Source: an uncultured Oligoflexia bacterium (lineage in GTDB: Bacteria; Bdellovibrionota; UBA1018; CAYHWW01). Taken from it: a stretch of 64,000 bases of DNA. Below are positions 1 through 64,000 of this stretch, piece by piece (positions within the stretch are counted from its first letter, which is position 1; every line of letters starts with the position of its first letter). Made by a program: the position numbers and the translations under genes. Under the pieces are notes generated by a model, which was not told where the DNA came from, searched no databases, and saw only the letters and a list, made by a program, of their open reading frames with translations. The stretch spans positions 846 to 64,845 of the forward strand of contig CAYYYP010000011.1 in assembly GCA_964475985.1 (NCBI GenBank), written 5' to 3'.

Positions 1-456
1 GAAATCTATCTCATTTACAAGGTTCGATGTCTCGCACTTCCTGGGTTCGATGATCTCCTTCGGCCTACTTTTTTGAGGCTCTGCCTTTTGAGCGGTCAGT
101 AAAGAAGGCCGAGCTCTCGAACGAAGGTTGTAGCGTACCGTTCGTTCCTGGCATCGGCAGTCTTTACAGACTCCATCTCGACGAAGAACATTGCCGAAAG
201 CGTCTTTCTCTTTTTCATAAAATTCATTTATTAGCTTTGAGCCTCTGCATTTTGCGCACACCTTTTCGGCGCCTTGATACTGCTGTACTTGGAACACGGT
301 TCATCTCCGTGAACTCCGAACCAGTTGATTCCCTTTCCCGATCCATTTTTTGTGTAGCTTTTAGACAACACCCAGCAATTCGGTTTCCAATACCCTGTAT
401 AAAAAGAGAGCCTACGGAGCGATCTCGACTCTCTTCATTTTTCAAAATCTCTCGAG

Positions 457-729
457 CTAAGCGGTTGCCCCCAGTAGGAGGCGACCCCATGCTGCTTCCC
501 ACTCAGCAATTGCAGCTCTGGGGTCATTGGCACTGAGCAGAGCGTGGTCGAGCCTCTCATTGATCTCGACCATCTTGCGCTCTTGCTCGAGCGAGAACCG
601 CTCGATCGTGCCTGGAACGTAGCGCCTGTTTAGACGCGCCAAGGCAAGTTTTAAGTCTGCCCAGGGTTCCTTGGGACCTTTGAGCTCCAAACGAGGCTGC
701 TCCTGCTTCAGATATTTGAGGTAGCTCAT
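457..729 (-). CDS. Hypothetical protein of the primase module
   Basis: 90 aa ORF; its start overlaps the primase stop (ATGA coupling at 726-729). Confidence 0.6.
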   Translation of the reverse strand: MSYLKYLKQEQPRLELKGPKEPWADLKLALARLNRRYVPGTIERFSLEQERKMVEINERLDHALLSANDPRAAIAEWEAAWGRLLLGATA

Positions 730-2906
730 GAATGGTCACCTTCTAGAGGGTGCGAAATAAGCGAATTATGCGAATTAACCCCCTGCCCAAGCATCGATTG
801 CTCAACTTCCAAATCAGAAATGTCGGTAATTGCAAACCATCGCGTCACGGGTCTCCCATCTCCCTCTTGTTGTTGGGCCGAACGAACCAAACCCGCCTTG
901 ACTAGACTTTGGAAAGCTTGCGCTAATGCATAGGAGGACTTATGGCGGCCAAAGACTTCGCTGATCTCGGTTTGGGTCAACCCCTTAGGTTTGACGCGAA
1001 GCTCTTCCAAGATGCGATCTGCTGTTGGATCGCCCGTCTTTTCGCCAAAGATGTATCGACAACTTGCGTCACAATAATCCCAAATCGCGGTCGCAGCCAA
1101 AAGGTGGGGCGGCCTGATCGTCGTTGAGCAATTAAGAACCGCGTAAAGAGAAGCAAGACGCAGTATCTGGGGCTCAGCTCTCGCCGTGACTGCTCCATAT
1201 AGCCCTGGCTTTCCTTCCGAGAGTTTCATGTAAAGGACTCGCCACATCGCCCGCGCTTCGGCATCGAAGCTGAGAGCGGAGCAACTCCCACCAAACCTCA
1301 GTGCTTCTTGAAGCCGAACCACGAAAGTGGAGATATCAACTGTGTCTCCACCTTCCGGAAGAAGCTTTGATCTCTTCACGCAAAGCCAGAGAAATCGATT
1401 GGCAAAGCCGTTCACGGACTCCGTTTCGGTCAGATACCGTAGGAGTTCGGGCCGAGTTATATGACCAATAATAGAAATATGTGCATTGCTTGCCTTTGAA
1501 GCATTACTCTTCGTGAGACTGCTAAGGTTCCCATGATCCCACGAGTCTCGAATAACCGCTGAAAGTTTATTTCCATCTCGCTCCACGGCTCGGAGAACAG
1601 AAGCAAGTTCAGTCTCGACATCGCAAAGTCGTTTGTCGCTGACTCCCGGATCAACGATCCTTTCTTCAGGCCCCCCGTCTTTATCTTCTCTCCATTCCTT
1701 TCTTTCATCGCGAACTGCCCACATCAGCCCTTCGCCACTAGCGAGTCCAGATTTGATACATTCTTTTCTCCAATTCGGATCGACTTGCTCAAAGAGACGA
1801 AGGATATGTCCCCATGAGGTTCCTTTTCGACCTTTTGAGCTTTCGCCGACGAGAACAGAAAAGAGGTTGAGATAATGTGCATCTGCTTCAACTGGAAAAT
1901 GGGCTTTTCGTCCGACAGCATTCCCAAACGCTGTTAAGAGTTGAATAAGAAGAGCTACGGAATCAGCTTCAGTATTGGGCTCGATTGCTCGAACTACTTC
2001 TCCAGCAAGACCGTAATACGCTTCTTCTCCAAGAGGCGAAGGCCATTGAGGCAGAGCAAGGGCCTTGAAAGAAATTTCGGAGGCGTCTTGGTTTTGAGCA
2101 ACTCCACTACGAATCAAAGACTTCCTTACATTGCTGACGAAGCGAGCCGCGTTCTCGTGAGGCGTTCGATTTCGCATCTGTTGATCGGATTGATCCGAAA
2201 ATAAAGGAGGTGAGTGCGATTGCAGGTCAAAGCGCAAAATCTCGCGAGTAATCTCTTCGTCGGGCTTTCCTTTGAGGACTGCCGCCACTACTTGATTTTT
2301 GAGTACGTCATTTCTTCCACCGCTTTTTCCGGATTCTAAAACCGTGGATTTCAGATCCGAAAAACAGTGCTCAAGCTGATCTATGAAATCAATGGGAAGC
2401 TCTTGCAATTCCGATGCATTCAAATTGAGAAGAGTATCTTGCGTGATCCAAACATAAGCTCTTCCCGTTTCCGGATGAATTGATCCGGGTAGTACCGTTT
2501 GATTTCCATCGCTCAAGAGCTCAACGATGGGTTTGCCTTGAGGATGAAGGCGAAATTTCCTACTCGTATGTCCAGCGTAACGAAAAAACGCAGTTTCACC
2601 TTTGGCTCCCCTTTTGCGAACGAGGGATGTGGGCAGGATTTTTTTTATTCTTTCCAGAAGGATCGGATCATCTGTATCAATATCCACTCCGACGATTCGG
2701 CTTGCCGCTCCCAACGGGAGTCCGATGTTGCCTGTGGGAAATGAGCTTTCCCATTCAGTCATTTCTTGACCAGTCGGTAGCACGCGGCAAAACCGAGACC
2801 AATCTTTTATGATCGGGTGCTTCCCGCGAGGTGCGAGAGGGATCACGGGAATACTGAGTTCGTAATATTTTCGACAGAGAACAGAAAAAATTTGTCCAGA
2901 TTCCAT
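726..2906 (-). CDS. Bifunctional primase/polymerase (Prim-Pol) fused to PriCT-like and DUF3987-like NTPase regions; mobile-element replication protein
   Basis: Prim-Pol motifs (PVIPL..GKHP, NIGLPLG, VGVDID, QTVLPGSIHP.TG..Y.W), GGRND motif, Walker-A-like LVGESSKGRKG, C-terminal winged-helix-like region. Confidence 0.85.
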   Translation of the reverse strand: MESGQIFSVLCRKYYELSIPVIPLAPRGKHPIIKDWSRFCRVLPTGQEMTEWESSFPTGNIGLPLGAASRIVGVDIDTDDPILLERIKKILPTSLVRKRGAKGETAFFRYAGHTSRKFRLHPQGKPIVELLSDGNQTVLPGSIHPETGRAYVWITQDTLLNLNASELQELPIDFIDQLEHCFSDLKSTVLESGKSGGRNDVLKNQVVAAVLKGKPDEEITREILRFDLQSHSPPLFSDQSDQQMRNRTPHENAARFVSNVRKSLIRSGVAQNQDASEISFKALALPQWPSPLGEEAYYGLAGEVVRAIEPNTEADSVALLIQLLTAFGNAVGRKAHFPVEADAHYLNLFSVLVGESSKGRKGTSWGHILRLFEQVDPNWRKECIKSGLASGEGLMWAVRDERKEWREDKDGGPEERIVDPGVSDKRLCDVETELASVLRAVERDGNKLSAVIRDSWDHGNLSSLTKSNASKASNAHISIIGHITRPELLRYLTETESVNGFANRFLWLCVKRSKLLPEGGDTVDISTFVVRLQEALRFGGSCSALSFDAEARAMWRVLYMKLSEGKPGLYGAVTARAEPQILRLASLYAVLNCSTTIRPPHLLAATAIWDYCDASCRYIFGEKTGDPTADRILEELRVKPKGLTQTEISEVFGRHKSSYALAQAFQSLVKAGLVRSAQQQEGDGRPVTRWFAITDISDLEVEQSMLGQGVNSHNSLISHPLEGDHS
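750..774 (-). repeat. Three TTCGC units at 9-bp period in the primase 3' end; candidate ori iterons
   Basis: GCGAA on + strand at 752, 761 and 770; encodes NSHNSLISH. Confidence 0.55.
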
Positions 2907-2924
2907 GGTCCATATTCCTTTCTG

Positions 2925-3269
2925 TTACTCACGACTGCCTGATGTAATTTCTTTGATCTGAGCCTCAAGGCCGCGCTCGCCTAGATATTTAAGCAGGCGA
3001 GAGCGAAGCAGCTTCCATCGAGGTGAATCTCCAATTTCCTGTTCGACGGAATCAAGAATGAGCCCGCGGTAATACGCAAGCGCGTCTAACAAGCGCCGTT
3101 CTGTGTTCTGATTATTCTCAAGCATATGATCTCCTGAATCGGAGACTGGACTTGGTAAGAGGAGAGAAAGGCAGGTTGGCCCTTTTCCAATTTTCCAAAA
3201 ACCAAATTCAGCATCCAAGTGCTCGTAAACGACTTGAGAGCCGATACGAGACAGACTACGTTTCACCAC
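2925..3269 (-). CDS. Hypothetical protein upstream of the primase; real start may be the internal MLENNQ
   Basis: 114 aa ORF co-oriented with and 18 nt from the primase gene. Confidence 0.5.
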   Translation of the reverse strand: MVKRSLSRIGSQVVYEHLDAEFGFWKIGKGPTCLSLLLPSPVSDSGDHMLENNQNTERRLLDALAYYRGLILDSVEQEIGDSPRWKLLRSRLLKYLGERGLEAQIKEITSGSRE

Positions 3270-3858
3270 TCGCAGTGGGTGTTAACTGGTGCTGAGAAAA
3301 CTTTTTTGGCTTCTTGCTCTGGCGTGAGCGTGAAGGTGCGCCGTTTTCGGCGGATTCGGACTCAAACAATTTGCGGTAGATGAGTCACGTGCGCGTTCTG
3401 TTTGCTTGCGGAACGCGTATCTTTTTGGGATTTTTCAAGCGTCCTGACGTGGGACCATCTCTCAATTTGCCTTAGAGAGTCACTTGCGGGCTTGCAAGTG
3501 GAGAGGTCTATGGCTGGACCTCCTCGCTTGATAATTCAGAGGATGGCCCTGACTTTTTCTAAAGTCAAACATATTTTTGACATAGGCTCGATGAAGACGC
3601 CCGAAAGGAATCGAACCAAGAACTAGCGTGAACGAAAGGAGAGGAGCCCTGCATACTCCGCTATCGACGTTCGCGTTCTCATTCTGAAGCGGGTCATCTC
3701 GATGTAAGCGATCCATTGAAGGCTACGGCTTTCCGTAACTTTTCAAACACCTGTCCTATTCTTAGACATCCAAGAGTACGAAAAATCGTACAACTATACG
3801 AATTTTCGAATAATGAGCGATTTTAAAATTGGTCTTTGATTTGCAGATTTAAGATGTC

Positions 3859-4461
3859 ATGAGGACGAGAGAGTTAAAGGCAAGCATCATATTTTTAGCT
3901 CTGTTTTCAGCGTTCTCCCTTTCAGGATGTGGCAAAGATGCCGGAGTTCCGAACTCTTCTCAGACTAATTCCCAAAACGCTCCCACCCCCTTACCGGCAG
4001 AGCTTCCAAGTGAAGATCCGAACCCAATCCCTTCGCCAAGCCCTACTCCAACAAATTTAGTTCAAACCCTGAGCATTACAACCCTGGGTGTTCAAGCCTT
4101 CCTAACACAGGCTGAAACAGGAAGCGCTCTGAAGCTCACCCTAAGTCCTAAACCTAATGACAATTCCGATTATGGCTGCGTAAGTTATCGGGTCGAGATC
4201 GGAGGAAACACTTTTCACACTGGCATACTGCGTGTGGAAGAAATCGATTCTGGAAATTGCTCTGCTTCGCCGACAAGCGCCGAAATCGACTATTCAAGCT
4301 ACCTTGCTGCTGGCGCTGCTAACGCGCTTGATATCCAAATTCGGGTCGAGCAGACCGACAGAAGTTGCTATTTGATGGGATTTCGGTGCCCATCTTGGAC
4401 GCCTCAGGCAACGGACTCGATGCACGGCGAGCTCACTTTAGAAATCAATCAACCCAACTAA
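3859..4461 (+). CDS. Hypothetical lipoprotein
   Basis: Signal peptide with lipobox LSG-C, then a Pro/Ser/Thr-rich linker. Confidence 0.7.
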   Translation: MRTRELKASIIFLALFSAFSLSGCGKDAGVPNSSQTNSQNAPTPLPAELPSEDPNPIPSPSPTPTNLVQTLSITTLGVQAFLTQAETGSALKLTLSPKPNDNSDYGCVSYRVEIGGNTFHTGILRVEEIDSGNCSASPTSAEIDYSSYLAAGAANALDIQIRVEQTDRSCYLMGFRCPSWTPQATDSMHGELTLEINQPN

Positions 4462-6008
4462 GTTTGCTGAATTTGTTCAGCGCTTTCCACCCCATGAAGT
4501 AAGCGCAAAATAACATCTTTCGCTCCGTAATCTTCCCGTCCTTTGGGCAGGAATTGTCGCAGTTGGGCCAAATCATTCCCGGCTGTCACTAAGGGCAACT
4601 CTTCGTAACCACTTTCCTGAGTCTGGCCAATGCCGATATTGGCCATCAGAGCATTGCAAAGGCATTTTCGATTGATCGTCTCCTCTATCTTGCCGCCTTT
4701 TTTGAGAAACTCATCAACGGGTTCGGCTGGACAACGATAAACGACCTTCCCATCTGCCGCACGAACGACCTGCCTGAGATAACCTAAATCACATTTTCTA
4801 GGACGCGCTTGAAAATGATCCTCTCCGGATAGACTTCCCTCAATCGGCACCACCTTAAACGGAAATCCGGTGGGCGAGGCAAGAGGGTCAGTGAAGACGG
4901 TAGGCGTCGGCTTCTCGGCGAGATCGTTTTTAAGACACCATTCCCGGATCACCGCATCTTTAAGCTTACGAGACAATCCCGATTCATTACAAAAAGCAAA
5001 AGCTGTTCCCACCTGAATTCCAGTGGCTCCCAAATGGAGCGCTTGCTCTAAACTTCGAGGTGAACCAAATGATCCGGCCAGCCAGAATGGGAGTCCAATT
5101 TTCTGAATGGCTTCCAGATCAGCATTATCCCGCTGTCCGTAGATCGGTTCCGATCTTTCGTTTAATTGCAGTGGACCTCTCGGTGGAGCATTGTGTCCTC
5201 CAGCAAAGTGATTCTCCACGACAAAACCATCGACCTTGCCATTGGATTTCCGAGAAAGATGAAGCGCCAAAGTCGCCGAGGAAATGATGGGTAAAAACTT
5301 AGGTCTCCTTAATAAAACACTAAGACCGCACATGTTTGGAAACACATGCTTAGGATCGAAACTGATATGGAGGTCATGCCCCTCAGTTTGATGGTCCTCT
5401 GTTAGGGACACTTTGATCACCGCTTTCTCATTTCGCGAAAAAAAATCTAAAACTCCTGGGATCTCTCGTGGCACGCCCGCACCCATGAGGACGTAATCTA
5501 CGCCAGCGAGCATAGCTCCATAAATTCCTGGAAGATTTGAAGTTTGAAGCTTTTCTAAAAAATTGATTCCAACAATGCCGTCATGTCCTTCTTTGGCCAA
5601 AAAGACTTCCACAAAGCTTGCAACAGCATTGAGCCGCTGAAGTCCTATCGACGCATCTAGAGTAGGAAGGGGGCTACGGTTATAACCCTGACCCGCTAAA
5701 CGTCCGTCTTTCTTCCAATAGGTATTAAAGATTTCTTGTGCGATTTTTTGATCTGGAAAATGGGATAGAGCGCGTTCCAAATGCCCGTGAACATCTCCGT
5801 CTTGAAGCCTTCGGACAAAAACTGTGTTGATCCCAGTTCCAGAGACCACGCCGAGCTGTCCTTCGGTCGAGACGGTTTTTGCAAGCTCCCAATTGGATAC
5901 CCCCACACCCATACCGCCCTGAATGAGAAGTGGAAACTCAGTTTGGTCGAGCGTATTTTGAGAGCGTTCTCTATGGATCATCGCTTCTTCTATGTAACCC
6001 GAAATCAA
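4458..6008 (-). CDS. Nitronate monooxygenase (2-nitropropane dioxygenase) family flavoprotein
   Basis: LIQGGMGVGVS, AGGHNAP, GIQVGTAF motifs. Confidence 0.85.
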   Translation of the reverse strand: MISGYIEEAMIHRERSQNTLDQTEFPLLIQGGMGVGVSNWELAKTVSTEGQLGVVSGTGINTVFVRRLQDGDVHGHLERALSHFPDQKIAQEIFNTYWKKDGRLAGQGYNRSPLPTLDASIGLQRLNAVASFVEVFLAKEGHDGIVGINFLEKLQTSNLPGIYGAMLAGVDYVLMGAGVPREIPGVLDFFSRNEKAVIKVSLTEDHQTEGHDLHISFDPKHVFPNMCGLSVLLRRPKFLPIISSATLALHLSRKSNGKVDGFVVENHFAGGHNAPPRGPLQLNERSEPIYGQRDNADLEAIQKIGLPFWLAGSFGSPRSLEQALHLGATGIQVGTAFAFCNESGLSRKLKDAVIREWCLKNDLAEKPTPTVFTDPLASPTGFPFKVVPIEGSLSGEDHFQARPRKCDLGYLRQVVRAADGKVVYRCPAEPVDEFLKKGGKIEETINRKCLCNALMANIGIGQTQESGYEELPLVTAGNDLAQLRQFLPKGREDYGAKDVILRLLHGVESAEQIQQT

Positions 6009-6145
6009 GACACGTGCGGTAAAAGTTCTGTAAGAGTTTTACCTTCCATTCCTAGCTGATCTGACAGACGGGACAAAATGTCCAATTGAGGTGATGCAAA
6101 CAACTTTCGCGTTCCTCATCGAAAGTTCGTTTTTATCTAAAGTTC

Positions 6146-6880
6146 ATGAAATCAAATTGTGAAAATGCGCACAATCACAGAAGATCAACCGTGAATATGT
6201 CAAACGATACGTACACCATTAGGACCGTCCTAGGGCTCAAGCACCCCGTGAGCGGGCTTCTTCACCTTGCAGGATTTATCTTGTCCATCCTAGGACTTGT
6301 TTGGTTTCTTTCGCTACCGACCAAAAGTAGCCGTTTTGAGTATCTATTTTCTGTATTCGCTTTTTCAATCAGCATGGCGCTTCTTTATCTTTCGAGCAGC
6401 TTCTATCACCTCATCAAGGCTTCTGATCGTTTGACCCGAATTTTACGCAAAATTGACCACTCGATGATCTTTGTTTTCATTGCAGGAACTTGCACGCCTT
6501 TTTGTTTAAGCTTTCCATCACTTCTCGCTAAGTGCCTAAGCGTCGCACTCATTTGGGCAATTGCAATGGGCGGGATTTTCTTTTCGACGCTTTTTTCAAC
6601 CGGATCGAGATGGATTCGAGTGGGAAGCTATCTTGCGATGGGAGGAGTAGGCGGAATTCTTGCCATTCAAATTCACGCGTTATTATCGCCTGAGAGCTTT
6701 CGTTGGATCGTTTTCGGAGGAGTGGCCTATATCCTAGGATCGCTTATTTACGCACTCAAATGGCCAAATCCTTCTCCACGGTATTTTGGATTCCATGAGA
6801 TCTGGCATATCTTCGTGCTTCTAGGAAGTGCATGCCATTTCTGGGCAGTCGAGCTTCACTTGAAATGGGCGTTCGCTTAA
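6146..6880 (+). CDS. Hemolysin III / PAQR family membrane protein; likely start at MSNDTY (6197)
   Basis: SSFYH, RKIDHSMIF, FHEIWHIFV motifs; multiple TM helices. Confidence 0.9.
   Translation: MKSNCENAHNHRRSTVNMSNDTYTIRTVLGLKHPVSGLLHLAGFILSILGLVWFLSLPTKSSRFEYLFSVFAFSISMALLYLSSSFYHLIKASDRLTRILRKIDHSMIFVFIAGTCTPFCLSFPSLLAKCLSVALIWAIAMGGIFFSTLFSTGSRWIRVGSYLAMGGVGGILAIQIHALLSPESFRWIVFGGVAYILGSLIYALKWPNPSPRYFGFHEIWHIFVLLGSACHFWAVELHLKWAFA
6158..6173. promoter_or_regulatory. CRP-like box TGTGA-N6-GCACA
   Basis: TGTGAAAATGCGCACA, one mismatch to the CRP consensus, between divergent nitronate monooxygenase and hemolysin-III genes. Confidence 0.35.
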
Positions 6881-6896
6881 ATTGCGATGAGCGTCA

Positions 6897-7304
6897 TCAC
6901 GAAATCTGAGTCACAATTTCAACATCAGGTGGCTCTTTTAGATGTCGTTTGACTGTGCACAAATTTGCAGCGCTGACCACGCTTTCGCGGTATTTCTCTG
7001 GAAAGGTAGTTGGCAATTTAAGTTCTAGAGTGATCTTTGTTACAAGCTTCCTATTTTCATCCCAAATGATTTTCTCTCTAAGTTCGATCCCATCGGTTGG
7101 AATCTTTCTTTTTTCACAAAAGCTTTGAATGAATACAGCCGCACAGGTTCCAATTGATGCAAGAAAAAGATCAAAAGGTCCCGGAGCCGCATTCTGGCCG
7201 CCGCTCTCTATCGACTGATCCGTCTGTACGGTGAAACCATTAAACTCCGCATCGACTCTCTTTTTTCCCTTAAAAAGAATCTTCATCTCTAGGTCAGGTT
7301 GCAT
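6897..7304 (-). CDS. OsmC family protein
   Basis: PGPFDLFLASIGTC and NLCTVKRHL motifs. Confidence 0.85.
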   Translation of the reverse strand: MQPDLEMKILFKGKKRVDAEFNGFTVQTDQSIESGGQNAAPGPFDLFLASIGTCAAVFIQSFCEKRKIPTDGIELREKIIWDENRKLVTKITLELKLPTTFPEKYRESVVSAANLCTVKRHLKEPPDVEIVTQIS

Positions 7305-7436
7305 TGACCACCTTTCTCTTAAGCCTTGTCAAAAGCACGCGAGTACCTCCTGAAGAGGCTAAGAAAGCCTAGCCTGGCTTATGATTCATCCAAGCTAGGC
7401 TCCGTGAATTGATACATGTAGAAACTCAAGTAAGTG

Positions 7437-7829
7437 CTATTTCTTGCCTGCTTTGCGGAAGTCCAAAACGTAATAGGTCAATGCCCATCGTTCTTCCTCA
7501 CTTAAATGCCCAAACCCCACCATCGAGGTATTCGGCAATCCTTGAGAAATGGTTTTAAAAACCTTCTCAGGCTTATCGCCTTGTTTGAATTTATCAGCGA
7601 TAAAATTTCTAGGTTTTGGATTCATCATCGCTCCTGCAACACCATTGCCGTCCCCTTTGTCGCCGTGGCAGGTCATGCAGTTGGTGGCGTAGGAGGTCTT
7701 ACCCTTTTCTAAAAGGACAGGTGTTAACTTTGGGGGCGCCGCTAGAACAAGCGAGCTTATCAAAATAGCCGCGACACTTCCCATTCCGACCATCATTCGT
7801 TTTATTTCCATCTCCATCTCCATTTTCAT
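7437..7829 (-). CDS. Periplasmic monoheme cytochrome c
   Basis: Signal peptide, CMTCH heme motif, PRNF, TSMVGF distal Met. Confidence 0.9.
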   Translation of the reverse strand: MKMEMEMEIKRMMVGMGSVAAILISSLVLAAPPKLTPVLLEKGKTSYATNCMTCHGDKGDGNGVAGAMMNPKPRNFIADKFKQGDKPEKVFKTISQGLPNTSMVGFGHLSEEERWALTYYVLDFRKAGKK

Positions 7830-7970
7830 TTTTCTCCTTTTCGTGTTGAGTAGCCGTGGACCTTTTCACATTTCCATGACCTTAAGTTCAAAACAAAGCC
7901 TCTGCACTTTCACAAAGCTCTGTTTTAAGTTATCGAAGAACTGAGTCTTGTCCCAAATGGGACGGAACCA

Positions 7971-9095
7971 GTGCCTATGAATTTGAATCGTTTTAGCAGA
8001 CAGATCATTCTTCCTGAAGTCGGCAGAGAAGGCCAAGAAAGGCTCAAAAGCGCTCGTGTGCTTTGCGTGGGTGTGGGTGGTCTTGGCTCGCCCGTGTGTT
8101 TGTACCTTGCCGCAGCTGGCGTGGGTAGCCTTGGGCTGATTGATCCAGACACGGTAGATCTTACGAATCTTCAAAGGCAGATCCTCTTTAAGGCTTCTGA
8201 CCAGGGAAGCTTTAAAGTTGATATTGCTAAAAAGAGGCTTCTTGAACTTGACCCTGAAGTCGTAGTTGAAACGCATAAGGAGCCTTTGAGTGCTCAAAAT
8301 GCCGAGCAGATTTTTAGCGGGTATAATCTGGTGATTGATGGCACGGATAATTTTCAGACCAAATTTTTGATTAACGATGCGTCCTATAAAACGGGAATCC
8401 CCATGATCTATGGGGCTGTAAACCAGTTTGAAGGGCAAGTGGCTTTGTTCTTTGGAAAAAAGGGGGCCTGCTATCGGTGCTTTTATCCTGAGCCTCCGAA
8501 AGCTCAAGTGAGAAACTGCGCCGAGGCCGGCGTATTGGGAGCAGTTGTGGGTGTGATTGGAACTTTGCAAGCAACTCTTGCTCTTGAATATCTCATCTCT
8601 CAAGGGGAGGCTCAGCATCCACTTTGCCCAGAAGTTGGGAGCCTCACGCTTTTTGATCTCAAGGGACACTGGAACATTCACTCGATCCAAGTTCCTAAGA
8701 ACCCGAATTGTCCGACCTGTTCGCGTCCCTCTCAGGAGATTCAGATCCACTCTTTTCCTTTGGATATCTGCACGCTGCGTACTGAATCGATTGATACAGA
8801 TCAGCTTCAAGCCATGCTCATTGAAGAACAACCAGTCTTTCTGCTTGATGTCAGAGAGGAGGACGAATGGCTGACGGGACGCCTGAAGGGAGCTCACTTT
8901 TTTCCTCTCTCGCGCCTTAAAAAGGGAGAACTCCCTGACATCCCACAGAATACTTCGCCTGTAGTCGTCTACTGCCAGTCGGGAATGCGCTCTATAAAAG
9001 CGATTCAAATCTTGGCCCAAAGCCAGAAGGTCCACCCCTTTTTTAATCTCAACGGAGGGTTGAATGCTTGGAGTGGACCTTTGATAAAATCTTAA
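7971..9095 (+). CDS. moeB: Molybdopterin-synthase adenylyltransferase with C-terminal rhodanese domain
   Basis: RFSRQIILPEVG, GVGGLG, CYRC and CPTC Zn motifs, rhodanese VYCQSGMRS. Confidence 0.92.
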   Translation: MPMNLNRFSRQIILPEVGREGQERLKSARVLCVGVGGLGSPVCLYLAAAGVGSLGLIDPDTVDLTNLQRQILFKASDQGSFKVDIAKKRLLELDPEVVVETHKEPLSAQNAEQIFSGYNLVIDGTDNFQTKFLINDASYKTGIPMIYGAVNQFEGQVALFFGKKGACYRCFYPEPPKAQVRNCAEAGVLGAVVGVIGTLQATLALEYLISQGEAQHPLCPEVGSLTLFDLKGHWNIHSIQVPKNPNCPTCSRPSQEIQIHSFPLDICTLRTESIDTDQLQAMLIEEQPVFLLDVREEDEWLTGRLKGAHFFPLSRLKKGELPDIPQNTSPVVVYCQSGMRSIKAIQILAQSQKVHPFFNLNGGLNAWSGPLIKS

Positions 9096-9096
9096 G

Positions 9097-9384
9097 TCAG
9101 TCGCTACAGATTCCACAGCAGCCTTCTTCTTTTTCGCTCGAACTTCCGCAAAACTCTTTTGTCTTTTCGATTTTAACTTTCCAAACTCGTGGACCTTGCT
9201 CAGCGTAATTCCAGCTAAAAACCCCAGGCCGCTGAGATTCAAACTGATAAAAAAGCGGCTTTGGATCGTGGTCCGTCACTAAGGTCAGACTGCTTCCAGA
9301 TGTCAGCTCATCAAAGCTCCGAAACACCATTCGATGACGATCCATGGGAAGAACTTCACGTAGATCAATTTGCTTTTCGTTCAT
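9097..9384 (-). CDS. DUF2249 domain protein
   Basis: IDLRE..P..RH..VF..FD.L..G....LVTDHDPKPL..QF signature. Confidence 0.8.
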   Translation of the reverse strand: MNEKQIDLREVLPMDRHRMVFRSFDELTSGSSLTLVTDHDPKPLFYQFESQRPGVFSWNYAEQGPRVWKVKIEKTKEFCGSSSEKEEGCCGICSD

Positions 9385-9410
9385 TTTTTCTTTCTCCTTG
9401 CTTTTTGGGG

Positions 9411-9767
9411 TTACAAATTCATTTCTTTTAATTTCGGGATGAATCGATCAATTTCAAAGCGCACTTCGATTTGACGATTTTCTAAAACAGCCTTCACTTT
9501 GAGTTCTAATTCTGCTTTAGGAGCCCGGTTCTCATGGCTGACTAAGAGTTGCTTTAGGTCCACCCGTGGCACCCAAAGCTTCAGGCCGCTACTGAAAAAA
9601 TCTTCATCAAGACGTAGCGCTTCTTCTTTCGTGGTTTCGATTCGTAGTTCAAGGCTTTTACTCCCCCAGGGGAGCGACTCTCTTAAGGAGCCTTCATTTA
9701 AGAGTTCTAGAGCCTCATTCAACTCAACGCGAATCCGAATAGAATCTCGCGATAGTTTTAAATTCAT
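9411..9767 (-). CDS. Hypothetical protein in the Moco operon
   Basis: 118 aa, coupled to mobA (overlap 9764-9767). Confidence 0.6.
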   Translation of the reverse strand: MNLKLSRDSIRIRVELNEALELLNEGSLRESLPWGSKSLELRIETTKEEALRLDEDFFSSGLKLWVPRVDLKQLLVSHENRAPKAELELKVKAVLENRQIEVRFEIDRFIPKLKEMNL

Positions 9768-10405
9768 TTTAACACCTCTTCGCTAATGCGAGCCCAATCG
9801 TAGGGAAAGTTGGCATTGGCCATAAGAGGCTTTGATTTTTCAGGGAGATCTATTCTCTTAAGACCGATTTGCTCAAATAGCCCTCGGATGGAACGTGTGG
9901 CAGAGGGCTTTTCTATTTGACAAAGATCTTCTACCGCCTTTTTCACTTTAGAACTGATCAGAATGAGGCAAGGCATCTCAAATCCATCATAGGCAAAGGC
10001 CCCATCACTGGCTCTGCCCTCATGCCCAATTTCAGCAATAAGCGTCTGAATCAGATTCTCACTCAAAAGCGGCATGTCTACGGGAAGAACAAGTAACCAC
10101 GCTTCTTCTTGTGGATCTATGGAGATTGTCCTCAATGCAGAGCTTATTCCCGAAAGAGGTCCCAATCCTAAGACAGCATCAGGAAGACTTTTTCTCCCTG
10201 GTACATCGCCACACAAAAGCACTTCGCCCATCGGGTAACGACGAACAGCATTTTGTGCAAGCCTTAAGGCTCGGTCAACGAAAAGCTCTCCTTGAATCTT
10301 TAAAAATCTCTTATCCGCTTGCATGCGTAAAGATCTCCCACCAGCAAGAACTGCGGCATACAGACAAATGGATTTTGGGTAGGTTTTTTTGCAAAAGGGA
10401 GTCAT
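9764..10405 (-). CDS. mobA: Molybdenum cofactor guanylyltransferase
   Basis: VLAGGRSLRMQADK, GPLSGI, LPVDMP, NANFP.D. Confidence 0.88.
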   Translation of the reverse strand: MTPFCKKTYPKSICLYAAVLAGGRSLRMQADKRFLKIQGELFVDRALRLAQNAVRRYPMGEVLLCGDVPGRKSLPDAVLGLGPLSGISSALRTISIDPQEEAWLLVLPVDMPLLSENLIQTLIAEIGHEGRASDGAFAYDGFEMPCLILISSKVKKAVEDLCQIEKPSATRSIRGLFEQIGLKRIDLPEKSKPLMANANFPYDWARISEEVLK

Positions 10406-10899
10406 CCGGATTTCTCCTTTTCGTCTCTATCATCGTCTTCATGATGGTGCTGACAAAGAGCATGGCCTTTAAGCCATTCGGTTTCGCCGTCGGAGTAAAA
10501 TTCTTTTTTCCAGATGGGAGCTCTCTTCTTAATCTCTTCAATGATGTAGCGAGAGGCTTGGTAAGACTCATCTCGATGCTTAGAGCTCACGCCAATAGCC
10601 ACACTGACTTCGCCCACACTGAGTTTTCCTACCCGGTGAAGAACACAAACCCTAATAGTATCCCCCCAGCGAGATAAAGCCTCCGTTGCAATCTCATTTA
10701 AAACTTTTTCAGCCAGCGGAGTAGCAGCGTCATAGCCCACAGCAACGACTTCACGCCCTAGGTTTTCAGATCTTACTGATCCAAAAAAGAAATTCTGCGC
10801 TCCATGACCAAAATCACTTGCAAACTCAAACACCTCGCTTGGATCTATTTTCTCATTTACAATTTCACAAAGAATTCGATCCATCGCATCACCCTCCAC
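10402..10899 (-). CDS. moaE: Molybdopterin synthase catalytic subunit
   Basis: HRVGKL.VGEVSV.IGVSSKHR, IKKRAPIWKKE. Confidence 0.92.
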   Translation of the reverse strand: MEGDAMDRILCEIVNEKIDPSEVFEFASDFGHGAQNFFFGSVRSENLGREVVAVGYDAATPLAEKVLNEIATEALSRWGDTIRVCVLHRVGKLSVGEVSVAIGVSSKHRDESYQASRYIIEEIKKRAPIWKKEFYSDGETEWLKGHALCQHHHEDDDRDEKEKSG

Positions 10900-11158
10900 A
10901 CACAGGGGGTAGTATAAAAAGCGAGCAGGATCTTTCGATCACATGATTGAGATCTAAAATCTGCGATTCGCTTGCAACCGCCGAATCTTTGATGAGTTCA
11001 GAGTCAGAAAAGTGCGGAAAAAATTCTTTAAAACGACTATCCAATTTTTCTTTTAAACTAGATATCGGAATAGGCTCTCGGGAATTTACAATGATTGGCG
11101 TTCCTTGCTTTTCATATTTTCTAAAGCTACCAAAAAGCCTAATCTCAATTTCGATCAT
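10889..11158 (-). CDS. moaD: Molybdopterin synthase sulfur carrier
   Basis: Ubiquitin-like size with C-terminal LPPVCGG. Confidence 0.88.
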   Translation of the reverse strand: MIEIEIRLFGSFRKYEKQGTPIIVNSREPIPISSLKEKLDSRFKEFFPHFSDSELIKDSAVASESQILDLNHVIERSCSLFILPPVCGG

Positions 11159-12444
11159 AAAAGCACCTCGCGCTCAAATCCGTTATAAAGTGAAACAATC
11201 TCGACCCCCTCATTTACTTTGGCTTGCGACCCCTCTTCAGGAAAAATGACCCAACAATTAGCGTCGAGAAGAGAACTCACCATGTAAGAGGCTTGTCCTT
11301 TGAGTGCTTCCACGGTGATTCCGTTTTTTTCAAATGTCGCTGTTCCTTTAAAAAAGCACCGTAGTCCTTCTGGCTTTGGGCAGTCGCGAGCAAGAGTTGC
11401 AAGGATCGATCGTTCCCTTTCAAGTCCAAGGCTTGCTCTGATAAATGGCTCTATAAAAAACCTTAAACCAACAGCTGTTGAGACTGGGTTTCCGGGTACT
11501 CCAAAAAAAGCACACTTTGTTTCGGTGGATGTATCAAGTTCAGCAAACAAGACAGGCTTTCCTGGGCGAATTGAAACTTTATGAAAATAGGTCTTAGCGC
11601 CCATTTCATCTAGAACCTCAGGGACAAAATCATATTTTCCCATCGAAACAGCCCCTGTGCTGATAATGAGATCGGCTCCCTCTGAAAGAACACTTTCAAG
11701 ATACTCTTTGTAGAGTTTAGGCTCATCGCGCACAATACCTATGTAATTTGCCTCAATGCCAATCCTTGAGAGAGCCGCTTTCAAAAACGGACCTGTGGAG
11801 TTACGAATCATTCCCGGTTGAAGGACCTGCTCGGCGGGCGAGACAAGCTCGCTTCCAGTAGAGAGAATCACCACCCTAGGCATCCTCTTCACAGGAAGAG
11901 TTGTAATCCCAAGGCTTGTGCACGCGAGAATATGCTCTGGCGTGATTCTCACATTTTTAGGGAGCACCAATTGCCCTTTAGAAAAGTCTGTTCCCAAAGG
12001 TCTTACGTTTTCCGCAGCTTTTACGGGCTTCGAGATTAAAATGGTTTCTGCCTGACTATTAGAAGCCCGATTCACTACAACGTCCTCGATGCGAACCACT
12101 GCATCGTAAGAATCAGTTGGCAGAGGTGCTCCTGTCATGATTTCAACAGCGGTGCCCGATTTGTTCCGATTAGCGTCTTCAAAGGCTCGAAGGTCGCCCG
12201 CAGCAACAAGTCCATGGACTGGAATGCGAATTGGTTCACTTTGAGTTGCGCCATGGGTATCTGAGGCTCGTACTGCAAATCCATCCATAGCGGAATTGGT
12301 AAATGATGGAACATCTTCTGGACTTAAGATCGGGTGTGCTAGAATTTTTCCGATCGCTTGAGAAATTGAAAGAGTTTCAATGCGAGGTTCACGTGATCTT
12401 CCTACTTCTTCTAAAATCTGAAGCGCTTGCTTGTATGAGATCAT
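11155..12444 (-). CDS. moeA: Molybdopterin molybdotransferase
   Basis: SAMDGFAV, IMTGAPLP, STGSEL, GAVSMG.YD, IRPGKP, GVPGNPVS. Confidence 0.95.
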   Translation of the reverse strand: MISYKQALQILEEVGRSREPRIETLSISQAIGKILAHPILSPEDVPSFTNSAMDGFAVRASDTHGATQSEPIRIPVHGLVAAGDLRAFEDANRNKSGTAVEIMTGAPLPTDSYDAVVRIEDVVVNRASNSQAETILISKPVKAAENVRPLGTDFSKGQLVLPKNVRITPEHILACTSLGITTLPVKRMPRVVILSTGSELVSPAEQVLQPGMIRNSTGPFLKAALSRIGIEANYIGIVRDEPKLYKEYLESVLSEGADLIISTGAVSMGKYDFVPEVLDEMGAKTYFHKVSIRPGKPVLFAELDTSTETKCAFFGVPGNPVSTAVGLRFFIEPFIRASLGLERERSILATLARDCPKPEGLRCFFKGTATFEKNGITVEALKGQASYMVSSLLDANCWVIFPEEGSQAKVNEGVEIVSLYNGFEREVLL

Positions 12445-13586
12445 GATTCTACCTCCGAAATGGCAAGGACTTTGGGATGCATGGCTCTGAGTGCAAGCTC
12501 AAGAAGAACACCAAAGCCCAGCACCCAAAGAAGGTTGCTTGTGAGCGCTGTAATAAGGATTGCCCCGGCGATTTTAACTACGCCAAAATCAGAGCGAAGC
12601 GTGGGGGCTGCAAGCTTTAGATGAAAAAGCCCTGTGGTCATGAGCAGAATTGAGACAAGAATTGTGGGATAGATTAAGACATGAGCGCCTTTTGCAAATT
12701 GGATGGCAGCTAAGAAAAGTAGGACAAATCCCATCATGGCTGTAGACCATGGACTTTTTGATCCGCCTCGAACATGGGCCGTGACACCACCTGAGCCGTG
12801 GCAAAAAGGCATTCCACCCAGAGCACCAACAACCAGGTTTCCAATACCGATGGAATACAACAGCCTACGCACGGTGACCCGAGAAGCTTTCTCCCCAAAG
12901 TAGCGAGAGCAGACATCTTTGGTGGCTAGCACTGAATTTGCTGAAGTGAGAACAATTTGAGGAATAAGAAGCCCTAAGATCAAATTGAGCCTCATTCCCT
13001 CGAATCCGGTTTGTTGACGGGCTTGAAAGGTTGCTCCTGCAGGAACGAGTTGGGGTGAGAAAACTGCGATCACAAGACCTACTGTCGCAAGCAGTCCCAA
13101 TACAGGAATTCCTCGTATTTCAGGGAGCAAGAGCATGAACAGAGCTCCTCCGAAAACAGCGATGCCCAGAGTGTGAGTCGTCAGAGCCTCCCAGCCTCCG
13201 AACGCCTTAACGCCCTGTAGGATCAGAAGAACGCCTAACCCTGCTTGCAGTTCATGGATCAAGCTACTCGGTACTCTCTTTGCGATTTGATCCACATTCA
13301 AAAAGCACATCAGAAGGCAATAAACCCCAAGAAGCATTCCACTGATTCGCACTTCTGCAAAACTAGCTCCCGCCGTCACTGCTGCTATGGCAATGGATTT
13401 TAATGGCTGAACGGCCATGGGTACTTTGAATAAATAGGCTGAAACAATGTAGGTAAGTCCCGTTGTAAAAAGAATCACAGGTCCAGAAAATCCTGCCTTC
13501 ATGGAAAGTAGTGCAAGAAGAGGAAACAGGACTGCACCGTCAGAAAAGGCACCCAAGAAATTTCTAAACGCCTCCTTCCATTTCAT
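12441..13586 (-). CDS. MOT1-type molybdate/sulfate transporter; start moved to MKWKEA
   Basis: GAFSDG..FP, PMAVQPLKSI, GGMPFCHGSGG...H MOT1 motifs; ATG at 13586 overlaps the moaC stop. Confidence 0.8.
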   Translation of the reverse strand: MKWKEAFRNFLGAFSDGAVLFPLLALLSMKAGFSGPVILFTTGLTYIVSAYLFKVPMAVQPLKSIAIAAVTAGASFAEVRISGMLLGVYCLLMCFLNVDQIAKRVPSSLIHELQAGLGVLLILQGVKAFGGWEALTTHTLGIAVFGGALFMLLLPEIRGIPVLGLLATVGLVIAVFSPQLVPAGATFQARQQTGFEGMRLNLILGLLIPQIVLTSANSVLATKDVCSRYFGEKASRVTVRRLLYSIGIGNLVVGALGGMPFCHGSGGVTAHVRGGSKSPWSTAMMGFVLLFLAAIQFAKGAHVLIYPTILVSILLMTTGLFHLKLAAPTLRSDFGVVKIAGAILITALTSNLLWVLGFGVLLELALRAMHPKVLAISEVES

Positions 13587-14632
13587 GGGTGACCTCCTCC
13601 GCTGGCTACATGAAGACAATGAGAAATGAGATCTCCAGCGTCCTCTAAGGATTCTTTGACAGCATTGGGACTTCCTGGAAGGCAAAGAATAAGGACACCT
13701 TGAATGAGATAAGCGCATGAGCGGCTAAGCCACGATTTTTTAGTGTAGCTGGCACCTGATTTTCTTAAGAGCTCTCCAAAGCCTAGGATTTCCTTTCCAC
13801 CAAGATCCTGGCTTAAACTCAACACAGTTTCAGGTGTGATGTCTCGTGTGGAAATTCCCGTGCCACCGCTTGTAATAATGACACGCACTTTTTTGCTTTC
13901 CACCAAACGCCTAAGCTCTTTCTTAAGCATTTCTGAGTCGTCCGGAAGAATGAAAGTGCTCTCGATCTTTGCGCCTTCGGAGGAGAGCCACTTTGAAGCT
14001 AAAGGCCCTGAAAGATCTTCTGCTTCTTTTCTAAAGCATCGATCGCTCAGTGTAATGACAGAAGCGCTTACACCTTGCAGAGACTTCTCTTTAGTTTTAT
14101 CTAGAGATGCGAAAATTGATTCTTGCGGTGAGCTTTCTGGATGACGCCAGACACCTGATTTTCCGCCTTCTTTTAGCTCAAGGCGAACGCTTCCAATTCT
14201 AAGTACCGGGTCGATTCCTTTAGTGAGATCATAAAGGCAGAGCAGCGCTGCATTCACGCCCGAGAGCGCTTCCATCTCCACACCCGTTTTGCCAATTGTT
14301 TTTGCTTCGCAAAATACTTGGATATGATCTTGATGAAGCTTCATCCAAACTCTCACTGAGGTCAGCGATAACGGGTGGCAAAGAGGAAGAAGCGTTGAGG
14401 TGAGCTTTGCACCTTGAATTCCAGTGGCCTCTGCTAAAAGAAGGACATCGCCCTTAGGAAGAGACTTTTCTCTGATTCTCTGAATGGTATCCTTTTTGGC
14501 GAAGAATATACCTGAGGCAACTGCACGCCTCTGAGTATCTTTTTTCTCCCCAATATCGATCATCCGAAAGGATGCTGCTTCGCTAGCCACCGATGGCTGC
14601 AAGGTTCCATGTGTTTCCATAATTTCCTTCAT
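13583..14632 (-). CDS. moaC: MoaC-MoaB/Mog fusion
   Basis: MIDIGEK..T.R.A.A, LPLCHP, TGVEMEAL, EKxGG-like LKEGGKSG; C-terminal ITLSDR, SGGTGI..RD.TPE, LPGSP. Confidence 0.9.
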   Translation of the reverse strand: MKEIMETHGTLQPSVASEAASFRMIDIGEKKDTQRRAVASGIFFAKKDTIQRIREKSLPKGDVLLLAEATGIQGAKLTSTLLPLCHPLSLTSVRVWMKLHQDHIQVFCEAKTIGKTGVEMEALSGVNAALLCLYDLTKGIDPVLRIGSVRLELKEGGKSGVWRHPESSPQESIFASLDKTKEKSLQGVSASVITLSDRCFRKEAEDLSGPLASKWLSSEGAKIESTFILPDDSEMLKKELRRLVESKKVRVIITSGGTGISTRDITPETVLSLSQDLGGKEILGFGELLRKSGASYTKKSWLSRSCAYLIQGVLILCLPGSPNAVKESLEDAGDLISHCLHVASGGGHP

Positions 14633-15566
14633 GTAGAAAATGAGAGACGGGCTTTCCTAAAATAAGCCGCTGAATCTCGTGAGTGAGTGCTTCTTGAGAG
14701 TCGTCTGAGCTTAAGTAGCGCCGTAGTGAAGCGTCTCCATCGCCAAAAAGGCAAAGTCTCAGTGCTCCTCTGGAAGACACTCGAAGCCTGTTACAAGTTT
14801 TGCAAAAGTCTTTTGAGTAAGGTGCGATAATCCCAATTGTGCCCAGGTAGTTTGGATGCTCATAAGTCACAGCAGGACCATCATCCACTTTGCGAGAAAC
14901 AGGTTTCCATCCAGCCTTTAGAAGCTCAAATTGAACAATGCCTCCTGAGAGATGTTTCTCGTCAAAAAGGGCTTGGTTTTTACCCGTGCGCATGAGCTCA
15001 ATAAACCTTACACTGATGGGCCGATCTCTAACCCATTCCATAAAGTGAGAGAGCTCATCGCCGTTACTCCCTTTCAGTAAAACAGCATTGATTTTTATGT
15101 TTTCAAACCCAAGCGTCAAAGCGTGCTCAATTCCCCGCATGACCTCACTAAAACGATCCATGCCTGTAATCCTATAAAAGCGATCAGGATCAAGGCTATC
15201 CAGGCTTACGTTGATGGAGGTCACGCCTGCATTTCTTAGGGGGAGCGCAAGCTCTCTGAGCCTATTGCCGTTAGTTGTAATCGCGATTTTTTTGATTTGA
15301 GAAATGCAGGAGATTGCAGATGCGATCTCAACTAAGTCTCGTCTCACGGTGGGTTCTCCACCCGTAAGCCTGACCTTTTGAATCCCGAGGCGAGAAAATC
15401 CTTGAACAAGCCTTGTGATTTCATCTACTGAGAGTTCAGAGTCTTGGGAGAGTGGACCTTGATAGCCATTGGGTAAACAATAGACGCAGCGAAAGTTACA
15501 GCGATCCGTTACCGAAAGGCGCAGATAGACAAATTGTCTTTCATACGTATCAACTAGTTTGTCCAA
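14583..15566 (-). CDS. moaA: GTP 3',8-cyclase; true start is probably TTG at 15566
   Basis: YLRLSVTDRCNFRCVYC, TGGEP, FCKTCNRLR, C-terminal GG; SD GGAAAGGAG lies 7 nt before the TTG. Confidence 0.95.
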   Translation of the reverse strand: MDKLVDTYERQFVYLRLSVTDRCNFRCVYCLPNGYQGPLSQDSELSVDEITRLVQGFSRLGIQKVRLTGGEPTVRRDLVEIASAISCISQIKKIAITTNGNRLRELALPLRNAGVTSINVSLDSLDPDRFYRITGMDRFSEVMRGIEHALTLGFENIKINAVLLKGSNGDELSHFMEWVRDRPISVRFIELMRTGKNQALFDEKHLSGGIVQFELLKAGWKPVSRKVDDGPAVTYEHPNYLGTIGIIAPYSKDFCKTCNRLRVSSRGALRLCLFGDGDASLRRYLSSDDSQEALTHEIQRLILGKPVSHFLHEGNYGNTWNLAAIGG

Positions 15567-15573
15567 TCCAAGT

Positions 15574-15715
15574 CTCCTTTCCAAAAACCGGGAGGCGTCA
15601 GTGTTTCCACTCATACCCTGGCACGCAGATGAGTTAAGTCACTCATCCAAACCGTGCGGCCCAAGTCTCCTTGTCACTTTAAAAAATGGGTTAGGAGCTA
15701 AGGCTCGGAGTTTTT
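15574..15715 (-). ncRNA. Moco riboswitch (MOCO RNA motif)
   Basis: Minus strand shows the conserved blocks in order: ACTCCGAGC, CCTAA, GCCAGGGT, GGAAAC, GCCTCCCG, GGAAAGGAG, directly before moaA. Confidence 0.85.
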
Positions 15716-15724
15716 CTAAAACGT

Positions 15725-16012
15725 CTATGTGGTGACCTTTTTTTCTTCCTCTTCCACAACAATGCCTGCCCTCAATTCTTGCTTGTTTTGAGGAGAAATC
15801 GAAGGATCTACCTTTTGTTGTCCTTGTCCAATTTGTAGCGGCTGCTGCTGAGACGGGCCAGATTCAAAAGGACTGCGACCGCCTTCGGTTGCCGCTTTAA
15901 AGGCACGAATCGCACTCCCCATGCTGGCCCCCAGCTCTGGCAGCCTTCTTGATCCAAAAAGAAGAGCAATGAACCCTAAAATAATTAAATGACTGGTACT
16001 TAACCCTAACAT
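15725..16012 (-). CDS. tatA: Twin-arginine translocase TatA/E subunit
   Basis: MLGLS..HLII...IALLFGSRRLPELG.SMG.AIRAFK. Confidence 0.9.
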   Translation of the reverse strand: MLGLSTSHLIILGFIALLFGSRRLPELGASMGSAIRAFKAATEGGRSPFESGPSQQQPLQIGQGQQKVDPSISPQNKQELRAGIVVEEEEKKVTT

Positions 16013-16033
16013 ACGTCTGTTACTCCTTCCACT

Positions 16034-16759
16034 TTATTTAGTGCATCCTACGGAGCCTCCACAGCTCATCTCGGCTTGATCAGCACTATCTCCACCAAGC
16101 CAACTTTCTTTTTCGACTTCCACGCCCAGCTTCTTGCATTCTTCCGCTACAAGATCCTTGCAGTACTGGAACACAGCGGAATAAAAAGAGCTTGAACTCA
16201 CTCCTGGTCGCTCGCAGATGGCTCCTATGAATCTTCCTAAATGGTCTTTTAAGAACTTTTTTCTGGCATCTAGGACGATCTCGATTCCTTCCTCATCGGA
16301 AGCTTCGATGAGAAGTGTGCTCTTCAATACTAAAAGAGCATAGAACTCGAGCTCAACGGATACGTGATCGAGCATCTCGGCCTGAACTCCATCGCCACCT
16401 GTCTCAAGTCCAAAGGCTCGGTAGAATCCCGCGATATCGACAAGCTGAGTGCCTTTGACCATGGCACGCTCACGCCCATACTCAGATTCATAAAGTGAGT
16501 TGACCTGTTTACCTCGGTCAAAAGAATCAATGTACTCGGAGCGAAGGTCGTCTAGGATCTTTGCGCTCCCTAAGACATCCGAAAGCCTTGCCTTGAGTTC
16601 GCTTAAGCGAACTCTCATCGAATCACTTAAGCCTTTTTCTAGGTCTCCGCTCTCAAGAAGCGTTGGCACGTTTTCCTGAAACCCATCACCGGGATAGGAA
16701 GCCAAGAGTGAGGCCAAAACAAATCTGGGTCCTGAAGAATCTTGTCTAACGTCAATCAT
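16034..16759 (-). CDS. TorD/DmsD/NarJ-like molybdoenzyme chaperone; start moved to MIDVRQ
   Basis: YESEYG, DIAGFYRAFG, DHVSVELEF, FLKDHLGRF; ATGA overlap with the gamma subunit. Confidence 0.85.
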   Translation of the reverse strand: MIDVRQDSSGPRFVLASLLASYPGDGFQENVPTLLESGDLEKGLSDSMRVRLSELKARLSDVLGSAKILDDLRSEYIDSFDRGKQVNSLYESEYGRERAMVKGTQLVDIAGFYRAFGLETGGDGVQAEMLDHVSVELEFYALLVLKSTLLIEASDEEGIEIVLDARKKFLKDHLGRFIGAICERPGVSSSSFYSAVFQYCKDLVAEECKKLGVEVEKESWLGGDSADQAEMSCGGSVGCTK

Positions 16760-17631
16760 TTTTGATTTCCTCCACCGCTTGTCAATTGAAGGGGAACCCA
16801 AGCCATGGTGACGCATTTTCTTGCACCCACTTCTTGTTTCGCTCCTTGCCATACGGCAAACGCGACAAAGCTATCCTTTGTCGGATCAAGTACTGAGCCA
16901 TTCTCTCGTTTCAATGGCCTTGCAATCACGACAGACCATTCACCCTTACTCCAAACGCCGTGACCAATAGCCATTCTGTTTTCAATGACTGAGCTACTTC
17001 CAAAGCCTTCAGCAAAAATCTCGTCAACTGCACTTGCTTTTGCGTAGGATTGAGGATTGCCTTCAGCTTTACCAGGCGAGTAGATTTCTCTTTTTTCTTC
17101 CGTCAGCCCCTTGACCTTTCCTGGATCTTTAAACTCCATGGGATACATATCCGGATTCATATTGGGATAGAGATCCTTCATCTCTGGTTTTCCCTTTTCT
17201 AAATCCCTTTGATACTGCGCTCGCCAATGAAAGATGTGTACAGGGTTATCTTTCGCGCCCATGAAAATCGGAGGAGGAGAGCCTTCTTTCACAGGAAACT
17301 GAATGGCGACCGCATCTGAAAATTCTCCTAATTTTCCTGCCTCTGCTTTTTGATCCGCATGCCACTTAAGCCTAAAGGCTATCCATTTTCCGTCTTGTAA
17401 GGATTGCACTTGAAGGGCCGCAGTGGTGGTGGTCTTTGGCCTTGGGATCGCCATGGGCTGAGCCATGAGCGAAACGTTTTCTGATTTCACATCCTTCCAG
17501 AGAGACTCATCGAAGGCCTCTTTAGAAAGATCATGCGTGGTCTTTTGAACCTTAATTTCACTAGCAAATAAGCTTGCCTGAGAGAAAAAGGCAAAGCCTA
17601 CGACTACTAGTGTTGCATATCGAATTTTCAT
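16756..17631 (-). CDS. Heme-b gamma subunit, ethylbenzene dehydrogenase EbdC/NxrC-like
   Basis: Signal peptide, IAFRLKW, FSDAVAIQFP, IFMG...PVHIFHWRA, AFAVWQG...E.GARK; SD AAGGAGG. Confidence 0.8.
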   Translation of the reverse strand: MKIRYATLVVVGFAFFSQASLFASEIKVQKTTHDLSKEAFDESLWKDVKSENVSLMAQPMAIPRPKTTTTAALQVQSLQDGKWIAFRLKWHADQKAEAGKLGEFSDAVAIQFPVKEGSPPPIFMGAKDNPVHIFHWRAQYQRDLEKGKPEMKDLYPNMNPDMYPMEFKDPGKVKGLTEEKREIYSPGKAEGNPQSYAKASAVDEIFAEGFGSSSVIENRMAIGHGVWSKGEWSVVIARPLKRENGSVLDPTKDSFVAFAVWQGAKQEVGARKCVTMAWVPLQLTSGGGNQK

Positions 17632-17672
17632 ACGGGGTAAACCTCCTTTCAACACGCCACGACTCGAAAGAA

Positions 17673-18809
17673 CTATGGTGTGTTGTTCCTAATTGCTCCT
17701 AAGTTTTGGTCATAAGCTGTGCGATCAATCATGGGCTCAGTAACGGGAACACTCACGATCTCATCTCCTTTTTCGTCATAGCCGTAAGCAATGCCGCTTT
17801 TTACTTTAAAGGAGTGAATGATCCGATCCGTACTTCCCATGAGAACCAATAACCCTTGCGCTACAGGGTCTTCGTGAAGCTTCTGATAGCGACCAATGGC
17901 TTCATCCACAAGTGGCCCAAACATTTGAGTGAGATACTCCCGGTTCGCATGAACGGGTGGAATGTAATAGATATTCGGCTCAAGCCCAAGCTGTGGGTAA
18001 TACGGAAGAGCAAGTCCTTTCTTATGAATAAGGTAATCAACTGGGTTATCCTCGCGTGCCTTCCACGGCGGGTTGACGAAACCCATAATGCGAATTTTGC
18101 CAATGCAGTTTTGAACACACATCGGTTGATATCCCTTTTCAACGGCTGGATAGCAGCCCACGCACTTTTCGCTTGTGCGCGTGTAGGCGTTGTACATTGA
18201 TTTCTTGTAAGGGCATGCCCTCACGCATTCGCCGTAGCCTTTGCAGCGGGATTGGTCGATTAAGACAATTCCATCTTCCTCGCGCTTATAAATTGCTTTT
18301 CTTGGGCATGAGGCAAGGCAAGCGGGATAAGTGCAATGAGCACACGTTCTTGGAAGATAGAAAAACCAATTGTCATGAGGAAGACTTAGGTGCTCACCTT
18401 TTGCGACATTTCCCGTGCAGTCATCTTCTCCGTTATTCGGGTACATCCAATCTTCATCAGTGGGATGAAAGTTAACCACTCGCTCATTAGGCTCAGTTGC
18501 TTCAAAAATCGTTTTACCACGATAAGGTTCATGCTTTGCCCATTGCTGATGACCAAGCTTCTCAAGAACTCTCACGTCCCAAGCTAGGGGGTAACTTCCA
18601 TAGGGCTTTGTCTCTACGTTGTTCCAAAACATGTACTCTTGGCCTTTGCCACTGGTCCAAGTGGTTTTGCAGGCTAAGGAGCAAGTCTGGCAGGCAATGC
18701 ATTTATTGAGATCAAATACGATGGCCCACTGTCTTTTGGGGCGATTCTCCTCGTAGGGATATTCCATTTCACGATTGAGATGCCAGTTCTTTACTTTTGC
18801 CATAATCAA
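17673..18809 (-). CDS. Fe-S beta subunit of a type II DMSO reductase family enzyme (NxrB/NarH-like)
   Basis: CIACQTCSLAC, CAHCTYPAC..SC, CKGYGECVRACPY, CVGCYP...CVQNC; WNNVETKPYG. Confidence 0.92.
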   Translation of the reverse strand: MIMAKVKNWHLNREMEYPYEENRPKRQWAIVFDLNKCIACQTCSLACKTTWTSGKGQEYMFWNNVETKPYGSYPLAWDVRVLEKLGHQQWAKHEPYRGKTIFEATEPNERVVNFHPTDEDWMYPNNGEDDCTGNVAKGEHLSLPHDNWFFYLPRTCAHCTYPACLASCPRKAIYKREEDGIVLIDQSRCKGYGECVRACPYKKSMYNAYTRTSEKCVGCYPAVEKGYQPMCVQNCIGKIRIMGFVNPPWKAREDNPVDYLIHKKGLALPYYPQLGLEPNIYYIPPVHANREYLTQMFGPLVDEAIGRYQKLHEDPVAQGLLVLMGSTDRIIHSFKVKSGIAYGYDEKGDEIVSVPVTEPMIDRTAYDQNLGAIRNNTP

Positions 18810-21800
18810 TTACCCCTTTCTCTTCATGAACCGGCCTTTGAGATACTCTTTCATTGCCTGGTTTTCGTAAGTTGGTCTAAAGCCAAGAGATGCTGGCCTC
18901 CAAAGCCCTTCGCCGTTCATTCCGCCTTCTTCAGCTTTTGTGATGCGCACAAATGCCTCGCGAGGAGCTCCTACTGGACAGTGGATGTCTGGAGCGAAAC
19001 CTTTTTCGATTCCTTGTCCAAACATTCCCTTATGGACAAGGGTATCAGTCATGAGTGTAGGTCTAAGCCATGCGCGAGTAGCACTTTGGTGACTTCCGTA
19101 CCGGTACATCGACTGATAATTGGTTTCAGCACTTTTGGCTAAGCCGTCAGGACGGCTCTCTTGAGCCTTCACACTCCCAAAGGTCGCGCCATACATGTTA
19201 TGCCAGGTCCGTGCGATCCCTCGAGGAGTGCCAGGATAGTACCTGGCTCTGAGCATGAGTCTTGCGACTTTGTATTCTTCAGTGCCCTTTTTCCAATTCC
19301 GATAAGGTCTGTCTTCCGGATCAGCATCGATATAGACGTAATCTCCGTCTTGAATTCCAAGCTCTTTTGCATCCAGTGGATTGATATCCACATAGCCTTC
19401 AACGTTGGATGGCATCCTTTTATCGTGTCGATACACATCGCCAAACGGTCCAAACCAAATCGCAGTGTAATCGGTGTCAATTGGAGTGGAATGCGCTCCA
19501 TGCCGATACTTTGGAGTATGATAGACGTGAGTATGAAGCTTCAGTCGGAGCGGATGCTTTGAGGCTAGAACTTCATCCGTGGTCATCTGAACATTTCTTA
19601 CTTGTCTTGCTTCACAGGAAAGGTCGCTTGATTTTAAGCCATAATCCTCAGGCGTCTTAGGACGAATACCTTCGTGTTTTTGCCCCACAAGGACGTTGGG
19701 TTCATGCGGAGTGGAGTCAACTGGTTCACGGTAAACAACAATATTTTCTCCGCTGTCAATGAACTCCTGCTCAAATCGATAAAACTCAAGTCGCCCAGAT
19801 TTCGTATGCCAGGGCTGCTCGGATCGTGCTTGCTCATAAGAGGACACTCTCGGGTAGGTTCTTGAATTCATGATTGCAGGAATCCCTTGTTTTGCTTTAG
19901 CCTCAAGGTCTGCGATGTTGTAGCCCTTCAAAGTAAAGGAGTGATCAATGATCCTTTGCAAGTACTCTTCAACATTGTTTTCAAGGGCAAACTTCCAATA
20001 GTCCTTCATCCTAGAATCACCCACAACCTCTCCAAGACGCTTTGCCACGCCAGCGATGACTTCAATATCGCCTTGAGTGTCAAAGATTCTTGGGAGATCG
20101 GAGCGAGGAAAAATCTGCACAAATGGATTTGTGTACGACCCGCACATGTCGGGGTAACGAAATTCAGCCCAGCTATCGATGGCAAAAACTAGATCAGCGT
20201 ACTCACAAGAGCCTGTCCACCACCAATCGGAGTAAGCAATAAACTCGATCCGAGGAAGCGTGTTATTGACGACATCAAAGTGCCATTTGACGTTCCCGAT
20301 AACGGAGTTTGAATTGTTCAGCCACATGCTTTTCGTAGGCGCTGGAAGATGGCCTTTTCCGGTGAAAAGTTTATTACCCACTCGAAGAGGACGCTCTCCA
20401 TAGTTGAAATAATGGAGTGATTCGTAATGCGCATACTTCTTTAAGCTGATCTTGCCGCCTTTTTTAAGCTGCGGATTGAATGGGTCTTCTGCAATGTACA
20501 TTGGCTCGCCGCCAAACAGAGCTGACCGATAATTACCGGAAAAGCTACCCACGTTGCCCCCCGGAAATCCTACGTTTCTTGTCAATGCGCCTAAGAGAAA
20601 AAGTGCTCGGTCTTTAAGATCTGAGTTAAAAAACTGATTTGGCCCCATGCCACAAGCAATGATGGTTCCCTCTCTATTGGCTGCCATCTGCTCAGCAAGC
20701 GAGGTGATGGCTTTTTTCGGCGTACCTGTGATTTGAGAGGTCTGCTCGGGAGTAAAGTTCGCGTTCAAATATTCTTTCATGAGATTAAATACGGTGCGAA
20801 CCTTTACTTTTTTGCCATCAAGAAGTGTTACCTCACGGGCCGCAAAAAGATCGGCATGAACTTGTTTGCCTTTGTGATTTTTTCCATAGTCATCTCGGCT
20901 CACTGGAACAAGTTTTTTAGTCTTCTTGTCAATCACGACTGAAGACCTAAAATCACCTCTCATCGATTCTGGTGCAAATTGTGTTTTTTGCTCAAGAGGG
21001 GGAGGATTTGATTCTCCTTTTTTAATAAATTGAATGGACTCAAGCTCAGGCTCTTTAAATCCAGCGATCACTTCATCAGGGCGCAATGGTTGAAGAGTAT
21101 CCATCCGGACCAAAAAAGGTAGATCCGTACTCGTTTCCACAAAGTCACGGTCATAAAGATTCTTTGACATGATGACTTGAGCCATCCCCAGCGCAAAGGC
21201 TGGATCAGTGCCTGGACGAATGACAACCACTTCATCAGTCTTTGAAGCCGTTGCACTGTATTCCACGGTAATAGCAACAGTCTTTACACCCTTAAGCCTT
21301 GCCTCGGTTAACCAATGGGAATCGGGCATCTTGGTCGTAATCCAGTTCATGCCCCAGACCAGCACCAACTTTGCTCGCTCAACTGTAAAAAGATCAAAGT
21401 CATTACTTTGCTCACCAGTCACCATCGGATGCCCTGGCGGAAGATCGGTGTGCCAACTGAAACTATCCCAACCCCTAGCCCCCACCGCTTCATCAGGGCC
21501 AACACCACGGTTTTTTGAATCTAGTAGCGCCATCATGTTAGCAAAGCGATAAAGACCATAGAACCGTGTTGCACCAATGAAAGCCATCCCTCCACGGAAT
21601 TTGAGAGTCTGAGTGCCAGCTCCTTCCATCGCGTGAATCATGGATTCATCGTAGCCTTGAGTTTTTAAGAGCTTCGCGCCAGCTTCTCCCGAGTAGGTCT
21701 TGCTGATATTGGCAAAAGCTTTAGCAGCGTAATCGTAAGCATCCTCCCAACTCACTCTGAGCCACTTATCTTTTCCTCGTTGAAAGTATTTTTGATCAGG

Positions 21801-22295
21801 AGCTCCGGATACGGAGTCCCGAGGAAAGTCCGCTTCAACCCATTCTTTAAATCCGCGTCTGACCATTGGGGCCTTTACCCGACGATCGCCATAAAAACGT
21901 CTCACAAGTGCAAGCCCTTTTTGGCAGATCCTAGGGTCCCAGCGATGAGAAGCTTTATTGCCATAGAGGTCAGTTGCTTTTCCGTACCCGTAACTTGGCC
22001 CAATTCGGGCAACCACGCCGTTTTTCACATAGGATTTAAGTAGGCAATTGTGAGTGTCATTGGGCGCACATAGAAAAACAAAGCTTGAGTCGTAATCAAA
22101 AATATTCCGGTATGCTTTTTCCCAATCGCGATTGGGATAGAAGGCGAGAGGATTATCCACCTGTGTAGGCTTAAAGTACCGAATCGGCGCTCCAAAAAGC
22201 GTTCGACTGGAGAGCGCTGCACCAACTACAGCCATTCCTTGTAAGAATTTTCTGCGACCTTCGTTTGCTCCGCCATTGTTGCCTTCATCACTCAT
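18810..22295 (-). CDS. Tat-exported molybdopterin alpha subunit, periplasmic NXR/NAR-like (Nitrospira/anammox-type lineage)
   Basis: Tat motif GRRKFL, FS0 motif CAPNDTHNC...RICQKG, Mo-ligand region [21 protein letters not shown]. Confidence 0.88.
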
Positions 22296-22339
22296 GTCTC
22301 TCGTCTCCTCATCACGTCTCTTAAGTCACGGCTCAAGTT

Positions 22340-22729
22340 TCATTTCGTCTCTTCTAATTCTTTTGATAAATCTTTTGCCTCTCCACTTGATTGCGAGAGG
22401 ACCCTCGTGCTTGGCCACTCCAGGCTCAAATTAGCTAGAATTGCGCCTCCCTGTCCCAGACGAAGTGCCGCTCGCCATCCGTTAGCGCGTGCTAACCAAA
22501 TGCCCTCGGCATCTGCTTCAAGAGAAAGCTCATTGCCATTCATTTGAACTCTGCACTTTGTCCCTGGAGTCATTGAAGATAGACTTCCTACAACAACCCA
22601 AGCGTCTTCTAACTTACGATCTTTTTCTTTATGCCAAGGCATGAGCTCTCGAAGTCTCTCAAGATCAATCTGATCGGTGAGGCTATGACCAAATCTTTGG
22701 AAAAAATCTCTCCTCGAGAGCCCACTCAT
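22340..22729 (-). CDS. Hypothetical protein with twin-arginine-like N-terminus
   Basis: MSGLSRRDFF; in operon with the molybdoenzyme. Confidence 0.65.
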   Translation of the reverse strand: MSGLSRRDFFQRFGHSLTDQIDLERLRELMPWHKEKDRKLEDAWVVVGSLSSMTPGTKCRVQMNGNELSLEADAEGIWLARANGWRAALRLGQGGAILANLSLEWPSTRVLSQSSGEAKDLSKELEETK

Positions 22730-23583
22730 GTTGAGCCTCCATAGACCGCAAGCGGGCTAGAGTCTTTGGCTAGGATTTCTGGGAACTTCTTTGCGAGCTC
22801 TTTACAAAAAGAATCATGAAGAAGTTTTCCGCCTGCTCCACAAAGCACCCCCTCATCGGTTTCAAGTCGGTAATAAAGAGCTCCCTCTGAAAAGCCATCG
22901 ATATGAAGGCAAACTCTCATCTTCTCAAAGCGCTTCGAGATCTCTTCCAACTCCTGAGTTAATTCTGAAGGCACGGGTCCATATTTTTTTAATGAGGTTG
23001 ATTTGGATGATCGCTCTCGAGAAACCACGCGAGGAACGGAGTAATTCTCGGCAAAGAGAACATCCACACACTCTTGATCCCCGTGACCTAAACTACGATG
23101 TCTTGCCAGGCGCTCCGTATCACCGGCCCCCATGATGAGGCCATCCAGCGCCTCGCGCCAGTAATCACAGCCAAAGCTCTTAAGAGCGGAGAGTGAGACA
23201 CATCCTTTTCTTTCAAGCACGAGCGCCTCGTTGTGAGAGCGCCATTGTCTTTGAAAACAAGGAATTTGAGTGCTCGCTAGGATTTCTGATAAATCCGAAG
23301 TCTCAAGACTTAAGCCTAAGAATCTAGAAACACTCACGCCGAGTTGCCGGCTATAATCGAAAACTTTTCTTAGAGCTTGATCTTGCAGCGCCTTTGGAAC
23401 CTTTGACAAAAGATCTAGTTCTCGGGCGGCTAAGGATTTATCTCCGATCGCCTCTGATTTGCCTTTTTCAATTAGAAGAGATTGAAGCGCCGAAAGTCTT
23501 GCCTTCTGCCAACGAAGGCCAAAGTCTTTCGCGTTAAACTCGGGATGCTCACAAACTCTGATGGATGTTGATTCTGCTTTCAT
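22726..23583 (-). CDS. Hypothetical Cys-containing protein of the molybdoenzyme operon
   Basis: 285 aa with 4-nt overlaps to both neighbours. Confidence 0.7.
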   Translation of the reverse strand: MKAESTSIRVCEHPEFNAKDFGLRWQKARLSALQSLLIEKGKSEAIGDKSLAARELDLLSKVPKALQDQALRKVFDYSRQLGVSVSRFLGLSLETSDLSEILASTQIPCFQRQWRSHNEALVLERKGCVSLSALKSFGCDYWREALDGLIMGAGDTERLARHRSLGHGDQECVDVLFAENYSVPRVVSRERSSKSTSLKKYGPVPSELTQELEEISKRFEKMRVCLHIDGFSEGALYYRLETDEGVLCGAGGKLLHDSFCKELAKKFPEILAKDSSPLAVYGGST

Positions 23584-23783
23584 AAGCTCTCAAATCTGCT
23601 GTGCGAAGCGCGTGCCAAGTTGTCTGCTCGCCGCAGATAGCCTTGTGTTGCCAAATAGAGGCGATCACAAGGCACAAAATGTCCCGTAAGCGAGACAGGA
23701 TTTCTCGTTTTGGAAAGTGGGACTTTCCAGAAGTGGAGAGCGGCAATTTCTAAAATCTGGTGCCGAAAATCTTCTCTTAGCAT
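23580..23783 (-). CDS. Small hypothetical protein, first gene of the molybdoenzyme operon
   Basis: 67 aa; GAGGA SD; ATGA overlap with the next gene. Confidence 0.5.
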   Translation of the reverse strand: MLREDFRHQILEIAALHFWKVPLSKTRNPVSLTGHFVPCDRLYLATQGYLRRADNLARASHSRFESL

Positions 23784-23817
23784 GTCCTCACGGTATCGCG
23801 AGGCTACGGACTTCAGG

Positions 23818-23833
23818 TATGATCTGGGTCATA
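23818..23833. promoter_or_regulatory. Crp/Fnr-type palindrome TATGA-N6-TCATA
   Basis: TATGATCTGGGTCATA between the divergent molybdoenzyme operon and the Crp/Fnr gene. Confidence 0.7.
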
Positions 23834-23849
23834 CCGATTCCGACATATT

Positions 23850-24608
23850 TTGCGTCAAATAGAGAGTAAGAAAATGAATGCTCATAACGAACGAGTTCAA
23901 AAAACAATCACAAGTGATCTGAGAAGTCTTAGGTGCACGGCAGGTCTACCTTCCGAAGTACAGGCACTTCTCGCCTCCGTTGCTGTGAAGCGAAGATTCA
24001 AAGCAAATGAGTACATCTGGGAGATGGGTGATCCTGGAGAGTTTTTAGCCATTGTGCAATCAGGGCTTGTCGAAGTGGCTCGCTATTCCAGCGCTGATGA
24101 AGAAATGGCGATGGGTGTGTTTGGCCCATCCGATGTGATTGGAATCTCTGCCGTTATGAAAAAGACAGTCTATCCGGGAAGTGCAAGAGTTATTGCTCCA
24201 GGATCAGAGCTGATTAAACTTTATCTAAGACCTGTTCTTCAGCGCAAAGATCCCATCATCGCGGAAGTCCATACCTGGATCAGAGAGATGATGCTTCTCC
24301 ATGAACAGGTCTTAAGAGATAAGATTGATATTTTAAACGCAGGAAGCGTTGAAAGCAAAGTTTTCGAGCTCTTCAATCATCTCATTAGAAGATTTGGAAA
24401 GCACGAATCTCACTTGCGTCATTTTATTCCCATTCAACTCACACGAGCTCAGGTTGGAAAGCTTACAGACGTTCGCGTTGAAACAATCATCAGACTTATA
24501 AGTCGGTGGCAAAAGCAAAAGCTCGTTCATTGGACAAAAGACGGGATTTTGATCGAAAACCTACCTCTACTTGAAAAAAGTTTAACTCGAAATAGAAGGC
24601 TAAAATGA
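23850..24608 (+). CDS. Crp/Fnr family transcriptional regulator (DNR/NnrR-like context)
   Basis: cNMP-binding-like domain and C-terminal HTH (LTRAQVGKLTDVRVETIIR); no FNR Cys cluster. Confidence 0.88.
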   Translation: MRQIESKKMNAHNERVQKTITSDLRSLRCTAGLPSEVQALLASVAVKRRFKANEYIWEMGDPGEFLAIVQSGLVEVARYSSADEEMAMGVFGPSDVIGISAVMKKTVYPGSARVIAPGSELIKLYLRPVLQRKDPIIAEVHTWIREMMLLHEQVLRDKIDILNAGSVESKVFELFNHLIRRFGKHESHLRHFIPIQLTRAQVGKLTDVRVETIIRLISRWQKQKLVHWTKDGILIENLPLLEKSLTRNRRLK

Positions 24609-25846
24609 AAGAAACCTTTTTTTCTAAAATCGATCCTTACCAAATCCTCTTTCCGCTAGGGCTTGCTCATGCCATTTTTGGGGGCTCGCTTTGGATTTTA
24701 TTTTCCTTAAAGCTTGCACCATACCCAGGCCCACTGCATGCGCATCACATGGTGGATGGATTTTTGCTTTCCTTTGCCGCAGGTTTTTTGCTGACCGCAA
24801 TTCCTAGGTTTACAGGCGCTGATCGCTCTTCGCCCACGGAGCTTATGATCGCTACTGCGCTTTCAGTTCTTTCCTTTTTTGAATCAAGGTCAATCGTAGC
24901 TTTTGGAATGCTTTTATTTCTTTCCACCTTTTTTGGAAGACGAATCAAAAAAAGAACGTTTTCGCCACCACCTCATTTTTTGTTTCTACCTATTGGCCTT
25001 TTGCTTGGGTTATCGGGATCGGCGCTTTTGTCTCTCGTGCAATTTGGCTTCATTGATGCCCGGTGTTTAACTGCAGCGCGTCTATTTCTCTATTATGGAA
25101 TGATGCTTTCTTTTCTCTTAGGCATCGGAGCAAAGCTCATTTCGGCACTCCTTGGATGGACAGCACCGCCTACGCATCGTATCGAGCCGCTAAACTCACT
25201 CAATCGTCCTCAAAAACTAAGCTCAAATAAGTGGGTCATTCCATCAACTCAAGGCGCGGTCTTTCTTTCAAGCTTTGCCATTGAACTTGCCGTTGCACCC
25301 GGAGTAGGAAGGGCGATTCGAGCCTCTTGTGCCACCTGGATAGGAATTCAAAATTGGAAGCTCTATAAAAAGCCGCAAGTGCAAGGAAAGCTTCCTTTTT
25401 GGCTTTGGATTTCGGCCTGGTTTTTAATCTCTGGTCTTTGGATTCACGCACTCTTCCCGTCTTTAGGTATCCATGCAGCGCATCTCATTTTTATCTCAGG
25501 CTTTGGATTGATTACGATGCTTGTTGCTTCAAGAGTGACGCTCGCCCATGGAGGTTATTCACTTGAACTTGAATCCAGATCCAAGATTTTTGCCACGACA
25601 AGCTTGCTCATTATCCTAGCCGCTTTAACAAGGGTAACTGCCGCCTGGACACCGACCTATTTCCAGCACTTGGCATATGCAGGAGCAGTTTGGGTCATTT
25701 CGATCTTGGGTTGGAGCGCTTTCTTTTTACCGAAAATCCTCTTTCATTCGACCCATATTTTCTCATTTAGGAAAACCTGGAGCAAATACAGACGCTGTGT
25801 TTGCGGAAAGAAGCATCATCATGGAACACAAGACGCGCAAATCTAA
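24605..25846 (+). CDS. nnrS: NnrS family membrane protein (NO response)
   Basis: HAHHMVDGF...F..GFLLTAIPRFTG, H..FISGFG, SRVTLAHGG. Confidence 0.85.
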   Translation: MKETFFSKIDPYQILFPLGLAHAIFGGSLWILFSLKLAPYPGPLHAHHMVDGFLLSFAAGFLLTAIPRFTGADRSSPTELMIATALSVLSFFESRSIVAFGMLLFLSTFFGRRIKKRTFSPPPHFLFLPIGLLLGLSGSALLSLVQFGFIDARCLTAARLFLYYGMMLSFLLGIGAKLISALLGWTAPPTHRIEPLNSLNRPQKLSSNKWVIPSTQGAVFLSSFAIELAVAPGVGRAIRASCATWIGIQNWKLYKKPQVQGKLPFWLWISAWFLISGLWIHALFPSLGIHAAHLIFISGFGLITMLVASRVTLAHGGYSLELESRSKIFATTSLLIILAALTRVTAAWTPTYFQHLAYAGAVWVISILGWSAFFLPKILFHSTHIFSFRKTWSKYRRCVCGKKHHHGTQDAQI

Positions 25847-26252
25847 ACCTCCTCTCATTTATTCCTGCTCAGGCTGCTCCAGTGCCGCACAGCTCGCTAA
25901 TAACCTTGCCATTAAGGCAGATCGCGAGGGATTAGCCGAGATGTCTTGCATTGCAGGCGTCGGAGGAGATGTTCCATCCTTAATCAGAGTCGCAAAATCA
26001 GGCCGCCCGATTGTAGCCATTGACGGTTGTCCGCTTCGTTGTGCCGAAAGCTGCTTAAAAAGGCATGGTGTCACACCTTCGGTTCATTTTACGCTGTCAG
26101 ATTTTCAGATTAAAAAGACCTTTCATCAAGAATTTGCTCCGAACGATTCAGAGAAGGTTTATTCAGAGATTAAGCCTAAAATCGAAGCGCTGCGCTCCCA
26201 AGAAGAAGACAAAGAAGAGGGCTCGGATTCGGAAGATCAGGAGGGATCTTAA
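25821..26252 (+). CDS. DGC-domain putative zinc-binding protein; start moved to MEHKTR
   Basis: YSCSGCS, MSCIAGVG, IDGCPLRCA. Confidence 0.85.
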   Translation: MEHKTRKSKPPLIYSCSGCSSAAQLANNLAIKADREGLAEMSCIAGVGGDVPSLIRVAKSGRPIVAIDGCPLRCAESCLKRHGVTPSVHFTLSDFQIKKTFHQEFAPNDSEKVYSEIKPKIEALRSQEEDKEEGSDSEDQEGS

Positions 26253-26253
26253 T

Positions 26254-27033
26254 GTGAATCCTTCTTTCCCAGGTGCCGCTTTTTGCCCCATCATTTATGG
26301 TCCCGTGCAAAGTCGAAGGCACGGAAGATCTCTCGGAGTGAATCTAGGGATTCCTCATCAAAAGATCTGCACCTGGGGCTGCATTTATTGCCAATGTGGA
26401 ATGGGCGAAAGAAGAGAGATTAAGCCCACCGAACGGACTGTCTCAGCAGAAGAGATTATTTCTTTAATTGAAATTGCTCTAAAAAGAGATCCCAAGATCG
26501 ATTCGATCACTTTTGCTGGAAATACCGAACCAACAGCGCACCCTGGTTTTCTTGAAATTATTCAAAGTGTTTTGAAACTGAGGAGGGATCTTCAAGGCCA
26601 GTGGATCATCAATTGCCTCACTAATGGCTCGGAACTGGATCGACCCAAAGTCTTAGAAGCATGCGCTCTATTAGATGACACATGGACAAAGCTCGATTGT
26701 GGGATTGACGACCTTTTTCAAAGACTCAATCGCCCTCTTTCTCGAATTGGTGGGATTAGAGGACACGTTGAAAGAATCAAAAAGCTGAAAGCAATTTCCA
26801 TTCAAACTTTAGTGTGGCGCTCGGATGAAAACCCACAGCTATCCAATTGGACCAATGGAAATAGGAATGCTCTTCTTGAAATCTACTCTGAGCTTAAACC
26901 AAGAAAGATTCACCTAACCACGATTGCTAGAAATCCTGCTGTACCAACGCTAAAGGCCGTACCTAAAAGTGAACTCCTGGAATTTTCGGCTCAGGTAAAA
27001 GGACATGGGCTCGCTCTTGAGGTCTTTGAATGA
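26254..27033 (+). CDS. Radical SAM protein (COG0731-like); probable GTG start
   Basis: YGPVQSRR.GRSLGVNL, CTWGCIYC, ITFAGNTEPT.HP. Confidence 0.85.
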   Translation: MNPSFPGAAFCPIIYGPVQSRRHGRSLGVNLGIPHQKICTWGCIYCQCGMGERREIKPTERTVSAEEIISLIEIALKRDPKIDSITFAGNTEPTAHPGFLEIIQSVLKLRRDLQGQWIINCLTNGSELDRPKVLEACALLDDTWTKLDCGIDDLFQRLNRPLSRIGGIRGHVERIKKLKAISIQTLVWRSDENPQLSNWTNGNRNALLEIYSELKPRKIHLTTIARNPAVPTLKAVPKSELLEFSAQVKGHGLALEVFE

Positions 27034-27947
27034 CAAAGACCCTCGTTTCACCCAAGTTTCATCTCAGCGCCTTACGAGATGAAAAAACTATTTCGGTCTT
27101 TGGGGTGCTTTTTTATTGGACGCTTCTAAATTACTACCACTTACTAAAAATAGAACACTTTGTCGTGGGACTACTTACAGTGATTCTTTTCTGGGGGGGT
27201 GAGAAGCTTTCCAAATGGCGGGCACTTGTATTTCCCCTCCTTCTGACGGGTATGGTCTATGATAGTCAACGCCTCTATAGCGATCTTCTTCGAGGGACTA
27301 TTCACGTCGTAGAACCATATCGATTTGATCGATACTTTTTTGGAATAAGGTCGGCAAATCAGATCGTAACTCCCAATGAATGGTGGCAGCTTCATCTTCA
27401 TTCACTTTTAGATTTTCTATGTGGATTTGCGTATCTTATTTTTATCCCTGAATTTTTCTTAGTCGTATTTTATTTTCTCTTTTGCTTGGGAGAAAGGGAA
27501 TCAAAGCTTGCCCGCCAAATGAGTTGGGGATTTTTTTGGCTCAATGCTTTAGGCTACAGCACTTATTACTGGTACGCGGCTGCTCCACCTTGGTATGTCG
27601 CTGAACATGGCTTTGGTCCCGCAGATCTGACTACATCAGCTAGTCTTGGCGGCTGCCTCAGGTTTGATCAAATCATTGGGCTTCCCATTTTTAAAACCTG
27701 GTATGGACACTCTGCTGATGTTTTTGGCGCGATTCCATCTTTGCATGTGGCTTATCCGTTCTTAGCCTTCATCTACGCACTGAAAGTAAAGAAGCTTCGC
27801 ATTTGGAGTCTATTCTTTTTCGTTTTGGTATCGTTTTCAGCTGTCTATCTCAATCACCACTACATCCTCGATATTCTCTGGGGTACAGCTTACGCTGTCA
27901 TCATTGGGTTTATGCCTGAGGTACTGAGTCGCTGCAGGGGCACGTAG
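27030..27947 (+). CDS. PAP2 superfamily, Aur1/IPC-synthase-like membrane phosphotransferase
   Basis: AAPPWY, FGAIPSLHVAYP, VYLNHHYILD. Confidence 0.8.
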   Translation: MTKTLVSPKFHLSALRDEKTISVFGVLFYWTLLNYYHLLKIEHFVVGLLTVILFWGGEKLSKWRALVFPLLLTGMVYDSQRLYSDLLRGTIHVVEPYRFDRYFFGIRSANQIVTPNEWWQLHLHSLLDFLCGFAYLIFIPEFFLVVFYFLFCLGERESKLARQMSWGFFWLNALGYSTYYWYAAAPPWYVAEHGFGPADLTTSASLGGCLRFDQIIGLPIFKTWYGHSADVFGAIPSLHVAYPFLAFIYALKVKKLRIWSLFFFVLVSFSAVYLNHHYILDILWGTAYAVIIGFMPEVLSRCRGT

Positions 27948-28005
27948 TGATTCGACTTCTCTCAGTTTTTAATCTTTTATCGAGAATATTTTTTCGACAG
28001 CAAAA

Positions 28006-29844
28006 TCAAATTTCACTCAAAATTGCAGACAGTTCCTTAATGTACTCATCAGAATAATTGATTGTCATTTCTCGTGAAGCAAAAAACGGATTCATCATCG
28101 TCATTCGGATGAGCACCACTTCATCGGAATCGCGCTTTGCCATCCAAGAGGGAGTCCATTGATCAAGATAGGCGGTATACGATTTCCAATGAAGAGATGT
28201 TTTGGAAACCATGAAAGCGCTATCCTGGTGCTTAGGAGAAAACCTGTCAAATACACGCAGCGTGCGCTCGTTACTTTTAGAAATGGACTCTCCTAGTTTT
28301 GCGCAGGTAAAACACAAGATATTCGTGTCACAGCCTGGGGCAACCTGAAGCGGAAGATTCTCTACAATGAGCCTTTTCCCGAGCTCTTTAGAAATTCTTG
28401 CCGTTCGCTCTAAAAGAAGCCCGTATCCATTTGGATTCAATCCCATCGTTTTTGCCGTCATCCACGTGGCGATTGCACCTGCTGCGGAACGAGAGCCTTC
28501 GATGGTATAGGGGCCTTTATCCTGCGTTTCATCGAAGTCGATGTAAGGCGCATCATCAAAGGTGCTAAAATAGTAGTCTCTTTTGTCCCGAGTTAAAAAA
28601 GCCCCAGATGCATAAGGAACATAGCCCAGTTTATGCGGATCTAAGGTTACTGAATCCACTCGCGAGATCGCATGTAGGGCGTCTTTACTTTGAGACGAAA
28701 GCGCTATTGAATGGTTTAGATCCACGGTTCTAAAATATCCACCAAAGGCGGCATCCACGTGATGCCAGATGTGAATCCCACTTCCTTTTTTCCAATGATC
28801 AAGCACATCTTGAACCTTGTTCACTGGATCAATCCCACCCAGTTCCGTCGTCCCAACCACTGAGACCACAGCCAAGACAGGGCGGCCTTTGACAATGGCT
28901 AAATCTAAGAGTTGCTTTAAATGGTCGATGGATAATCTGCCGTGAGAATCAAGTTGAATGGGCCATAACGCTTCAGCACCGAGGCCCAGCATCCGGCATC
29001 CTTTTTTCCAGGAGTAATGCTTGTTTTCAGGTACTAGAAGTACAGGTCCCAAAAATTCTTGTCCGCCACTCAGTATCTCAATACGATCAGAAAGCTCTAT
29101 GGGATTTGCTACTCCCATTTTCCATTTTGCAATCTCAGATTGACTAATAGATGCATGCTGGATCTTGGCCATAGCATCATCAAGCTGGTTCCATCCAGAG
29201 TGAGCAGAGAGCGTGGGATCGAAGGACTCTATTTTTCTTGATTCTTTAAGCGCAGCCTGACTGGCAAGCCAAAGTGCCATTCGAGATTGCGCGCGGATTA
29301 AAGCTTCAAGGTTAGCAATAGTCCCACCCGAAGTGAAATGACCAGCTCCCGATTGGCTCGGGAATCCCACCATGGAAAGAAGAAACTCAATTGCTTCATT
29401 TTCGATTTGGGTACCAACACGAGAGGATTCGCCAGAAATATTATTGGGATTATGTAGAAGTGTAACCACATGACCAAAAAGAGCAGGAAGTGAAACTTCG
29501 GAGAACATGTGGCCTACATAACGAGGCGAAAACTTAGGAACCTCCTGTTCAAGTCTTGCTAGAAGATCCATGGTTACTTTTTGGAAGATCTCTTTTCGCT
29601 CAATGAAGCTGTGAGAACTTTGATCAAGCGTGCTGATCGCAGAACCATCCTCTGGAAAAAGGGACTTTCGCCAGCTAGTCCAGCGCTCAAAAACGGAATC
29701 TAAGAGCGCTAAAACCCATGGGGCGTTTTCTGCTTGAGGCCCAAGAAAAAAACTCTTGAGCGCCACCTCCTTAGGGTCACATTTGGGTTTGATGGGTTTT
29801 CTGGTCGATTTCGCCATTCTGCTTCCTTTGAGTTCAGTCTTCAT
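28006..29844 (-). CDS. Group II PLP-dependent decarboxylase (tyrosine-decarboxylase-like)
   Basis: YVGHMFSE, HYSWKKG, HVDAAFGGY, TLDPHKLGYVPY, TIEGSRS. Confidence 0.85.
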   Translation of the reverse strand: MKTELKGSRMAKSTRKPIKPKCDPKEVALKSFFLGPQAENAPWVLALLDSVFERWTSWRKSLFPEDGSAISTLDQSSHSFIERKEIFQKVTMDLLARLEQEVPKFSPRYVGHMFSEVSLPALFGHVVTLLHNPNNISGESSRVGTQIENEAIEFLLSMVGFPSQSGAGHFTSGGTIANLEALIRAQSRMALWLASQAALKESRKIESFDPTLSAHSGWNQLDDAMAKIQHASISQSEIAKWKMGVANPIELSDRIEILSGGQEFLGPVLLVPENKHYSWKKGCRMLGLGAEALWPIQLDSHGRLSIDHLKQLLDLAIVKGRPVLAVVSVVGTTELGGIDPVNKVQDVLDHWKKGSGIHIWHHVDAAFGGYFRTVDLNHSIALSSQSKDALHAISRVDSVTLDPHKLGYVPYASGAFLTRDKRDYYFSTFDDAPYIDFDETQDKGPYTIEGSRSAAGAIATWMTAKTMGLNPNGYGLLLERTARISKELGKRLIVENLPLQVAPGCDTNILCFTCAKLGESISKSNERTLRVFDRFSPKHQDSAFMVSKTSLHWKSYTAYLDQWTPSWMAKRDSDEVVLIRMTMMNPFFASREMTINYSDEYIKELSAILSEI

Positions 29845-29869
29845 CTTCCCTTAATATATCCAGTTTCTT

Positions 29870-29885
29870 TATGACCTAGATCATA
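29870..29885. promoter_or_regulatory. Second TATGA-N6-TCATA box, upstream of the nirK operon
   Basis: TATGACCTAGATCATA; 15/16 identical to the reverse complement of the 23818 box. Confidence 0.7.
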
Positions 29886-29940
29886 AGAGATTGAATGGTT
29901 TCGACCGATCATTTGTATTAAAGAAGGGAGCGCAGACCCT

Positions 29941-30981
29941 ATGGATAAGAGTGCTAATTTCGTCTCGAAAGAAAATTTAAAAACAAGAATTCTACTTTTC
30001 TTCCTTGTCATAGGATGCGCATCACTTTGGATGCCCCTCGCTAAGGCCCAAGAACCAGACTCTCTGGATTCACATAAGATTTCGCCTCAAACTGAGAATG
30101 AAAAACCAACCGAGCAATCTGTTGCTTCACAAAACTTAGCCCCTTACGCTATGCCTTGGCAACTTCGCACCATCATCCCTGGAACGGGGGCGCGATTTGA
30201 TTCGGCGGTTGCCTTTTATGATGATAAGAACGGGAACGCGGCTGGAACTGCGATTGCGAGCATGCTGGGCGGGAATTATAAGCTTTTGCCTGAGCTTGCT
30301 TTGTCGATACGAGTTGGATTCGTAAATAATAACCCTCCTGCAAGCGCTCCTTCCGCCACTTCCTTTATCAATCCGTTTTTGGGTGGACTTTATTCGTTTA
30401 AGCTCTCTAGTGATTTTCGATTGGGTTTTTTCCTGGGCGTAACCGTCCCACTTGGAACAGGCGGCGGGAATTATCCAGATCCAGCGATTCAATCGGCTAA
30501 CTCGGCAGGGATTCTTGCGCGCTCGGCCATGGATAACGCTCTTTTTGCCGTGAACTATTTCACAGTAATCCCTGGGGTTGATCTTGCCTACATCGCACAT
30601 GGGTTTACCGTTCAGCTTGAGGCAACGCTTCTTCAATTAACCCGCGTGCGTGGTGAGCAAATCGACAAAGATCCTTCGCGCACTAATTTTACATCAGGCG
30701 TCGCGGTGGGCTATGCCTTTTCGCCACAAGTTTTTCTTGAAAGCGAGCTTCGCTATCAGCGCTGGCTGGATAATCAAACGGTGGCCGCTTCTGCTTCACC
30801 TGCAACCGAGAATTTATCCTTTGCGGTAGGGCCAAGGTTTCAACTTAAAACAGGCAATCTTACGATGAAGCCTGGGCTTGCCTATGCTCAAGGAATTTCA
30901 GGTCCCATGGCACATGGGGGCTATACATATCCGACAAATAGTGACAAAATTATCTTTTTTGATATTCCAGTGAGTTTTTAG
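29941..30981 (+). CDS. Putative outer-membrane beta-barrel protein
   Basis: Signal peptide, alternating beta-strand pattern, C-terminal Phe (FFDIPVSF). Confidence 0.65.
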   Translation: MDKSANFVSKENLKTRILLFFLVIGCASLWMPLAKAQEPDSLDSHKISPQTENEKPTEQSVASQNLAPYAMPWQLRTIIPGTGARFDSAVAFYDDKNGNAAGTAIASMLGGNYKLLPELALSIRVGFVNNNPPASAPSATSFINPFLGGLYSFKLSSDFRLGFFLGVTVPLGTGGGNYPDPAIQSANSAGILARSAMDNALFAVNYFTVIPGVDLAYIAHGFTVQLEATLLQLTRVRGEQIDKDPSRTNFTSGVAVGYAFSPQVFLESELRYQRWLDNQTVAASASPATENLSFAVGPRFQLKTGNLTMKPGLAYAQGISGPMAHGGYTYPTNSDKIIFFDIPVSF

Positions 30982-31016
30982 TGGCTTGGATTCTCCGGAC
31001 GGAAAGGACTGGGTAA

Positions 31017-32507
31017 ATGGCTATGGCGCATCACGGCATCTTCGATTATTTCAAAAATGCATCTTTCATGATGAGTGTGTTATTGTTTGGGTTAAGCTTT
31101 AGCGCCCAGGGAGCCATCACTTCAGATCTCGACAATCGAGGTGAGAAAATCGAGGGTCAAGAAAACGCGATTTTAACCGACGCTCCCAATCTTCCGCCCC
31201 CTATCACCAGAAAACATGCCACAAAAGTTATCGTGCACCTTGAAGTCAAAGAAGTCCAAGGCAGGCTCGCAGATGGCGTAAAATACACGTTTTGGACTTT
31301 TGGCGGAAAGGTCCCTGGAAAATTTATCCGAATTCGCGAAGGCGATTTCGTTGAGTTTCATCTCGATAACCATCCCGAAAACAAAATGCCTCACAACATT
31401 GATCTTCATTCAGTCAATGGTCAAGGAGGTGGGGCCGCTGCCTCACTTACAGCTCCAGGTCATAGCTCGGTTTTCTCATTTAAGGCGCTCAATTCCGGGC
31501 TTTACGTTTATCACTGCGCAACAGCTCCCGTTGGGATGCACGTTGGAAATGGAATGTATGGTCTCATTTTAGTTGAGCCCAAAGAAGGTTTACCTAAGGT
31601 GGATCACGAATACTATGTGATGCAAGGCGACTTTTATACTAAAGGCCCTAATGGTCAGCAAGGTCTTCAACCCTTCAGCATGGAAAAAGCGATTCAAGAA
31701 AAACCTGAATATGTGGTTTTTAATGGCTCAGTAGGAGCACTTTCTGGCGATAACGCACTTACTGCAAAGCCCGGCGAAACCGTAAGACTCTTTGTTGGAA
31801 ACGGTGGACCGAACCTCACTTCTTCATTCCACGTGATCGGAGAAATTTTTGATCAAGTTTGGCCGGAAGGAAACATGAGCCAAATCGCTCACAACGTTCA
31901 AACGACCATCGTCCCATCCGGAGGCTCATCGATTGTTCAGTTTCGGGTGAATGTGCCGGGTACTTACATTTTAGTTGATCACGCACTTACTCGTGCTTTT
32001 AACAAAGGAGCTCTTGCTCAGCTTAAAGTGGCGGGCGATGAGGATAAGCTTGTGTACTCTGGAAAAGTCAGCGACGAAGTTTATCTCCCAGAAGGAACTC
32101 GTATTCGAGTCACCGAACAGCCCTCAAAACTTACACCTGCTGCCACCTCAAAACCACAGCGCATTGAACGAGGCAAGGCCGTCTATATGACTAACTGTGC
32201 GGCCTGCCATCAGGCGAATGGTCAGGGAATTCCTCATGCGTTTCCACCTCTAGCGAAATCGGATTTCTTAAACGCAGATAAGAACCGTGCGATCAAGACC
32301 GTAACCGGAGGGCTTCAAGGAAAGGTCATCGTGAATGGCCAAGAATACAATGGCGTGATGCCCGCATGGACACTCAGCGATGAAGACATCGCAAATGTTC
32401 TTACCTATGTCTACAATACTTGGGGAAATTCTGGAAAAGAAGTCACCCCAGCAGAAGTGAAAGCACATGCTGAGAAAAAGGGTTCACAACATAAGTCAGA
32501 GGAATAA
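31017..32507 (+). CDS. nirK: Copper nitrite reductase with C-terminal cytochrome c fusion
   Basis: [35 protein letters not shown]; C-terminal CAACH and GVMP. Confidence 0.95.
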
Positions 32508-33330
32508 CCTTTTCTCGCAAAAGAATGCTTGTTCCTTTGTAATTGCAATCATGCTTACCGCCGGATGCGTTCTCCTTTCGCATCCGGCAAAGGCTTCCCA
32601 AAAAGAGTTCCTTTTACCTTCTGGAAGCTATCTGCCGTTTTTCTCTCCTAAGAGTTCAAAGGACAAAAGATCATCCGATGATGTGATAAAAAAGCCCGTT
32701 ACCGTTCAATCATTTTGGATGGATACTTATCCAGTCTCAAACGGCGACTTTCTAGAGTTCGTAAAAGCCAATCCTGATTGGCGACGCTCCAAAGTAAGTC
32801 GCATTTTTGCCGATGATTCTTATTTAAAACACTGGAAAGGCGATCTCTCGCTAAAAACACCTAAAGACCTAAATCGTCCGGTGATTCACATCTCTTGGTT
32901 TGCAGCTCAGGCCTATTGTGAATCCCTAGGACGTGAGCTCCCAACAACGGATCAATGGGAATACGCAGTAAATAATGGTGGTCAACATCAAGATCAAATC
33001 AAGCAAGCCATCATTGCCTGGTATAGCGAACCCAATTCAAAGTCTTTACCTAATGTCAAAGCCACATCCGCGAATCACTACGGTATTCGCGCTCTTATTG
33101 GTGTGATCTGGGAGTGGACGCTTGATTTCAATAACACGATGATGGGCTCTGAACTCAGAAACAGTGGAATTAAACAAGAAGATCTCTTTTGCGGTGCAGG
33201 AAGCTTAGGGGCCTTGGACGCTTCAGACTACGCCAAATTTATGAGGTATTCGTTTCGTGGAAGTTTGAAGGCCGATTACACGACAGCAAATCTTGGCTTT
33301 CGATGCGCGAGGGAGGCAGCAAAAAAATGA
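32467..33330 (+). CDS. FGE-sulfatase domain protein (NirV-like); start may be near 32551
   Basis: [41 protein letters not shown]; follows nirK. Confidence 0.85.
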
Positions 33331-33947
33331 AATATCAAACAACTTTAAATTATGGTCAGTGGCTCTTAATATTCGTGCTACTCGCAATCCCGTTTATTCA
33401 GATACGTGCCGTTCAGGCAGATGCATTAAATTTAAAAAGTAAATCTCTTTACCACTCAAAAACTCAGTTTGAGAATCAAGAGGGCAAAAAGATTTCTCTC
33501 TCGGATTTAAAAGGTACACCCTTAGTAGTGGCTATGCTCTACACCAGCTGCCAGGCGTCTTGTCCGCTGACGATGGCTGATCTTCGGGCCATAGAAAAAG
33601 GGCTCTCGCCTGACGAGAAGAAAAAAGTCAGATTTGCTGTTTTTACTTTTGATTCTGAAAAAGACACTCCAAAACACCTGAAGTCATTTTCTCAAAAGCA
33701 AAACGTTGACCTTAGCCATTGGACTTTTTTCCATAGTAGCCCTAAAAACATTCGCGAGCTTGCAGCATTGCTAGGAATCAAATTCAAAAAACTTGACTCA
33801 GGCGATTTTGACCACTCCAATATCATTACGATTCTCGACCAAGAGGGAGTCATCATTCATCAGCAAGTTGGAGTTCGTCAAAATCCAGAAGAGTCCATTC
33901 AGACGTTAAAGAAACTTCTTGGCAGCGAAAGTCACGACAAGAAGTGA
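33327..33947 (+). CDS. SCO1/SenC copper chaperone; start moved to MKYQTT
   Basis: YTSCQASCP, FDSEKDTP, FDHS; ATGA overlap. Confidence 0.9.
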   Translation: MKYQTTLNYGQWLLIFVLLAIPFIQIRAVQADALNLKSKSLYHSKTQFENQEGKKISLSDLKGTPLVVAMLYTSCQASCPLTMADLRAIEKGLSPDEKKKVRFAVFTFDSEKDTPKHLKSFSQKQNVDLSHWTFFHSSPKNIRELAALLGIKFKKLDSGDFDHSNIITILDQEGVIIHQQVGVRQNPEESIQTLKKLLGSESHDKK

Positions 33948-33971
33948 TCTCTAAATTCATCCCTTGTCCTT

Positions 33972-34535
33972 TCAATGATCAAGCATGATCTGAATGTTCA
34001 CATCGAGCTTATCTTTGCAGCGAAGTGAGCCACCCATTCCGGTAAGCGGCTTAATCTTAAAGTCGCTCTGGAGAATACTGGCCTGACACAAAAGACTGTT
34101 TTTTGTGTGCTTAAAAACAAGGTCAATCTCTTTGGAAATTCCGTTAATCGTAAGCTTTCCCATAACGACTACAGAAAACGGGTAACAAGAATCTCGAATG
34201 GAGGCTACCGTCGAGACAAAATGGATTTCTGGAAACTGATCGATTTTAAGAATTTTATCTGAAACTGCCTTGAGAATTCTTGAATGATCAGAGCTTGAGA
34301 TTTTTTCAGAAATAACTTTAAGAGAATCGGCATTCACCAACACCTGAACTTGAGGTGTAGAATTCAAGTCCACTTGAGCTTGAATTTTTGATGCCAGTAG
34401 TTTTGGAGAAGTGGTCACAAAAGAAAGAGGCCCTTCGACTGAGGTTTGAATCTCAATACGAATCTCCTTTTCTGTAAGGCTTCGGGGCAGGCTATTTTGA
34501 AGGTCTGCGGATCTCCCTTCGGATCTGAAATTCAC
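33972..34535 (-). CDS. YceI family protein
   Basis: QFPEIHF.ST, GKLTINGISKEI, QSDFKI. Confidence 0.75.
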   Translation of the reverse strand: MNFRSEGRSADLQNSLPRSLTEKEIRIEIQTSVEGPLSFVTTSPKLLASKIQAQVDLNSTPQVQVLVNADSLKVISEKISSSDHSRILKAVSDKILKIDQFPEIHFVSTVASIRDSCYPFSVVVMGKLTINGISKEIDLVFKHTKNSLLCQASILQSDFKIKPLTGMGGSLRCKDKLDVNIQIMLDH

Positions 34536-34686
34536 CTAGTCTCTCTTTCGACAAAGGATAAAGATTCTAGGTCAGTGCAAATAACGTGCGCTGTTATTTT
34601 ATCATTCTAGAGGAGAAAATCACTGCATTTTGAGCAAAATTGTCCCATCAACGGGACATCTCGGAGACTGTTCTCATGCCCCTGTC

Positions 34687-35247
34687 TTAAAGTGGCGCTG
34701 ATCCAGTAAAGCGGTATACTCGTAAGCGAAACCGCCATCCCAGCGCCAACGAAGTATACCCCCCGAAAACCGAACCGATCATCCAAGCGATCCCAAATGT
34801 TATTGCGACCGTAGCGCCGAGAGAGGCAAATACAAAAACGGAGAGCCAGGAAAGCAAAACCAACTGTACAAACTCTCTCTTACGGATGGCTCTGATCTCT
34901 TCTGGTTTGAGGACAAGGCTTGAGACAAACATACTTGCACCTAAAAAAAGAGCCCCACACGCAATAGAGCAAACGAGCTCGCCAAAATGCATGAAAAGGG
35001 CCGTAAGCCCCATACCTTCAAAAAGCCCAATTCCAAACTGCGGACAAATGAGCAGCACCAAAAATCCAACAACAAAATGGATTAGAGCAAGTTTAACAAA
35101 CACCATCCATTGTGAAGGATTCAAATCGCTCTGCACTATCTTGATGATCCGAGAGGAAATGGGTTCTGGCGGCTCTCGCTTTTCCGCCGAGAGAAAGCTT
35201 TGAAATTCATTTGCCCACTCATTTAAAAGTAATTTTTTCTCATTCAT
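34687..35247 (-). CDS. Membrane protein, putative anti-sigma factor
   Basis: Coupled to the ECF sigma gene; TM helices containing Cys (ICPQFG, VCSIACG). Confidence 0.65.
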   Translation of the reverse strand: MNEKKLLLNEWANEFQSFLSAEKREPPEPISSRIIKIVQSDLNPSQWMVFVKLALIHFVVGFLVLLICPQFGIGLFEGMGLTALFMHFGELVCSIACGALFLGASMFVSSLVLKPEEIRAIRKREFVQLVLLSWLSVFVFASLGATVAITFGIAWMIGSVFGGYTSLALGWRFRLRVYRFTGSAPL

Positions 35248-35768
35248 CGGTTTTTCCTTAATTTTTTAATCGCGCGACTGATAAGTTGCCGCACATTCGC
35301 GGGCGAAGTTTCAAGACGCCTTGAAATGTCGTCAAACGAATAATCGTGCGCAAACCGAAGTGTCACTGCTTGCTTCTGAGATTCGGAAAGCACAGCCAAA
35401 TTCGGAAGAGATACTTTCGGCTCCAAGTCTTGGGTTTGGGCATGAGCCTGCTCAATATACTCTGGGCTAAGATCTTCGATCGAATTCTCTTTTTTCCTTA
35501 CCGCATCGATCATCACGGTTCGACAAATCGTAAAGAGCCAAGGCAGAAATGGAAAAGATGGATTGTATTGGCCTCTAGAACGATGAAGTTTCAATAACGT
35601 AGCTTGAAAAACGTCATCGACGACCGGGCGCTCTTTGAGTCTCTGAACAAGATAGCCATAAACTTTGGAGGAGTGCCTCTGGTAAAGCTCACAAAAAGCG
35701 AGTTCGTCGCCTTGTTTATACTTCGTCATGAGCACCTCGTCAGATAAGGACTTCATCTCTTTCGCCAT
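35244..35768 (-). CDS. ECF RNA polymerase sigma factor; start moved to MAKEMK
   Basis: DDVFQATLLKLHR, WLFTICR..MID, region 4 with RQLISRA. Confidence 0.9.
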   Translation of the reverse strand: MAKEMKSLSDEVLMTKYKQGDELAFCELYQRHSSKVYGYLVQRLKERPVVDDVFQATLLKLHRSRGQYNPSFPFLPWLFTICRTVMIDAVRKKENSIEDLSPEYIEQAHAQTQDLEPKVSLPNLAVLSESQKQAVTLRFAHDYSFDDISRRLETSPANVRQLISRAIKKLRKNR

Positions 35769-35926
35769 ATAGTTATTGGACTCTGGTCCGCTTATTATTC
35801 CTACGTTCCAAATGGCTATTTTGTGACACTCAAACAAAAAATAAATGCCGTCACAAAGGCTCTTTTAGGTTCGTATTTAACTATAGCGTTAACCAATGTT
35901 TTGAACCAGAAAGGAAGATCTTATTT

Positions 35927-36118
35927 ATGCGTTTACCAATACTTTTCGCTCTAGCTCTCCTGGCGACAAATCCTGCTTTTTCAGCCGATACTCACTGCCA
36001 ATGCAGCAAGGAATGCATGGAAAGTTGCCAGAATGGGCACGGAAAAGACTGCCAGTGCAAGCATTGCGATTGCAAGAAAACAGGAAAGTGCAGTGACAAT
36101 CACTGCGAGAAAAAGTGA
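35927..36118 (+). CDS. Secreted Cys/His-rich metallothionein-like peptide
   Basis: Signal peptide ending AFS-A, then 44 aa with 10 Cys and 4 His. Confidence 0.7.
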   Translation: MRLPILFALALLATNPAFSADTHCQCSKECMESCQNGHGKDCQCKHCDCKKTGKCSDNHCEKK

Positions 36119-36415
36119 CGAGCGGTTATCCGCTGTGAAATGGCAAGAAGTAGCAGTCTTTATTAGATAGGCTTAGTGTCTTTGGGTTGCTCTGGCGGTA
36201 CGAGCAAGTCTTCAAGAGAAAATTCGGCAAGCTCCGACCTGCTCGCCAGGCCTGCCTTGGAGTAGATCGAAGTGGACTGATCTCGAAGGGAGTAGGTCTA
36301 AACAAAGGCCGCTCCCTTCGTCTGCGCTAGAAGTGACTTTCGTATTGAGCCGTGGATTCTTGATTAGAATTGACAGACTGTTTTTAAGGCGAGTATCCAA
36401 AACCCTGAGGGTTTC

Positions 36416-36802
36416 ATGATCACGTCCCATTTTATTCTTTATGTCAGCGACCAAGAGCGAAGCACTCGATTTTACTCCACCGTTCTTGGACAAAAACCAC
36501 AGCTTCATATGCCAGGTATGACAGAGTTTGGATTAAGCGATACTTGCGTTCTAGGGCTAATGCCCGAAGCAGGAATTAAGCGCCTGCTTGGTGATCGACT
36601 ACCTGATCCCGCAATCGCCAATGGAACTCCCCGTGCGGAAGTCTATCTCCGAGTCGATGACCCTCAAGCTTTTCATCAACGCGCAATTGAAATGGGTGCG
36701 CAAGAGCTGAGTCCCCTGGAAAAGCGAAGCTGGGGCGATATTGCTACATATAGTCTTGATCCTGACGGGCACGTACTTGCTTTTGCCAAAGCGGCTAAAT
36801 GA
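36416..36802 (+). CDS. VOC/glyoxalase family protein
   Basis: ILYVSDQERS..FY, WG....Y..DPDGHVLAFA. Confidence 0.9.
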   Translation: MITSHFILYVSDQERSTRFYSTVLGQKPQLHMPGMTEFGLSDTCVLGLMPEAGIKRLLGDRLPDPAIANGTPRAEVYLRVDDPQAFHQRAIEMGAQELSPLEKRSWGDIATYSLDPDGHVLAFAKAAK

Positions 36803-36809
36803 ATAGATT

Positions 36810-36872
36810 AAAAATTTTTCGCAGGCGACATGGAATATCCGCATCAGAGCCCGACCCACCCCCATCCCCCCC
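36810..36872 (-). other. cos/packaging-site-like G-tract
   Basis: Minus strand GGGGGGGATGGGGGTGGGTC...GCGAAAAATTTT. Confidence 0.3.
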
Positions 36873-37066
36873 TTAAGAGGCTTTCCCTTTTCAATCAATC
36901 ACCCCGTACGCGATAGGGTTAGCTAAGGGTAAAGAAACCCTTTGCATACCCTTTGAGTAAAATGTGGGCTTTAAAACACCCGGATCGATTCGGAATTAGA
37001 GGGAGAGATCAGAACCGAAATTAGGTTCCAACCTATGCCTTGGCGAAGTTGGCAGCGACGAACTGT

Positions 37067-37163
37067 CTTATTTCGCTTAATTCGCACTTCGCAGCGTTGT
37101 ACCAAAGATGGGAGGGACTTCTCTTCTCTTTGCTTCGCTTAATTCGCTTATTTCGCACTCGCA
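37067..37163 (+). repeat. TTCGC iteron-like cluster matching the primase 3' end
   Basis: TTCGC at 37072, 37081, 37088, 37134, 37143 and 37152; 37140-37158 is the exact reverse complement of 750-768. Confidence 0.7.
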
Positions 37164-37260
37164 AGCCTTCCAGGGCAGGAGAGGCGCGTACCCAAAACTT
37201 CAGTTTGGAGTACACCCAAAACAGCATTTCGGCGCTCAATAGTATCAAGGGGTTGGAAGG

Positions 37261-37845
37261 TCAGTTTTGGAGGGGTTTGGGGTACAGCGACTTTTGAACG
37301 CTGCCCTTGGCAATCCCAAGCTTGGTGGCTATCTGGCGAATAGAGAGGCCCACAGAGCGAAGCTGACGGATCGCCTCGTCATCGCGCTCTTTCCTACGTC
37401 CAAGCTTTCGACCCTTCTTCTTAGCGTTAGCAAGACCGGCACGGACCCTCTCGCGAATAAGGCTTGCCTCAAACTCCGCGAAAGCGCCAATCAGATGGGC
37501 CATAAGGCGTCCTGCTGGGGTGCTTAGATCAATTTGATCTTTCATTGAAATGAAGTCCACACGGCAATCCTGAAGCGTCTCAAGCAAGCTCAATAAATCC
37601 TTCAACGAACGAGCAAAGCGGTCGAGCTTCCACACGAGACCCAAAGAAAACTTGCCAGTCTGCATATCAGCGAGCATCTGCTTGAGTTGGGGACGATTGG
37701 CGGTCGTACCCGTGATCTTCTCCTCGTAGATTCTGTAAGCCTCCCAGCCTTTGCTCTTGGCGAACTCCGTCAGCTCGCGAATCTGCAATTCCGTGTCCTG
37801 CTGCTCCGAAGAAACCCTGGCATACAGGGCAACATGCTTTTTCAT
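37261..37845 (-). CDS. Small serine recombinase (resolvase/invertase) with C-terminal HTH
   Basis: YARVS, RPQL, VWKLDRFARS, AFAEFE..LIRERV.AGL..A. Confidence 0.95.
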   Translation of the reverse strand: MKKHVALYARVSSEQQDTELQIRELTEFAKSKGWEAYRIYEEKITGTTANRPQLKQMLADMQTGKFSLGLVWKLDRFARSLKDLLSLLETLQDCRVDFISMKDQIDLSTPAGRLMAHLIGAFAEFEASLIRERVRAGLANAKKKGRKLGRRKERDDEAIRQLRSVGLSIRQIATKLGIAKGSVQKSLYPKPLQN

Positions 37846-38174
37846 GATTCGATATTCTCCGACTTTTTGATCCGTGCATGGACACGATGAATTTCTGCGC
37901 CCAATTCAACGGAATCAAAGGTGCAAGAGCGTAAAGTTCGCCCAAAGAAGTAGTGCTCCCTCACGATCTTACGATTGATATACTCGTCGATCGTATGCGC
38001 GATCTCCTCAAGGCTCTCAACGTCAAAGCATTCCAAGTCCTGTATGTTCAAAAGTAGATTTGCGATCATTCTTAGTCTGTAGTCGTCTTGGCAAACGATG
38101 TCCTGGTAACGCATCGCAAACTGATCAAACTTCCGACAACAAGGTTTCATCATGGCTTTCTTGGAACTACTCAT
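37842..38174 (-). CDS. Hypothetical protein coupled to the recombinase
   Basis: 110 aa with 4-nt overlap. Confidence 0.6.
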   Translation of the reverse strand: MSSSKKAMMKPCCRKFDQFAMRYQDIVCQDDYRLRMIANLLLNIQDLECFDVESLEEIAHTIDEYINRKIVREHYFFGRTLRSCTFDSVELGAEIHRVHARIKKSENIES

Positions 38175-38256
38175 AGACAGCGTCTATACTACGGTCTAAA
38201 ATGTATAGCAATATGCAAGTATTGTGAAGTGATAGCGTTTGTATAGAATCTAAGGA

Positions 38257-38454
38257 ATGACGCTACCTAAGCTTCCAGACAACGGGCCGAGAAATGTCGG
38301 AGTTTCTTTTCGGATTTCAAAGATATCGGCAGACCAATTGAAGGCGCTAGCGAAGTCCAATGGGCTCAGCCAAGCCGATGTCATCGAGTGGCTTTTGGAT
38401 CGTGAGTGCCAGGCTCAGAATAAGAAGAAGTCGGAATCTAAGAAGGAGAAGTAG
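38257..38454 (+). CDS. Ribbon-helix-helix (CopG/Arc-like) DNA-binding protein
   Basis: VGVSFRIS....QLKALAK..GLSQADVIEWLL; CTATAC/GTATAG inverted repeats upstream (38184-38208). Confidence 0.7.
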   Translation: MTLPKLPDNGPRNVGVSFRISKISADQLKALAKSNGLSQADVIEWLLDRECQAQNKKKSESKKEK

Positions 38455-38458
38455 TCCT

Positions 38459-39148
38459 ATGAAGGGCTCCAAGAAGCATCCAAATACAGTTGACCGAGAC
38501 AGAACTAATCCAAAAAGTCTTGTCTCTATGATTGAAGGCGAGGCTTTTGAGAAAGCACTTGAGAAAGTCCCCGACGAGTATTGGGCTTTAAGCGAAGAAG
38601 AACTCCAAAAGCTCGCCAAGCCCTCCCGCACTGACTACGCCTTAAAGCTCGCATTCTGGAATGAGATCCGTTTGGCTGGCGAATACATCACAACCATCAA
38701 GCCTCAACGCATTTATGGCGGAATCTGCTCTTACGCAAATTGGCATCAAAACATGCTTTCCGTGCCAGAGAAGCTTGCCTGGCTTCTTTGCCCACTTCGA
38801 GATTTTCAAAAGAGCCTCGAACCGCTCTTGTACTGCATGGTGGAACGCTACTGGGAAGTCATGCAGCTTCCATTCTATGACAAGAAAGGCAACGTGATCG
38901 CCGGGAATGTGAAAGCTGTTCTACAGGTCAGTAAGCAGGTCGAAGATCGTCTTCTGGGGAGCGCTGTTCAGAGAAGCGTCAGCCAAAACCAGAGTGTCCA
39001 GGTACGAGCTAATGTCGATGGGGATATTGGAATTCGTCCGGGAGAAAGCGAGACGGCTTATATGACACGACTTAATAAGCGCCTAAAAGAGCTAGAAGAA
39101 GAAGAGCGGGAAGCCATGCACCTACCTCCGCCAAAGATTGAAAATTGA
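38459..39148 (+). CDS. Phage-type protein, possible terminase small subunit; start moved to MKGSKK
   Basis: LKLAFWNE...IYGGICS...EKLAWLLCP...DRLLGSAVQR resembles, from memory, proteins next to terminase genes in uncultured phages; not a verified hit. Confidence 0.4.
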   Translation: MKGSKKHPNTVDRDRTNPKSLVSMIEGEAFEKALEKVPDEYWALSEEELQKLAKPSRTDYALKLAFWNEIRLAGEYITTIKPQRIYGGICSYANWHQNMLSVPEKLAWLLCPLRDFQKSLEPLLYCMVERYWEVMQLPFYDKKGNVIAGNVKAVLQVSKQVEDRLLGSAVQRSVSQNQSVQVRANVDGDIGIRPGESETAYMTRLNKRLKELEEEEREAMHLPPPKIEN

Positions 39149-39350
39149 TTTTCCCGCACCGTATCGCGTGCGCTTCGATGAATATCCCCCGATAACACTT
39201 TTTAGCTATCTGACGAGATCGTTGATTCATGATCTATAAGATCGATTTTATTAAGCTTTTAGCGATCCCTGGGCACTCTCTAACTGCATCTTCCAACCCG
39301 CAAATAGTTACATGGTGCGCAAGGCACTCACTAGAGTGCTATAGCGGTTC

Positions 39351-39412
39351 TGGAAACAAGACCCTTTGTTTCCAATCTGTGTTTCCGTGATAAGGATTGT
39401 TTCCAGAAACAA
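39351..39412. repeat. Cluster of five GAAACA/TGTTTC motifs, including an inverted repeat
   Basis: TGGAAACAA-N6-TTGTTTCCA, then GTGTTTCC and TTGTTTCCAGAAACAA. Confidence 0.6.
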
Positions 39413-39514
39413 CCTAGGCTGCGATTAACTCTTTGATTGCATTGACGTTGTAGTAAGGATTTTCTATGAAGAACGTTCGATATGAAGCGGCTTGTGCACG
39501 CCAAATAAATTTGT

Positions 39515-39558
39515 AAAACCGAAGATGAAAATAAAAAACTCATCTTCGGTTTTTTTTT
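39515..39558 (+). terminator. Intrinsic terminator
   Basis: AAAACCGAAGATGA / TCATCTTCGGTTTT stem followed by a T-run. Confidence 0.8.
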
Positions 39559-39567
39559 AATCTAAAA

Positions 39568-39709
39568 TACCCCACGGGGATTCGAAGCCATGACTCCGGC
39601 CTGCCAAAGCAGGCTGAGGGAGCGTGACGCGACCGAAAGGAGTCATGGCCGGCCCGGAGAAAGGAGCCGCTGGAGGCGCGACGCACGCAGGGCGAATGCC
39701 GCTTGGGAC
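39568..39709. other. tRNA 3'-end-like 19-mer joined to a GC-rich nested-hairpin element
   Basis: Minus strand TTCGAATCCCCGTGGGGTA; GCCATGACTCC/GGAGTCATGGC stem enclosing a GCCTGC-CAAA-GCAGGC hairpin. Confidence 0.5.
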
Positions 39710-39872
39710 TCGGAGGTGCTCTTTGCCTAGGACGCTAGTTATGATTCCGCAAAGTCCGACGAATCAAACTTTAATAATGAAAACCTAACCTAGCCCAAGG
39801 GTAGGTCAATATTACTTCCCGATGCGATAAGGGGATGGCAACTAGTGATGGATCCCGACGCCATTGATGCCT

Positions 39873-40739
39873 TTACGGCTGGAGCTGGTTGATGCGTAAT
39901 TGCAAAAATTCAAACATGGCATCGAGCTCGGCAACGAAAAGTGGGAATCGTTCATCAGAAATATCTGGATGTACGGCGGACATTACCAAACTCTGCCCGA
40001 GAGCATCATGCATCCCAGCTGAATATTTTTCCCAGAGCTCATCATGCGGCTCAGCTGTTTCAATCAACTCTCCAATAAACTTAGCAAGAGGATCTTGAGA
40101 ATTATAGCCCTTGAGGTTGAGTTGCCGGCGAAGATCAGCTTCCCAGTCGTACAGTCGCGTAATCTCGTTAAATCTTTTTCTTAATGCCGGATTATCGGCG
40201 ATAGCAGACCGGCCTTTTGCCTCCCGGTGGAGATCGCTCTGCAAAAAGCCGCCTTTTTGCTTGAACATACTATTATCGAGCAGTACGCCAAACTCCTGAA
40301 AAATCCGCGTTATCTGAGGAATGCGAGCTTCCAGAGTTTCGCCCCATTCCAAAAAATAATCCGGCTTTCGAAGGGTAATGCGGTAAACGCGACCACCGAC
40401 AAATAAGATTTCACCGAAGTCGGCGGGTGGCTCGACCAAAGCCCTCATTCGCGCCAAGTACGCCGGCCACACATCACTCGTGCGCTGGAACCCGTTGTCT
40501 CGCAATGGCAATAATACTGTCCGTCTGATGCCCAAAACCTCAAAACTAGCGAACAAATAAAGCTCGTTGTCATTGAGAGGTGGATGGTTGTCCCTGGCAC
40601 GAACATCCACCTCATAAAATACCAAGGCCTCCTCGCAAGGATCAGAGTCGGAAACAACCATAGCCGCACCAGAATTTGTGCCTAAAACGAAGAACATATT
40701 TATAAAGATGGTTAAAGTTCGTAAAAATAGCAGCAGCAT
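39873..40739 (-). CDS. Hypothetical, probably secreted protein; start moved to MLLLFL
   Basis: Long ORF with hydrophobic N-terminus. Confidence 0.6.
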   Translation of the reverse strand: MLLLFLRTLTIFINMFFVLGTNSGAAMVVSDSDPCEEALVFYEVDVRARDNHPPLNDNELYLFASFEVLGIRRTVLLPLRDNGFQRTSDVWPAYLARMRALVEPPADFGEILFVGGRVYRITLRKPDYFLEWGETLEARIPQITRIFQEFGVLLDNSMFKQKGGFLQSDLHREAKGRSAIADNPALRKRFNEITRLYDWEADLRRQLNLKGYNSQDPLAKFIGELIETAEPHDELWEKYSAGMHDALGQSLVMSAVHPDISDERFPLFVAELDAMFEFLQLRINQLQP

Positions 40740-40875
40740 GTTTTGCAAGGTTCTATATATTTGTATCAAAGGCCGGCCGACCTTCCATTCAGCTGGTGTA
40801 CCAGCAATTCCGCACAGTCCACGGAAAACTTCGGTACCGGTTGACCGCACCCCGATAATCTTAAAAAACAATAAT

Positions 40876-41445
40876 ATGGAAAATCATAATGATCGTGCCC
40901 ACCAAGAAAGCGTAAGCCTTTTCATCCAGCAGAGAGTGCGAAGGGATTGCCTCGCCCGGTATGAAAAATGGCTTCCGGTAATGATGGCACGAGCGGCGGA
41001 GCATGAGGGTCACCAAGGCGTTCACGTGATTAGGCCTGGCGAGCGTGGTACTGAATACTCCATCATCATTCGTTACTCATCGTTAAAGAATGCTGAAAAG
41101 AGGTTGAACTCTGAAGCAAGAAAAACTTTAATTAACGAAATTTCTGACGCATTTGAAATTCCGGATCGCGCAAAGGTTCACCCGGGCATTGATTTTTTGT
41201 TTACCCCGCCAGCTTCGCCGACCAGGCGGCCCCGGGGGTGGAAACAATGGCTTGTGACTACATCAGTTATTTGGCCACTTTCATTCCTAATCCCACGGTT
41301 TTACAATCCGCTATTTCATGCAGCTCCCGTATTGGGTACTCCGGGAATTCGCGAAGGTATTGTATCAGCATCAATTGTAGCGCTTGTGGTTTTTCTAATT
41401 ATGCCTCGGTACGTGCGGGCGGTTTCTGGATGGTTGCATCGGTGA
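40876..41445 (+). CDS. Antibiotic biosynthesis monooxygenase (ABM) domain membrane protein; start moved to MENHND
   Basis: YEKWL, Y.IIIRY.S, WKQWLVTTSVIWPL, YLIMP-like FLIMPRY. Confidence 0.85.
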   Translation: MENHNDRAHQESVSLFIQQRVRRDCLARYEKWLPVMMARAAEHEGHQGVHVIRPGERGTEYSIIIRYSSLKNAEKRLNSEARKTLINEISDAFEIPDRAKVHPGIDFLFTPPASPTRRPRGWKQWLVTTSVIWPLSFLIPRFYNPLFHAAPVLGTPGIREGIVSASIVALVVFLIMPRYVRAVSGWLHR

Positions 41446-41466
41446 AGGAAAAAAGGACCCGAGCGT

Positions 41467-42696
41467 GTGATGCAAGTCAGTGCTACTAAGGGAGATATGT
41501 TTTCGTTCTTAAAAAGCAGGCCTCACCATAACCCTCACCGATCGTGTCCCGACTGTGGCGCGAAGATGAGCCCCTATCAGTGTGAAGATGCGCTCATTGA
41601 TCGTTGCCTTGATTGTAACGGTATCTGGTTTGACGCCCGGGAAATCGGCCAATTCCGAGTTGGCTTGGAAAAACTTGATCTGGAATCGTTTAAAACTTCA
41701 AAGCCGGTGGAAGCAGTTACCAGTTCTGTTTACCTCAGCACTTGCCCCGTTTGCCGAGTCCCGCTTGATGAAGGGCGTTATGCTTCCGACAGCAAAATTT
41801 CAGTAAAGCGTTGTGAGCGGTGCGAAGGCATCTGGCTTTCGAGTGACGAAGTCCTTCGGTTTGCTGATTTCGTTAGAGTGGGTAAGGCCCTTGCGCCGCA
41901 TGTGAAGGAAATCGCCAAAGGCCAGCGCGAGATGATCGCGACCTCACAAAATTTTGATAATGCGGCGGGGGCGGTGAATAAACATTTAACATTGATGCAA
42001 CGCTTTACGATGCAGAGCCACTTTCGCCATGGTTACGGAGTCATACTACCCGTTTACGATGAAAATTCCCGCGATACATTCCCTTGGGTGACTTCGAGTT
42101 TGATCGCCATCAATATCTTCATTTTTTTGCTTGTGGGTTATGATTCGTTCATTTGGCAAACTTTAGGAATTGTTCCGAAGGAAATTTGGCAGAATGGTTC
42201 GTTCATCACGTTACTAAGCAGCCAATACTTACATTCAGGAATTTTCCACCTGTTAGGAAATTGTTTTTTTCTTTGGATTTTTGGTGACAACGTTGAGGAT
42301 AAACTTGGGCCACTCAAGTTCTTTTTTCTCTACACTGTACTGGGCGTTATATCTGGGCTTACTTATGCTCTTCTGAACCCGTATTCAGATATTCCGGCCA
42401 TCGGCGCAAGCGGAGCGATTTCCGGAATTTTTGGCGCATACTTCGTGCTCTTTCCGAAGAGCGTTATTCATACACTGATCTTTGGTCAAATTTTTCGATT
42501 GCACATCGCCATCTACTTAATCGTATGGATTCTCTTAAATCTGCTGGACGGTTGGAAGAGCGCCGCATGGGGACTTATGGGAAATGCTTGGGAAGTGCAC
42601 CTCGCTGGGCTAGGGACGGGCATTGGACTTATGTATTTTCTTAAGCCCCCGAGGAAACTGAAATTATTAGATAGTGAACCGCCGCTGGCCCCCTAG
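41467..42696 (+). CDS. Rhomboid intramembrane serine protease with two N-terminal zf-TFIIB-like zinc ribbons
   Basis: CPDC...C..C.GIWFD and CPVC...C..C.GIWL; HLLGN, GASGAISG, H in WEVHLAG. Confidence 0.88.
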   Translation: MMQVSATKGDMFSFLKSRPHHNPHRSCPDCGAKMSPYQCEDALIDRCLDCNGIWFDAREIGQFRVGLEKLDLESFKTSKPVEAVTSSVYLSTCPVCRVPLDEGRYASDSKISVKRCERCEGIWLSSDEVLRFADFVRVGKALAPHVKEIAKGQREMIATSQNFDNAAGAVNKHLTLMQRFTMQSHFRHGYGVILPVYDENSRDTFPWVTSSLIAINIFIFLLVGYDSFIWQTLGIVPKEIWQNGSFITLLSSQYLHSGIFHLLGNCFFLWIFGDNVEDKLGPLKFFFLYTVLGVISGLTYALLNPYSDIPAIGASGAISGIFGAYFVLFPKSVIHTLIFGQIFRLHIAIYLIVWILLNLLDGWKSAAWGLMGNAWEVHLAGLGTGIGLMYFLKPPRKLKLLDSEPPLAP

Positions 42697-43490
42697 TTCG
42701 AGGCCCTGGGTTTTGGTCTTCCGGAACGGACTACAGATCCAGCTAAAGCTGTAGGGCAGTTCGCAGTGGTCGTATCCCTAAGCACTCCCTGCCAATGTTT
42801 AAGGTCATTCAACTCCCGAACCTTCGCATCTAAAAATTCATTTCTCGTTTTAGCCGGGAGCTTTCCAAAAGTTGGAGAACCAATTAATTTTTCCAAAAAT
42901 TTTATTGATGCCGTAAAGGCGCCAACTTGGTCGGTGGCAAGGGAGGTTAAGGTCTGTTCTGATAGTTTTGAAATCTCATCCTCAAGGGCTTGTTGAACGG
43001 TTCCATAAATTTCATGGGCGAATGCTACCACCGTCCGTACGAATCCATCTGCACGTTCTAATCCGGAAGGGGAATAAAAGACTCGATCTGCTAAGAGAAA
43101 CGTTATTATGAGCATTTCTTCCGGCGCTAATGACACTGCTTTAACGGTTGCTGCGTCTGCTGTGCCTACTCCGCCGGGAGCCGTCGCAGACATTTTTTGC
43201 AGGATGGGATCGTCGGTGTTCGTGACGAGTAGGACGAACTTCTTTCCGCTCAATATTTTTCGATCTGCATTCCAGGAAAATAGATTATTTTCCGTGACCG
43301 GGTAGTTAGCAATTAAATTTAAAGCCATATTTACCGTACTCAAAACTATTTCTCGCTGATTTTCTGGAGCCGAAGGCCCAAACTCCACGGATAGTGATAA
43401 CGCGGGGGGCGCAGCTACAACGGTGGTGTTCATGGCAGGAATTAGGGTTAAGATGAGGAAAACAAAAATGGCAGTTTTTCGTGAGGCCAA
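42693..43490 (-). CDS. Hypothetical secreted protein
   Basis: 265 aa with signal-peptide-like N-terminus. Confidence 0.65.
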   Translation of the reverse strand: MASRKTAIFVFLILTLIPAMNTTVVAAPPALSLSVEFGPSAPENQREIVLSTVNMALNLIANYPVTENNLFSWNADRKILSGKKFVLLVTNTDDPILQKMSATAPGGVGTADAATVKAVSLAPEEMLIITFLLADRVFYSPSGLERADGFVRTVVAFAHEIYGTVQQALEDEISKLSEQTLTSLATDQVGAFTASIKFLEKLIGSPTFGKLPAKTRNEFLDAKVRELNDLKHWQGVLRDTTTANCPTALAGSVVRSGRPKPRASN

Positions 43491-43800
43491 GGCTTACACT
43501 CCTTAAATAGATTTATTTTGTAGCCGCTAATTGAAACGGTTGCTCGGCCTAGAAGGCTGCCACACCATACATTAAGCACCCAAGTTGGCGTAATAAAAAC
43601 TTTTCTTATTTATATATGCCGGTGGCGAAATCAGGAATCCCCACGGGTGGGTTCAAAACGCGACGATTGGGCATGGCGCGATCCTAACCCAGGAACCTGG
43701 GAAAAATGTAGCCACGGCAAAAAATCCAAGGATTATGCTTAAGTTTGCTATTTGGCCCAGCGCCTAATAAACTAAAATTATTCACTAAGGGGCGTGGGGC

Positions 43801-44547
43801 ATGATCCGTTTCTTTTTTCTAACGATTTTAACTTCCACCTTAGGATGGGCTGACGCCGAAGTAGATACACGAGCGGGGACGACACGCCTTTTTGGAAATT
43901 GTATGGCGGCGCGGTGCCAGGGTTTGGATCCCCTCTCCTTCATACCGTGCAGGGATCGTTGTGAATCGGAGAGTAGGGTGGAAGCGGAGGCTCAAGCTAC
44001 GGCGGGCGCAAGGGCTGCGGCCGGTTCTCAGCGGGCGCTTGAGGGCGGGGAAACTGCAGTACTTCAACATTCAGATGCAATCACTCTGAGCGAACATGCT
44101 TTGCAATCCTTCTATGATTCTTGTCACGCAGCGCCAGTCAGTGCCGGGCGAACCCAAGCTCAAGCTAGCGCTGCATGTTTTGAGCGCCATTCTAGGGTCG
44201 AGACCGAAATGGCAGCCATCCGCTCCCGGGCCACCGCGTGTGTAACACGTTGCCGTCGCGCGCCGGGCGATGGATCATATTGCCGCAATGGTTGTTACCA
44301 TACCGAGGCAGAGGGTCTTCGCAATCAAGTCAATACCTTGAGGAGGCCATCAAGTTCACAGTCGCCCGGTCCAGTGGGTGCAGCCCCCGCTACTCGCACG
44401 TCACTTCCGGCCCCGACGTCTGTTTGCACGACCCCCTACACTGGTCAGGGTTCACAAATTGTTCCTTGCTGCACTTTCAATTGGGGCGGCGTTCTTCACC
44501 GCGGTGAAGCGTTTAGGGATTTCACCGCAGCTCGCAGAATATTATAG
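43801..44547 (+). CDS. Secreted Cys-rich hypothetical protein; frame stays open past TAG to 44889
   Basis: Signal peptide (GWA-D) and repeated CxxxC motifs. Confidence 0.65.
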   Translation: MIRFFFLTILTSTLGWADAEVDTRAGTTRLFGNCMAARCQGLDPLSFIPCRDRCESESRVEAEAQATAGARAAAGSQRALEGGETAVLQHSDAITLSEHALQSFYDSCHAAPVSAGRTQAQASAACFERHSRVETEMAAIRSRATACVTRCRRAPGDGSYCRNGCYHTEAEGLRNQVNTLRRPSSSQSPGPVGAAPATRTSLPAPTSVCTTPYTGQGSQIVPCCTFNWGGVLHRGEAFRDFTAARRIL

Positions 44548-44919
44548 GCGCGTTGGAATAGTTTTCCTTCCACCGTTAGGGGCGATCGAGATCTCTGCGG
44601 CGGCGACGGACTCTTACGCTATTGGCGAGCCCATCATTCACGGGCCCATTGCGGAAACAGCAGTGCAGTGAGGCGTTCGCTGCGGCAAGCCGAAGTCCTC
44701 GCGTGTGTTTGCGGGAATGGCAATGCCAGTTCCCAGGGTGGTCCACTACATCGCGGTGATGATGACCGCGCCGCTTGTAATCGCATTAGCTCACCGATTC
44801 TCCTTCAGAACGCCGCCTCTGGTTCTCATCGTGGGGAAGTAGAACCCCATCACCACTCAGGTGGGCATCACGGTAAAGGCGCGAGTTAGATTTTGGACGT
44901 AGTCCTTCACTGAAAAATT

Positions 44920-45339
44920 TTAATCGTCTGTTTTTTGCGTAAGTAAAATTTCCTTAATCTCAGCGGCAGAATAAGTTTTACCCTGGTTAATGCCAGCGCA
45001 AAAAGGAAGTACTTCTTCGTTCCAGGTTTTTGCGTTCATATTTTCTGGCCAAAAAGGCCAGGTGCGACATTGAATGGGCCTGCCTTCGTAAACGGTGCAT
45101 TGTTTTCCTTCCAAAAATGCGCAGTTTTGATCTGGATTTTTGAGATGCCAATGACCATTTTTTCTTGTGCAATGTTTATTCAAAAACTCGGCTTCAGGAA
45201 GGTTCAGAAATTGCGCGAGGCGTTTGCGATCCTGCTTTGTGAGGTAAACGTAACCGTACTTTCCACGAGCCATGCAGCACTTACCCGTGCCTTGGCACTC
45301 AAACTGAATTCCATTCTGCCAAAACTTCGCATGAGCCAT
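44920..45339 (-). CDS. YkgJ family cysteine-cluster protein
   Basis: FECQGTGKCC, CAFLEGKQCTVYEGRP.QCRTWPFW. Confidence 0.92.
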   Translation of the reverse strand: MAHAKFWQNGIQFECQGTGKCCMARGKYGYVYLTKQDRKRLAQFLNLPEAEFLNKHCTRKNGHWHLKNPDQNCAFLEGKQCTVYEGRPIQCRTWPFWPENMNAKTWNEEVLPFCAGINQGKTYSAAEIKEILLTQKTDD

Positions 45340-45431
45340 TACAGTGGTTATGACTTAAATTTCCGGGGATCGCACGCATAATGCGTAACTGCGCATTTCG
45401 CATAGGTAGCCTTTAACGACTGATGAAAAGC

Positions 45432-48400
45432 TTATCTGCTCAACTGTGCTTTCAGCGCGGTGCTCACGCAATGCTCGTCGGCATCCACGAGCTCGAAGTC
45501 TTCGTCACGTAGGTAGGGTATTTCGTCGGCCGCATCATCTGCGGAAACCCTTACGCGGGAGCGTTCTTGCGGATGGTTTGCTAGGTCCGCCAGAATGGCA
45601 TCGACTTCTTCGGCGGCCGTAGGTGATGGGGGTGTAGCTGCAGCGGTGGGAGCGGGATGAACTTCGGCTTCGGCTACAGCTACAGATGTATCGGCAGTGT
45701 TTGATTTCTGCGGGCCATCGGGAAGCGTATGTTCGCGATGGGCGCGCATGGCGTTAGCCAATTGAACCTTAGAGAAGTTAATGGATTCACCTTGGGTAGC
45801 TACTGACGTTTGTTTCGTAGCGACAATTCCTCTTACGCGTTGGCCCGCCCGCCTTGCAGCACGGGCGGCTTTGGTCGCAAGCTGCTGGGCCTTGACGCGC
45901 AGGCTGCCGGGGCTTCGGCTGGTGTCCACGTGAATGGCGCTGAGTTCACGGGCTAAATCGGCCCTCGTCGAAGAAAGCTTAGGATCTTCCCGGCGGAGTT
46001 GCGCTTCGGGATTACCGTTGTCCCGGTACGCCCCTTCGGTAGCGATTGGGGAGCTTTGAGTTCGCGCCTCTCGATTCAGGGCGGTGATGGCACTCTGTAC
46101 GTGATCAGAAACCATTCTTGCTTGAATGGGATCGTAACTTGCCTCAGGTTCGTGACTTAGAATGCGGGCTGCCGTGGCGCGGATTTCAAGGTGGGTGAGG
46201 GACCCTTCAGTATAGACGCGTTCACCGTAGGTTGCTCGCGGTAAATCTGAATTTAAAAATCCACTTACCGCAAGAAGCGTTTCACCGGCGAGTGGTCCTT
46301 GGTTCAAAAGGCGTTGCATGGTTTGCCGCGCTTCAATTCTTTTAAGTGCTTTGAGAATAGAGTCCTCTTCTCGCACGTAGTTAAGCACCTTAACTAAATC
46401 GAGTTCGTTTATAAGCGTATTTGGACGCAAAAGTGGTCGAGCGTAATGATACTCTTCAATGTGGTGATCAAGCTGGCTAAGATAAAGGCCCACCGTCTCG
46501 GCACTGTAGGGCAAATAAGGATCCAAGTTATGATTTGCATGTTTAGCGAATTTTTCTACAAAACGTGCGCGGGCTTCTTCAATTTCCCGCCGGGCAACAT
46601 GGCCTAGGGGCATCTGTAAAAGGTCGTTCACCAGCGTCTCATTGCCTGCGTAAAGGTGGGCCGTTAACTGAGCAGCGAGGCGCTGGACATCCGTGTTTTC
46701 GTCCGTAAGTCGCGGCAAGAAATGCAGGAAAAGATTTGGGTTTCTTGGCAATGCTTGGGCAAGGGTGCGCAGGGATGCTTCGCGTATTGTATGTTCACTT
46801 GACCTAGTTAATGGAATGAGTGCATCGACCAAAGCGGTCGCAACATTCACGTCGTGATTTTCCGCGGCAATATAATCGGCCGCATAGGTCAATGCGGTAG
46901 TTGCTACTTTAAGGTTTGGATCCGAGAAAAATGGGATAATTTCTTCCGCCCGGGCGGAGATATGGGGAAATAATACCCAAAGGGCTGCTTGTCTTACGGC
47001 TGGCTCGGGGTCCTGGAGCCGGGTCCGTAGAGCCGAGATGATGCGAGGTTGACTCAGAGAATAAACATGATTGAGTTTCTCCGCGGCAACGGCCCGAATG
47101 GCTGAGTTCTCATCGTTGAGCGCGGCGAGGGCCCGCTCGTTGGGAATGTTTTCGGCATCGGTCAAAAAAAGAAGATTTGTTGCGGCAAATCTCAGTTCAA
47201 AATTAGTGCTCTCACAGAACCGAAAAAAATCTGGGAGGTCATTTTGGTGGCGGGCCGCATGGGTGGATAAATTTTCTATGACTTTGGTGCGGATAGCATC
47301 ATCTAGGTTTTGCTTTCTCGCGAGCGGAACAACGGCGGCCCATACTTCGGGGGTGCTGGCGTGTTCGCTTAAAATAACTAAGGCTCGCTCGGCATGCGGG
47401 GATTCGGCTGTAAGCAAAGGTATAGCTGCTCGACAAATATCGTCGTCCAATAAATTAGTATGAGAGTTGCTATACCTTTTGTGATGAAGTGCTTCCAGGG
47501 CCGCAAGGCGCGTCTCGATGGAATGCGGTGGACTCAAATAGGACCCCAAGAAATTTTGGATTGTTTCGACATCATCAAAACGATTAGCTTCGGTCGCGGT
47601 GTAATCACTTTTGGCCCCTTCAACAAACGCATTAAATAAAGCTCGTTGAGTTGCAATCCCTGGGTTTCGTTGCAAAAAGACTCGAAGGTCGGACCTGATG
47701 TTGTGATCGCCGCGCACCGAATCCTGTAAAATTTCAGAAATGAAGTTAGTCTCCCCGGTTATTGCGGCGTCTCGGGCAAAAATTTCTTCGGTTACGGCAC
47801 TACCCTGGTTAGCGAGCCATCCTAAAAACTGTCTCACAACCTCTCTTTGGTTTCGTCCGTGCTGGGGCGCGAGCGCGATAGCGACGGCCCGGTGGCGTTT
47901 CTTAACGGTAGCTTCGGGCGGAGAAAGAAGGAGTCGGTACAATCCTAATCTCGTTTCAGGGGTCGTTTCGTGCTTATCACTATAGCGGTGCCCGCCCACT
48001 AATCCATGTAGTGCACGATGGCTCACTTCGACATTCGTTCCTTCCGAGAGTCTTAACAAAGCTTCCGCAATGAAAGCTGGGAGTGGCCTTGGCATCAGCG
48101 AAATGGCTGCCGCAATTCCCGCTAAATGGTACTCCCCGGCATTTTCCATTTGGGAAATCAAATGACGCTGAAAAGCTTCATCCTGGAGGCTACTCCTCAG
48201 TGCAACGGCCGCAGCGCCTCGAACGACGTGGTGGCGATCCGATAATTTTTCCGCGATGGCCAAGCGTATGCGTTCGTTATTTTGAGCAAAGGGAGCGAGG
48301 GCCTTGATGGCCATTTCTACGATTTCAAAATCTGGATCATTTAAAAGCGACACGAAGGCCCTGCGCGCATCGGGAAGATGTTGCACGTACGGCCTTAAGG

Positions 48401-48869
48401 CTTCCACCGTATGGCGAAAGATCTCGGGCGAAGGATCATGCAGGCGGCCCGATAACGCACGAAATGCGGCCTCGTTCCCCGGCGGTATTGCGGCAAAGGC
48501 ATGCACCATGGCGCCGCGTAGCAAGGGGTCGCTGTTTTCAAGAAGCGGTGCAAGCAATGTAGCAACTTCTGAAGGGTTTGTGGTTTCGCGCATGAACTCC
48601 GTAAAACTTTGTTGAGCGCCAATCGGGCTGCGTGTGCCGTGCCAGAACATCAGGGCACCTTGGGTGAATTGTTCTGCGTCGATTTCGTGACGTTGGAGTT
48701 TTCCGTACAGTTTCGTAAGGTCCGTTGCATTTGCCGTCGTCGAAGTGAGCAAGAAAAACGAAAATGTCAAAAATGCGGGCAAGAAAAAAGCCCGCGTAAG
48801 TTTGCCAAGGAACGTGCAAAACCAAGGCGCCCGTAAACAATTTTTGAAATTCTGTTTTGTACTTTTCAA
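45432..48869 (-). CDS. Large HEAT/ARM-repeat protein with N-terminal hydrophobic segment
   Basis: Repeated L.D....VR..A...L units; low-complexity C-terminus. Confidence 0.8.
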   Translation of the reverse strand: MKSTKQNFKNCLRAPWFCTFLGKLTRAFFLPAFLTFSFFLLTSTTANATDLTKLYGKLQRHEIDAEQFTQGALMFWHGTRSPIGAQQSFTEFMRETTNPSEVATLLAPLLENSDPLLRGAMVHAFAAIPPGNEAAFRALSGRLHDPSPEIFRHTVEALRPYVQHLPDARRAFVSLLNDPDFEIVEMAIKALAPFAQNNERIRLAIAEKLSDRHHVVRGAAAVALRSSLQDEAFQRHLISQMENAGEYHLAGIAAAISLMPRPLPAFIAEALLRLSEGTNVEVSHRALHGLVGGHRYSDKHETTPETRLGLYRLLLSPPEATVKKRHRAVAIALAPQHGRNQREVVRQFLGWLANQGSAVTEEIFARDAAITGETNFISEILQDSVRGDHNIRSDLRVFLQRNPGIATQRALFNAFVEGAKSDYTATEANRFDDVETIQNFLGSYLSPPHSIETRLAALEALHHKRYSNSHTNLLDDDICRAAIPLLTAESPHAERALVILSEHASTPEVWAAVVPLARKQNLDDAIRTKVIENLSTHAARHQNDLPDFFRFCESTNFELRFAATNLLFLTDAENIPNERALAALNDENSAIRAVAAEKLNHVYSLSQPRIISALRTRLQDPEPAVRQAALWVLFPHISARAEEIIPFFSDPNLKVATTALTYAADYIAAENHDVNVATALVDALIPLTRSSEHTIREASLRTLAQALPRNPNLFLHFLPRLTDENTDVQRLAAQLTAHLYAGNETLVNDLLQMPLGHVARREIEEARARFVEKFAKHANHNLDPYLPYSAETVGLYLSQLDHHIEEYHYARPLLRPNTLINELDLVKVLNYVREEDSILKALKRIEARQTMQRLLNQGPLAGETLLAVSGFLNSDLPRATYGERVYTEGSLTHLEIRATAARILSHEPEASYDPIQARMVSDHVQSAITALNREARTQSSPIATEGAYRDNGNPEAQLRREDPKLSSTRADLARELSAIHVDTSRSPGSLRVKAQQLATKAARAARRAGQRVRGIVATKQTSVATQGESINFSKVQLANAMRAHREHTLPDGPQKSNTADTSVAVAEAEVHPAPTAAATPPSPTAAEEVDAILADLANHPQERSRVRVSADDAADEIPYLRDEDFELVDADEHCVSTALKAQLSR

Positions 48870-49088
48870 GCACCTTTCGTTTCGACATAGGGAGGAATAA
48901 ACTTAAAACGCTGGCCGCGCGGGCGGCAGTTTTTGCCGCAAGGGCTTGGGGATCACTTAGGCGATGCGGTGTGGCGCAACGTAACGTAACGCAATGCAGT
49001 GTTAGAGGTTTCAGAAGAACCTAGAATTTTAAGTAAAACTGCCTAAAGTGAGCTTAACGAATTACAAACGCTTTCCATAGGAGGTTCC

Positions 49089-49538
49089 ATGCCAAATACA
49101 ATCAATTTACACCGTGTTCTGGGCGCACCGCCAGAGAGAGTCTACCGCGCATTCCTAGACCCTGACGCCCTGGTGAAATGGCTTCCACCCTTTGGGTTTA
49201 CCGGGAAAGTCCATACCGCGGACGTACGCGTAGGCGGTGGTTATAAGATGTCTTTTACTAATTTCACGACTAAAAATAGCCATTCCTTTAGTGCGTCCTA
49301 TTTGGAACTAAAGCCTAACGAACGCATCATCTACACGAATAAATTTGATGATCCAAACTTGCCAGGGGAGATGAAAGTAACCATCACGTTCAATGAGGTT
49401 ATGTGCGGAACGGAACTTAAAATTATTCAAGCCGGTGTACCAGACGCAATTCCCGCCGAAATGTGTTACCTCGGCTGGCAGGAATCACTTACCGCCCTTG
49501 CGCAGTTGGTGGAGCCAGAAATTTCCGACGGTATGTGA
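49089..49538 (+). CDS. SRPBCC/AHSA1 family protein
   Basis: APPERVYRAFLDPDA..KWLPP, YLGWQESL..LA. Confidence 0.92.
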   Translation: MPNTINLHRVLGAPPERVYRAFLDPDALVKWLPPFGFTGKVHTADVRVGGGYKMSFTNFTTKNSHSFSASYLELKPNERIIYTNKFDDPNLPGEMKVTITFNEVMCGTELKIIQAGVPDAIPAEMCYLGWQESLTALAQLVEPEISDGM

Positions 49539-49666
49539 GTGTCACCCGTTGGGGTGAGGCACGTTTTGCGTTCCTGGTGGTGGGCCAAGCATGAGCAAGG
49601 CCCATCGCAAAACAAATAACATCTGACACATTTCAGAAGGGTCTGCGGAATAAGTTAAGGGCTAGG

Positions 49667-50311
49667 CTAAGGGGGCGTTCCGGCGTCCGACGCGCCCGCA
49701 CCATTATTTGCAGGGGCTGGCGCTGGGTTTGCTTCCAGTGGCCTTAAGAGGTTTTGCGACAGACGTTCACACCTTTCTAATAGTTCGCTGATATGCGCCC
49801 TTGATAACCTCAGCGCATTCGTGGGAGTGACGTTGACCCGCGTGAATTCTAGGGACCTCATTCCACGCCGGCGAAGGCTTATGCCTAGTTCATTGCAACA
49901 AAGCAGGGACTGGAGAAAATGGTAGTTCTCAAGGTCACTGGGCCGCTCCGTCATAAGCTCTCGATACCTTCGGTTCCCCCATCTTGGATCCGGCACAAAC
50001 TGAATGCAGACATGGCCTGGTACTACGTATTCATGGTCAGGAAAGGGCGAAATCTCTTCGGGCTGCGAGGGTTCCTGGTTGTGCCGCGGCGGCGGCGGAG
50101 GACGGCGCGGTCGAGTGGAGTCGGCGTTCGCGAAGGAAAGCCCTAGGGCAAGAACTAGAAATTGGATGCAGGCGAAAGACCATAACTTCGTCATGTTTAT
50201 GCGCATAAGCTGATTGTAAGCCTTGGCCGAACTTGGTTCAAGTTGCAGGTTTTTTCCGGTGGTGCCGGGGCGGGCGATTTCCATGGTGAACTTCAATATT
50301 GAGATATTCAC
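49667..50311 (-). CDS. Secreted Pro-rich hypothetical protein; real start probably internal (MRINMT)
   Basis: Signal peptide ending ANA-D, PPPPPR linker. Confidence 0.6.
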   Translation of the reverse strand: MNISILKFTMEIARPGTTGKNLQLEPSSAKAYNQLMRINMTKLWSFACIQFLVLALGLSFANADSTRPRRPPPPPRHNQEPSQPEEISPFPDHEYVVPGHVCIQFVPDPRWGNRRYRELMTERPSDLENYHFLQSLLCCNELGISLRRRGMRSLEFTRVNVTPTNALRLSRAHISELLERCERLSQNLLRPLEANPAPAPANNGAGASDAGTPP

Positions 50312-50332
50312 CGCCTGCGCTACAGTGCGTCG

Positions 50333-50950
50333 ATGTCGGATAAAGTTGAAATTTTTAAATATGGACCTGAGGTGCCCGATGACATTTTAGCTCGGGTGCT
50401 TGAGATCAAAACTCAGTACTTGTTGAACGATCCCGGTGACGCCAAGAAACATCCCAATGGATTTCTAGTTGGAACGCTCGACGCGGCTGAAATTCTCGGC
50501 TTTTTAAAAACCGGTGGTTTTCTTTACTTGGCAACCGTCGATAGTGAAATCGCAGCTTACTTACTGCTGACGGATATCCGCGAATTTTTCGGATATTTTT
50601 CGACGGACCATTCCACTGAAACCTCGAAGCATCAGGAGTCTGCGGGTTTTGTTCCGCTCGAACCCAACATCGATATTTTTATAGAAATGAAAAATAATTT
50701 TTTTATTTACCATGTGGCGACCAGCCCGAAGTTTTCGAGGCTTGGTCTTGGGTCTCAGCTTCTAAAGCGGATTTATTCGGACTTTCCGGGGAAAGGCTTT
50801 ACCGCAGATATTCTTATAAAACCTGTCTTCAATGAAACATCGATCTCATTTTTCAAGAAAAATGGATTTCACGACGTAGGAGATATTAATTACTCCGGTT
50901 ACAAATCCTTCGGAGATTTAACGACAAGGGTACTTTGGAAAAAACCTTAG
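50333..50950 (+). CDS. GNAT family acetyltransferase
   Basis: YHVATSP.F.RLGLGSQLL, N..SISFFKKNGF. Confidence 0.85.
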   Translation: MSDKVEIFKYGPEVPDDILARVLEIKTQYLLNDPGDAKKHPNGFLVGTLDAAEILGFLKTGGFLYLATVDSEIAAYLLLTDIREFFGYFSTDHSTETSKHQESAGFVPLEPNIDIFIEMKNNFFIYHVATSPKFSRLGLGSQLLKRIYSDFPGKGFTADILIKPVFNETSISFFKKNGFHDVGDINYSGYKSFGDLTTRVLWKKP

Positions 50951-50951
50951 A

Positions 50952-51242
50952 TTAAATTTTTTCCGCTGGAGCATTCATCTTCACGCTGAGGTTGGGCCCC
51001 GTGAAGCCAGTCACGGTCGAATTTTTTGCGCCGTCCGTTTTTACCTGCAACACAATTTTTTCTCCGCGCACGATGGCATCTTTTAATACCACCTCAGCAT
51101 TACCCACGAGTTCAACCGTATGGGTTTTTTCCTTCTGGGTAATCTTATCGGCCGAGTATTTTAAAACTGCGGCATCAGTATTTGCAAAAGTTGAAAAAGG
51201 AAAAAGAATTGCGGCGAGGGAAAGCGTAATAGGTTTTTTCAT
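50952..51242 (-). CDS. Small secreted LptA/OstA-like protein; start moved to MKKPIT
   Basis: Signal peptide, then YSADKI...VELVGNAEV....VRGEKIV. Confidence 0.55.
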   Translation of the reverse strand: MKKPITLSLAAILFPFSTFANTDAAVLKYSADKITQKEKTHTVELVGNAEVVLKDAIVRGEKIVLQVKTDGAKNSTVTGFTGPNLSVKMNAPAEKI

Positions 51243-51303
51243 TCTAGGCTTAGGGCTAGCAAAGATAAGCTGAGAACAGAAGTGAGTTCTCAATTGGAAT
51301 TCT

Positions 51304-51978
51304 TTAGGGTCCAGCGCGCGAGTTTTTCGGCTGGCCACGATCATCGTAGTCCGTGAACAGATAAGTGCCATCTTCGAAAGCATCGTACCGACTCTCGATC
51401 TCGCCGGACTCGGTGTAGGAAATTGTACTGTTCGCAAGTGGCCTTGAACCAACCCGGGGGCGAACCCAAGATACATGCCGGATTGCGCCGGAAGCATAGT
51501 AGGTACGCACCAGTGTACCGATTGAAGGATCGTCCCAGGATTCCTCCCTAAGTTCCCCCCGTCGTGTGAAATGCCGCGAGAAATATTTGCCGTCCGGGCT
51601 GCCGCCGGTTTCGTCGGTCGAGCCATCAGGGTTTGATTTTTGAATCATGGGAACGTCGTTCGGAAAAGGTATCTCGAGTAACTTTGAAAGTTCTCGCCAT
51701 CTTGCCGTGGTGGAATCTAGGGATTTTCTTTCCCCTGCGCTTTGGGCAATGGGCTGCGGTTGGAGGGGGGCTACGACGTAAGTTTTATTTTGGGGTAAAT
51801 TTATTTTTGGCGTGGGGGAAATTGGATTATGAAACCCAGGATGGTCAGTGTTCTCTTTGCAAAGTGAACTTGTTTGGGGTGCGGCGGTAATGGTGTGATT
51901 CCGAAAGTAAAAAGCGCCCGAAGCAACGCCCGCAAAAAAAATTAAAATTGCAATGAAAAGGCCGATGAGCGGATTCAT
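51304..51978 (-). CDS. Membrane-anchored hypothetical protein with MORN/YD-like repeats
   Basis: N-terminal TM helix; repeated Y..SG.I/L motifs. Confidence 0.6.
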   Translation of the reverse strand: MNPLIGLFIAILIFFAGVASGAFYFRNHTITAAPQTSSLCKENTDHPGFHNPISPTPKINLPQNKTYVVAPLQPQPIAQSAGERKSLDSTTARWRELSKLLEIPFPNDVPMIQKSNPDGSTDETGGSPDGKYFSRHFTRRGELREESWDDPSIGTLVRTYYASGAIRHVSWVRPRVGSRPLANSTISYTESGEIESRYDAFEDGTYLFTDYDDRGQPKNSRAGP

Positions 51979-52034
51979 GCGGCTGCTATATCATGCGTTT
52001 AGGCAAGAATTGGACGATATGATTTTCATGCAAA

Positions 52035-53228
52035 TCAGTTCGTTCGACTATACCTTCCCATTTTTTGCATTCCAAATTTATGGATAGCCATTAACGAATT
52101 GTGTTGCGAGCAAAGCAATCGGCAGTTTTCTCTAGTAGTTTTACCGCCCAAGGCCAATGGGTGAATGTGGTCGATGTGTAGGAAATTGCGTTCGGTACAA
52201 CGTTGGTGAGTCGTTGCACTTACGAAACTGCACTGGTCTTGATCACGAACCCGCACGAAGTTTTTGATGTGGATCGGGATGTAGCGGGACGCTTTTCCTC
52301 TGGTAGTCCGCACCCGTATTGAAGATTCTTTGAGATCACGATTTTTTCTAATTTTTTGATTCTGTTGTTGAGCTAAAAGTGCCAGATCCATCGGCAATGA
52401 AAACTTACCTGGAGAAGTTGCCACTGGCTGGGAGGCAGATCGAGCATTCGTACTCTCTGGCGGGTTTTTACATACGGCGACCGCCGCATTCGGACGGGGA
52501 GCCGCAATCGAATCTGAGTCCAGTTGCCTAGATGCTTCCTCTTTTATTGAATTCCTTTGGCCCGTTTTTATAGCAGGATTATTACCCGGTCTCAGTTTCT
52601 TTAATAGCTGATCAGCCATCAGCTCAAAAAGCGCGGCGTAATTTTTCTGAGATTCTGGGTGATGACTTAAGAGTTCTTTCACACGCGTAAGCTTTTCTTG
52701 AAACTCAGGTCCCATTGTGAGCAAAACTTCAACAGATGAAGCGGTGCCGCCTACAAGCCTCACTTTTTCTGGTCTTGGAAGGGTCGCCCTTTCCGGTGAA
52801 ATAGTTTGAAAAATTTCTTCGCATTGACGCCTTGATTTGGAAGCAATGGAGGATAACAGATTTTCTTTCTCCGCAATCGAGTAGGACTTTTTAAAATCCC
52901 TCTTTTCTGAAACCAAGAAGTCTTGGGCTAGAGCGATGGTCGTAAGATTCATGCGCCCGTCTTTTAGCGCTGGAGCTACTACTTCGGGCAAAGCCTTAAG
53001 TAGTCTTGCTGCGGCAATGCGCCGGTGGGCCCCTCCATCTGAATAACCTAGATGCTTTACAAGAAATTCATGAAGGCTTGAATGCCCAAGCTGCAAATGT
53101 AGCCTACGCAACTCAATTTCATTGATGCACTCCAAAACTTGTGTCGTCGCCGTACGTTCCTGTGCAACCAAATCCGCAGCAGTGGTTAACAGGGCTCCAT
53201 CTCGCATGTCTGAAAGATTTTGTTTCAT
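52035..53228 (-). CDS. HNH endonuclease with DUF222-like N-terminal region; start moved to MKQNLS
   Basis: VRVRDQDQCSF...C....LHIDHI.P.A.GG..T.ENCRLLCSQHN. Confidence 0.85.
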   Translation of the reverse strand: MKQNLSDMRDGALLTTAADLVAQERTATTQVLECINEIELRRLHLQLGHSSLHEFLVKHLGYSDGGAHRRIAAARLLKALPEVVAPALKDGRMNLTTIALAQDFLVSEKRDFKKSYSIAEKENLLSSIASKSRRQCEEIFQTISPERATLPRPEKVRLVGGTASSVEVLLTMGPEFQEKLTRVKELLSHHPESQKNYAALFELMADQLLKKLRPGNNPAIKTGQRNSIKEEASRQLDSDSIAAPRPNAAVAVCKNPPESTNARSASQPVATSPGKFSLPMDLALLAQQQNQKIRKNRDLKESSIRVRTTRGKASRYIPIHIKNFVRVRDQDQCSFVSATTHQRCTERNFLHIDHIHPLALGGKTTRENCRLLCSQHNSLMAIHKFGMQKMGRYSRTN

Positions 53229-53643
53229 TTCCGTTTTATAACACGGCTTTTCTCGCAAAAAACGAAGGCCCTTACACCGCGCCAGCAGTCTGTTTCTAAA
53301 AAATCGATGGCCGGCGTCCAACAACTTCGTTTTGGATTAACTGTGGTCGTCCCACGTGCTTGAAATCGAACTTTACGTTTTGAAGTTTGGAGTTATGAAA
53401 TCGGTCTCAAATCTCAACCAAGAATTTTTTTTGCGATATGCAAAATATTTTCATGATAATAATTTTCTTGGTTTCTGAAGAGTAAAATTATTCGCATTGA
53501 GCTTCTCCAGGGAAGTATTTTTCTCTCCGTGCCTGTGCCCTTCGATCCGCGTAGGAACGTGCACGGATTAAGCAGGTATGCAGCTAACCAAAGCTGATCT
53601 TGGGGGTCGTGCAAGCCGCTTCCCCAGAAGCCGGCCCGAAACT

Positions 53644-56600
53644 CTAATAACCGCCCGGCAACGAGATACTATACTTAGCCGCCAAATAACGTTCGATGGA
53701 TTTCACTCCATTTTCAGTAATGGCCGAGTTGTCGTAAAGCACGATCTCCGAAATCCAACCATCCCAGAACCTACCGCCTACGTTACCTTTACTGATGAAC
53801 GAAGTAGAAGCTGCATCGGCACTCAGCGTAATGGCAATCAATTGTGGAGAGGTTGATTTCGCAAAGCTCAGAGGAGGGGTATCAACTCCGTTATTTTTTG
53901 CGCGAGTGTTAGCGAACGCGTAGTAAAATAATGCGCCACCGCCGCCTCCGTGAAAGGGCGACCCGCCACCATCACCAATGATAAATGGATATTCTTGGCT
54001 CCCGTCGGAATGTTGCACCACAAAAAGTGCCGTACGGATGGTAGTAAACGCTGTGGTGAAACCTAAAGAGTCTTCCGTGCCGTCAGCATCCGCAAATCTT
54101 ACGGCCGGCTGACCGCCTACGGCACTGGTCGCGTAAGTAGGTTGAGCCGCTACCGTAGCCTGTGTCGCGTGGTTATTGTTACCACTCAAATCAGCCCAGC
54201 TGCTTACAGCACTTCCGTTGGCCTGGTTTATAGAATCAGCTTTGTACCATCCAAGAAGGCCAGCAATGCCCGGCACTGGACTTTCCTCCACCAGCAAATC
54301 TAAAACTGTTGCACTAGTGAGTTCAGCTCCCGCGTCGGAGGCCGAGAGATGGAAGGTTACAGCCGCCACCGTGCCTTTTGCATAAAAAGTTGTAGAGGAT
54401 GTGTCGGCACTCATAGTGACGCTTGTCGCCGAGGTGGTACAAGTTGAATTGTTATAGAGGGTCGCTCCACCCGATTCCGAAATGGAAATGGTTTTGTCGG
54501 CGGTAACTTCGGACAAGTTATCGCTCGCATCCTTGGCGTATACTGTAATGGCTTGGCAGTAATCTTTGATCAGGGAAGTGGGGCCGCTTAAGACCAATTT
54601 TGTCGGTGCGGAGTAGGTCGTACAGCTGGCGCTCGAAAAACGTGACACAAGGGCGTTACAATTTCGCGCGACGGCCGTAGCAGAAAGCGCTGAATCATAA
54701 ATATTGAAGCTCGCGATGCTGCCCGGAAAATGCTGGCCGCCGCTCGCGGTGGCGCCAAGAATTTTGGCGCTTGTGTTCGTGGCGACGGAAACTGGATTAT
54801 TTGTCACCAGCGCCTTTTCCGTTCCATTTACGTAAACTTTTTGGTTTGAGCCACTAGAACGGGTGTAAACAACATGGTTCCACGCATTCGCCGTTACGGC
54901 ATTATTTCCCGTGTCTGCGTTCCATACGCCTGGCGTAGTGAATGAAACTCGATCGGTTCCTCCGTTGCCGATGCCGACCTCAAAGGTAAAACTTCCCGCG
55001 GTGCCGTTAGTCATGGTCGAAAAAATCGTAGACCTGGCAGCTAAGCTCGTAGGGTACACCCAAGTGTCTAGAGTAAAATCCGACGTAACATTGAAGGCAG
55101 TGCTATTAGGAAAAGTTAAATAGTCATTTGTTCCATCTAAAGTGAGGCGATAAGGCGTAGTAGTACCATCACCATTCCATCCGGAAGTAGCTCCGCAGGC
55201 CGCAAAATTCGTTAACGTACCACTTAAATTCACGACCAGGTCCATCCAGCTCGTTGTGGTCGCGCATCCTGCCGTCGGTGCAGCGGATCCCGTAGCCAAC
55301 GTCGCATCGAGATTGAATAAACGTCCTTTATTGAAAATAGACGGCGTTGCGGCGCTGATCACACTTACAGTAGCCGTAGACGTTGAACCGTCCGCACCGG
55401 TCACGGTGACGGTGGATGTTCCGGCACTTGAGGGAGCAGTAAATACGCCAGCTGCGGAAATTGATCCGCCGCCAGTTACGGAATAGGTAAGCGGCGCAAT
55501 TCCTCCAGAGGTTGAGAATGTAAGTTGCGCATTCACGTTCATAGTTGTGCGTTTAGGCGTGAGGTCCGGAGCAGAGGTGTAGAGTAATCTAGCTTCACTG
55601 GCTGAAATTCCTTTATTGTAAATCCGCACCTCATCGATGGAGCCGTCAAAATTGAAAGTCGTAGGGGAAATACCGCACCCATTGGTTCCTCTAAATCCAG
55701 CGCCAACCGTTAAGACATCTGTAGTGGTTGCGATAATATTATTGCTACCATTGCGTGCAATGGTGCCACTAACATCGGGTGTAGTAGACCCATCTAAATA
55801 GACGTGCCAATTGTTAGAAGATGCACTGTTTTGGGCACTGCAAACCACTAAGTGCCAAGCCCCGTCATTAATGGCGGTGCGACCGTTGATTACTGAGTCA
55901 GACCCGTCATAACGATTGAGCCAACAACTTACGGTGCCATCGGCATTGAGATGTAAAAAGTAAGCCTGCGCAGCATTGGAGCTGCAGGCATCCGTAGTAT
56001 TTCCATCTTTGCTGATGATCGCCTGCCCGCGCGTGGCAGTCGTTTTAACCCAGGCTGCCATTGTAATACCCGCCGTTGGGTTCATCACATTATTAAATAA
56101 AACATATTTAGTACCATCAAAGCTTAACGATTCACCGGAGTGGCCGGCCACCGACGTCGGAGGCGTGGTGCTTCCACCCAACGTACCGCTCGTGCTGGTT
56201 GCGCCATCTAAAGTATAACCGGTCACGCCACTTGCCGTGGTTCCCGAAATGCTAGCGGTATCAAAAGTCCAGTATCCGATGAGACCGTCATTGCTCAGCG
56301 GGGCAGGGGTGGCAGAGACTTCAGCCGTCGCATCCGTTGAACCCACACCGTTCACCGCCACCACCATGAAGTAGTAGAGTGTACCGGAAGTGAGTCCCGT
56401 AACTACGGTAGGTGAAGTCGCCGCTGCGGAAAATGTAGTGGGGTAAGCTCCGGACACCGTTCCGTATTTGACGGTATAGCTAGTTGCTCCGGAAGCCGCT
56501 GCCCAATTTAGCGCGACAGAAGTGGTGCCGGCGGATGAGGCACTAGAAATTGCAAATGCTCCAGGTGCAGTGTTAGCTCCTGTACCCGTAATTGCGCGTG

Positions 56601-57090
56601 TTGCGGAAACCGTGGCGGACCCATTATTATAGCTCACGGAAATCGTCGCGTTGCTGGCACCCGCAACCGTGGGTGCAAAGGTAACGATGAGAGTACAACT
56701 TCCGGTATTCGCGGCAACGGTTGCCCCAGTTACGCAAGTGCCGCCGGTCAAAGTATAGGGTGCTGCTAAGCCAAGGCCACCGGTCGAAATCGTACCGAGC
56801 GTTGCGGCTACGGAACCAGAATTACTGAGCGTAAAAGACTTAGCGCTGGTGGAGCCATTGCTCACCGTACCATAATCGTAGGTGGCACCATCGGAGATGC
56901 TGAGGCTTGCCGTGGCGGCGGTGGGCGTTGATGAAGAAGATCCGCTCGAGCTGCCGCCTCCGGAACTACCGCTGTCATCCATGGAGGATTTCCCAAGCGG
57001 ATTGCAACCGACTTGCAAGAATAGCAACGCTGAGAAAAGTAAAATACTTTTCACGGCAGGAAATTCTATTTTTGCTATCCGGTTCGCCAT
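53644..57090 (-). CDS. Surface lipoprotein with Ig-like, FN3 and three LamG/ConA-like domains
   Basis: Lipobox QVG-C, Ser/Gly linker, F.G.IDEVRIYN and G.ISEIVLYD LamG motifs. Confidence 0.85.
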   Translation of the reverse strand: MANRIAKIEFPAVKSILLFSALLFLQVGCNPLGKSSMDDSGSSGGGSSSGSSSSTPTAATASLSISDGATYDYGTVSNGSTSAKSFTLSNSGSVAATLGTISTGGLGLAAPYTLTGGTCVTGATVAANTGSCTLIVTFAPTVAGASNATISVSYNNGSATVSATRAITGTGANTAPGAFAISSASSAGTTSVALNWAAASGATSYTVKYGTVSGAYPTTFSAAATSPTVVTGLTSGTLYYFMVVAVNGVGSTDATAEVSATPAPLSNDGLIGYWTFDTASISGTTASGVTGYTLDGATSTSGTLGGSTTPPTSVAGHSGESLSFDGTKYVLFNNVMNPTAGITMAAWVKTTATRGQAIISKDGNTTDACSSNAAQAYFLHLNADGTVSCWLNRYDGSDSVINGRTAINDGAWHLVVCSAQNSASSNNWHVYLDGSTTPDVSGTIARNGSNNIIATTTDVLTVGAGFRGTNGCGISPTTFNFDGSIDEVRIYNKGISASEARLLYTSAPDLTPKRTTMNVNAQLTFSTSGGIAPLTYSVTGGGSISAAGVFTAPSSAGTSTVTVTGADGSTSTATVSVISAATPSIFNKGRLFNLDATLATGSAAPTAGCATTTSWMDLVVNLSGTLTNFAACGATSGWNGDGTTTPYRLTLDGTNDYLTFPNSTAFNVTSDFTLDTWVYPTSLAARSTIFSTMTNGTAGSFTFEVGIGNGGTDRVSFTTPGVWNADTGNNAVTANAWNHVVYTRSSGSNQKVYVNGTEKALVTNNPVSVATNTSAKILGATASGGQHFPGSIASFNIYDSALSATAVARNCNALVSRFSSASCTTYSAPTKLVLSGPTSLIKDYCQAITVYAKDASDNLSEVTADKTISISESGGATLYNNSTCTTSATSVTMSADTSSTTFYAKGTVAAVTFHLSASDAGAELTSATVLDLLVEESPVPGIAGLLGWYKADSINQANGSAVSSWADLSGNNNHATQATVAAQPTYATSAVGGQPAVRFADADGTEDSLGFTTAFTTIRTALFVVQHSDGSQEYPFIIGDGGGSPFHGGGGGALFYYAFANTRAKNNGVDTPPLSFAKSTSPQLIAITLSADAASTSFISKGNVGGRFWDGWISEIVLYDNSAITENGVKSIERYLAAKYSISLPGGY

Positions 57091-57218
57091 ATCTACTATT
57101 TTATCGGAACTTCCTAATTTTTATGAACAAAAAATATTTACGATAACCCTGGAATTACAGCGATAGGTCAAGCGCGCCCCAGTCGCAATCGACACAGGGG
57201 GCGCTAAATAAGTAGCTT

Positions 57219-58127
57219 TTGAGTTGCCAGGATTCACTAAGGTTCTTAATGTCCAATCAAATGGATTTTAAATATAGGCAAGTTCAGCTTCCTTCCATCA
57301 AACTCCATATCGTAGAAGCCGGCCCAAGTGATGGTCCGCTTATTATTCTGCTCCATGGCTTTCCTGATTTTTGGCAAGGGTTTGAATCCCAAATTTTAGC
57401 CTTTGCCCAAGCGGGCTTTCATGTCGTCGCGCCCGATCAGCGTGGTTATAATTTAAGCGAAAAACCGTCCTTAGTTTCTGACTATGGCGCTCGTAAATTA
57501 GCCGAAGACGTGGTGGAACTCATAAACCATTTTAATGCCCCTAAAGCCTTCATTGGTGGTCATGACTGGGGTGGCGTCGTTGCGTGGCTGGTGGCAAGCA
57601 TTTTTCCAGATAAAGTCATAAAACTTCTAGTTTTCAATATTTCCCACCCCGCAGTAATGCAGCGTTTCTTACAGACCCATACGAAACAAAAGTTCAAGAG
57701 CTGGTACATGCTCTTTTTCCAGATTCCATGGCTACCGGAAGCCTATCTACGTGCATTCAATTTTTTTGCTTTACGGCGTACGATGCAAAAAAATCTTACC
57801 CAAGCGGCCTTTATGAAATTTGACTTCAATGCCTATATCAAAGCTTGGGGTCAGCCAGGGGCCCTCCGTTCGGCCATCAATTGGTACCGAGCGGCGCTTC
57901 GATTTCCGATAAAGCCTTTACCCAATCAGCATATCCAGATTCCAACGCTGTTGATCTGGGGGGAAAAAGATCCCTTTTTATCTAAAGAAATGGCTCAAGA
58001 ATCCATTGACCTCTGCGATCAGGGGGAACTGCACCGATTCGCAGAGGCCGGACACTGGGTTCACCTCGATGAGGAAAAAGAAGTGAACAAAATCGCGTTG
58101 AGGTTTTTAACGCAAAAAAATCAGTGA
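57219..58127 (+). CDS. Alpha/beta hydrolase (epoxide hydrolase family); start probably near 57249
   Basis: LHGFPDFW, DQRGYN.S, GHDWGG, AGHWVH. Confidence 0.92.
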   Translation: MSCQDSLRFLMSNQMDFKYRQVQLPSIKLHIVEAGPSDGPLIILLHGFPDFWQGFESQILAFAQAGFHVVAPDQRGYNLSEKPSLVSDYGARKLAEDVVELINHFNAPKAFIGGHDWGGVVAWLVASIFPDKVIKLLVFNISHPAVMQRFLQTHTKQKFKSWYMLFFQIPWLPEAYLRAFNFFALRRTMQKNLTQAAFMKFDFNAYIKAWGQPGALRSAINWYRAALRFPIKPLPNQHIQIPTLLIWGEKDPFLSKEMAQESIDLCDQGELHRFAEAGHWVHLDEEKEVNKIALRFLTQKNQ

Positions 58128-58489
58128 AACGCGTCGTACGTCTTAAAAAAACTACGGGCTTTTTCCAAAACTTGATTTTCCGTCATGCGATCAATGCTTT
58201 CAATTCCAACGATTTTAGCCGCCAATTGAGCGTGATGATGTTTTTCAAAATGCGTTTTTAAATGATTTTTAGCTAACCCTGGGCCCATAATCAGGATTTC
58301 TTCCGCATCTTTGAGCTTGGTTGCGATTTCGTGAAAAAATTGTTCGTTTTCTTGACGCTCACGGGCATCGACGTGCGAGTTGGAATGCGCGTGGGTATTT
58401 TTTTTCAGATTTTCTTTTTGCGATCCCTTCGCGCTCAAATGAAAAATCTCTGCCTCATTATGATCTAGCCAAATAACATATGCCGCCAT
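58121..58489 (-). CDS. eRF1 domain-2-like 'translational machinery' protein
   Basis: VIWLDH.EA.IF, ILIMGPG.AK, IVGIE..D.MTENQV. Confidence 0.7.
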   Translation of the reverse strand: MAAYVIWLDHNEAEIFHLSAKGSQKENLKKNTHAHSNSHVDARERQENEQFFHEIATKLKDAEEILIMGPGLAKNHLKTHFEKHHHAQLAAKIVGIESIDRMTENQVLEKARSFFKTYDAFH

Positions 58490-58550
58490 GATATTTTTCC
58501 TTTCGAAAAAAACTAGGATCGAAAATATCCTTAGTCAAGCTTACTTGACA

Positions 58551-59990
58551 CTATGCGTTTTTATAGAGGCGAAGGGCTTTTAGCTTTTGGTGAGCGTGGT
58601 CGACGATGGGGCTCATGGGCTCGTGGAGTGCCTTTCCCTTAAGGTGTGCCCGCTCCGGGACAAAACGTTTGATGTAATGTCCCTCCGGATCAAACCTTAA
58701 ACTTTGCAGAGTAGGATTGAAAATGCGGAAGTAGGGCTGCGGGTCGCATCCGGTGGAAGCGGCCCATTGCCAGCCCCCATTATTTGGTGCGAGGTCACCA
58801 TCTAAGAGCTGATGCATGAAATGCCGTTCTCCCCAACGCCAGTCGATGAGCAAGTCCTTAGTTAAAAACGAAGCAACGATCATGCGCACGCGGTTGTGCA
58901 TCCACCCTGTTTGTTTCAGTTCCCGCATGCCGGCATCCACGATGGCGTAACCGGTGCGGCCCTCCTGCCAAGCCGCAAAAAGGCCAGGGTCATTCTCCCA
59001 AGGGATTGATTTGTATTTTTGAAGGTAAGCTTCATTTTCAACGCGTGGGCAGTGAAAAAGAATATGGTAATAAAATTCACGCCACACTAACTCCTTTAAG
59101 AATCTAGTCCGCCCACTTTCATCTTTAAAACCTAAGTTTTTGAGTTCAAGTGCGCCAATGACTTGTGCAGTCGTAAGCGAGCCATTTTTCAAAAATATGC
59201 TGAGCTTTGAAGTTCCGCTGACGGCCGGATAATCCCGATCATGACCATAGTTGTCTAATTTTTCTTTAAATAACTTCAATTGAGTGATGCCCGCTGGGTG
59301 CCCTGCCGCGGGAATTGGGATATCAACATTTTTTGCGTTGATGGTTTTCACTTTGGTAAGCTGGTCTTGAAATTCCGGTGCATTTCCTAAGAGTTCAGCC
59401 CAACGCATTTGAAGTGGCCAAATACCTGCCGCCTTTGCCGGCGCCGATTGGTTTTCAATTCTTGCGTGAACCTCTTTGGAGTCGAGTCGATCAAACCACT
59501 TTCGGGCGAAGGGCGAGTAGACCTGGTAAAATCCGCATTCGCCTTTTTGAATTTCTTCAGGCTCCATCAGCAGATGATCTCGCCCACTTTCGACGGGAAG
59601 GCCAAAGTCTTTCTGAAAAATTTCAGACGTTTCATCATCTCTTTTTCTGGCGAACGGTTCGTAATCACGGTTGAACGTCACGAGTGCCGGTAGTCCCTGG
59701 GGCGTACCCTTAAGAAATTTCAAAAGCTTAGGAAAGCCTACCTGCGGTACGGCGTCCAAAAAAAGAAGGTCGCCTCCGCATTTTTTAAATTCTTCCTTAA
59801 GTGAGCAAAGTGAATCTAAAAAAAATGCAAAACGGCGATGGGAAAAATCGGGCCTAGCCAAAAAAGTAGAATCGAAAAAGAAAATGCCCAGCGTACGTCC
59901 GTGATGCCGCTCTTGGTTTTTTTGCAGGATCTCATTGCCCGGGATTCTGAGGTCCCGTCGAAACCAGTGCAGTCCGTAGGTTTTACTCAT
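58551..59990 (-). CDS. phrB: Deoxyribodipyrimidine photolyase / cryptochrome
   Basis: WFRRDLR, TSKLS..L..G, ELVWREFY, GWMHNRVRMI.ASFL.KDL, NNGGWQW. Confidence 0.92.
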   Translation of the reverse strand: MSKTYGLHWFRRDLRIPGNEILQKNQERHHGRTLGIFFFDSTFLARPDFSHRRFAFFLDSLCSLKEEFKKCGGDLLFLDAVPQVGFPKLLKFLKGTPQGLPALVTFNRDYEPFARKRDDETSEIFQKDFGLPVESGRDHLLMEPEEIQKGECGFYQVYSPFARKWFDRLDSKEVHARIENQSAPAKAAGIWPLQMRWAELLGNAPEFQDQLTKVKTINAKNVDIPIPAAGHPAGITQLKLFKEKLDNYGHDRDYPAVSGTSKLSIFLKNGSLTTAQVIGALELKNLGFKDESGRTRFLKELVWREFYYHILFHCPRVENEAYLQKYKSIPWENDPGLFAAWQEGRTGYAIVDAGMRELKQTGWMHNRVRMIVASFLTKDLLIDWRWGERHFMHQLLDGDLAPNNGGWQWAASTGCDPQPYFRIFNPTLQSLRFDPEGHYIKRFVPERAHLKGKALHEPMSPIVDHAHQKLKALRLYKNA

Positions 59991-60886
59991 GATGGTGGGT
60001 AGATTTCCGCCAAAGCCGCTTCCAGGGTTTCAAAACGAAAACGAAATCCTTCCGTAGTAGCACGTTTTGGAGTCACCCGTTGGCTCGCTAGAATCATCGT
60101 GGCCATTTCACCCATAAGGATTTTTAGCGCAAAAGCCGGAATTTTTCCCAGCACGGGTAACTTCCTGGCCTCGGCGAGCTTTTTCGTAAAGTTCAGATTG
60201 GTTTCGGGGTTCGGCGCCGTGAGATTGTAGGCGCCATGGGCATTTTGATTGATGAGGGCGTATTCAATAAATCCAACCACATCATTTATGTGAGCCCAAC
60301 TCATCCATTGATTCCCGGTCCCTAAGGTTACGGGTTGCATTTTAGCGAGCGCTCCACCATCCGGGCCTAAAACAATTCCGTTTCGAAGCAGGACAATCCT
60401 TACGTTAAGGGCTTTGGCTTTAAGGGCCGCGGCTTCCCAGTCGTCCGTAACTTTCGCTAAAAACCCCGCGCCTGCAATGCTATCTTCCGTTAAAATTTTA
60501 TCGCCGGCATCTCCATAAATCCCAATGGCCGATGCGTTCAGTAATGTAGAAGGCCTTTCGCCCGGAGGAAGCAGGGCTAAGGCTTCAACAATTTGCCTCG
60601 TGGTTCCAATGCGAGAGTCATAAATATTTCGTTTTCGTTTTTCCGTCCACCGCCCCTGTGCAACGGGGGCGCCCGCCAAGTGAATAACGGCATCCATGCC
60701 CTTGAAAATAGTTTTCAGATTTTCAGCCGCATTTTTGCCCGTCGGCCATTCTTGAGCTGCGCAAGGCAAACTAGCGGCGTCCGTAGCTTTTCGCACCATA
60801 GCCGTAACGGAATGTCCTTTTTGAAGGAGATGATTCAGTAAGGGCTGCCCAATAAAACCAGTTGCGCCCGTAAGTATGATTTTCAT
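59987..60886 (-). CDS. TIGR01777 family NAD-dependent epimerase (YfcH-like)
   Basis: TGATGFIG, SRIGTT, ASAIGIYG, W.HIND, SQRV.P. Confidence 0.92.
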   Translation of the reverse strand: MKIILTGATGFIGQPLLNHLLQKGHSVTAMVRKATDAASLPCAAQEWPTGKNAAENLKTIFKGMDAVIHLAGAPVAQGRWTEKRKRNIYDSRIGTTRQIVEALALLPPGERPSTLLNASAIGIYGDAGDKILTEDSIAGAGFLAKVTDDWEAAALKAKALNVRIVLLRNGIVLGPDGGALAKMQPVTLGTGNQWMSWAHINDVVGFIEYALINQNAHGAYNLTAPNPETNLNFTKKLAEARKLPVLGKIPAFALKILMGEMATMILASQRVTPKRATTEGFRFRFETLEAALAEIYPPS

Positions 60887-60951
60887 GAAGTTCTCCCATC
60901 GATGCGGCTTTAAACATTAGGTTATGCTCGGCCCTTGTCAAACCTTTCTCG

Positions 60952-61992
60952 GTGATCGGCGCTAGGAGGATGAAGATGCCTCTGTTAGGCTTATCGCGCA
61001 TGTTTAGCATCGAACACGGAAAATCTGCATTAGTCCTTGCTCCCATGGAAGGCGTCACGGACGCCCCCATGCGCACTTTGCTTTCTGAGCGTGGTGGGCT
61101 CACCCATTGTGTTTCGGAGTTTTTCCGCGTTTCGGAAAATGTGCCTTCAAAAAGGGCGCTTTTAAAGCATATGCCAGAGCTAATAAACGGCGGAGTTACG
61201 GCATCAGGTGTTTCGGTACAGATGCAACTTTTGGGAGGGCACGCCGAGCGTTTAGCCCTCACTGCCAAACTTGCCGTAGAGTCAGGATCACCCGGGATCG
61301 ATCTTAATTTTGGTTGCCCAGCTCCCATCGTAAATCGCAATGATGGAGGTGCTGCGCTTTTAAAATACCCGGCGCGCATAAAGGAAATCGTAAGTGCAGT
61401 GAGAGAAGCGGTTCCTAAGTCCGCTCCCGTTTCGGTGAAACTCAGGCTTGGGTTTGAGTCAATGGAAGATATTTATACCAACGCGGTTATGGCAGAGGCC
61501 GGCGGCGCCACTTGGCTTACGATTCATGCCCGCACTAAAACTCAAGGGTATCGTCCACCCGCCTATTGGGAATACATCGCCGAAACTAAAAAGCGGGTCT
61601 CTATACCGGTGGTGGCGAACGGAGATATTTGGGATTTAGAGGGCTTCAAACGCTGCCGAGATATTACAGGTTGCGAGCATTTCATGGTGGGCAGGGGAGT
61701 GCTGGTGAATCCATCGTTGCCCCATCAAATCGCTCGCGAACTTGGCTTGCCCGCAACTCCGCTTCAGGAAACGAGCGATTGGAAGGAGCCTAGGGATTGG
61801 GAGAAAATATTTGAGCGCTTCTCAAGGCTTTGTGACCCGCACGCGGAAAACCCGCATTATAACCTCTGTCGTTTAAAACAGTGGTTAAACCTAGTTTCCT
61901 ATCGTCAGGAATTGCCCTGGTTTAAAGCACTCAAACGAACCCAGTTCCTTGGCGAGTTTTTTAGCTTTCTTTCCGCGAATCCGGGCGCGTAA
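60952..61992 (+). CDS. dusC: tRNA-dihydrouridine synthase (DusC-like)
   Basis: LAPMEGVTD, IDLNFGCPA, VSVKLRLG, IHARTK, ANGDI. Confidence 0.85.
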   Translation: MIGARRMKMPLLGLSRMFSIEHGKSALVLAPMEGVTDAPMRTLLSERGGLTHCVSEFFRVSENVPSKRALLKHMPELINGGVTASGVSVQMQLLGGHAERLALTAKLAVESGSPGIDLNFGCPAPIVNRNDGGAALLKYPARIKEIVSAVREAVPKSAPVSVKLRLGFESMEDIYTNAVMAEAGGATWLTIHARTKTQGYRPPAYWEYIAETKKRVSIPVVANGDIWDLEGFKRCRDITGCEHFMVGRGVLVNPSLPHQIARELGLPATPLQETSDWKEPRDWEKIFERFSRLCDPHAENPHYNLCRLKQWLNLVSYRQELPWFKALKRTQFLGEFFSFLSANPGA

Positions 61993-62410
61993 TGCGTTCC
62001 TTTAAATTCATGACGGAGAGAAATGCCGATACCGGTAGGATAAGATTCACAAAAAGCAGGCACAAAATGAATTGCGGAACGCTCATCTGCTGCTGATTTA
62101 AAAAATAGCCAAAAATCACAAGGAAACTCATGGCAAAATGCAGGCAGACCTGGGGTAACGAACCGTAGACTGCACGGAGATGAAAAGAATCCGAAGCAGA
62201 ATCCCGGGTAATCGTTGCACGATCCCAGAGATGGTGCATTACGGGTGCGTTATCAAAAATAGAAAAAGCAAGTTGATCAAGCCCTGGAATGGCGATTTCA
62301 AAGTGATCTCTTTTGGTGGGGCAATGGGCTACCTCATAACGGCATTTTTCCCGATCAAGAGCTTGGTAAAGTTGGTGCCTGGGTACTTTAATCTTCCATG
62401 AATAAAAAAT
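61961..62410 (-). CDS. Hypothetical membrane protein with possible ATT start
   Basis: Open frame of 149 codons plus stop; AAGGAGG lies 6 nt before ATT; two C-terminal TM helices. Confidence 0.45.
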   Translation of the reverse strand: MFYSWKIKVPRHQLYQALDREKCRYEVAHCPTKRDHFEIAIPGLDQLAFSIFDNAPVMHHLWDRATITRDSASDSFHLRAVYGSLPQVCLHFAMSFLVIFGYFLNQQQMSVPQFILCLLFVNLILPVSAFLSVMNLKERITRPDSRKES

Positions 62411-62537
62411 AGGCCGCCTCCTTGGCTGCTGGTGAATAGACTTTCAGTTTCGCATGTTTTCCGAGCGGAATCAAAAAAATGCAGAAATAACGCTTGATGT
62501 TGTTTCGTAAGAAAGTGCACTCTTTACCGTATCCAAT

Positions 62538-63002
62538 ATGAATCATGATTTTGAAGTATGGCTGGTATCTATGGTTTCTGAATCGCCCTGGCAGTTATTG
62601 GCCTTATTTGGCATTTTATTCGTTTTGGGCGAGGTGTTTGTGAGCGGTTTTTTCATGCTGCCCATCGGTTTGGCGTTTTTACTCACAGCCGTATTCTCCC
62701 TTTGGGTTAAAAATTGGGCAGTACTTCTTGCCGTGTTGGCCGTTCTCCAGGTGGCGTTATTTCTTTTTTTTCAAAGAACTTTTAAAAAGAAGGATCGTCC
62801 GGCTCCGGCCTTGAATGCCGAGGGCATGATTGGCGCGGAGTGCGAAGTCACGGAAGAGATTCCCATAGAGGGATTAGGTTACGTCAAGCTTTACGGTGAT
62901 CGTTGGCAAGCAAAAAGTCCCGCAACGACAATCCTGAAAAAAGGTGAGAAGGTCATCATCGTTGGCCTTGACGGCAATAAAGTGATCGTAAAGCACAAGT
63001 AA
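62538..63002 (+). CDS. NfeD family protein
   Basis: N-terminal TMs; C-terminal G.VKLYGDRWQA...G.KV.IVG.DGN. Confidence 0.9.
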   Translation: MNHDFEVWLVSMVSESPWQLLALFGILFVLGEVFVSGFFMLPIGLAFLLTAVFSLWVKNWAVLLAVLAVLQVALFLFFQRTFKKKDRPAPALNAEGMIGAECEVTEEIPIEGLGYVKLYGDRWQAKSPATTILKKGEKVIIVGLDGNKVIVKHK

Positions 63003-63040
63003 CAAAAGCAGTGAACGATCGGTAGAAAAGGAAATTTGAA

Positions 63041-64000
63041 ATGGAAATTACGCTTATCGTCGGTGGAGCCCTCGTTCTTTTTGCCATGGTGGTGTTGGGT
63101 AAAGGCATTCGGGTTGTGCAACAGAGCGAATGCATCCTCATTGAACGACTTGGCAGTTATTCACGAATTTTAAGCAATGGCCTTAACGTCATCATTCCCT
63201 TCATAGATTCGCCGCGGGCCGTGTTCTGGATTTTTAATGGCCACGTAGTTCCCACGATTCGTTTGGATTTGAGGGAAACGGTCCTTGAGGTCCCAAGCCA
63301 GGCCGTGATTACCCGCGATAATGTTTCCATCGAAATCGATGCGCTACTTTATATTCAAATTGTTGATCCCGTGAAATCAACCTACGAGATTGCCAACGTT
63401 CCCATGGCCGTAGCCCAGCTTGCCCAAACCTCTTTGCGAAACGTGATTGGTGAACTTGACCTCGACCATACTCTGACTTCGCGTGACACCATCAATGCGA
63501 AACTTAAGGCTGTCCTTGATGAAGCAACGGATAAGTGGGGCACCAAAGTGAACCGCGTGGAGATCAAAAACATTACGCCACCGCGTGAGATTCAAATCGC
63601 CATGGAAAAACAAATGCAAGCGGAGCGGGAACGCCGGGCTAAAGTCTTGGAAGCCGAAGGCGATAAACAGGCGCGGATTTCACGATCCGAAGGGATTCGC
63701 CAGGAACAGATCAATATCGCCGATGGTGAAAAAGAGTCCCAAATCAGGCGCTCTGAAGGGGAGGCCTCCGCCATTAGACAAGTCGCCGAAGCGAAAAAAG
63801 AAGCCATCGCCCTCATCAAATCCTCCTTGGGAGATGCCACGCTAGCGAGCCAATTCCTCATTGCGACCAATTATTTGGATCAGTTTGGTAAGTTTGTGAC
63901 TAAGCCTAGCGATAAGGTTTTTATTCCCTATGAAGCCAGCACTTCCTTGGGAAGCCTTGGCAGCATTGCCGAGCTTCTGAGCAAAACGAACTCATCTAAA
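63041..64000 (+). CDS. SPFH/band-7 (stomatin-like) protein, truncated by the window edge and absent from the ORF track
   Basis: Hand translation: MEITLIVGG...VVQQSECILIERLG...QAVITRDNV...QTSLRNVIG.L.LD.TLTSRD.IN..L...LDEATDKWG.KV.RVEI. Confidence 0.92.
   Translation, partial: MEITLIVGGALVLFAMVVLGKGIRVVQQSECILIERLGSYSRILSNGLNVIIPFIDSPRAVFWIFNGHVVPTIRLDLRETVLEVPSQAVITRDNVSIEIDALLYIQIVDPVKSTYEIANVPMAVAQLAQTSLRNVIGELDLDHTLTSRDTINAKLKAVLDEATDKWGTKVNRVEIKNITPPREIQIAMEKQMQAERERRAKVLEAEGDKQARISRSEGIRQEQINIADGEKESQIRRSEGEASAIRQVAEAKKEAIALIKSSLGDATLASQFLIATNYLDQFGKFVTKPSDKVFIPYEASTSLGSLGSIAELLSKTNSSK

Follow-up and report, generated by a model that had tools for sequence, protein, structure and literature searches.

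At its left edge, the window (the whole stretch of DNA that was analysed, 64,000 nucleotides in length) carries a replication module encoded on the minus strand. The first gene of this module, at positions 1–300, was recognised by alignment to relatives as the 5′ part of a 147-aa gene that is truncated by the window edge. It is followed by a 90-aa gene (457–729), which adjoins the Prim-Pol gene in all relatives and whose start overlaps the Prim-Pol stop (ATGA). Profile matches indicate that the next gene (726–2906) specifies a 726-aa replication protein with Prim-Pol, DUF3987-type helicase and C-terminal wHTH parts: the product matches Pfam Prim-Pol at 1e-18 as well as the PHROG primase and helicase families, the match of its C-terminal wHTH is weak, and homologues of the gene carry PF13148/DUF3987. 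This bears out the Prim-Pol/DUF3987 assignment made in an initial, sequence-only reading of the same DNA. A 114-aa gene (2925–3269), 92% identical in relatives and without a family match, completes the set.

The left module represents the inner 3.6 kb (to ~3,617) of a 5.5-kb element, the remainder of which is known from relatives. Its inner end bears a hairpin and dyad (3461–3502) conserved in relatives and retained in the divergent primase element of a third genome (L086 8460–8500, 88%), and its inner limit is a T-loop-like motif, GGTTCGATTCC (3607–3617, minus strand), which together with a T forms an invariant 12-mer that is identical in three different surroundings. This 12-mer is inverted relative to the tRNA, and the attR of the 5.5-kb element is placed approximately rather than to the nucleotide. 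Window positions 1–3498 align to L001 12908–9384 at 85% and to L003 12909–9387 at 87%. Leftward of the 147-aa gene, the gene order in relatives continues with a large serine recombinase (LSR) gene and then tRNA-Glu, where the 5.5-kb element ends. A tRNA gene search of the window found none, nor does the window contain an LSR gene; judging from the relatives, both genes should be situated ~1.8 kb to the left of the window edge, the side on which the sequence-only reading had advised looking for an integrase, a tRNA and an att repeat.

When L001 9301–14784 was compared with L003 9307–14785, the two matched at 89.5% and their flanks were unrelated on both sides; in L003 the element thus has the same limits beside unrelated genes. 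The L003 flank is a Zur-type regulon and could itself be cargo, because its signature is island-like. Furthermore, L089 carries the same Prim-Pol cassette (96.7%) joined to another LSR gene, and in the third genome a DUF3854+DUF3987 element at tRNA-Ala takes the place of the Prim-Pol element. These sequence comparisons identify the Prim-Pol module as a separable 5.5-kb unit with an LSR of its own, and the element formed by the LSR, 147-aa, 90-aa, Prim-Pol/helicase and 114-aa genes is probably autonomous.

Rightward of this element, variable accessory genes (3859–9384) encode a lipoprotein, an NMO-like protein seen in the window only, HlyIII, OsmC, a cytochrome c, a ThiF/MoeB-rhodanese protein (7971–9095, plus strand) and DUF2249. 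They are followed on the minus strand by a Moco kit (9411–15614), consisting of DUF7009, MobA, MoaE, MoaD, MoeA, a MOT1 molybdate transporter, MoaC-MoaB and MoaA, with a Moco riboswitch upstream of moaA (15558–15722; 64.9 bits, E=2.5e-13). The adjoining minus-strand region (15725–22295) comprises nxrA, nxrB and the genes for a heme-b gamma subunit, a NarJ-type chaperone and TatA. NxrA has a Tat signal with the motif RRKFLQG and matches Kuenenia NxrA (PDB 7B04) at E=3e-273; the predicted product of the region is a periplasmic NXR-type (type II DMSO reductase) enzyme. Two orphan genes, one of them with a Tat-like motif, lie together with genes for Crp/Fnr, NnrS, DGC, radical SAM, PAP2, a PLP decarboxylase and a beta-barrel outer membrane protein at 22340–30981. 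The plus-strand genes at 31017–33947 encode a NirK-cytochrome c fusion, an FGE-sulfatase-like (NirV-type) protein and SCO1/SenC, a trio that is widespread. The final segment (33972–36802) encodes YceI, an orphan protein (a candidate anti-sigma factor), an ECF sigma factor, a small Cys-rich protein and a glyoxalase, and it is about as divergent as the more diverged cargo segments (glyoxalase 69% nt). By sequence and profile matches, the cargo therefore reads as an NXR-type molybdoenzyme exported by Tat, together with its chaperone and TatA, a full set of genes for Moco synthesis, NirK-NirV-SCO1 and NnrS/Crp regulators, and every component that had been listed for it beforehand (pNAR/NXR-like enzyme, Moco synthesis, TatA, NirK, regulators) was recovered. 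The accompanying statement that no such element with respiratory nitrogen cargo was known outside cyanobacteria did not hold, as mobile nitrate respiration is already known from the Thermus NCE (PMC5748679).

The right module contains a resolvase-type serine recombinase gene, a gene for a probable RHH protein and two genes for orphan proteins. Its inner limit is a conserved C-rich tract (~36850–36872), previously termed cos-like; nothing links this tract to packaging. A hix/res-like 26-bp dyad, GTACCCAAAACTTCAGTTTGGAGTAC (37188–37213), adjoins the recombinase gene. As had been proposed, the latter (37261–37845, minus strand; 194 aa) encodes a small serine recombinase of the resolvase/invertase type, with profile matches to Resolvase (1e-45) and to the PHROG DNA invertase family (1e-61) and a dN/dS of about 0.06. 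Next to it are a 110-aa orphan gene conserved within the module (37842–38174, minus strand) and a 65-aa ORF (38257–38454, plus strand) for a probable ribbon-helix-helix regulator. This ORF is a candidate for the RHH repressor of the sequence-only reading, but the family assignment derives from one weak match (E=0.0045). The last gene (38459–39148, plus strand) specifies a 229-aa all-helical orphan protein from a family of only 12 members. It had been called TerS-like, yet neither profile nor fold gave a TerS signal: searches of Pfam, PHROG, NCBIfam and PADLOC, tblastn against phage and plasmid sequences, and Foldseek with the all-helical predicted model (pLDDT 66) returned no match. The distal module also occurs in L088 and L093, where in L093 it abuts an LSR gene and an FtsK-like gene.

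The two modules share a repeat. An 18-mer occurs exactly at 750–767 (minus strand) and 37141–37158 (plus strand), with 0.08 matches expected by chance, and 32-nt arms that are 88% complementary make up the best inverted repeat in the window. The repeat is built of 9-bp units (TTAATTCGC/TTATTTCGC). Its left arm (743–774, minus strand) is an iteron array of three such units within the last Prim-Pol codons, and two arrays cognate to the Prim-Pol 3′ end, at 37066–37095 and 37128–37165 on the plus strand, form a candidate replication origin or Rep-binding site (37066–37165). The 19-bp flank repeat reported earlier is real, but it is inverted and not direct, its left copy lies within the Prim-Pol ORF, and it is not an att repeat. 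When the primase locus was compared with the distal locus within each contig, the iteron block came out as the best short match. The iterons are of the TTCGC type in one genome and of the AATACGT type in the third genome, where those in the primase 3′ end and those in the distal module change together. This joint change supports, at the level of sequence, a functional link between the two ends.

Since the cargo is bracketed by the best inverted repeat of the window and the PHROG DNA invertase family gives the recombinase its best score, the arrays might instead be the sites of an invertase-type serine recombinase, the 36 kb between them being invertible. We consider this extremely unlikely. 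The arms are tandem 9-bp iterons rather than hix-like dyads, the sole hix-like dyad has no partner within the window, one orientation is found in all three genomes, and the left arm lies within coding sequence that runs on into a coupled gene.

Beyond the 229-aa gene, a conserved non-coding tail with GGAAAC/GTTTCC dyads (39149–39503, plus strand) ends in a pseudo-tRNA-Glu 3′ end (...GTGCACGCCA). The window, L005, L093 and L004 share this tail and then diverge at the same base after the pseudo-tRNA 3′ end. The tail ends in ...ACGCCA in three of these loci and in ...TCCACCA in L004, and the ending tracks the proximal tRNA, ACGCCA going with tRNA-Glu and TCCACCA with tRNA-Ala. The last 12 nt of the window tail match the tRNA-Glu end at 9 of 12 positions, a score attained by only 2.7e-4 of the positions in the window. 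For L004, the tail and the tRNA-Ala end agree at 11 of 14 positions (2.3e-5), and in both cases the fit is better to the tail's own tRNA than to the other one. The stretch of identity shared by attR and the tRNA end is short, at 6–11 nt. In two single contigs of relatives, the intact tRNA and the pseudo-end are repeats in direct orientation, separated by 42.4 and 41.5 kb, and the genes in between come in the same order. On balance, we favour the pseudo-tRNA-Glu 3′ end at 39,503 as the distal junction (attR) of an island. As the pseudo-tRNA end is directly oriented with the tRNA ~41 kb away, the cargo would therefore lie inside the integrated DNA.

Just outside this junction is a bidirectional intrinsic terminator (~39518–39558), which we take to be the original terminator of the tRNA-Glu gene that was targeted. 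In L005, as in the window, a terminator comes after attR, in keeping with a position downstream of a tRNA gene. Further out, at 39573–39589 on the minus strand, the T-loop and acceptor of tRNA-Glu recur as an exact copy of 17 nt. The terminator and the tRNA-end-like fragment of the sequence-only reading were thus both located. The inverted 17-nt copy has no place in the island model.

False borders would result from a chimeric contig in which DNA of two organisms had been fused near 39.5 kb (and, in L001, at the tRNA). At ~39–40 kb there is indeed a change in both GC skew and tetranucleotide signature, L002 stops exactly at tRNA-Glu while L001 continues into 54% GC DNA, and the sister-strain contig L090, which begins at 40,462, leaves the junction uncovered. 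However, 39.5 kb holds no long repeat that could mislead an assembler, the tRNA-like pieces being 6–17 nt, and in three independent assemblies homology ends at exactly the base of the breakpoint, which is accompanied by a tRNA-type terminator. A chimera is therefore very unlikely. The GC jump of L001 beyond tRNA-Glu could in itself be an assembly chimera, given where its sister contig L002 stops.

The comparison of tetranucleotide usage that had been suggested was carried out and placed a change-over of the signature near 40 kb. In a leave-one-out analysis of 2-kb chunks, all of 1–40 kb was nearer to the cargo centroid except 30–32 kb (the nirK region), and all of 40–64 kb was nearer to the right-flank centroid. 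The cargo signatures of two genomes correlated at r=0.989, as compared to 0.80 for the window cargo and its own right flank. In the third genome, no composition break was found at the island ends. The dS values against the closest island form a mosaic, in which segments at 0.3–0.8 stand beside segments at 1.1 to saturated, and the present island is therefore not simply the result of one recent arrival.

Conceivably, the respiration block could be native and vertically inherited, with two unrelated small mobile elements flanking it by way of a tRNA hot spot. Such a history would agree with the presence of both small units elsewhere without cargo (L003, L088, L093), with the far greater divergence of many cargo genes (dS 1.1 to saturated) than of the modules (0.3–0.7), with the smooth composition at the island ends of the third genome, and with the occurrence of NirK-NirV-SCO1 in many phyla as a cluster of ordinary chromosomal genes. 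It would not account for an attR-type pseudo-tRNA end in direct orientation with the tRNA, or for an att end and iterons that both vary with the proximal element. Moreover, the signature switches at 40 kb while cargo signatures are near-identical across genomes, the segments from MoaA to NxrC and at 22.3–27.9 kb are as little diverged as the modules, and, outside the sister strain, relatives above 40% identity exist for cargo proteins but not for the right-flank rhomboid gene. We thus regard vertical inheritance of the block as rather unlikely.

Together these findings support the view that the bases up to ~39.5 kb behave as a single horizontally acquired island with respiration genes. Window positions 1–39,503 would, in our estimation, be the larger part of a ~41-kb genomic island that arose by site-specific integration at the 3′ end of tRNA-Glu, and this island appears to have three parts, namely the 5.5-kb proximal element, ~33 kb of respiration cargo and the 2.7-kb distal module. 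The best reading is a composite island that was acquired via tRNA integration and whose proximal element is separable; the island may plausibly also move as a whole. The sequence-only reading had proposed a single element of at least 39 kb moving anaerobic respiration. The acquired island with its respiration genes stands, and the features listed for it are real, but several of their labels were wrong and 'one element' is too simple: the strict single-element version fails because the modules act as independent elements, an outcome which that reading had itself set against it.

For excision, replication and transfer of the composite island, we infer the following course. Recombination by the LSR between the tRNA-side junction and the inner end would free just the 5.5-kb element, and recombination between that junction and the distal attR would free the entire island, in the style of accretion and cis-mobilisation. 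The excised circle would replicate plasmid-like, with the wHTH domain of the Prim-Pol helicase binding both the iterons at the 3′ end of its own gene and those of the distal module. Multimers would be resolved at the neighbouring dyad by the small serine recombinase, and the RHH protein would act as regulator. The cargo could then enable a recipient to reduce nitrate to nitrite (or to oxidise nitrite) in the periplasm, and nitrite to NO. An empty site, a circular junction or a coverage step was not seen for the island, and no transfer or packaging genes were found in it. With a primase/recombinase element, 33 kb of nitrate-to-nitric-oxide genes and an origin/resolvase module at tRNA-Glu, the island has the appearance of a means by which anaerobic respiration spreads from one bacterium to another.

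In its strict form, the sequence-only reading amounts to a different vehicle: a single satellite- or tycheposon-like element, 39 kb or longer, that would use TerS and cos to divert phage capsids and so carry the respiration genes. Primase-helicase, small serine recombinase and cargo do all lie between tRNA-related ends, small serine recombinases are among the tycheposon hallmark genes (bioRxiv 10.1101/2020.12.28.424599), and a circular map would put both modules in one contiguous backbone around attP. Yet the 229-aa protein lacks a TerS signal, profile or fold, there is no cos evidence, capsid or packaging genes are absent, viral contigs hold no Prim-Pol relative, and the proximal module moves and is swapped independently, which makes packaging of a single element improbable. 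At 41 kb, the island also exceeds the 10–20 kb of PICIs and tycheposons (bioRxiv 10.1101/2020.12.28.424599). In tycheposons, new elements integrate at the same tRNA and push older ones into the island (bioRxiv 10.1101/2020.12.28.424599), and accretion and cis-mobilisation have been reviewed (PMC5704250). Both are in line with the composite island at tRNA-Glu proposed here.

The non-coding tail of the island's distal module is common to the window, L005 (the distal end in the closest relative), L093 (a further distal-module locus) and L004 (the distal end in a third genome), and all four sequences diverge at one base. In the window the junction reads ...GGCTTGTGCACGCCA / AATAAATTTG and is followed by a terminator. 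In L005 it reads ...GCGCACGCCA / ATAAAAAAG, followed by a terminator and then by a group II intron, in L093 the tail ...GTGCACGCCA abuts a large serine recombinase (LSR) gene in antisense, and in L004 the junction is ...GGGTCCACCA / TTTTTTGG. The tRNA-Glu that bounds the other island end terminates in ACGCCA (3′), and the tRNA-Ala of the third genome in TCCACCA. The tails matched the tRNA ends at 9/12 and 11/14 nt, scores that occur at 2.7e-4 and 2.3e-5 of window positions, and each tail scored higher against its own tRNA than against the other. On both single contigs, tRNA and pseudo-end share a strand, at distances of 42.4 and 41.5 kb. Based on the shared breakpoint, the cognate tRNA-end matches and the same-strand pairs, we placed attR at window position 39,503. 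The island thus displays the full tRNA at one end and the partial tRNA at the other that mark tRNA integration: tRNA-Glu or tRNA-Ala adjoins the recombinase end in the relatives, and the pseudo-end retains a short identity of 6-11 nt. Since attL and attR form a direct pair, all DNA from the tRNA to 39,503 is integrated material, acquired in one or several integrations.

The terminator at ~39518-39558 is, in our reading, the one native to the tRNA gene that was targeted. The sequence-only reading had pointed to a tRNA-end-like fragment at 39573-39589; this is indeed an exact 17-nt match to tRNA-Glu, but it lies beyond attR and on the opposite strand. The inverted 17-mer at 39,573 was dropped as an att site in favor of the direct pseudo-tRNA end at 39,503. 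Window 39573-39720 comprises this minus-strand copy of the tRNA-Glu T-loop and acceptor and, behind it, a GC-rich stretch that contains an 11-bp stem (GCCATGACTCC/GGAGTCATGGC); it yielded no Rfam match and no further copy. A comparable T-arm-type fragment of tRNA-Ala was sought in L004 and not found, the match there being to the acceptor end instead. In L005, the group II intron (9050-11094; 5′ GTGCG, 475-aa reverse transcriptase/maturase) directly follows the post-attR terminator, and the contig stops inside or just beyond it. No empty site was recovered: the sole close relative of the rhomboid gene lies on the sister-strain contig L090 (97% nt), and this contig starts at 40,462, short of the junction.

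At the left side of the window, positions 726-2906 (minus strand) encode Prim-Pol, a protein of 726 aa that also has a helicase part and, at its C-terminus, a weak wHTH; DUF3987 is present in its homologues. A Prim-Pol with a DUF3987-type helicase, accompanied by cognate iterons, is what an autonomously replicating element would be expected to carry. Three relatives' loci (L001, L002 and L003) were found via members of the Prim-Pol 90%-identity cluster. In L001 and L002, molybdenum cofactor (Moco) genes and a lipoprotein gene are followed by genes for proteins of 114 aa, Prim-Pol, 90 aa, 147 aa and a 574-aa LSR, and then by tRNA-Glu, the 3′ end of which points toward the recombinase. In L003, the same 5.5-kb unit (L001 9301-14784, 89.5% identical) sits between tRNA-Glu and a cluster of FUR and Zn-paralogue ribosomal-protein genes. 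Window 1-3498 aligned with L001 and L003 at 85-87% identity, and as this alignment holds from window base 1, the window begins inside the 5.5-kb element. The 574-aa LSR occupies the homologous position in all three relatives, the window being cut ~300 bp before it, and no tRNA gene was detected within the 64 kb. From the 85-87% identity that reaches window base 1, we infer that this genome would carry the LSR as well. The inner limit of the element is sharp in three surroundings and is marked by an invariant T-loop-like 12-mer (window 3607-3617, minus strand), which runs inverted relative to the tRNA. In L089, another Prim-Pol locus, a 96.7% identical Prim-Pol cassette is joined to a different LSR beside ICE genes. 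Furthermore, the third genome (Ga0172367_10000347) carries DUF3854 and DUF3987 genes that end at tRNA-Ala, in the same position relative to the Moco cluster. As a unit of 5.5 kb, the proximal element is both autonomous and exchangeable.

Several features adjoin these elements. L089 4380-11915, beside the Prim-Pol and LSR559 element, encodes a tyrosine integrase, an HTH_17 excisionase-like protein, TraG/VirD4 and TrbI; this region is an ICE that has stacked there. A 42-nt sequence with a hairpin and a dyad, located at the proximal element's inner end (window 3461-3502; 8460-8500 in L086, the primase end in the third genome), is 88% conserved. The two primase elements that share it are otherwise only ~56% identical in protein, and it probably represents an operator or cis site. 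L003 1-9300, adjoining the 5.5-kb element, contains a Zur-type set (FUR, L31/L33/L28/S18 paralogues, two CobW, ZIP and a DHOase-like gene); as its tetranucleotide signature resembles that of the island cargo, this region may be cargo rather than host core.

The distal module encodes a 194-aa serine recombinase of the resolvase/invertase type, a 110-aa orphan, a 65-aa ORF with a weak match to an RHH family, and a 229-aa orphan from a family of only 12 members. The latter had been labeled TerS-like, a label that found no support: no match was obtained in Pfam, PHROGs, NCBIfam or PADLOC, nor by tblastn in phages or plasmids, and the all-helical AlphaFold model (pLDDT 66.5) resembled nothing in PDB or BFVD and showed no TerS-like fold. 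Likewise, the supposed cos-like tract is a C-rich stretch (~36850-36872) that is conserved in relatives, and nothing was found to link it to packaging. The packaging genes of a phage satellite were thus not encountered, as no module protein matched a PHROG packaging family and there was no phage tblastn match. A viral-contig scan with the Prim-Pol as the single query returned no relative of it, PADLOC matched no module protein to a defense system, and Rfam at a permissive threshold gave only chance terminator-like matches in 36.8-40 kb.

When L005, which shares a 44.5-kb contig with L002, was compared with the window, identity was ~69% in the glyoxalase gene and then 81-97% across ~36,950-39,500. 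In L088, the distal unit (window 36,913-39,202) is found in other surroundings, together with arsenic and fluoride resistance-type genes; the flanks of L088 could not be joined to L089 or any other locus when linking MAG contigs. In L093, the unit (window 37,316-39,503, 88.8%) directly adjoins genes for a 636-aa LSR, a 296-aa protein and an FtsK/SpoIIIE-type protein, the final 57 codons of the LSR ORF running into the module tail. The right module is therefore a discrete unit that is present elsewhere.

The two ends of the island share a repeat, which the sequence-only reading had described as 19 bp long. The repeat proved real, with an exact 18-mer within 32-nt arms that are 88% complementary, but it is inverted, is built from 9-bp units (TTAATTCGC/TTATTTCGC), and its left copy lies inside the Prim-Pol gene, where it encodes the final residues. 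In each contig holding both ends, comparing the primase locus with the distal locus gave the iteron block as the best short match (L002 12133-12155 versus L005 6679-6701, 23 nt, 96%; L086 11396-11419 versus L004 6699-6722, 24 nt, 92%). The motif differs by genome, being of the TTCGC type in one and of the AATACGT type in the third, which indicates that the iterons track the primase-helicase. Such tracking fits an initiator with putative binding sites and not a dead relic, and judged by these motifs the two island ends would be functionally linked, the distal module carrying sites cognate to the proximal initiator. Conceivably, an inversion at the iteron arms could have split one element; this was rejected, as Prim-Pol is encoded by an intact gene that is coupled to the one for the 90-aa protein and shows no interruption in L003. 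In L004, the ACGT-type iterons lie within a ~170-bp insert (~6620-6794) that replaces the 3′ end of the serine recombinase gene, beside a remnant of the old recombinase C-terminus and a degenerate TTCGC-type array.

A conserved hix/res-like dyad (37188-37213) adjoins the recombinase gene and is without a partner within the window. An inversion switch of the Hin/Gin type would be suggested by a recombinase of this class, but we found one dyad only, and the segment has the same orientation in three genomes; a resolvase with its own site thus appears to fit better.

The cargo spans ~3.9-36.8 kb and forms a coherent set according to Pfam, PHROG, NCBIfam and PDB searches, which bore out the gene content originally listed. 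NxrA matched Kuenenia NxrA (7B04_B) over its full length (E=3e-273), whereas its match to E. coli NarG (E=1e-38) covered part of the protein only. It starts with the Tat signal RRKFLQG, and its gene is followed by those for NxrB, an EB_dh heme-b subunit, a NarJ-type chaperone and TatA; the beta, gamma and chaperone proteins matched type II models. With a Tat-exported alpha, FeS beta and heme-b gamma subunit plus a chaperone, the enzyme is of the periplasmic NXR type (type II DMSO reductase). The context, with NirK, NnrS and Crp/Fnr and no CO2-fixation genes seen, suggests that it would work as a nitrate reductase in vivo. In addition, the cargo includes a complete Moco pathway and a MOT1 transporter behind a Moco riboswitch (15558-15722, minus strand, 64.9 bits); as this lies upstream of moaA, the cofactor genes of the island bring their own cofactor-sensing control. 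The set is completed by Crp/Fnr, NnrS, a NirK-cytochrome c fusion, a NirV-like protein and SCO1. No nitric-oxide reductase family was matched among the annotated cargo ORFs, so that the earlier label of a nitrate-to-NO kit is a fair one. The closest NirK sequences, at up to 81% aa identity, come from Bdellovibrionota/Oligoflexia MAGs, and NirK itself may have been transferred. A 458-aa ORF at 7866-9242 (minus strand) was rejected as a shadow ORF, the true gene being ThiF/MoeB-rhodanese at 7971-9095 (plus strand), which is called in relatives too.

Composition was assessed with canonical tetranucleotide profiles of 2-kb chunks and leave-one-out scoring. The signature switches cleanly near 40 kb, and the window cargo correlated with that of JACCDG011097521.1 at r=0.989 and with its own right flank at 0.80. 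The cumulative GC skew has its minimum at ~38000-40000 (slope negative over 1-38 kb, positive after 40 kb), coinciding with the island border. In L001, GC rises from 0.45 to 0.54 beyond tRNA-Glu; since a sister contig stops exactly at tRNA-Glu, the L001 join there may be chimeric. The third genome showed no composition break at its island ends.

Beyond the island, the right flank carries photolyase, Dus and NfeD genes, and its genes had no close relatives beyond the sister strain. For a 332-aa ORF, nothing was found in the genome-contig scan; the real call is 39873-40661 (262 aa), a cluster of one. At window 40825/40838, the sister strain (97% nt, Logan SRR14932552; L090 365-1495) has a 1.1-kb DnaJ-domain gene inserted. 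A HEAT-repeat gene (45432-48869, 1145 aa) and a giant LamG/fn3 gene (53644-57090, 1148 aa) are tetranucleotide and GC outliers, and an HNH/DUF222 gene (52035-53324) lies between them.

Divergence from the closest island, expressed as Nei-Gojobori dS, was 0.33-0.73 for both modules, 0.30-0.59 from MoaA to NxrC and 0.44-0.84 for 22.3-27.9 kb, while it was 1.1 to saturated for 3.8-14.6 kb, 1.4-1.5 for nxrAB and 1.25 to saturated for 28-36.8 kb. An initial view, formed from the island's edges only, held the modules to be younger than the entire cargo; it was withdrawn, as dS proved to be a mosaic with the middle part of the relative's island included. Around nxrA/nxrB (window 18810-22295 and neighbors), the proteins are 93-95% identical to those of the closest island and the segments on both sides have a dS of 0.3-0.8, a contrast that suggests allele replacement by recombination. 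Gene content differs as well, with an NMO-like gene in the window only and PAS, LuxR, cytochrome b561 and PepSY in the relative only. The dS mosaic and these differences indicate that the islands recombine; as far as such comparisons can tell, the data do not show a single recent transfer of the whole block.

We tentatively propose, as a possibility that we hold to be rather doubtful, that the island is a plasmid-like, LSR-integrating replicon, in which the Prim-Pol Rep at the tRNA end would be kept matched with an iteron origin, a resolvase and an att arm located at the opposite end. A swap of the driver would re-fit both the distal iterons (from the TTCGC to the ACGT type) and the pseudo-tRNA end (from Glu to Ala). 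The 33-kb kit of periplasmic NXR, NirK and Moco synthesis would ride successive drivers and cross hosts with different genome signatures.

NXR-type enzymes and nirK have patchy distributions shaped by horizontal gene transfer and, to our knowledge, concrete vehicles with defined ends have rarely been described for them. The island is a defined candidate vehicle, with junctions at the tRNA-Glu side and at 39,503, and it pairs a candidate origin (the iterons) with a candidate initiator (the Prim-Pol). Its cargo is complete and self-sufficient, comprising the enzyme with its chaperone and TatA, Moco synthesis together with its riboswitch, uptake of molybdate, a copper chaperone and regulators. 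If mobile, it would allow uncultured bacteria to gain anaerobic nitrate-to-NO respiration in one step, would bear on the nitrogen-cycle potential inferred from metagenome marker genes, and would bring the building of tycheposon-like islands to hosts other than marine cyanobacteria and methylotrophs. Cargo islands that integrate at tRNA genes and carry serine integrases and primases are already known; what is new is the type of cargo, the lineage, and the way in which iterons and att end change jointly when the proximal element does.

By analogy, the layout matches both the growth of tycheposon islands at a tRNA and the scheme of accretion and cis-mobilization (PMC5704250). Tycheposons measure 10-20 kb, and new elements stack at the same tRNA, pushing older material into the island (bioRxiv 10.1101/2020.12.28.424599). 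As described by Hackl et al., they have a tRNA-side site-specific integrase, with LSRs occurring in the family, and count a primase/helicase module and a small serine recombinase among their hallmark genes. The LSR predicted for the tRNA side of the island would correspond to such an integrase, and the primase/helicase module, the small serine recombinase, metabolic cargo, partial-tRNA junctions and stacking at one tRNA are points of resemblance. In contrast, our island of ~41 kb (proximal unit 5.5 kb) resides in an uncultured non-cyanobacterial host, its cargo is respiratory (NXR-type enzyme, NirK, Moco) and not assimilatory, its pseudo-tRNA junction is just 6-11 nt long, and it is without terS and MCP genes. 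CIMEs are non-autonomous islands mobilized in cis by an integrative element that occupies the same att site (PMC5704250). Similarly, an autonomous element that would bear the integrase here lies beside a larger cargo segment bounded by a second att-type site, a layout in which the small unit or the composite could excise, and the LSR may release the whole 41 kb. Of the three att-type sites that accretion implies, the outer two were found, and the internal one may lie at the sharp limit with the inverted T-loop-like 12-mer. Unlike in the CIME scheme, conjugation genes are missing from the island and the integrase would be a serine recombinase.

The island also resembles AICEs, which integrate at tRNA genes and replicate like plasmids, some of them by a prim-pol protein. 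Their FtsK/SpoIIIE-type translocase has a parallel in L093, where the distal module adjoins an LSR and an FtsK-like gene, whereas the window island has no FtsK-like gene and belongs to a different lineage. AICEs measure 9-24 kb and carry little cargo. In the replication modules of SaPIs/PICIs, a primase-helicase Rep has an iteron origin adjoining its gene. The island shares with them a primase-helicase with a DNA-binding C-terminus and short Rep-specific iterons that sit at the 3′ terminus of its gene or beyond, but it differs in that a further set of cognate iterons occupies the opposite island end, at a distance of ~36 kb, and in having no packaging functions. Finally, mobile nitrate respiration outside cyanobacteria is already known, from Thermus (PMC5748679). 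[quoted passage not shown] The NCE, however, encodes a membrane-bound enzyme of the NarGHJI type on a megaplasmid or conjugative region, whereas the enzyme of the island is periplasmic, of the NXR type, and located at an LSR-targeted tRNA.

Follow-up and report, generated by a model that had tools for sequence, protein, structure and literature searches.

The window, the whole 64,000-nucleotide stretch of DNA from an uncultured Oligoflexia bacterium analysed here, carries a primase-helicase gene near its left end and a set of related short repeats both at the 3' end of that gene and ~36 kb away. The genes and features concerned are the following (positions counted from the first letter of the window).

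457-729, minus strand: orf90, whose ATG overlaps the primase stop (ATGA)
726-2906, minus strand: primase-helicase, 726 aa, with PrimPol, MCM-like AAA+ domain (DUF3987 family) and C-terminal winged helix
729-815, minus strand: C-terminal tail of the enzyme, residues 698-726, non-conserved and low-confidence in the model
750-778, minus strand: site A, iteron box of three tandem 9-mers, TTAATTCGC ATAATTCGC TTATTTCGC, then AC; a single arm
831-1028, minus strand: winged-helix domain, residues 627-692
960-962 and 942-944, minus strand: putative specificity residues S649 and H655, both in the predicted winged helix
2925-3269, minus strand: orf114, directly upstream of the primase
3270-36802, no strand assigned: cargo between the sites, syntenic in the relatives L070, L087 and L150
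36799-37044, plus strand: conserved non-coding unit of ~250 nt, directly left of B1
37068-37092, plus strand: site B1, TTATTTCGC TTAATTCGC ACTTCGC, two 9-mers and a third core at 7 bp
37130-37162, plus strand: site B2, TTGCTTCGC TTAATTCGC TTATTTCGC ACTCGC
37261-37845, minus strand: small serine recombinase of the resolvase type, 194 aa (PF00239, E 1e-45), convergent on site B
37842-38174, minus strand: orf110, overlapping the resolvase gene and in the same orientation
38360-39148, plus strand: orf262, the last gene of the block that Ga0172367 and JAIEMT01 share with the window

The PrimPol domain of the enzyme (Pfam PF09250, E 1.2e-18) covers residues 13-171, and pRN1 ORF904 was found both by PDB profile (E 5e-7) and by Foldseek (1rni/3m1m/9aam). 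PF13148 is carried by homologues at 40-58% identity and was not listed at E<=0.01 when the window protein itself was scanned against Pfam. Across residues 288-690, 112 columns are invariant or nearly invariant, and Foldseek on an AF2 model (pLDDT 85) returned MCM chains together with pRN1 ORF904. No DnaG-type primase or SF3 helicase like that of P4 alpha was matched by the window enzyme in Pfam, PHROG or PDB. The two adjacent genes are conserved in relatives, orf90 in L070 (89%) and L087 (41%) and orf114 in the same two loci (93% and 62%). The dN/dS values of the primase-module genes (0.06-0.17; 0.10 for the primase between the window and L070) indicate purifying selection, while orf90, orf110, orf114, orf262 and orf332 gave no Pfam or PHROG match.

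The 19-mer TAATTCGCTTATTTCGCAC is present in exact copies at 750-768 (minus strand) and 37140-37158 (plus strand), with a third copy at 37069-37087 (plus strand) that has two mismatches; at up to three mismatches, three copies occur in the window against 0.02 expected from 100 shuffles. Around the 19-mer, the inverted repeat reaches 32 nt (743-774 / 37134-37165, 88% complementary), more than any other inverted repeat of the window. The repeat unit is a tandem TTAWTTCGC 9-mer. Spaced pairs of the form TTCGC-N4-TTCGC occur five times against 0.29 expected, with all starts at 752/761/770 (minus strand), 37072/37081 (plus strand) and 37134/37143/37152 (plus strand) and nowhere else in the window, which bears out the initial annotation, where the 19-mer at both places and the 9-bp TTCGC period had been noticed.

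Site A falls within the final 18 codons of the PrimPol gene (726 aa) and 21-49 nt upstream of the orf90 ATG, where the disordered tail of the enzyme happens to read through the box (VNSHNSLISH), and the arrays of L070 and L087 occupy the equivalent position. Site B lies in the opposite orientation to A and has more units, arranged in two arms, with B2 in direct orientation to B1 and core starts 62 bp apart. Both A and B are direct tandem 9-mers and not dyad-symmetric. No DnaA boxes, AT-rich stretch or sigma-70 promoters were found at site A or site B, and GC is 0.47-0.50 around the site B arms; an AT-rich melting region with an iteron set on either side is not seen, A having one arm and B two direct arms. 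The window contains no tRNA. A plasmid origin of the window was also considered and rejected, since neither flank matches PLSDB (blastn) and the right part is ordinary chromosome.

Arrays of at least three units at 9-bp spacing are found at the helicase gene 3' end in 52 of 77 usable PrimPol/DUF3987 loci, with two opposed arms in 27 of these loci (median gap 26 nt; the spacer between the arms in L009 is GC-rich). The array core varies among loci and covaries with two winged-helix residues (about 66 loci): the last core base is C with His in 31/31 and T with Asn in 35/35 (Fisher 1.6e-19), and the first core base G goes with Arg in 16/16 (Fisher 4e-11). All four first-base/last-base combinations exist, about 14-15 concordant switches were counted on the helicase-core tree, and the near-identical pair L090 and L102 differs in exactly this residue/base way. 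With S649 and H655, the window enzyme belongs to the TTCGC type, and TTCGC is carried by both A and B. Because the core covaries with these two residues, the TTAWTTCGC iterons are assigned to the C-terminal winged helix of the enzyme, by which they are very probably read; the covariation thus supports the earlier proposal that the repeats are primase-helicase iterons.

Distant sites, which the initial annotation proposed to look for at homologous primase loci, were essentially absent within ±10 kb of 54 family loci; the family norm is one 3'-end site, from which the split arrangement departs. Among these 54 loci, triple clusters elsewhere were found in three, all inside the gene or just upstream. 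Where extra clusters do occur, which is in few loci, their distance upstream is 0.5-2.4 kb and mostly 1.1-1.6 kb. Counting pairs of each locus's own core gave 6, versus 3.3 for control cores. A viral-contig scan with a loose box pattern yielded mostly unrelated (TTCGCACNN)n tandem repeats, with a helicase only in L042 and L064.

The two sites lie in a ~42-kb block with the order large serine recombinase, orf147, orf90, site A, primase, orf114, cargo, site B, resolvase, orf110 and orf262, in which A is ~2.6 kb and B ~2.1 kb inside the two ends. The large serine recombinase is seen in two relatives, L070 and L087, at a position that falls just outside the left end of the window. The cargo comprises genes for NMO, HlyIII, OsmC, cytochrome c, Moco biosynthesis, a molybdate transporter, a type-II DMSO-reductase (NXR/NAR-like) alpha/beta/gamma/delta set, Crp, NnrS, a fusion of NirK with cytochrome c, SCO1, a pair of ECF sigma genes and glyoxalase. 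Homology between lineages ends just past the large serine recombinase and just past orf262 (~39,200), and the outer flanks are unrelated between the two lineages. The recombinases of L070 and L152 are weakly linked (24% identity), and their GST neighbours are not homologous.

No att sites or excised form of the block were found, and four metagenome runs (depth 3-8x) contained no excised form, copy-number step or strand-switch joint at either site. The 36-kb segment has the same orientation in the window, L070 and Ga0172367, and contigs of the four runs are collinear at a depth (3-8x) from which a rare inversion could escape. Between the window and L070, dS is 0.3-0.7 in the primase module and 2.0 in MoeA, a cargo gene; the lower divergence of the module is a hint of separate histories. 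Our interpretation is that the block is an integrative element, potentially able to replicate itself, within a Bdellovibrionota-like chromosome, and on balance A and B appear to belong to one element. Of the initial idea that the two flanks are tied into one replicon, the single conserved block from recombinase to orf262 stands, while a P4-like two-part origin is unproven.

The B1 and B2 boxes are invariant in the window, L011 and L013 (three copies, two genomes), where the flanks are ~80% identical, and L155 has a box homologous to B1. The syntenic metagenome contig Ga0172367_10000347 has the same two-site layout, inverted and ~36 kb apart; both of its sites are TACGT-type, and its helicase has Asn at the His column. 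The TACGT-type iterons and a shared 14-mer are confined to the two sites in this contig, and a TTCGC-type box at its distal site has decayed. Unbiased covariation of both sites comes from this one genome besides the window, the Acidobacteriota and Nitrococcus two-site cases having been found by searching with the motif itself. Site B is probably a maintained array cognate to the window enzyme, judging from these comparisons of sequence. The earlier view of the 37.1-kb cluster as a second primase-binding site thus agrees with its cognate, maintained appearance (invariant boxes; TACGT at both sites in Ga0172367) and does not extend to the family as a whole.

The ~250-nt unit beside B1 has conserved ends (TTTTCGC..GGAWGATCC..CCCCCATCCCCCC and GAACCGAA..AGGTTCCAACCT). 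No known RNA was matched at the site-B region in Rfam (E<=1), and alifold on seven copies gave two short hairpins only. The 194-aa resolvase is 92% identical in L013 and 80% in L150 and L155. A homologue of orf110 was found in the prophage early region of L152, while orf262 belongs to a rare, all-alpha family of 19 proteins, and its model (pLDDT 77) had no fold match in PDB.

In satellite P4, crr is an auxiliary cis element for ori1, from which it is separated by 4.5 kb, and Ziegelin and Lanka reportedly placed one P4 iteron site near the alpha gene, on its 3' side, in 1995. The window resembles P4 in having the same short iterons at two separated cis sites, as does Ga0172367 with a different iteron. 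However, the window primase is PrimPol (AEP) and not homologous to the DnaG-type P4 alpha, its ATPase is DUF3987/MCM-like by fold and not P4-type SF3 by sequence, its iterons are 9-mers in tight tandem, and 36 kb of chromosome separate its sites; in a circularised block, the distance across the joined ends would be ~4.7 kb, compared with the 4.5 kb of P4. The primase, helicase and winged helix of P4 alpha follow the same order as in the window enzyme (PMC2777425). In the pri-rep-ori of PICIs, which are integrative islands, a primase-helicase gene is followed by iterons, and two iteron sets flank a spacer (PMC6092414). Tandem repeats directly 3' of the replicase (site A) and the two-arm layout of many relatives recall PICIs and SaPIs, whereas there is just one arm at the proximal site of the window, relatives do not have an AT-rich spacer, and the ~42-kb block has respiratory cargo and a large serine recombinase as integrase, with no packaging or helper-phage signs.

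The pRN1 origin is located downstream of orf904 (PMC4234260), and the cognate site of the ORF904 winged helix was not identified (PMC2777425). ORF904 shares PrimPol homology and a C-terminal winged helix with the window enzyme; unlike the latter, it has an SF3 helicase, and the residue-to-base correspondence is visible in the window family. Initiator-bound iterons of the R6K gamma/alpha/beta origins and of P1 incA act at a distance by pairing, but their initiators (pi, RepA) are unrelated to the window enzyme, and the distances are 1-4 kb on plasmids versus 36 kb in a chromosome. With two inverted sites and a gene for a small serine recombinase beside one of them, the window recalls the Hin/Gin invertases, from which it differs in having no dyad-symmetric crossover sites and one segment orientation only (depth 3-8x).

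The best explanation overall, which we put forward tentatively and at a little under an even chance, is that A and B are cognate arrays of one enzyme near the ends of one block. The enzyme bound at the oppositely oriented A and B would pair both by DNA looping; the loop would supply the two opposed arms that stand side by side in many relatives, and helicase hexamers could then be loaded. The distal site B may serve as an auxiliary cis element, like crr for P4 ori1. A positive role of A and B in initiation, for which these known systems provide the analogy, is conceivable, though somewhat less likely than not.

The same evidence of cognate binding (covariation, invariant boxes) would apply if site B had a negative role, titrating the initiator or handcuffing site A and thereby holding back replication of the element while integrated. 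Such restraint is exerted by iteron arrays that lie outside the origins of plasmids, with P1 incA as the model; site B has no origin-like features and more units than A, and the metagenomes (depth 3-8x) give no sign of raised copy number. However, this evidence is equally compatible with a positive role, and neither site alone has the two opposed arms common in relatives, and we consider a negative role unlikely. It is also improbable, in our view, that site B sits in a separate small mobile module (250-nt unit, boxes, resolvase, orf110, orf262) borrowing a TTCGC-type helicase in trans, with the 36-kb spacing as inherited synteny. The resolvase/orf262 module and its boxes do occur in another context, with unrelated flanks, in JAIEMT01 (L013), so they could be a separate unit, and the ~250-nt unit and boxes are found again beside an IS110 transposase (L011). 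Elsewhere, orf262/orf110 homologues lie in a prophage and also next to a tyrosine recombinase, several genomes have orphan TTCGC boxes with no helicase nearby, and the very different dS of primase module and MoeA would fit such a module. Yet distance and inverted orientation are kept in Ga0172367, where the distal iterons switched together with the helicase, and the edges of the block fall at the recombinase and at orf262.

The initial annotation had offered an alternative of its own, that the 37-kb cluster is the remnant of a primase gene end, as one frame reads ASLNSLISHSQ; this frame exists, but it translates nothing beyond the shared 19-mer. On this view, site B would be a relic with no function, left by the 3' end of a second primase island that has since decayed. 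It would suit the usual position of arrays at helicase 3' ends, the NSLISH reading, and the loci L089, L107 and L142, where a small serine recombinase follows the family helicase at 1-2 kb downstream. Against it, no match near 37 kb came from tblastn with 120 homologues, and the iteron-encoded peptide was all that blastx against helicase C-termini returned, leaving a decayed primase there without support; the boxes are invariant while the flanks are ~20% diverged, and TACGT repeats in step with the helicase are not expected of a relic, which makes this origin quite doubtful. A highly improbable reading takes A and B as crossover sites of the 194-aa serine recombinase, inverting or resolving the 36-kb segment: the sites are inverted, the recombinase gene abuts one of them, and recombination sites would likewise stay matched within one genome. 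However, they are direct tandem 9-mers with no dyad-symmetric half-sites, the same arrays stand in most family loci with no recombinase there at all, and they covary with the helicase winged helix; the segment has kept one orientation in the window, L070 and Ga0172367, with four-run contigs collinear and free of strand-switch joints.

Returning to A and B as cognate arrays of one enzyme, the boldest form of the proposal, which is speculative and on present judgement improbable, would make the block a ~42-kb integrative replicon moving a complete respiratory module of nitrite/nitrate-oxidoreductase-like kind (NXR/NAR-like enzyme, Moco synthesis, NirK) among Bdellovibrionota-like bacteria. Its origin would be split into opposed half-sites near its ends and would be whole only while the ends are brought together in a loop by the MCM-like primase-helicase. 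As a separate point, a simple winged-helix code of the family (His for C, Asn for T, Arg for G) would predict the iteron of each element.

P4, PICIs and SaPIs already provide examples of iteron-bearing origins beside primase-helicase genes. For DUF3987, a very large family, no paper with both 'DUF3987' and 'iteron' came up in a full-text search. From this locus emerges a family-wide 9-bp iteron array at the gene 3' end, whose covariation should let iteron specificity be predicted from sequence. One lineage appears to have a second cognate site 36 kb off, changing with the first and bracketing nitrogen-cycle cargo. If the block is mobile, this would bear on the spread of nitrite- or nitrate-oxidoreductase-type gene clusters, and if A and B cooperate, they would be a chromosomal example of long-range iteron pairing.

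The 19-mer TAATTCGCTTATTTCGCAC occurs exactly at 750-768 on the minus strand, at the 3' end of the primase-helicase gene, and at 37140-37158 on the plus strand, with a two-mismatch copy at 37069-37087. With up to three mismatches allowed, three copies were found in the window against 0.02 expected. For the spaced pair TTCGC-N4-TTCGC the count is five, with 0.29 expected, and all five fall in the boxes A, B1 and B2, which confirms the exact 19-mer pair and the 9-bp TTCGC period described in the initial annotation. Positions 743-774 and 37134-37165 form a 32-nt inverted repeat (88% complementary), the longest of the window. B1 and B2, together called site B, are in direct orientation and both inverted relative to A; they lie inside a 460-bp gap between a glyoxalase gene and a resolvase-type recombinase gene, the latter followed by orf110 and the divergent orf262.

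Features of the window at, between and beyond the two sites
457-729, orf90 (90 aa), its start overlapped by the primase stop codon
726-2906, minus, primase-helicase (726 aa) with N-terminal PrimPol domain (PF09250, E 1e-18); relatives carry DUF3987 (PF13148)
750-778, minus, site A, tandem 9-mers TTAATTCGC ATAATTCGC TTATTTCGC then AC
ahead of the primase gene, orf114 (114 aa)
between the sites, Moco biosynthesis and molybdate transporter genes
between the sites, type-II DMSO-reductase set: alpha (1161 aa), beta, EB_dh gamma and delta chaperone
between the sites, Crp, NnrS, NirK-cytochrome c fusion, SCO1 and an ECF sigma pair
18810-22295, alpha gene of this DMSO-reductase set, NXR/NAR-like
36416-36802, plus, glyoxalase gene, left border of the site B gap
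37068-37092, plus, site B1, 9-mers TTATTTCGC TTAATTCGC then ACTTCGC
37130-37162, plus, site B2, 9-mers TTGCTTCGC TTAATTCGC TTATTTCGC then ACTCGC
37261-37845, minus, resolvase-type serine recombinase (194 aa), right border of the gap
45432-48869, 1145-aa HEAT-repeat protein, unrelated to the iterons
52035-53324, HNH endonuclease with DUF222 region, unrelated to the iterons
53644-57090, 1148-aa secreted-type protein with Laminin_G_3, fn3 and Ig-like domains, unrelated to the iterons

The conserved part of the helicase stops at about W690, and the A array falls within the non-conserved tail of residues 698-726 (pLDDT <50 in the structure model), so the NSHNSLISH frame over the A box is a read-through accident under no coding constraint. 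In homologues, the ORF mostly terminates before or within the array. The first two homologous loci, L001 and L002, have 9-bp-period repeats of their own in the same place, with the 5-base cores TTCGT and GTCGT, respectively. A survey of these two and 80 metagenome loci encoding relatives gave 77 loci with enough downstream sequence to be scored. At the DNA level, such arrays are a trait of the family: an arm of at least three units lies about 0-450 nt from the gene end in 52 of the 77, and 27 of the 77 have a pair of opposed arms separated by 80 nt at most, with a median gap of 26 nt and the order of three NCGAN units, gap and three NTCGN units in 25 of these 27.

The C-terminal domains of about 66 loci were aligned and sorted by iteron core. 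At the column of H655 in the window enzyme, all 31 loci with a core ending in C have His (three rows with K, R or a gap were set aside), and all 35 with a core ending in T have Asn (Fisher p = 1.6e-19). At the S649 column, cores starting with G go with Arg in 16 of 16 loci, always as Arg-Asp, and cores starting with T go with Ser in 27 loci, Arg in one and other residues in the remainder (Fisher p = 4e-11). All four combinations were found: GTCGC with RD and H, GTCGT with RD and N, TTCGC with S and H, and TTCGT with S and N. On a neighbour-joining tree of the helicase core, from which the winged helix had been removed, the His/Asn state changes about 15 times and the last base of the core about 14 times. 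L090 (TTCGC, S and H) and L102 (TTCGT, S and N) encode otherwise almost identical helicases and represent a natural specificity swap. Because of these repeated changes and this near-identical pair, the residue-base correlation is not accounted for by shared ancestry. In the AlphaFold model (pLDDT 85), the winged helix comprises helices 627-638, 645-651 and 658-670 and strands at 674-692, with S649 lying within helix 2 and H655 within the turn that leads into helix 3; the ATPase part is similar to MCM chains and the N-terminus to pRN1 ORF904. The covariation indicates that the iterons are very probably read by the winged helix of this enzyme family, and that the window enzyme is a TTCGC reader.

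The initial annotation offered a decayed primase end at 37 kb as the alternative source of site B. No trace of one was seen at the protein level: tblastn with 120 homologues revealed no helicase remnant elsewhere in the window (best E 0.04, not at site B), and blastx revealed none beside site B or beside the orphan boxes of other genomes. When 185,579 species genomes were scanned with the 19-mer, 12 loci came up, against about four expected by chance according to our own rough estimate: six in Acidobacteriota MAGs, two contigs each of a Nitrococcus MAG and of MAG JAIEMT01, one in a Gammaproteobacteria MAG, and one in Myroides, which is probably a chance match. The box lies at the 3' end of a DUF3987 gene in L003, L004 and L009. 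JAIEMT01 contig 67 (L013) is syntenic with window 36913-39202 (83-87% nucleotide identity), a part that includes the boxes, the resolvase gene, orf110 and orf262, and its flanks outside this part are unrelated to the window; contig 47 (L011) contains a second copy of the 370-bp stretch 36807-37174, adjoining an IS110 transposase. When the three copies are aligned, B1 and B2 do not vary save at one base past the last 9-mer of B2, while the whole stretch is 80% identical, which indicates that the boxes are under selection. The relative L155 has kept the glyoxalase gene, the adjoining non-coding unit and the resolvase, with a single TTCGC box. We also observed an orphan TTCGC box in L005 (4277-4400), flanked by genes for an adenosine deaminase and an aldolase/SDR, where three GCGCTTWT repeats at 9-10-bp spacing follow about 30 nt beyond as a second repeat type.

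The 70.7-kb contig Ga0172367_10000347 was reached independently of the motif, through its helicase (L087) and its orf262 (L150). It shares the layout of the window, with two inverted sites about 36 kb from each other. At the distal end are orf262, orf110, resolvase and distal site; ArsC, MIP, MerR, glyoxalase, SCO1, NirV and NirK, NXR-like, and Moco and cytochrome c genes lie between the sites; and at the proximal end orf114 and the helicase are followed by the proximal site, then by orf90, orf147 and a large serine recombinase. The proximal array, AAATACGT TAAATACGT ACTACGT, aligns base for base with the window A box just upstream of the orf90 start; the distal site, TAAATACGT AGAATACGT ACAATACGT ACTACGT, lies about 100 nt from the resolvase stop. 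Within the 39.5 kb examined, the 14-mer ATACGTACTACGTA and all 9-bp-spaced TACGT pairs are found only at these two sites. The helicase has Asn at the His column, and where the window has its TTCGC-type B1 box, this contig has a decayed homologue, TTATTTTGC TTAATTAGC. Both sites and the helicase have thus changed in concert, as functional coupling predicts, unlike a relic; this match of distal iterons to helicase state is the one unbiased case.

Since B adjoins the resolvase-type gene and is inverted relative to A, the two could also be explained as Hin-like invertase sites of this recombinase. However, the sites are direct tandem 9-mers without dyads, most family loci carry the same arrays but no recombinase, and the orientation of the segment is identical in three lineages. 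Moreover, Logan contigs from four wastewater metagenomes are collinear over both sites and show no strand-switch joints, although rare inversion is still possible because the depth is low (3-8x). At 39747-39820, a contig of one wastewater run (X1) skips 72 bases and carries 1503 others, so this stretch is swapped for about 1.5 kb in the X1 population, possibly an IS element inside or beside orf332.

The metagenome contig L070 is syntenic with window 1-14682 (76-85% nucleotide identity over the three best-conserved stretches) and extends to the left through orf90, orf147, a 576-aa large serine recombinase and an Erf-like gene into GST and chromosomal genes; orf90, orf147 and the recombinase are likewise grouped in L087. 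The window lineage and Ga0172367 are homologous up to just past the recombinase on one side and just past orf262 (~39.2 kb) on the other, with nothing in common in the outer flanks, and the homology of L013 also ends at 39202. These ends appear to outline a ~42-kb block; the iteron sites lie ~2.6 and ~2.1 kb in from its two edges, with TTCGC directed outwards. No att sites or excised form of the block were seen, and PLSDB plasmids showed no likeness to either window flank. Purifying selection acts on the module genes (dN/dS 0.06-0.17). Between the window and L070, dS is 0.34-0.72 for the primase module (726-3269) vs 1.96 for MoeA (11155-12444), which suggests that the module was exchanged more recently than the cargo. 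The resolvase/orf262 module is found on its own in other contexts; like this difference in dS and the absence of att sites or an excised form, it calls for caution over a single element.

The genes between the sites are ordinary-looking respiratory and cofactor genes, and window 41-64 kb is plain chromosome (photolyase, Dus, epimerase). Window 7437-33947 encodes a periplasmic-type NXR/NAR-like molybdoenzyme with a full Moco pathway on a Bdellovibrionota-like chromosome; its alpha subunit has hundreds of relatives at 70-93% identity, the named ones mostly Bdellovibrionota and Oligoflexia MAGs. Homologues of orf262 and orf110 were also identified in the early region of a prophage (L152-L154) with a portal gene, a diversity-generating retroelement (bAvd and RT) and a large serine recombinase beside a GST gene, and in L157 an orf262 homologue is paired with a tyrosine recombinase and no resolvase. 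All orf262-family genes examined, one of them in a prophage, are adjoined by a non-coding unit of constant length, 246-252 nt (window 36799-37044, L150 ~7973-8220, L155 170-420, L157 5743-5994, L152-L154 ~9465-9712, also L011 and L013). Its conserved ends are TTTTCGCGGACG..GGAWGATCC..CCCCCATCCCCCC and GATCxGAACCGAA..AGGTTCCAACCT, with a variable middle; it has no Rfam match, and folding gave two short hairpins only.

The initial annotation read the 37.1-kb cluster as part of a P4-like two-part origin and asked whether homologous primase loci also have a distant copy. This does not hold family-wide: of 54 family loci with a proximal array, only three show a further triple cluster in the sequence examined, each of them 0.5-1.3 kb upstream and either within the helicase module or immediately 5' of it, and own-core pairs away from the gene end number six vs 3.3 for control cores. 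The far second site is therefore peculiar to the window lineage, perhaps also to some TTCGC-type elements. Separately, a second cluster recurs just 5' of the DUF3987 module in L086, L101, L120 and L127 (~1.1-1.6 kb upstream of the gene end) and in L003 (4235-4257, within its PrimPol-DUF3987 fusion gene near residue 315); it may be autoregulatory or a second loading site. Acidobacteriota CBDFLV01 has two complete sites 10.1 kb apart, direct and with IS elements between, and Nitrococcus has one array beside the helicase and another between a capsid-protease gene and a KfrA gene; both cases are biased evidence because the motif itself led to them. In this Nitrococcus MAG, five TTCGC clusters lie at L004 60-313, in the array downstream of the helicase gene at the contig start, and a homologous box pair lies at L007 2825-2921 on another contig, between the capsid-protease fusion gene and the KfrA_N gene; the two may be one phage-plasmid-like element whose assembly was broken at the repeat.

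P4 alpha, which works with two sites, ori1 and crr, is one of the closest working models, although the window enzyme is not its homologue. The others are the PICI/SaPI pri-rep-ori replicons and pRN1. P4 alpha has the order primase, helicase, winged helix (PMC2777425), and PICI/SaPI replicons have two iteron sets adjoining the gene (PMC6092414); neither A nor B has two sets flanking an AT-rich region, and no DnaA box, AT-rich stretch or promoter was found at site B. In pRN1 the origin is located downstream of orf904, with a winged helix put forward, unproven, as its reader (PMC2777425, PMC4234260). For DUF3987 the literature gives a putative helicase, uncharacterised, that is found in mobile elements as a fusion to AEP primases (PMC5862659), and no paper in the literature searched treats it together with iterons. 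Opposed arms, present in about half of the relatives' arrays, occur in the window lineage in neither site alone and only in A and B together, so the two might jointly supply them by looping. The initial reading is supported in part: both flanks probably lie within one ~42-kb block, and at the second site the primase-helicase very probably has a maintained array of cognate binding units, with a possible role, positive or negative, in origin function. The locus fits best as a variant among primase-helicase systems with iteron origins.

Follow-up and report, generated by a model that had tools for sequence, protein, structure and literature searches.

The 64,000-nt stretch of contig CAYYYP010000011.1 analysed here (the window) comes from an uncultured Oligoflexia bacterium and carries on its minus strand a complete molybdoenzyme operon, whose three subunits and assembly chaperone are encoded at 16034-22295 (Table 1). 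The gene-level features described in an earlier sequence-only reading were found where it had placed them. The NarJ-type chaperone gene and tatA are predicted to be co-transcribed with genes for molybdate uptake and for the full Mo-cofactor pathway. The Mo-cofactor module comprises moaA, a moaC-moaB/mog fusion, a MOT1-type molybdate transporter, moeA, a moaD-like gene, moaE, mobA and DUF7009, and it also trails the chaperone in the related loci L001, L003 and L004. Annotation covered most ORFs of the window with at least 100 aa, short ones overlapping larger ones being excluded, and none of those annotated had a NarI or NarK domain, as the sequence-only reading had stated. Comparison with a 93%-identical relative suggested that the true starts of the beta, gamma and chaperone genes are likely at 18803, 17631 and 16759, respectively; the last would make the chaperone 241 aa long, the length of its orthologue in L003.

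Table 1. Genes and other features at the molybdoenzyme locus (window positions).
Feature	Position	Strand	Evidence or remark
Alpha (catalytic Mo-bisMGD) subunit, 1161 aa	18810..22295	-	PF00384; full-length match to Kuenenia NxrA 7B04_B
Beta subunit, four Fe-S clusters	17673..18809	-	Fer4_11, 103 bits
Gamma subunit, EbdC/NxrC-type haem-b protein	16756..17655	-	PF09459 EB_dh, 106 bits
NarJ/TorD-type assembly chaperone (delta)	16034..16852	-	PF02613, 59 bits
TatA/E translocase subunit, inside operon	15725..16012	-	PF02416; kept in L003 and L005
up285, first operon gene, Cys-rich cytoplasmic protein	22726..23583	-	No Pfam domain
up129, small ORF	22340..22729	-	Start overlaps up285 stop by 4 nt
Mo-cofactor module, co-directional	9411..15614	-	Pfam matches
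Periplasmic monohaem c-type cytochrome	7437..7829	-	PF00034; CMTCH motif and signal peptide
Crp/Fnr-family regulator, divergent	23850..24608	+	PF00027 and PF13545
NnrS, NO- and denitrification-associated membrane protein	24605..25846	+	PF05940, 117 bits
NirK with C-terminal cytochrome c domain, NirV-like FGE-sulfatase protein, SCO1/SenC copper chaperone	31017..33947	+	TIGR02376; PF03781; PF02630
Divergent promoter region with two palindromes	23712..23835	.	Sequence inspection

At its N-terminus the alpha subunit has a twin-arginine motif and, behind it, a hydrophobic stretch; in this Tat signal, R14 and R15 were invariant in nine diverse homologues. The FS0 site is formed by C76-x3-D80-x3-C84 together with C124 (3Cys/1Asp), and the substrate Asn (N79) and the Mo-ligand region H282-T283-D284, with Asp284 as the Mo ligand, are present. 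Residue mapping gave C67/D71/C75/C115, N70 and D275 as the counterparts in Kuenenia NxrA. Alpha matched this protein (7B04) over its full length with 912 bits (E = 3e-273), compared with 181 bits for PcrA, 140 bits for NarG and 127 bits for EbdA. It stayed under the cut-offs of TIGR03479 (280 bits, cut-off 985) and TIGR01580.

The other subunits showed the same preference. Beta scored 381 bits against Kuenenia NxrB and 221, 206 and 176 bits against PcrB, EbdB and NarH; it has no signal peptide and so would be co-exported with alpha. Gamma carries a Sec-type signal and lacks a C-terminal membrane helix or anchor. Its best match was Kuenenia NxrC (81 bits), and in the NxrC alignment its haem ligands M132 and K280 correspond to the conserved Met155 and Lys305 of 7B04_C. 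The chaperone matched TIGR03482 with 61 bits, under the cut-off. Thus the Tat signal, FS0 motif, HTD region, EbdC-type gamma subunit and TorD-type chaperone that had been read from the letters were all located.

These results support the assignment of the enzyme to the periplasmic NXR lineage, and neither to cytoplasm-facing NarGHI nor to the Pcr/Clr/Ser/Ebd type. [quoted passage not shown] At about 140 bits, however, the similarity is low: NarG is cytoplasmic while the window alpha is Tat-exported, FS0 is 3Cys/1His in NarGHI, and a soluble EB_dh haem-b protein stands in place of the dihaem membrane protein NarI. The Pcr/Clr/Ser/Ddh/Ebd group (PcrAB 4YDD, EbdABC 2IVF) resembles the window enzyme in being periplasmic, Tat-exported and built as a soluble alpha-beta-gamma complex, with an EB_dh gamma of Met/Lys haem ligation and a predicted exchange of electrons with c-type cytochromes. 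This group was represented by type II outgroup sequences, which carry Cys in place of the FS0 Asp and formed a separate outgroup in the tree, apart from the window alpha.

Canonical NxrABC of anammox bacteria, Nitrospira and Nitrospina, represented by the Kuenenia enzyme (7B04; Chicano et al. 2021, PMC8387239), has the same architecture, full-length homology and identical FS0, Mo and haem ligands. Two further Kuenenia residues, His1020 and the Lys that sits between the pterins (K917), are retained as H1032 and K929 of the window alpha. Differences were found in the substrate channel: the substrate Asn is retained, but N312 is replaced by T and Y528 by G in 84 of 84 sister-clade sequences, and the residues of the tunnel entrance vary. 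No scanned ORF of the window resembled the additional cytochromes encoded in anammox nxr clusters (a scan for cytochromes, not for NXR-T).

The neighbour-joining tree of alpha, in which Kuenenia is the sole biochemically characterised canonical NXR, gave 100% bootstrap to the split between the NXR lineage as a whole and other type II enzymes, and the window alpha did not group with the type II outgroups. It fell in a clade of 85 sequences, outside the Kuenenia clade. Identity was 41% to Kuenenia, 58.6% to NarG of Ca. Methanoperedens and 51.4% to a Nitrotoga-type NxrA, the last being a sequence stitched together from a frameshifted assembly. Within the 85-sequence clade, the Bdellovibrionota+Myxococcota subclade that contains the window alpha had 100% bootstrap, and the Bdellovibrionota subclade, in which a few contigs carry other bin labels, had 98%. 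Beta identity was 75-95% within the Bdellovibrionota+Myxococcota subclade and 51-63% outside it. Relatives are encoded by at least 563 species genomes, and no cultured, tested organism was found among the members of this subclade.

By its sequence, alpha belongs to an already described sister clade and not to the canonical Nitrospira/Nitrospina/anammox clade. Kitzinger et al. 2018 (mBio, PMC6050957) described this sister clade as consisting mostly of putative periplasmic NARs, plus the NXR of Ca. Nitrotoga, and cited the periplasmic NAR of Hydrogenobacter thermophilus (Kameya et al. 2017) as characterised. The sequence-only reading was therefore right about a periplasmic NXR lineage distinct from NarGHI, but its match to the enzymes of Nitrospira and anammox bacteria has to be moved to the sister clade. 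The window enzyme shares with this sister clade, which also includes Methanoperedens NarGH-Orf7 (Arshad et al. 2015, PMC4683180), an alpha that is exported by Tat, has its FS0 site as C-x3-D-x3-C and binds Mo through Asp, a NarH-like beta, a soluble EB_dh-type haem-b gamma, a NarJ-like chaperone, the lack of NarI and NarK, and N-terminal signature motifs including SHRW[DE]PRIC. The Methanoperedens locus in our set (L039) matches the published NarG(Tat)-NarH-NarJ-Orf7-HCOII-NapH cluster, which is highly expressed in nitrate-dependent methane oxidation. The window lacks the HCO-II and NapH-like partners and instead has a monohaem cytochrome c and the full Mo-cofactor pathway linked to the operon. 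Homologues of this cytochrome, the candidate redox partner of the gamma haem, were found in 13 related loci, and in L002 the gene lies directly after the chaperone (53% identity).

The window's subclade differs from the rest of the sister clade by the Cys-rich gene up285, homologues of which were found upstream of alpha at 25 of the 28 loci of the subclade but at no locus outside it. The family search gave 72 members, of which the few named ones were called 'hypothetical protein' and none had a Pfam domain. C109, C128, C139, H162, C172 and C248 are invariant, and the AF2 model (pLDDT 86.7) gave weak fold matches to Bet3/TRAPPC3 and H-NOX. We regard this conserved gene, confined to the Bdellovibrionota+Myxococcota subclade, as a modest novelty. 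The product of up129 has an N-terminal SRRDFFQRF motif with no hydrophobic stretch behind it; profile searches gave no family match, and homologues were found in L003, L005 and L011 only.

NirK and NnrS are co-located with the operon as claimed before, and NirK exceeded the TIGR02376 cut-off (366 bits, cut-off 296). The nirK-nirV-senC trio, nnrS and the Crp/Fnr-family gene adjoin the operon in the window, L003 and L004 (for L004, the trio itself was seen beside the operon). As evidence for nitrate reduction, NirK is weaker than had been implied, because many nitrite oxidisers also carry nirK. Linkage to nirK was found in just 3 of about 28 subclade loci, two of them close relatives. L001 carries a NIT-domain chemoreceptor and modABC.

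The Crp/Fnr-family regulator, which probably starts at ATG 23874, scored far under the FNR cut-off and has a single Cys, so it would lack an FNR-type Fe-S cluster. The window contained five copies of TTGAT-N4-ATCAA with at most one mismatch (expected, 3.6), none of them in a promoter region; no FNR box with up to two mismatches lay within 300 nt upstream of the operon. The sole FNR-like palindrome was ATGATCTGGGTCAT at 23819-23832, with three mismatches. This degenerate 14-mer is enclosed by the second of two palindromes in the divergent promoter region, GGTATGA-N6-TCATACC at 23816-23835, the first being GGAAAGTgggACTTTCC at 23712-23728. In L003 the second palindrome is conserved and the first is retained with one arm mismatch (GGAAAGCctcACTTTCC). 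L004 and L017 have perfect FNR-type boxes upstream of their operons. The Crp/Fnr box reported earlier thus reduces, in the window, to a Crp/Fnr-family gene and a degenerate palindrome.

We concluded, with moderate confidence, that the locus encodes a soluble periplasmic alpha-beta-gamma molybdoenzyme of the NXR lineage that most likely serves its Bdellovibrionota host as a respiratory nitrate reductase. The direction of the reaction cannot be read from the sequence. Physiologically, nitrate reduction is more likely than nitrite oxidation, in line with the earlier reading, because of the genomic context and because the nearest physiologically anchored relative is the Nar of Methanoperedens. The 85-sequence clade also includes MAG-derived sequences of Thioploca, Thiomargarita and Parabeggiatoa, sulfur bacteria that store and respire nitrate. 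Electrons of the quinol pool would leave through a cytochrome bc1-type complex or alternative complex III encoded outside the window, and would pass via the small c-type cytochrome, the gamma haem b and clusters FS4 to FS0 to Mo-bisMGD, where nitrate would be reduced to nitrite in the periplasm, so that a NarK transporter would be unneeded. The neighbouring NirK-cytochrome c fusion would then reduce nitrite to NO, with the Crp/Fnr-family (Dnr/NnrR-like) regulator and NnrS covering control and NO stress. Energy would be conserved upstream only, with no NarI-type redox loop. The absence of the quinol-to-cytochrome c link from the window counts against this reading, as do the lack of a canonical FNR box and the rarity of nirK linkage.

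It is unlikely that the enzyme is mainly a nitrite oxidoreductase, converting periplasmic nitrite to nitrate and supplying a terminal oxidase with electrons via haem b and the c-type cytochrome, for nitrite detoxification or supplementary energy in a (micro)aerobic heterotroph or predator. The enzyme shares its lineage with every periplasmic NXR and has an identical set of ligands; the Nitrotoga enzyme, from a true nitrite oxidiser, belongs to the same sister clade at 51% identity. Enzymes of the lineage are bidirectional, that of Kuenenia running both ways, and the Met/Lys haem b has a high potential and, like the c-type cytochrome, is equally apt for nitrite oxidation. L004 also lies close to a COX1/FixO-like oxidase gene pair. 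However, the Nitrotoga-type sequence branched outside the 85-sequence clade that unites the window with nitrate-reducing Methanoperedens, at a modest neighbour-joining bootstrap of 61-69%. The Crp/Fnr-family regulator and the FNR boxes of relatives suggest induction at low oxygen, the neighbouring genes consume nitrite and NO, and relatives are spread across many heterotrophic phyla that are not known nitrite oxidisers.

[quoted passage not shown] Alpha passed none of the curated cut-offs and is therefore left unnamed by the curated models; the substrate-position Asn also occurs in non-NXR outgroup sequences of the alignment and is non-discriminating, and the tunnel differs from that of Kuenenia. 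Against this stand the gap between 912 bits for NxrA and at most 181 bits for PcrA and EbdA, the distance from the type II outgroups in the tree, the lack of chlorite dismutase family matches among the scanned ORFs, the nitrogen-oxide functions of the neighbours, and the fact that lineage members of known function act on nitrate or nitrite only.

The sequence-only reading spoke of a mobile copy, but no evidence of mobility was found, and a recent acquisition on an island or plasmid, which would make the operon uninformative on host physiology, is scarcely probable: a Prim-Pol gene (726-2906), a serine recombinase gene (37261-37845) and an HNH gene (52035-53324) occur elsewhere in the window, subclade contigs are binned under several phyla and Methanoperedens gained its own copy by lateral transfer, but none of the mobile-type genes comes closer to the operon than about 15 kb, the operon does not stand out from the window in GC, GC3 or tetranucleotide content, no tRNA gene is present, the best plasmid homologue (48% identity, on a haloarchaeal megaplasmid) is not close, and the 98% bootstrap of the Bdellovibrionota subclade goes with conserved synteny including the clade-specific upstream gene.

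For the preferred reading, a respiratory nitrate reductase, the reaction is expected to run either way, like that of other enzymes of the NXR lineage, with redox partners and physiology setting the direction. The earlier caution that such copies could mislead nxr-based surveys of nitrite oxidisers is valid, and it has already been made in the literature.

The operon belonged to a single long minus-strand gene string spanning 7.4-23.6 kb of the window, in which alpha, a four-cluster beta, a haem gamma and a NarJ/TorD-type chaperone were encoded together, a complete type II DMSO reductase gene set. The extent from chaperone through alpha matched exactly that given by the sequence-only reading. 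A promoter and terminator scan of the window gave results at or below chance.

Coordinates of the operon, its neighbours and other features of the window
Feature	Position	Strand	Remarks
Prim-Pol protein with MarR-like tail	726-2906	-	
458-aa ORF and monohaem cytochrome c	7437-7829 (cytochrome c)	-	end of the minus-strand gene string
moaA, moaC-moaB fusion, MOT1-type molybdate transporter, moeA, moaD-like, moaE, mobA, DUF7009	9411-15614	-	
tatA	15725-16012	-	
NarJ/TorD-type chaperone	16034-16852	-	PF02613
gamma	16756-17655	-	PF09459
beta	17673-18809	-	PF13247
alpha	18810-22295	-	PF00384
up129	22340-22729	-	129-aa ORF
up285	22726-23583	-	first gene of operon
Crp/Fnr-family regulator, nnrS, radical-SAM gene, PAP2 gene		+	divergent from operon; radical-SAM and PAP2-family genes after nnrS at 26065-27947
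nirK fused to C-terminal cytochrome c domain, NirV-like FGE-sulfatase gene, SCO1/SenC	31017-33947	+	
serine recombinase	37261-37845	-	GC3 high (0.62)
very large secreted protein, 1145 aa	45432-48869	-	HEAT repeats
DUF222/HNH endonuclease	52035-53324	-	
very large secreted protein, 1148 aa	53644-57090	-	Ig-like, fn3 and laminin-G domains

In a Protein Data Bank search, alpha aligned end to end with NxrA of Kuenenia stuttgartiensis (7B04) at 912 bits, and the next-best matches were PcrA (181 bits), NarG (140) and EbdA (127). Beta scored 381 bits with NxrB, versus 221 with PcrB, 206 with EbdB and 176 with NarH. Alpha did not reach the curated cut-off of any NCBIfam model. NarGHI was rejected on a TIGR01580 score of 146 bits (cut-off 1084), on the Tat signal of alpha, and on the lack of any PF02665 (NarI) or NarK-type match in the ORFs scanned across the window. 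The Pcr/Clr/Ser/Ddh/Ebd group (TIGR03479/03478/03477) was rejected for all four proteins: alpha scored 280 against a cut-off of 985, beta 263 against 481, gamma 144 against 170 and the chaperone 61 against 152.

In Kuenenia NxrA, the FS0 cluster is held by C67/D71/C75/C115, N70 binds substrate and D275 is the Mo ligand (PMC8387239). Within and beyond the motif CAPNDTHNC of the window alpha, C76, D80, C84 and C124 aligned with the four FS0 ligands, N79 with N70 and D284 with D275, and none of these residues varied across the 84 related sequences. Coordination of FS0 is of the 3Cys/1Asp type (C-x3-D-x3-C), not 3Cys/1His; type II outgroups have a cysteine at the position of the aspartate. Alpha carries GRRKFLQG followed by a hydrophobic stretch, with the RR pair invariant in nine diverse homologues, suggesting Tat-type export, and beta has no signal peptide. 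Gamma is an EB_dh protein of the EbdC type that has a Sec-type signal and lacks a C-terminal membrane helix; its M132 and K280 aligned with Met155 and Lys305, the haem ligands of NxrC. The chaperone gene is consecutive with those of the three subunits. Ligands, subunit matches and the absence of NarI and NarK from the ORFs scanned therefore confirmed the structural observation of the sequence-only reading.

Close relatives of alpha (69-93% identity) filled more than 120 clusters, and those with names came mainly from metagenome-assembled genomes of Bdellovibrio, Oligoflexia, Pseudobdellovibrionaceae and Bdellovibrionota. A scan that took a single genome for each species found relatives at no fewer than 563 places. 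The best 80 of these matches formed two identity bands: an upper one of 65-79% with Bdellovibrionota and Myxococcota/Polyangiaceae, and a lower one of 55-61% with Chloroflexota, Acidobacteriota, Planctomycetota, Ca. Methanoperedens, Thioploca, Thiomargarita, Parabeggiatoa, Omnitrophota and many others.

A neighbour-joining tree of alpha (101 sequences, 1135 columns, 100 bootstraps) was built from these 80 relatives, Kuenenia NxrA taken from the Protein Data Bank alignments, a stitched Nitrotoga-type NxrA and cluster representatives. The representatives were mostly fragments, with Gaiellaceae, SAR202, Tectimicrobiota and a few outgroups as named taxa, and the tree was without Nitrospira and Nitrospina sequences. 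The Nitrotoga-type sequence (about 1100 aa) was joined from six reading-frame pieces of a frameshifted locus, L086, so that its identities are slightly underestimated, and it bears the published Y-4x-D-11x-QM signature; only short fragments came back from a search with the N-terminal Nitrotoga fragment. At L086 (Nitrosomonadales MAG GCA_016721605.1, 8000-13600), Nitrotoga-type nxrA and nxrB are split into many reading-frame pieces, and at L085 a Nitrotoga contig ends inside nxrA, with transposase fragments flanking the gene. Both agree with reports that Nitrotoga has duplicated nxr loci.

The tree, a check proposed in the sequence-only reading, split the NXR lineage from other type II enzymes with 100% bootstrap. 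Kuenenia clustered with a Tectimicrobiota sequence and the representative P0123 (100%), and the window alpha fell outside this group, in an 85-sequence clade that also held Methanoperedens and the sulfur bacteria. Two sequences branched just outside that clade, the one of Nitrotoga type (69%) and one from Gaiellaceae (85%). The Bdellovibrionota and Myxococcota sequences formed a clade with 100% bootstrap, the Bdellovibrionota part having 98%, and the window alpha formed a pair with that of a 93%-identical contig, which an Oligoflexia genome joined next, both groupings at 100%. Its identity was 58.6% to Methanoperedens and 51.4% to the Nitrotoga type. The window alpha shared N-terminal motifs with Nitrotoga and Hydrogenobaculum as aligned in a published NxrA set (supplement 3, PMC8387239); the machine-read text of that alignment has many letter errors, and it served as a motif lead only and was kept out of the tree.

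This arrangement is the one published by Kitzinger et al. 2018 (PMC6050957), where Nitrotoga NXR and putative periplasmic nitrate reductases form the sister clade of the Nitrospira/Nitrospina/anammox NXRs; the authors cite the enzyme of Hydrogenobacter thermophilus as characterised. Members of the canonical clade share about 60% or more identity (PMC8387239), and the window alpha was excluded from it by 41.2% identity to Kuenenia NxrA and by its placement outside the Kuenenia group. The assignment to the periplasmic NXR lineage thus stood in the broad sense of canonical plus sister clade, but not in the sense of a nitrifier-type NXR. The proposed comparison of substrate channels also set the sister clade apart from Kuenenia, N312 being replaced by T and Y528 by G in 84 of 84 sequences, and tunnel-entrance residues varied relative to Kuenenia. 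A 2025 estuary study reported periplasmic NarG/NxrA near Nitrotoga in many phyla, with direction unknown. Our literature search for Bdellovibrionota nxrA found survey papers only and no specific description. The enzyme is a new member of a known and already discussed clade.

The 93%-identical contig, L003 (44.5 kb; GCA_013558375.1, JACCDG011097521.1), is syntenic from nirK through the Mo-cofactor genes, and it keeps the radical-SAM and PAP2 arrangement with an added DGC-domain gene. Contig numbers in its assembly exceed one million, which may point to a metagenome or to bacterial contamination of a large eukaryotic assembly. Operons of the subclade type with the upstream gene were also seen at L008, L009, L010 and L018, on contigs assigned to Planctomycetota, Bifidobacteriales, Nitrospinota and Acidobacteriota; the assignments are probably binning errors rather than transfers.

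The best physiological anchor for the window enzyme is Ca. Methanoperedens. Its locus in our set (L039) encodes alpha (Tat TRRNFIKIS), beta, NarJ, an EB_dh protein, an HCO-II-like, a NapH-like and a second HCO-II-like protein, exactly the make-up of the published Methanoperedens nar cluster of nitrate-dependent methane oxidation, which is highly transcribed (PMC4683180). The nirK-nirV-senC trio adjoins the operon in the window and in the Pseudobdellovibrionaceae locus L004, and nirK also adjoins it in L003; nnrS and the Crp-family gene lie by the operon in the window, L003 and L005. In the Bdellovibrio sp. locus L001, the operon comes with a NIT-domain chemoreceptor and modABC: modABC precedes it, and a small Oxidored_molyb (sulfite-oxidase-fold) protein (22090-22617) and the methyl-accepting chemoreceptor (from 23402) follow. 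Homologues of the 130-aa cytochrome c were found in 13 related loci, directly 3' of the chaperone gene in L002, in keeping with electron exchange between a soluble enzyme and c-type cytochromes. The Methanoperedens anchor and the neighbour genes in the window and its relatives therefore favoured periplasmic nitrate respiration, and the window enzyme would probably, though far from certainly, reduce nitrate in the periplasm and feed NirK.

The sequence-only reading had likewise preferred nitrate reduction on the co-location with NirK and NnrS. The genes are indeed near the operon, but nirK is not specific, being found in nitrite oxidisers too. Nitrotoga is a near relative of the window enzyme and counts against a firm nitrate-reduction reading. 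A high-potential haem b and a cytochrome c would suit nitrite oxidation too, and NXR-lineage enzymes work in both directions (PMC8387239). It is unlikely, on our estimate, that the Bdellovibrionota/Myxococcota enzyme is a truly bidirectional NXR that in oxic or microoxic settings would oxidise nitrite and send the electrons by way of the linked cytochrome c to an oxidase of high affinity; some predators or heterotrophs would then be unrecognised nitrite oxidisers or detoxifiers, and up285, with its predicted V4R/H-NOX-like fold, a new dedicated sensor or maturation factor setting timing or direction. None of the subclade members found came from a cultured organism.

For control of the operon, which we read as probable nitrate respiration, the Crp/Fnr box noticed earlier did not hold up. 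The consensus TTGAT-N4-ATCAA occurred in the window at chance frequency and never in a promoter, and no site with two or fewer mismatches was found within 300 nt upstream of the operon. The Crp/Fnr-family regulator has a single cysteine, so it is not an oxygen-sensing FNR. The promoter region from which the operon and the Crp-family gene are divergently oriented contains a perfect 7-bp inverted repeat, GGTATGA-N6-TCATACC (23816-23835), inside which lies a degenerate FNR-type site (three mismatches), about 48 bp before the crp ATG, the probable start at 23874. A second palindrome, GGAAAGTgggACTTTCC, lies at 23712-23728. L003 kept the first repeat, and the second with one arm mismatch. In L004 and L017 the operon has perfect FNR boxes upstream of it.

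A homologue of up285 was found immediately upstream of alpha in 25 of 28 subclade loci (within L001-L025, L056 and L067) and in none of the other loci examined, with 38-39% identity in the loci compared. The family (72 proteins in our search, 250-290 aa, Cys-rich) has five invariant cysteines and one invariant histidine. Pfam, member-wise Pfam and NCBIfam scans detected no domain, and its few named members are all called 'hypothetical protein'. The AlphaFold model of up285 was confident (pLDDT 86.7), and its only fold matches, with Bet3/TRAPPC3 and H-NOX proteins, were weak (TM 0.28-0.47, E = 3e-4 to 2e-2). The fold group of these proteins also takes in V4R domains. As a guess from the model, up285 might be a sensor or a maturation factor. 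The next ORF, up129, overlaps up285 by 4 nt at its start and is translationally coupled; it begins MSGLSRRDFFQRF, with a Tat-like twin-arginine motif and no hydrophobic stretch after it. Among the loci compared, its homologues were found only in L003, L005 and L011.

The proposal of a recently mobile copy found no support. GC, GC3 and tetranucleotide content of the operon were typical of the window, with no island signal in composition; no tRNA genes were found in the window, and a plasmid search gave no close homologue. Mobile-type genes (Prim-Pol, resolvase, HNH) are about 15 kb or more away, and synteny and the clade-specific upstream gene are kept through the subclade. The region of the two very large secreted proteins has higher GC and atypical tetranucleotide content.

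The window operon is a well-resolved, full-context example of the NXR-like periplasmic enzymes annotated by metagenome pipelines as 'nitrate reductase / nitrite oxidoreductase alpha subunit'. Bdellovibrionota and Myxococcota have their own conserved version of the NXR-like periplasmic enzyme, and with relatives in at least 563 species genomes across many phyla, counts of nxrA or K00370 are therefore not counts of nitrite oxidisers. The warning that such genes would mislead nxr surveys holds, and has already been made by others. The conserved upstream gene up285 is a tractable lead on the assembly or regulation of NXR-like enzymes. If the enzyme does reduce nitrate, a respiratory nitrate reductase would be added to a probable Bdellovibrio-like bacterium with a NirK neighbour.
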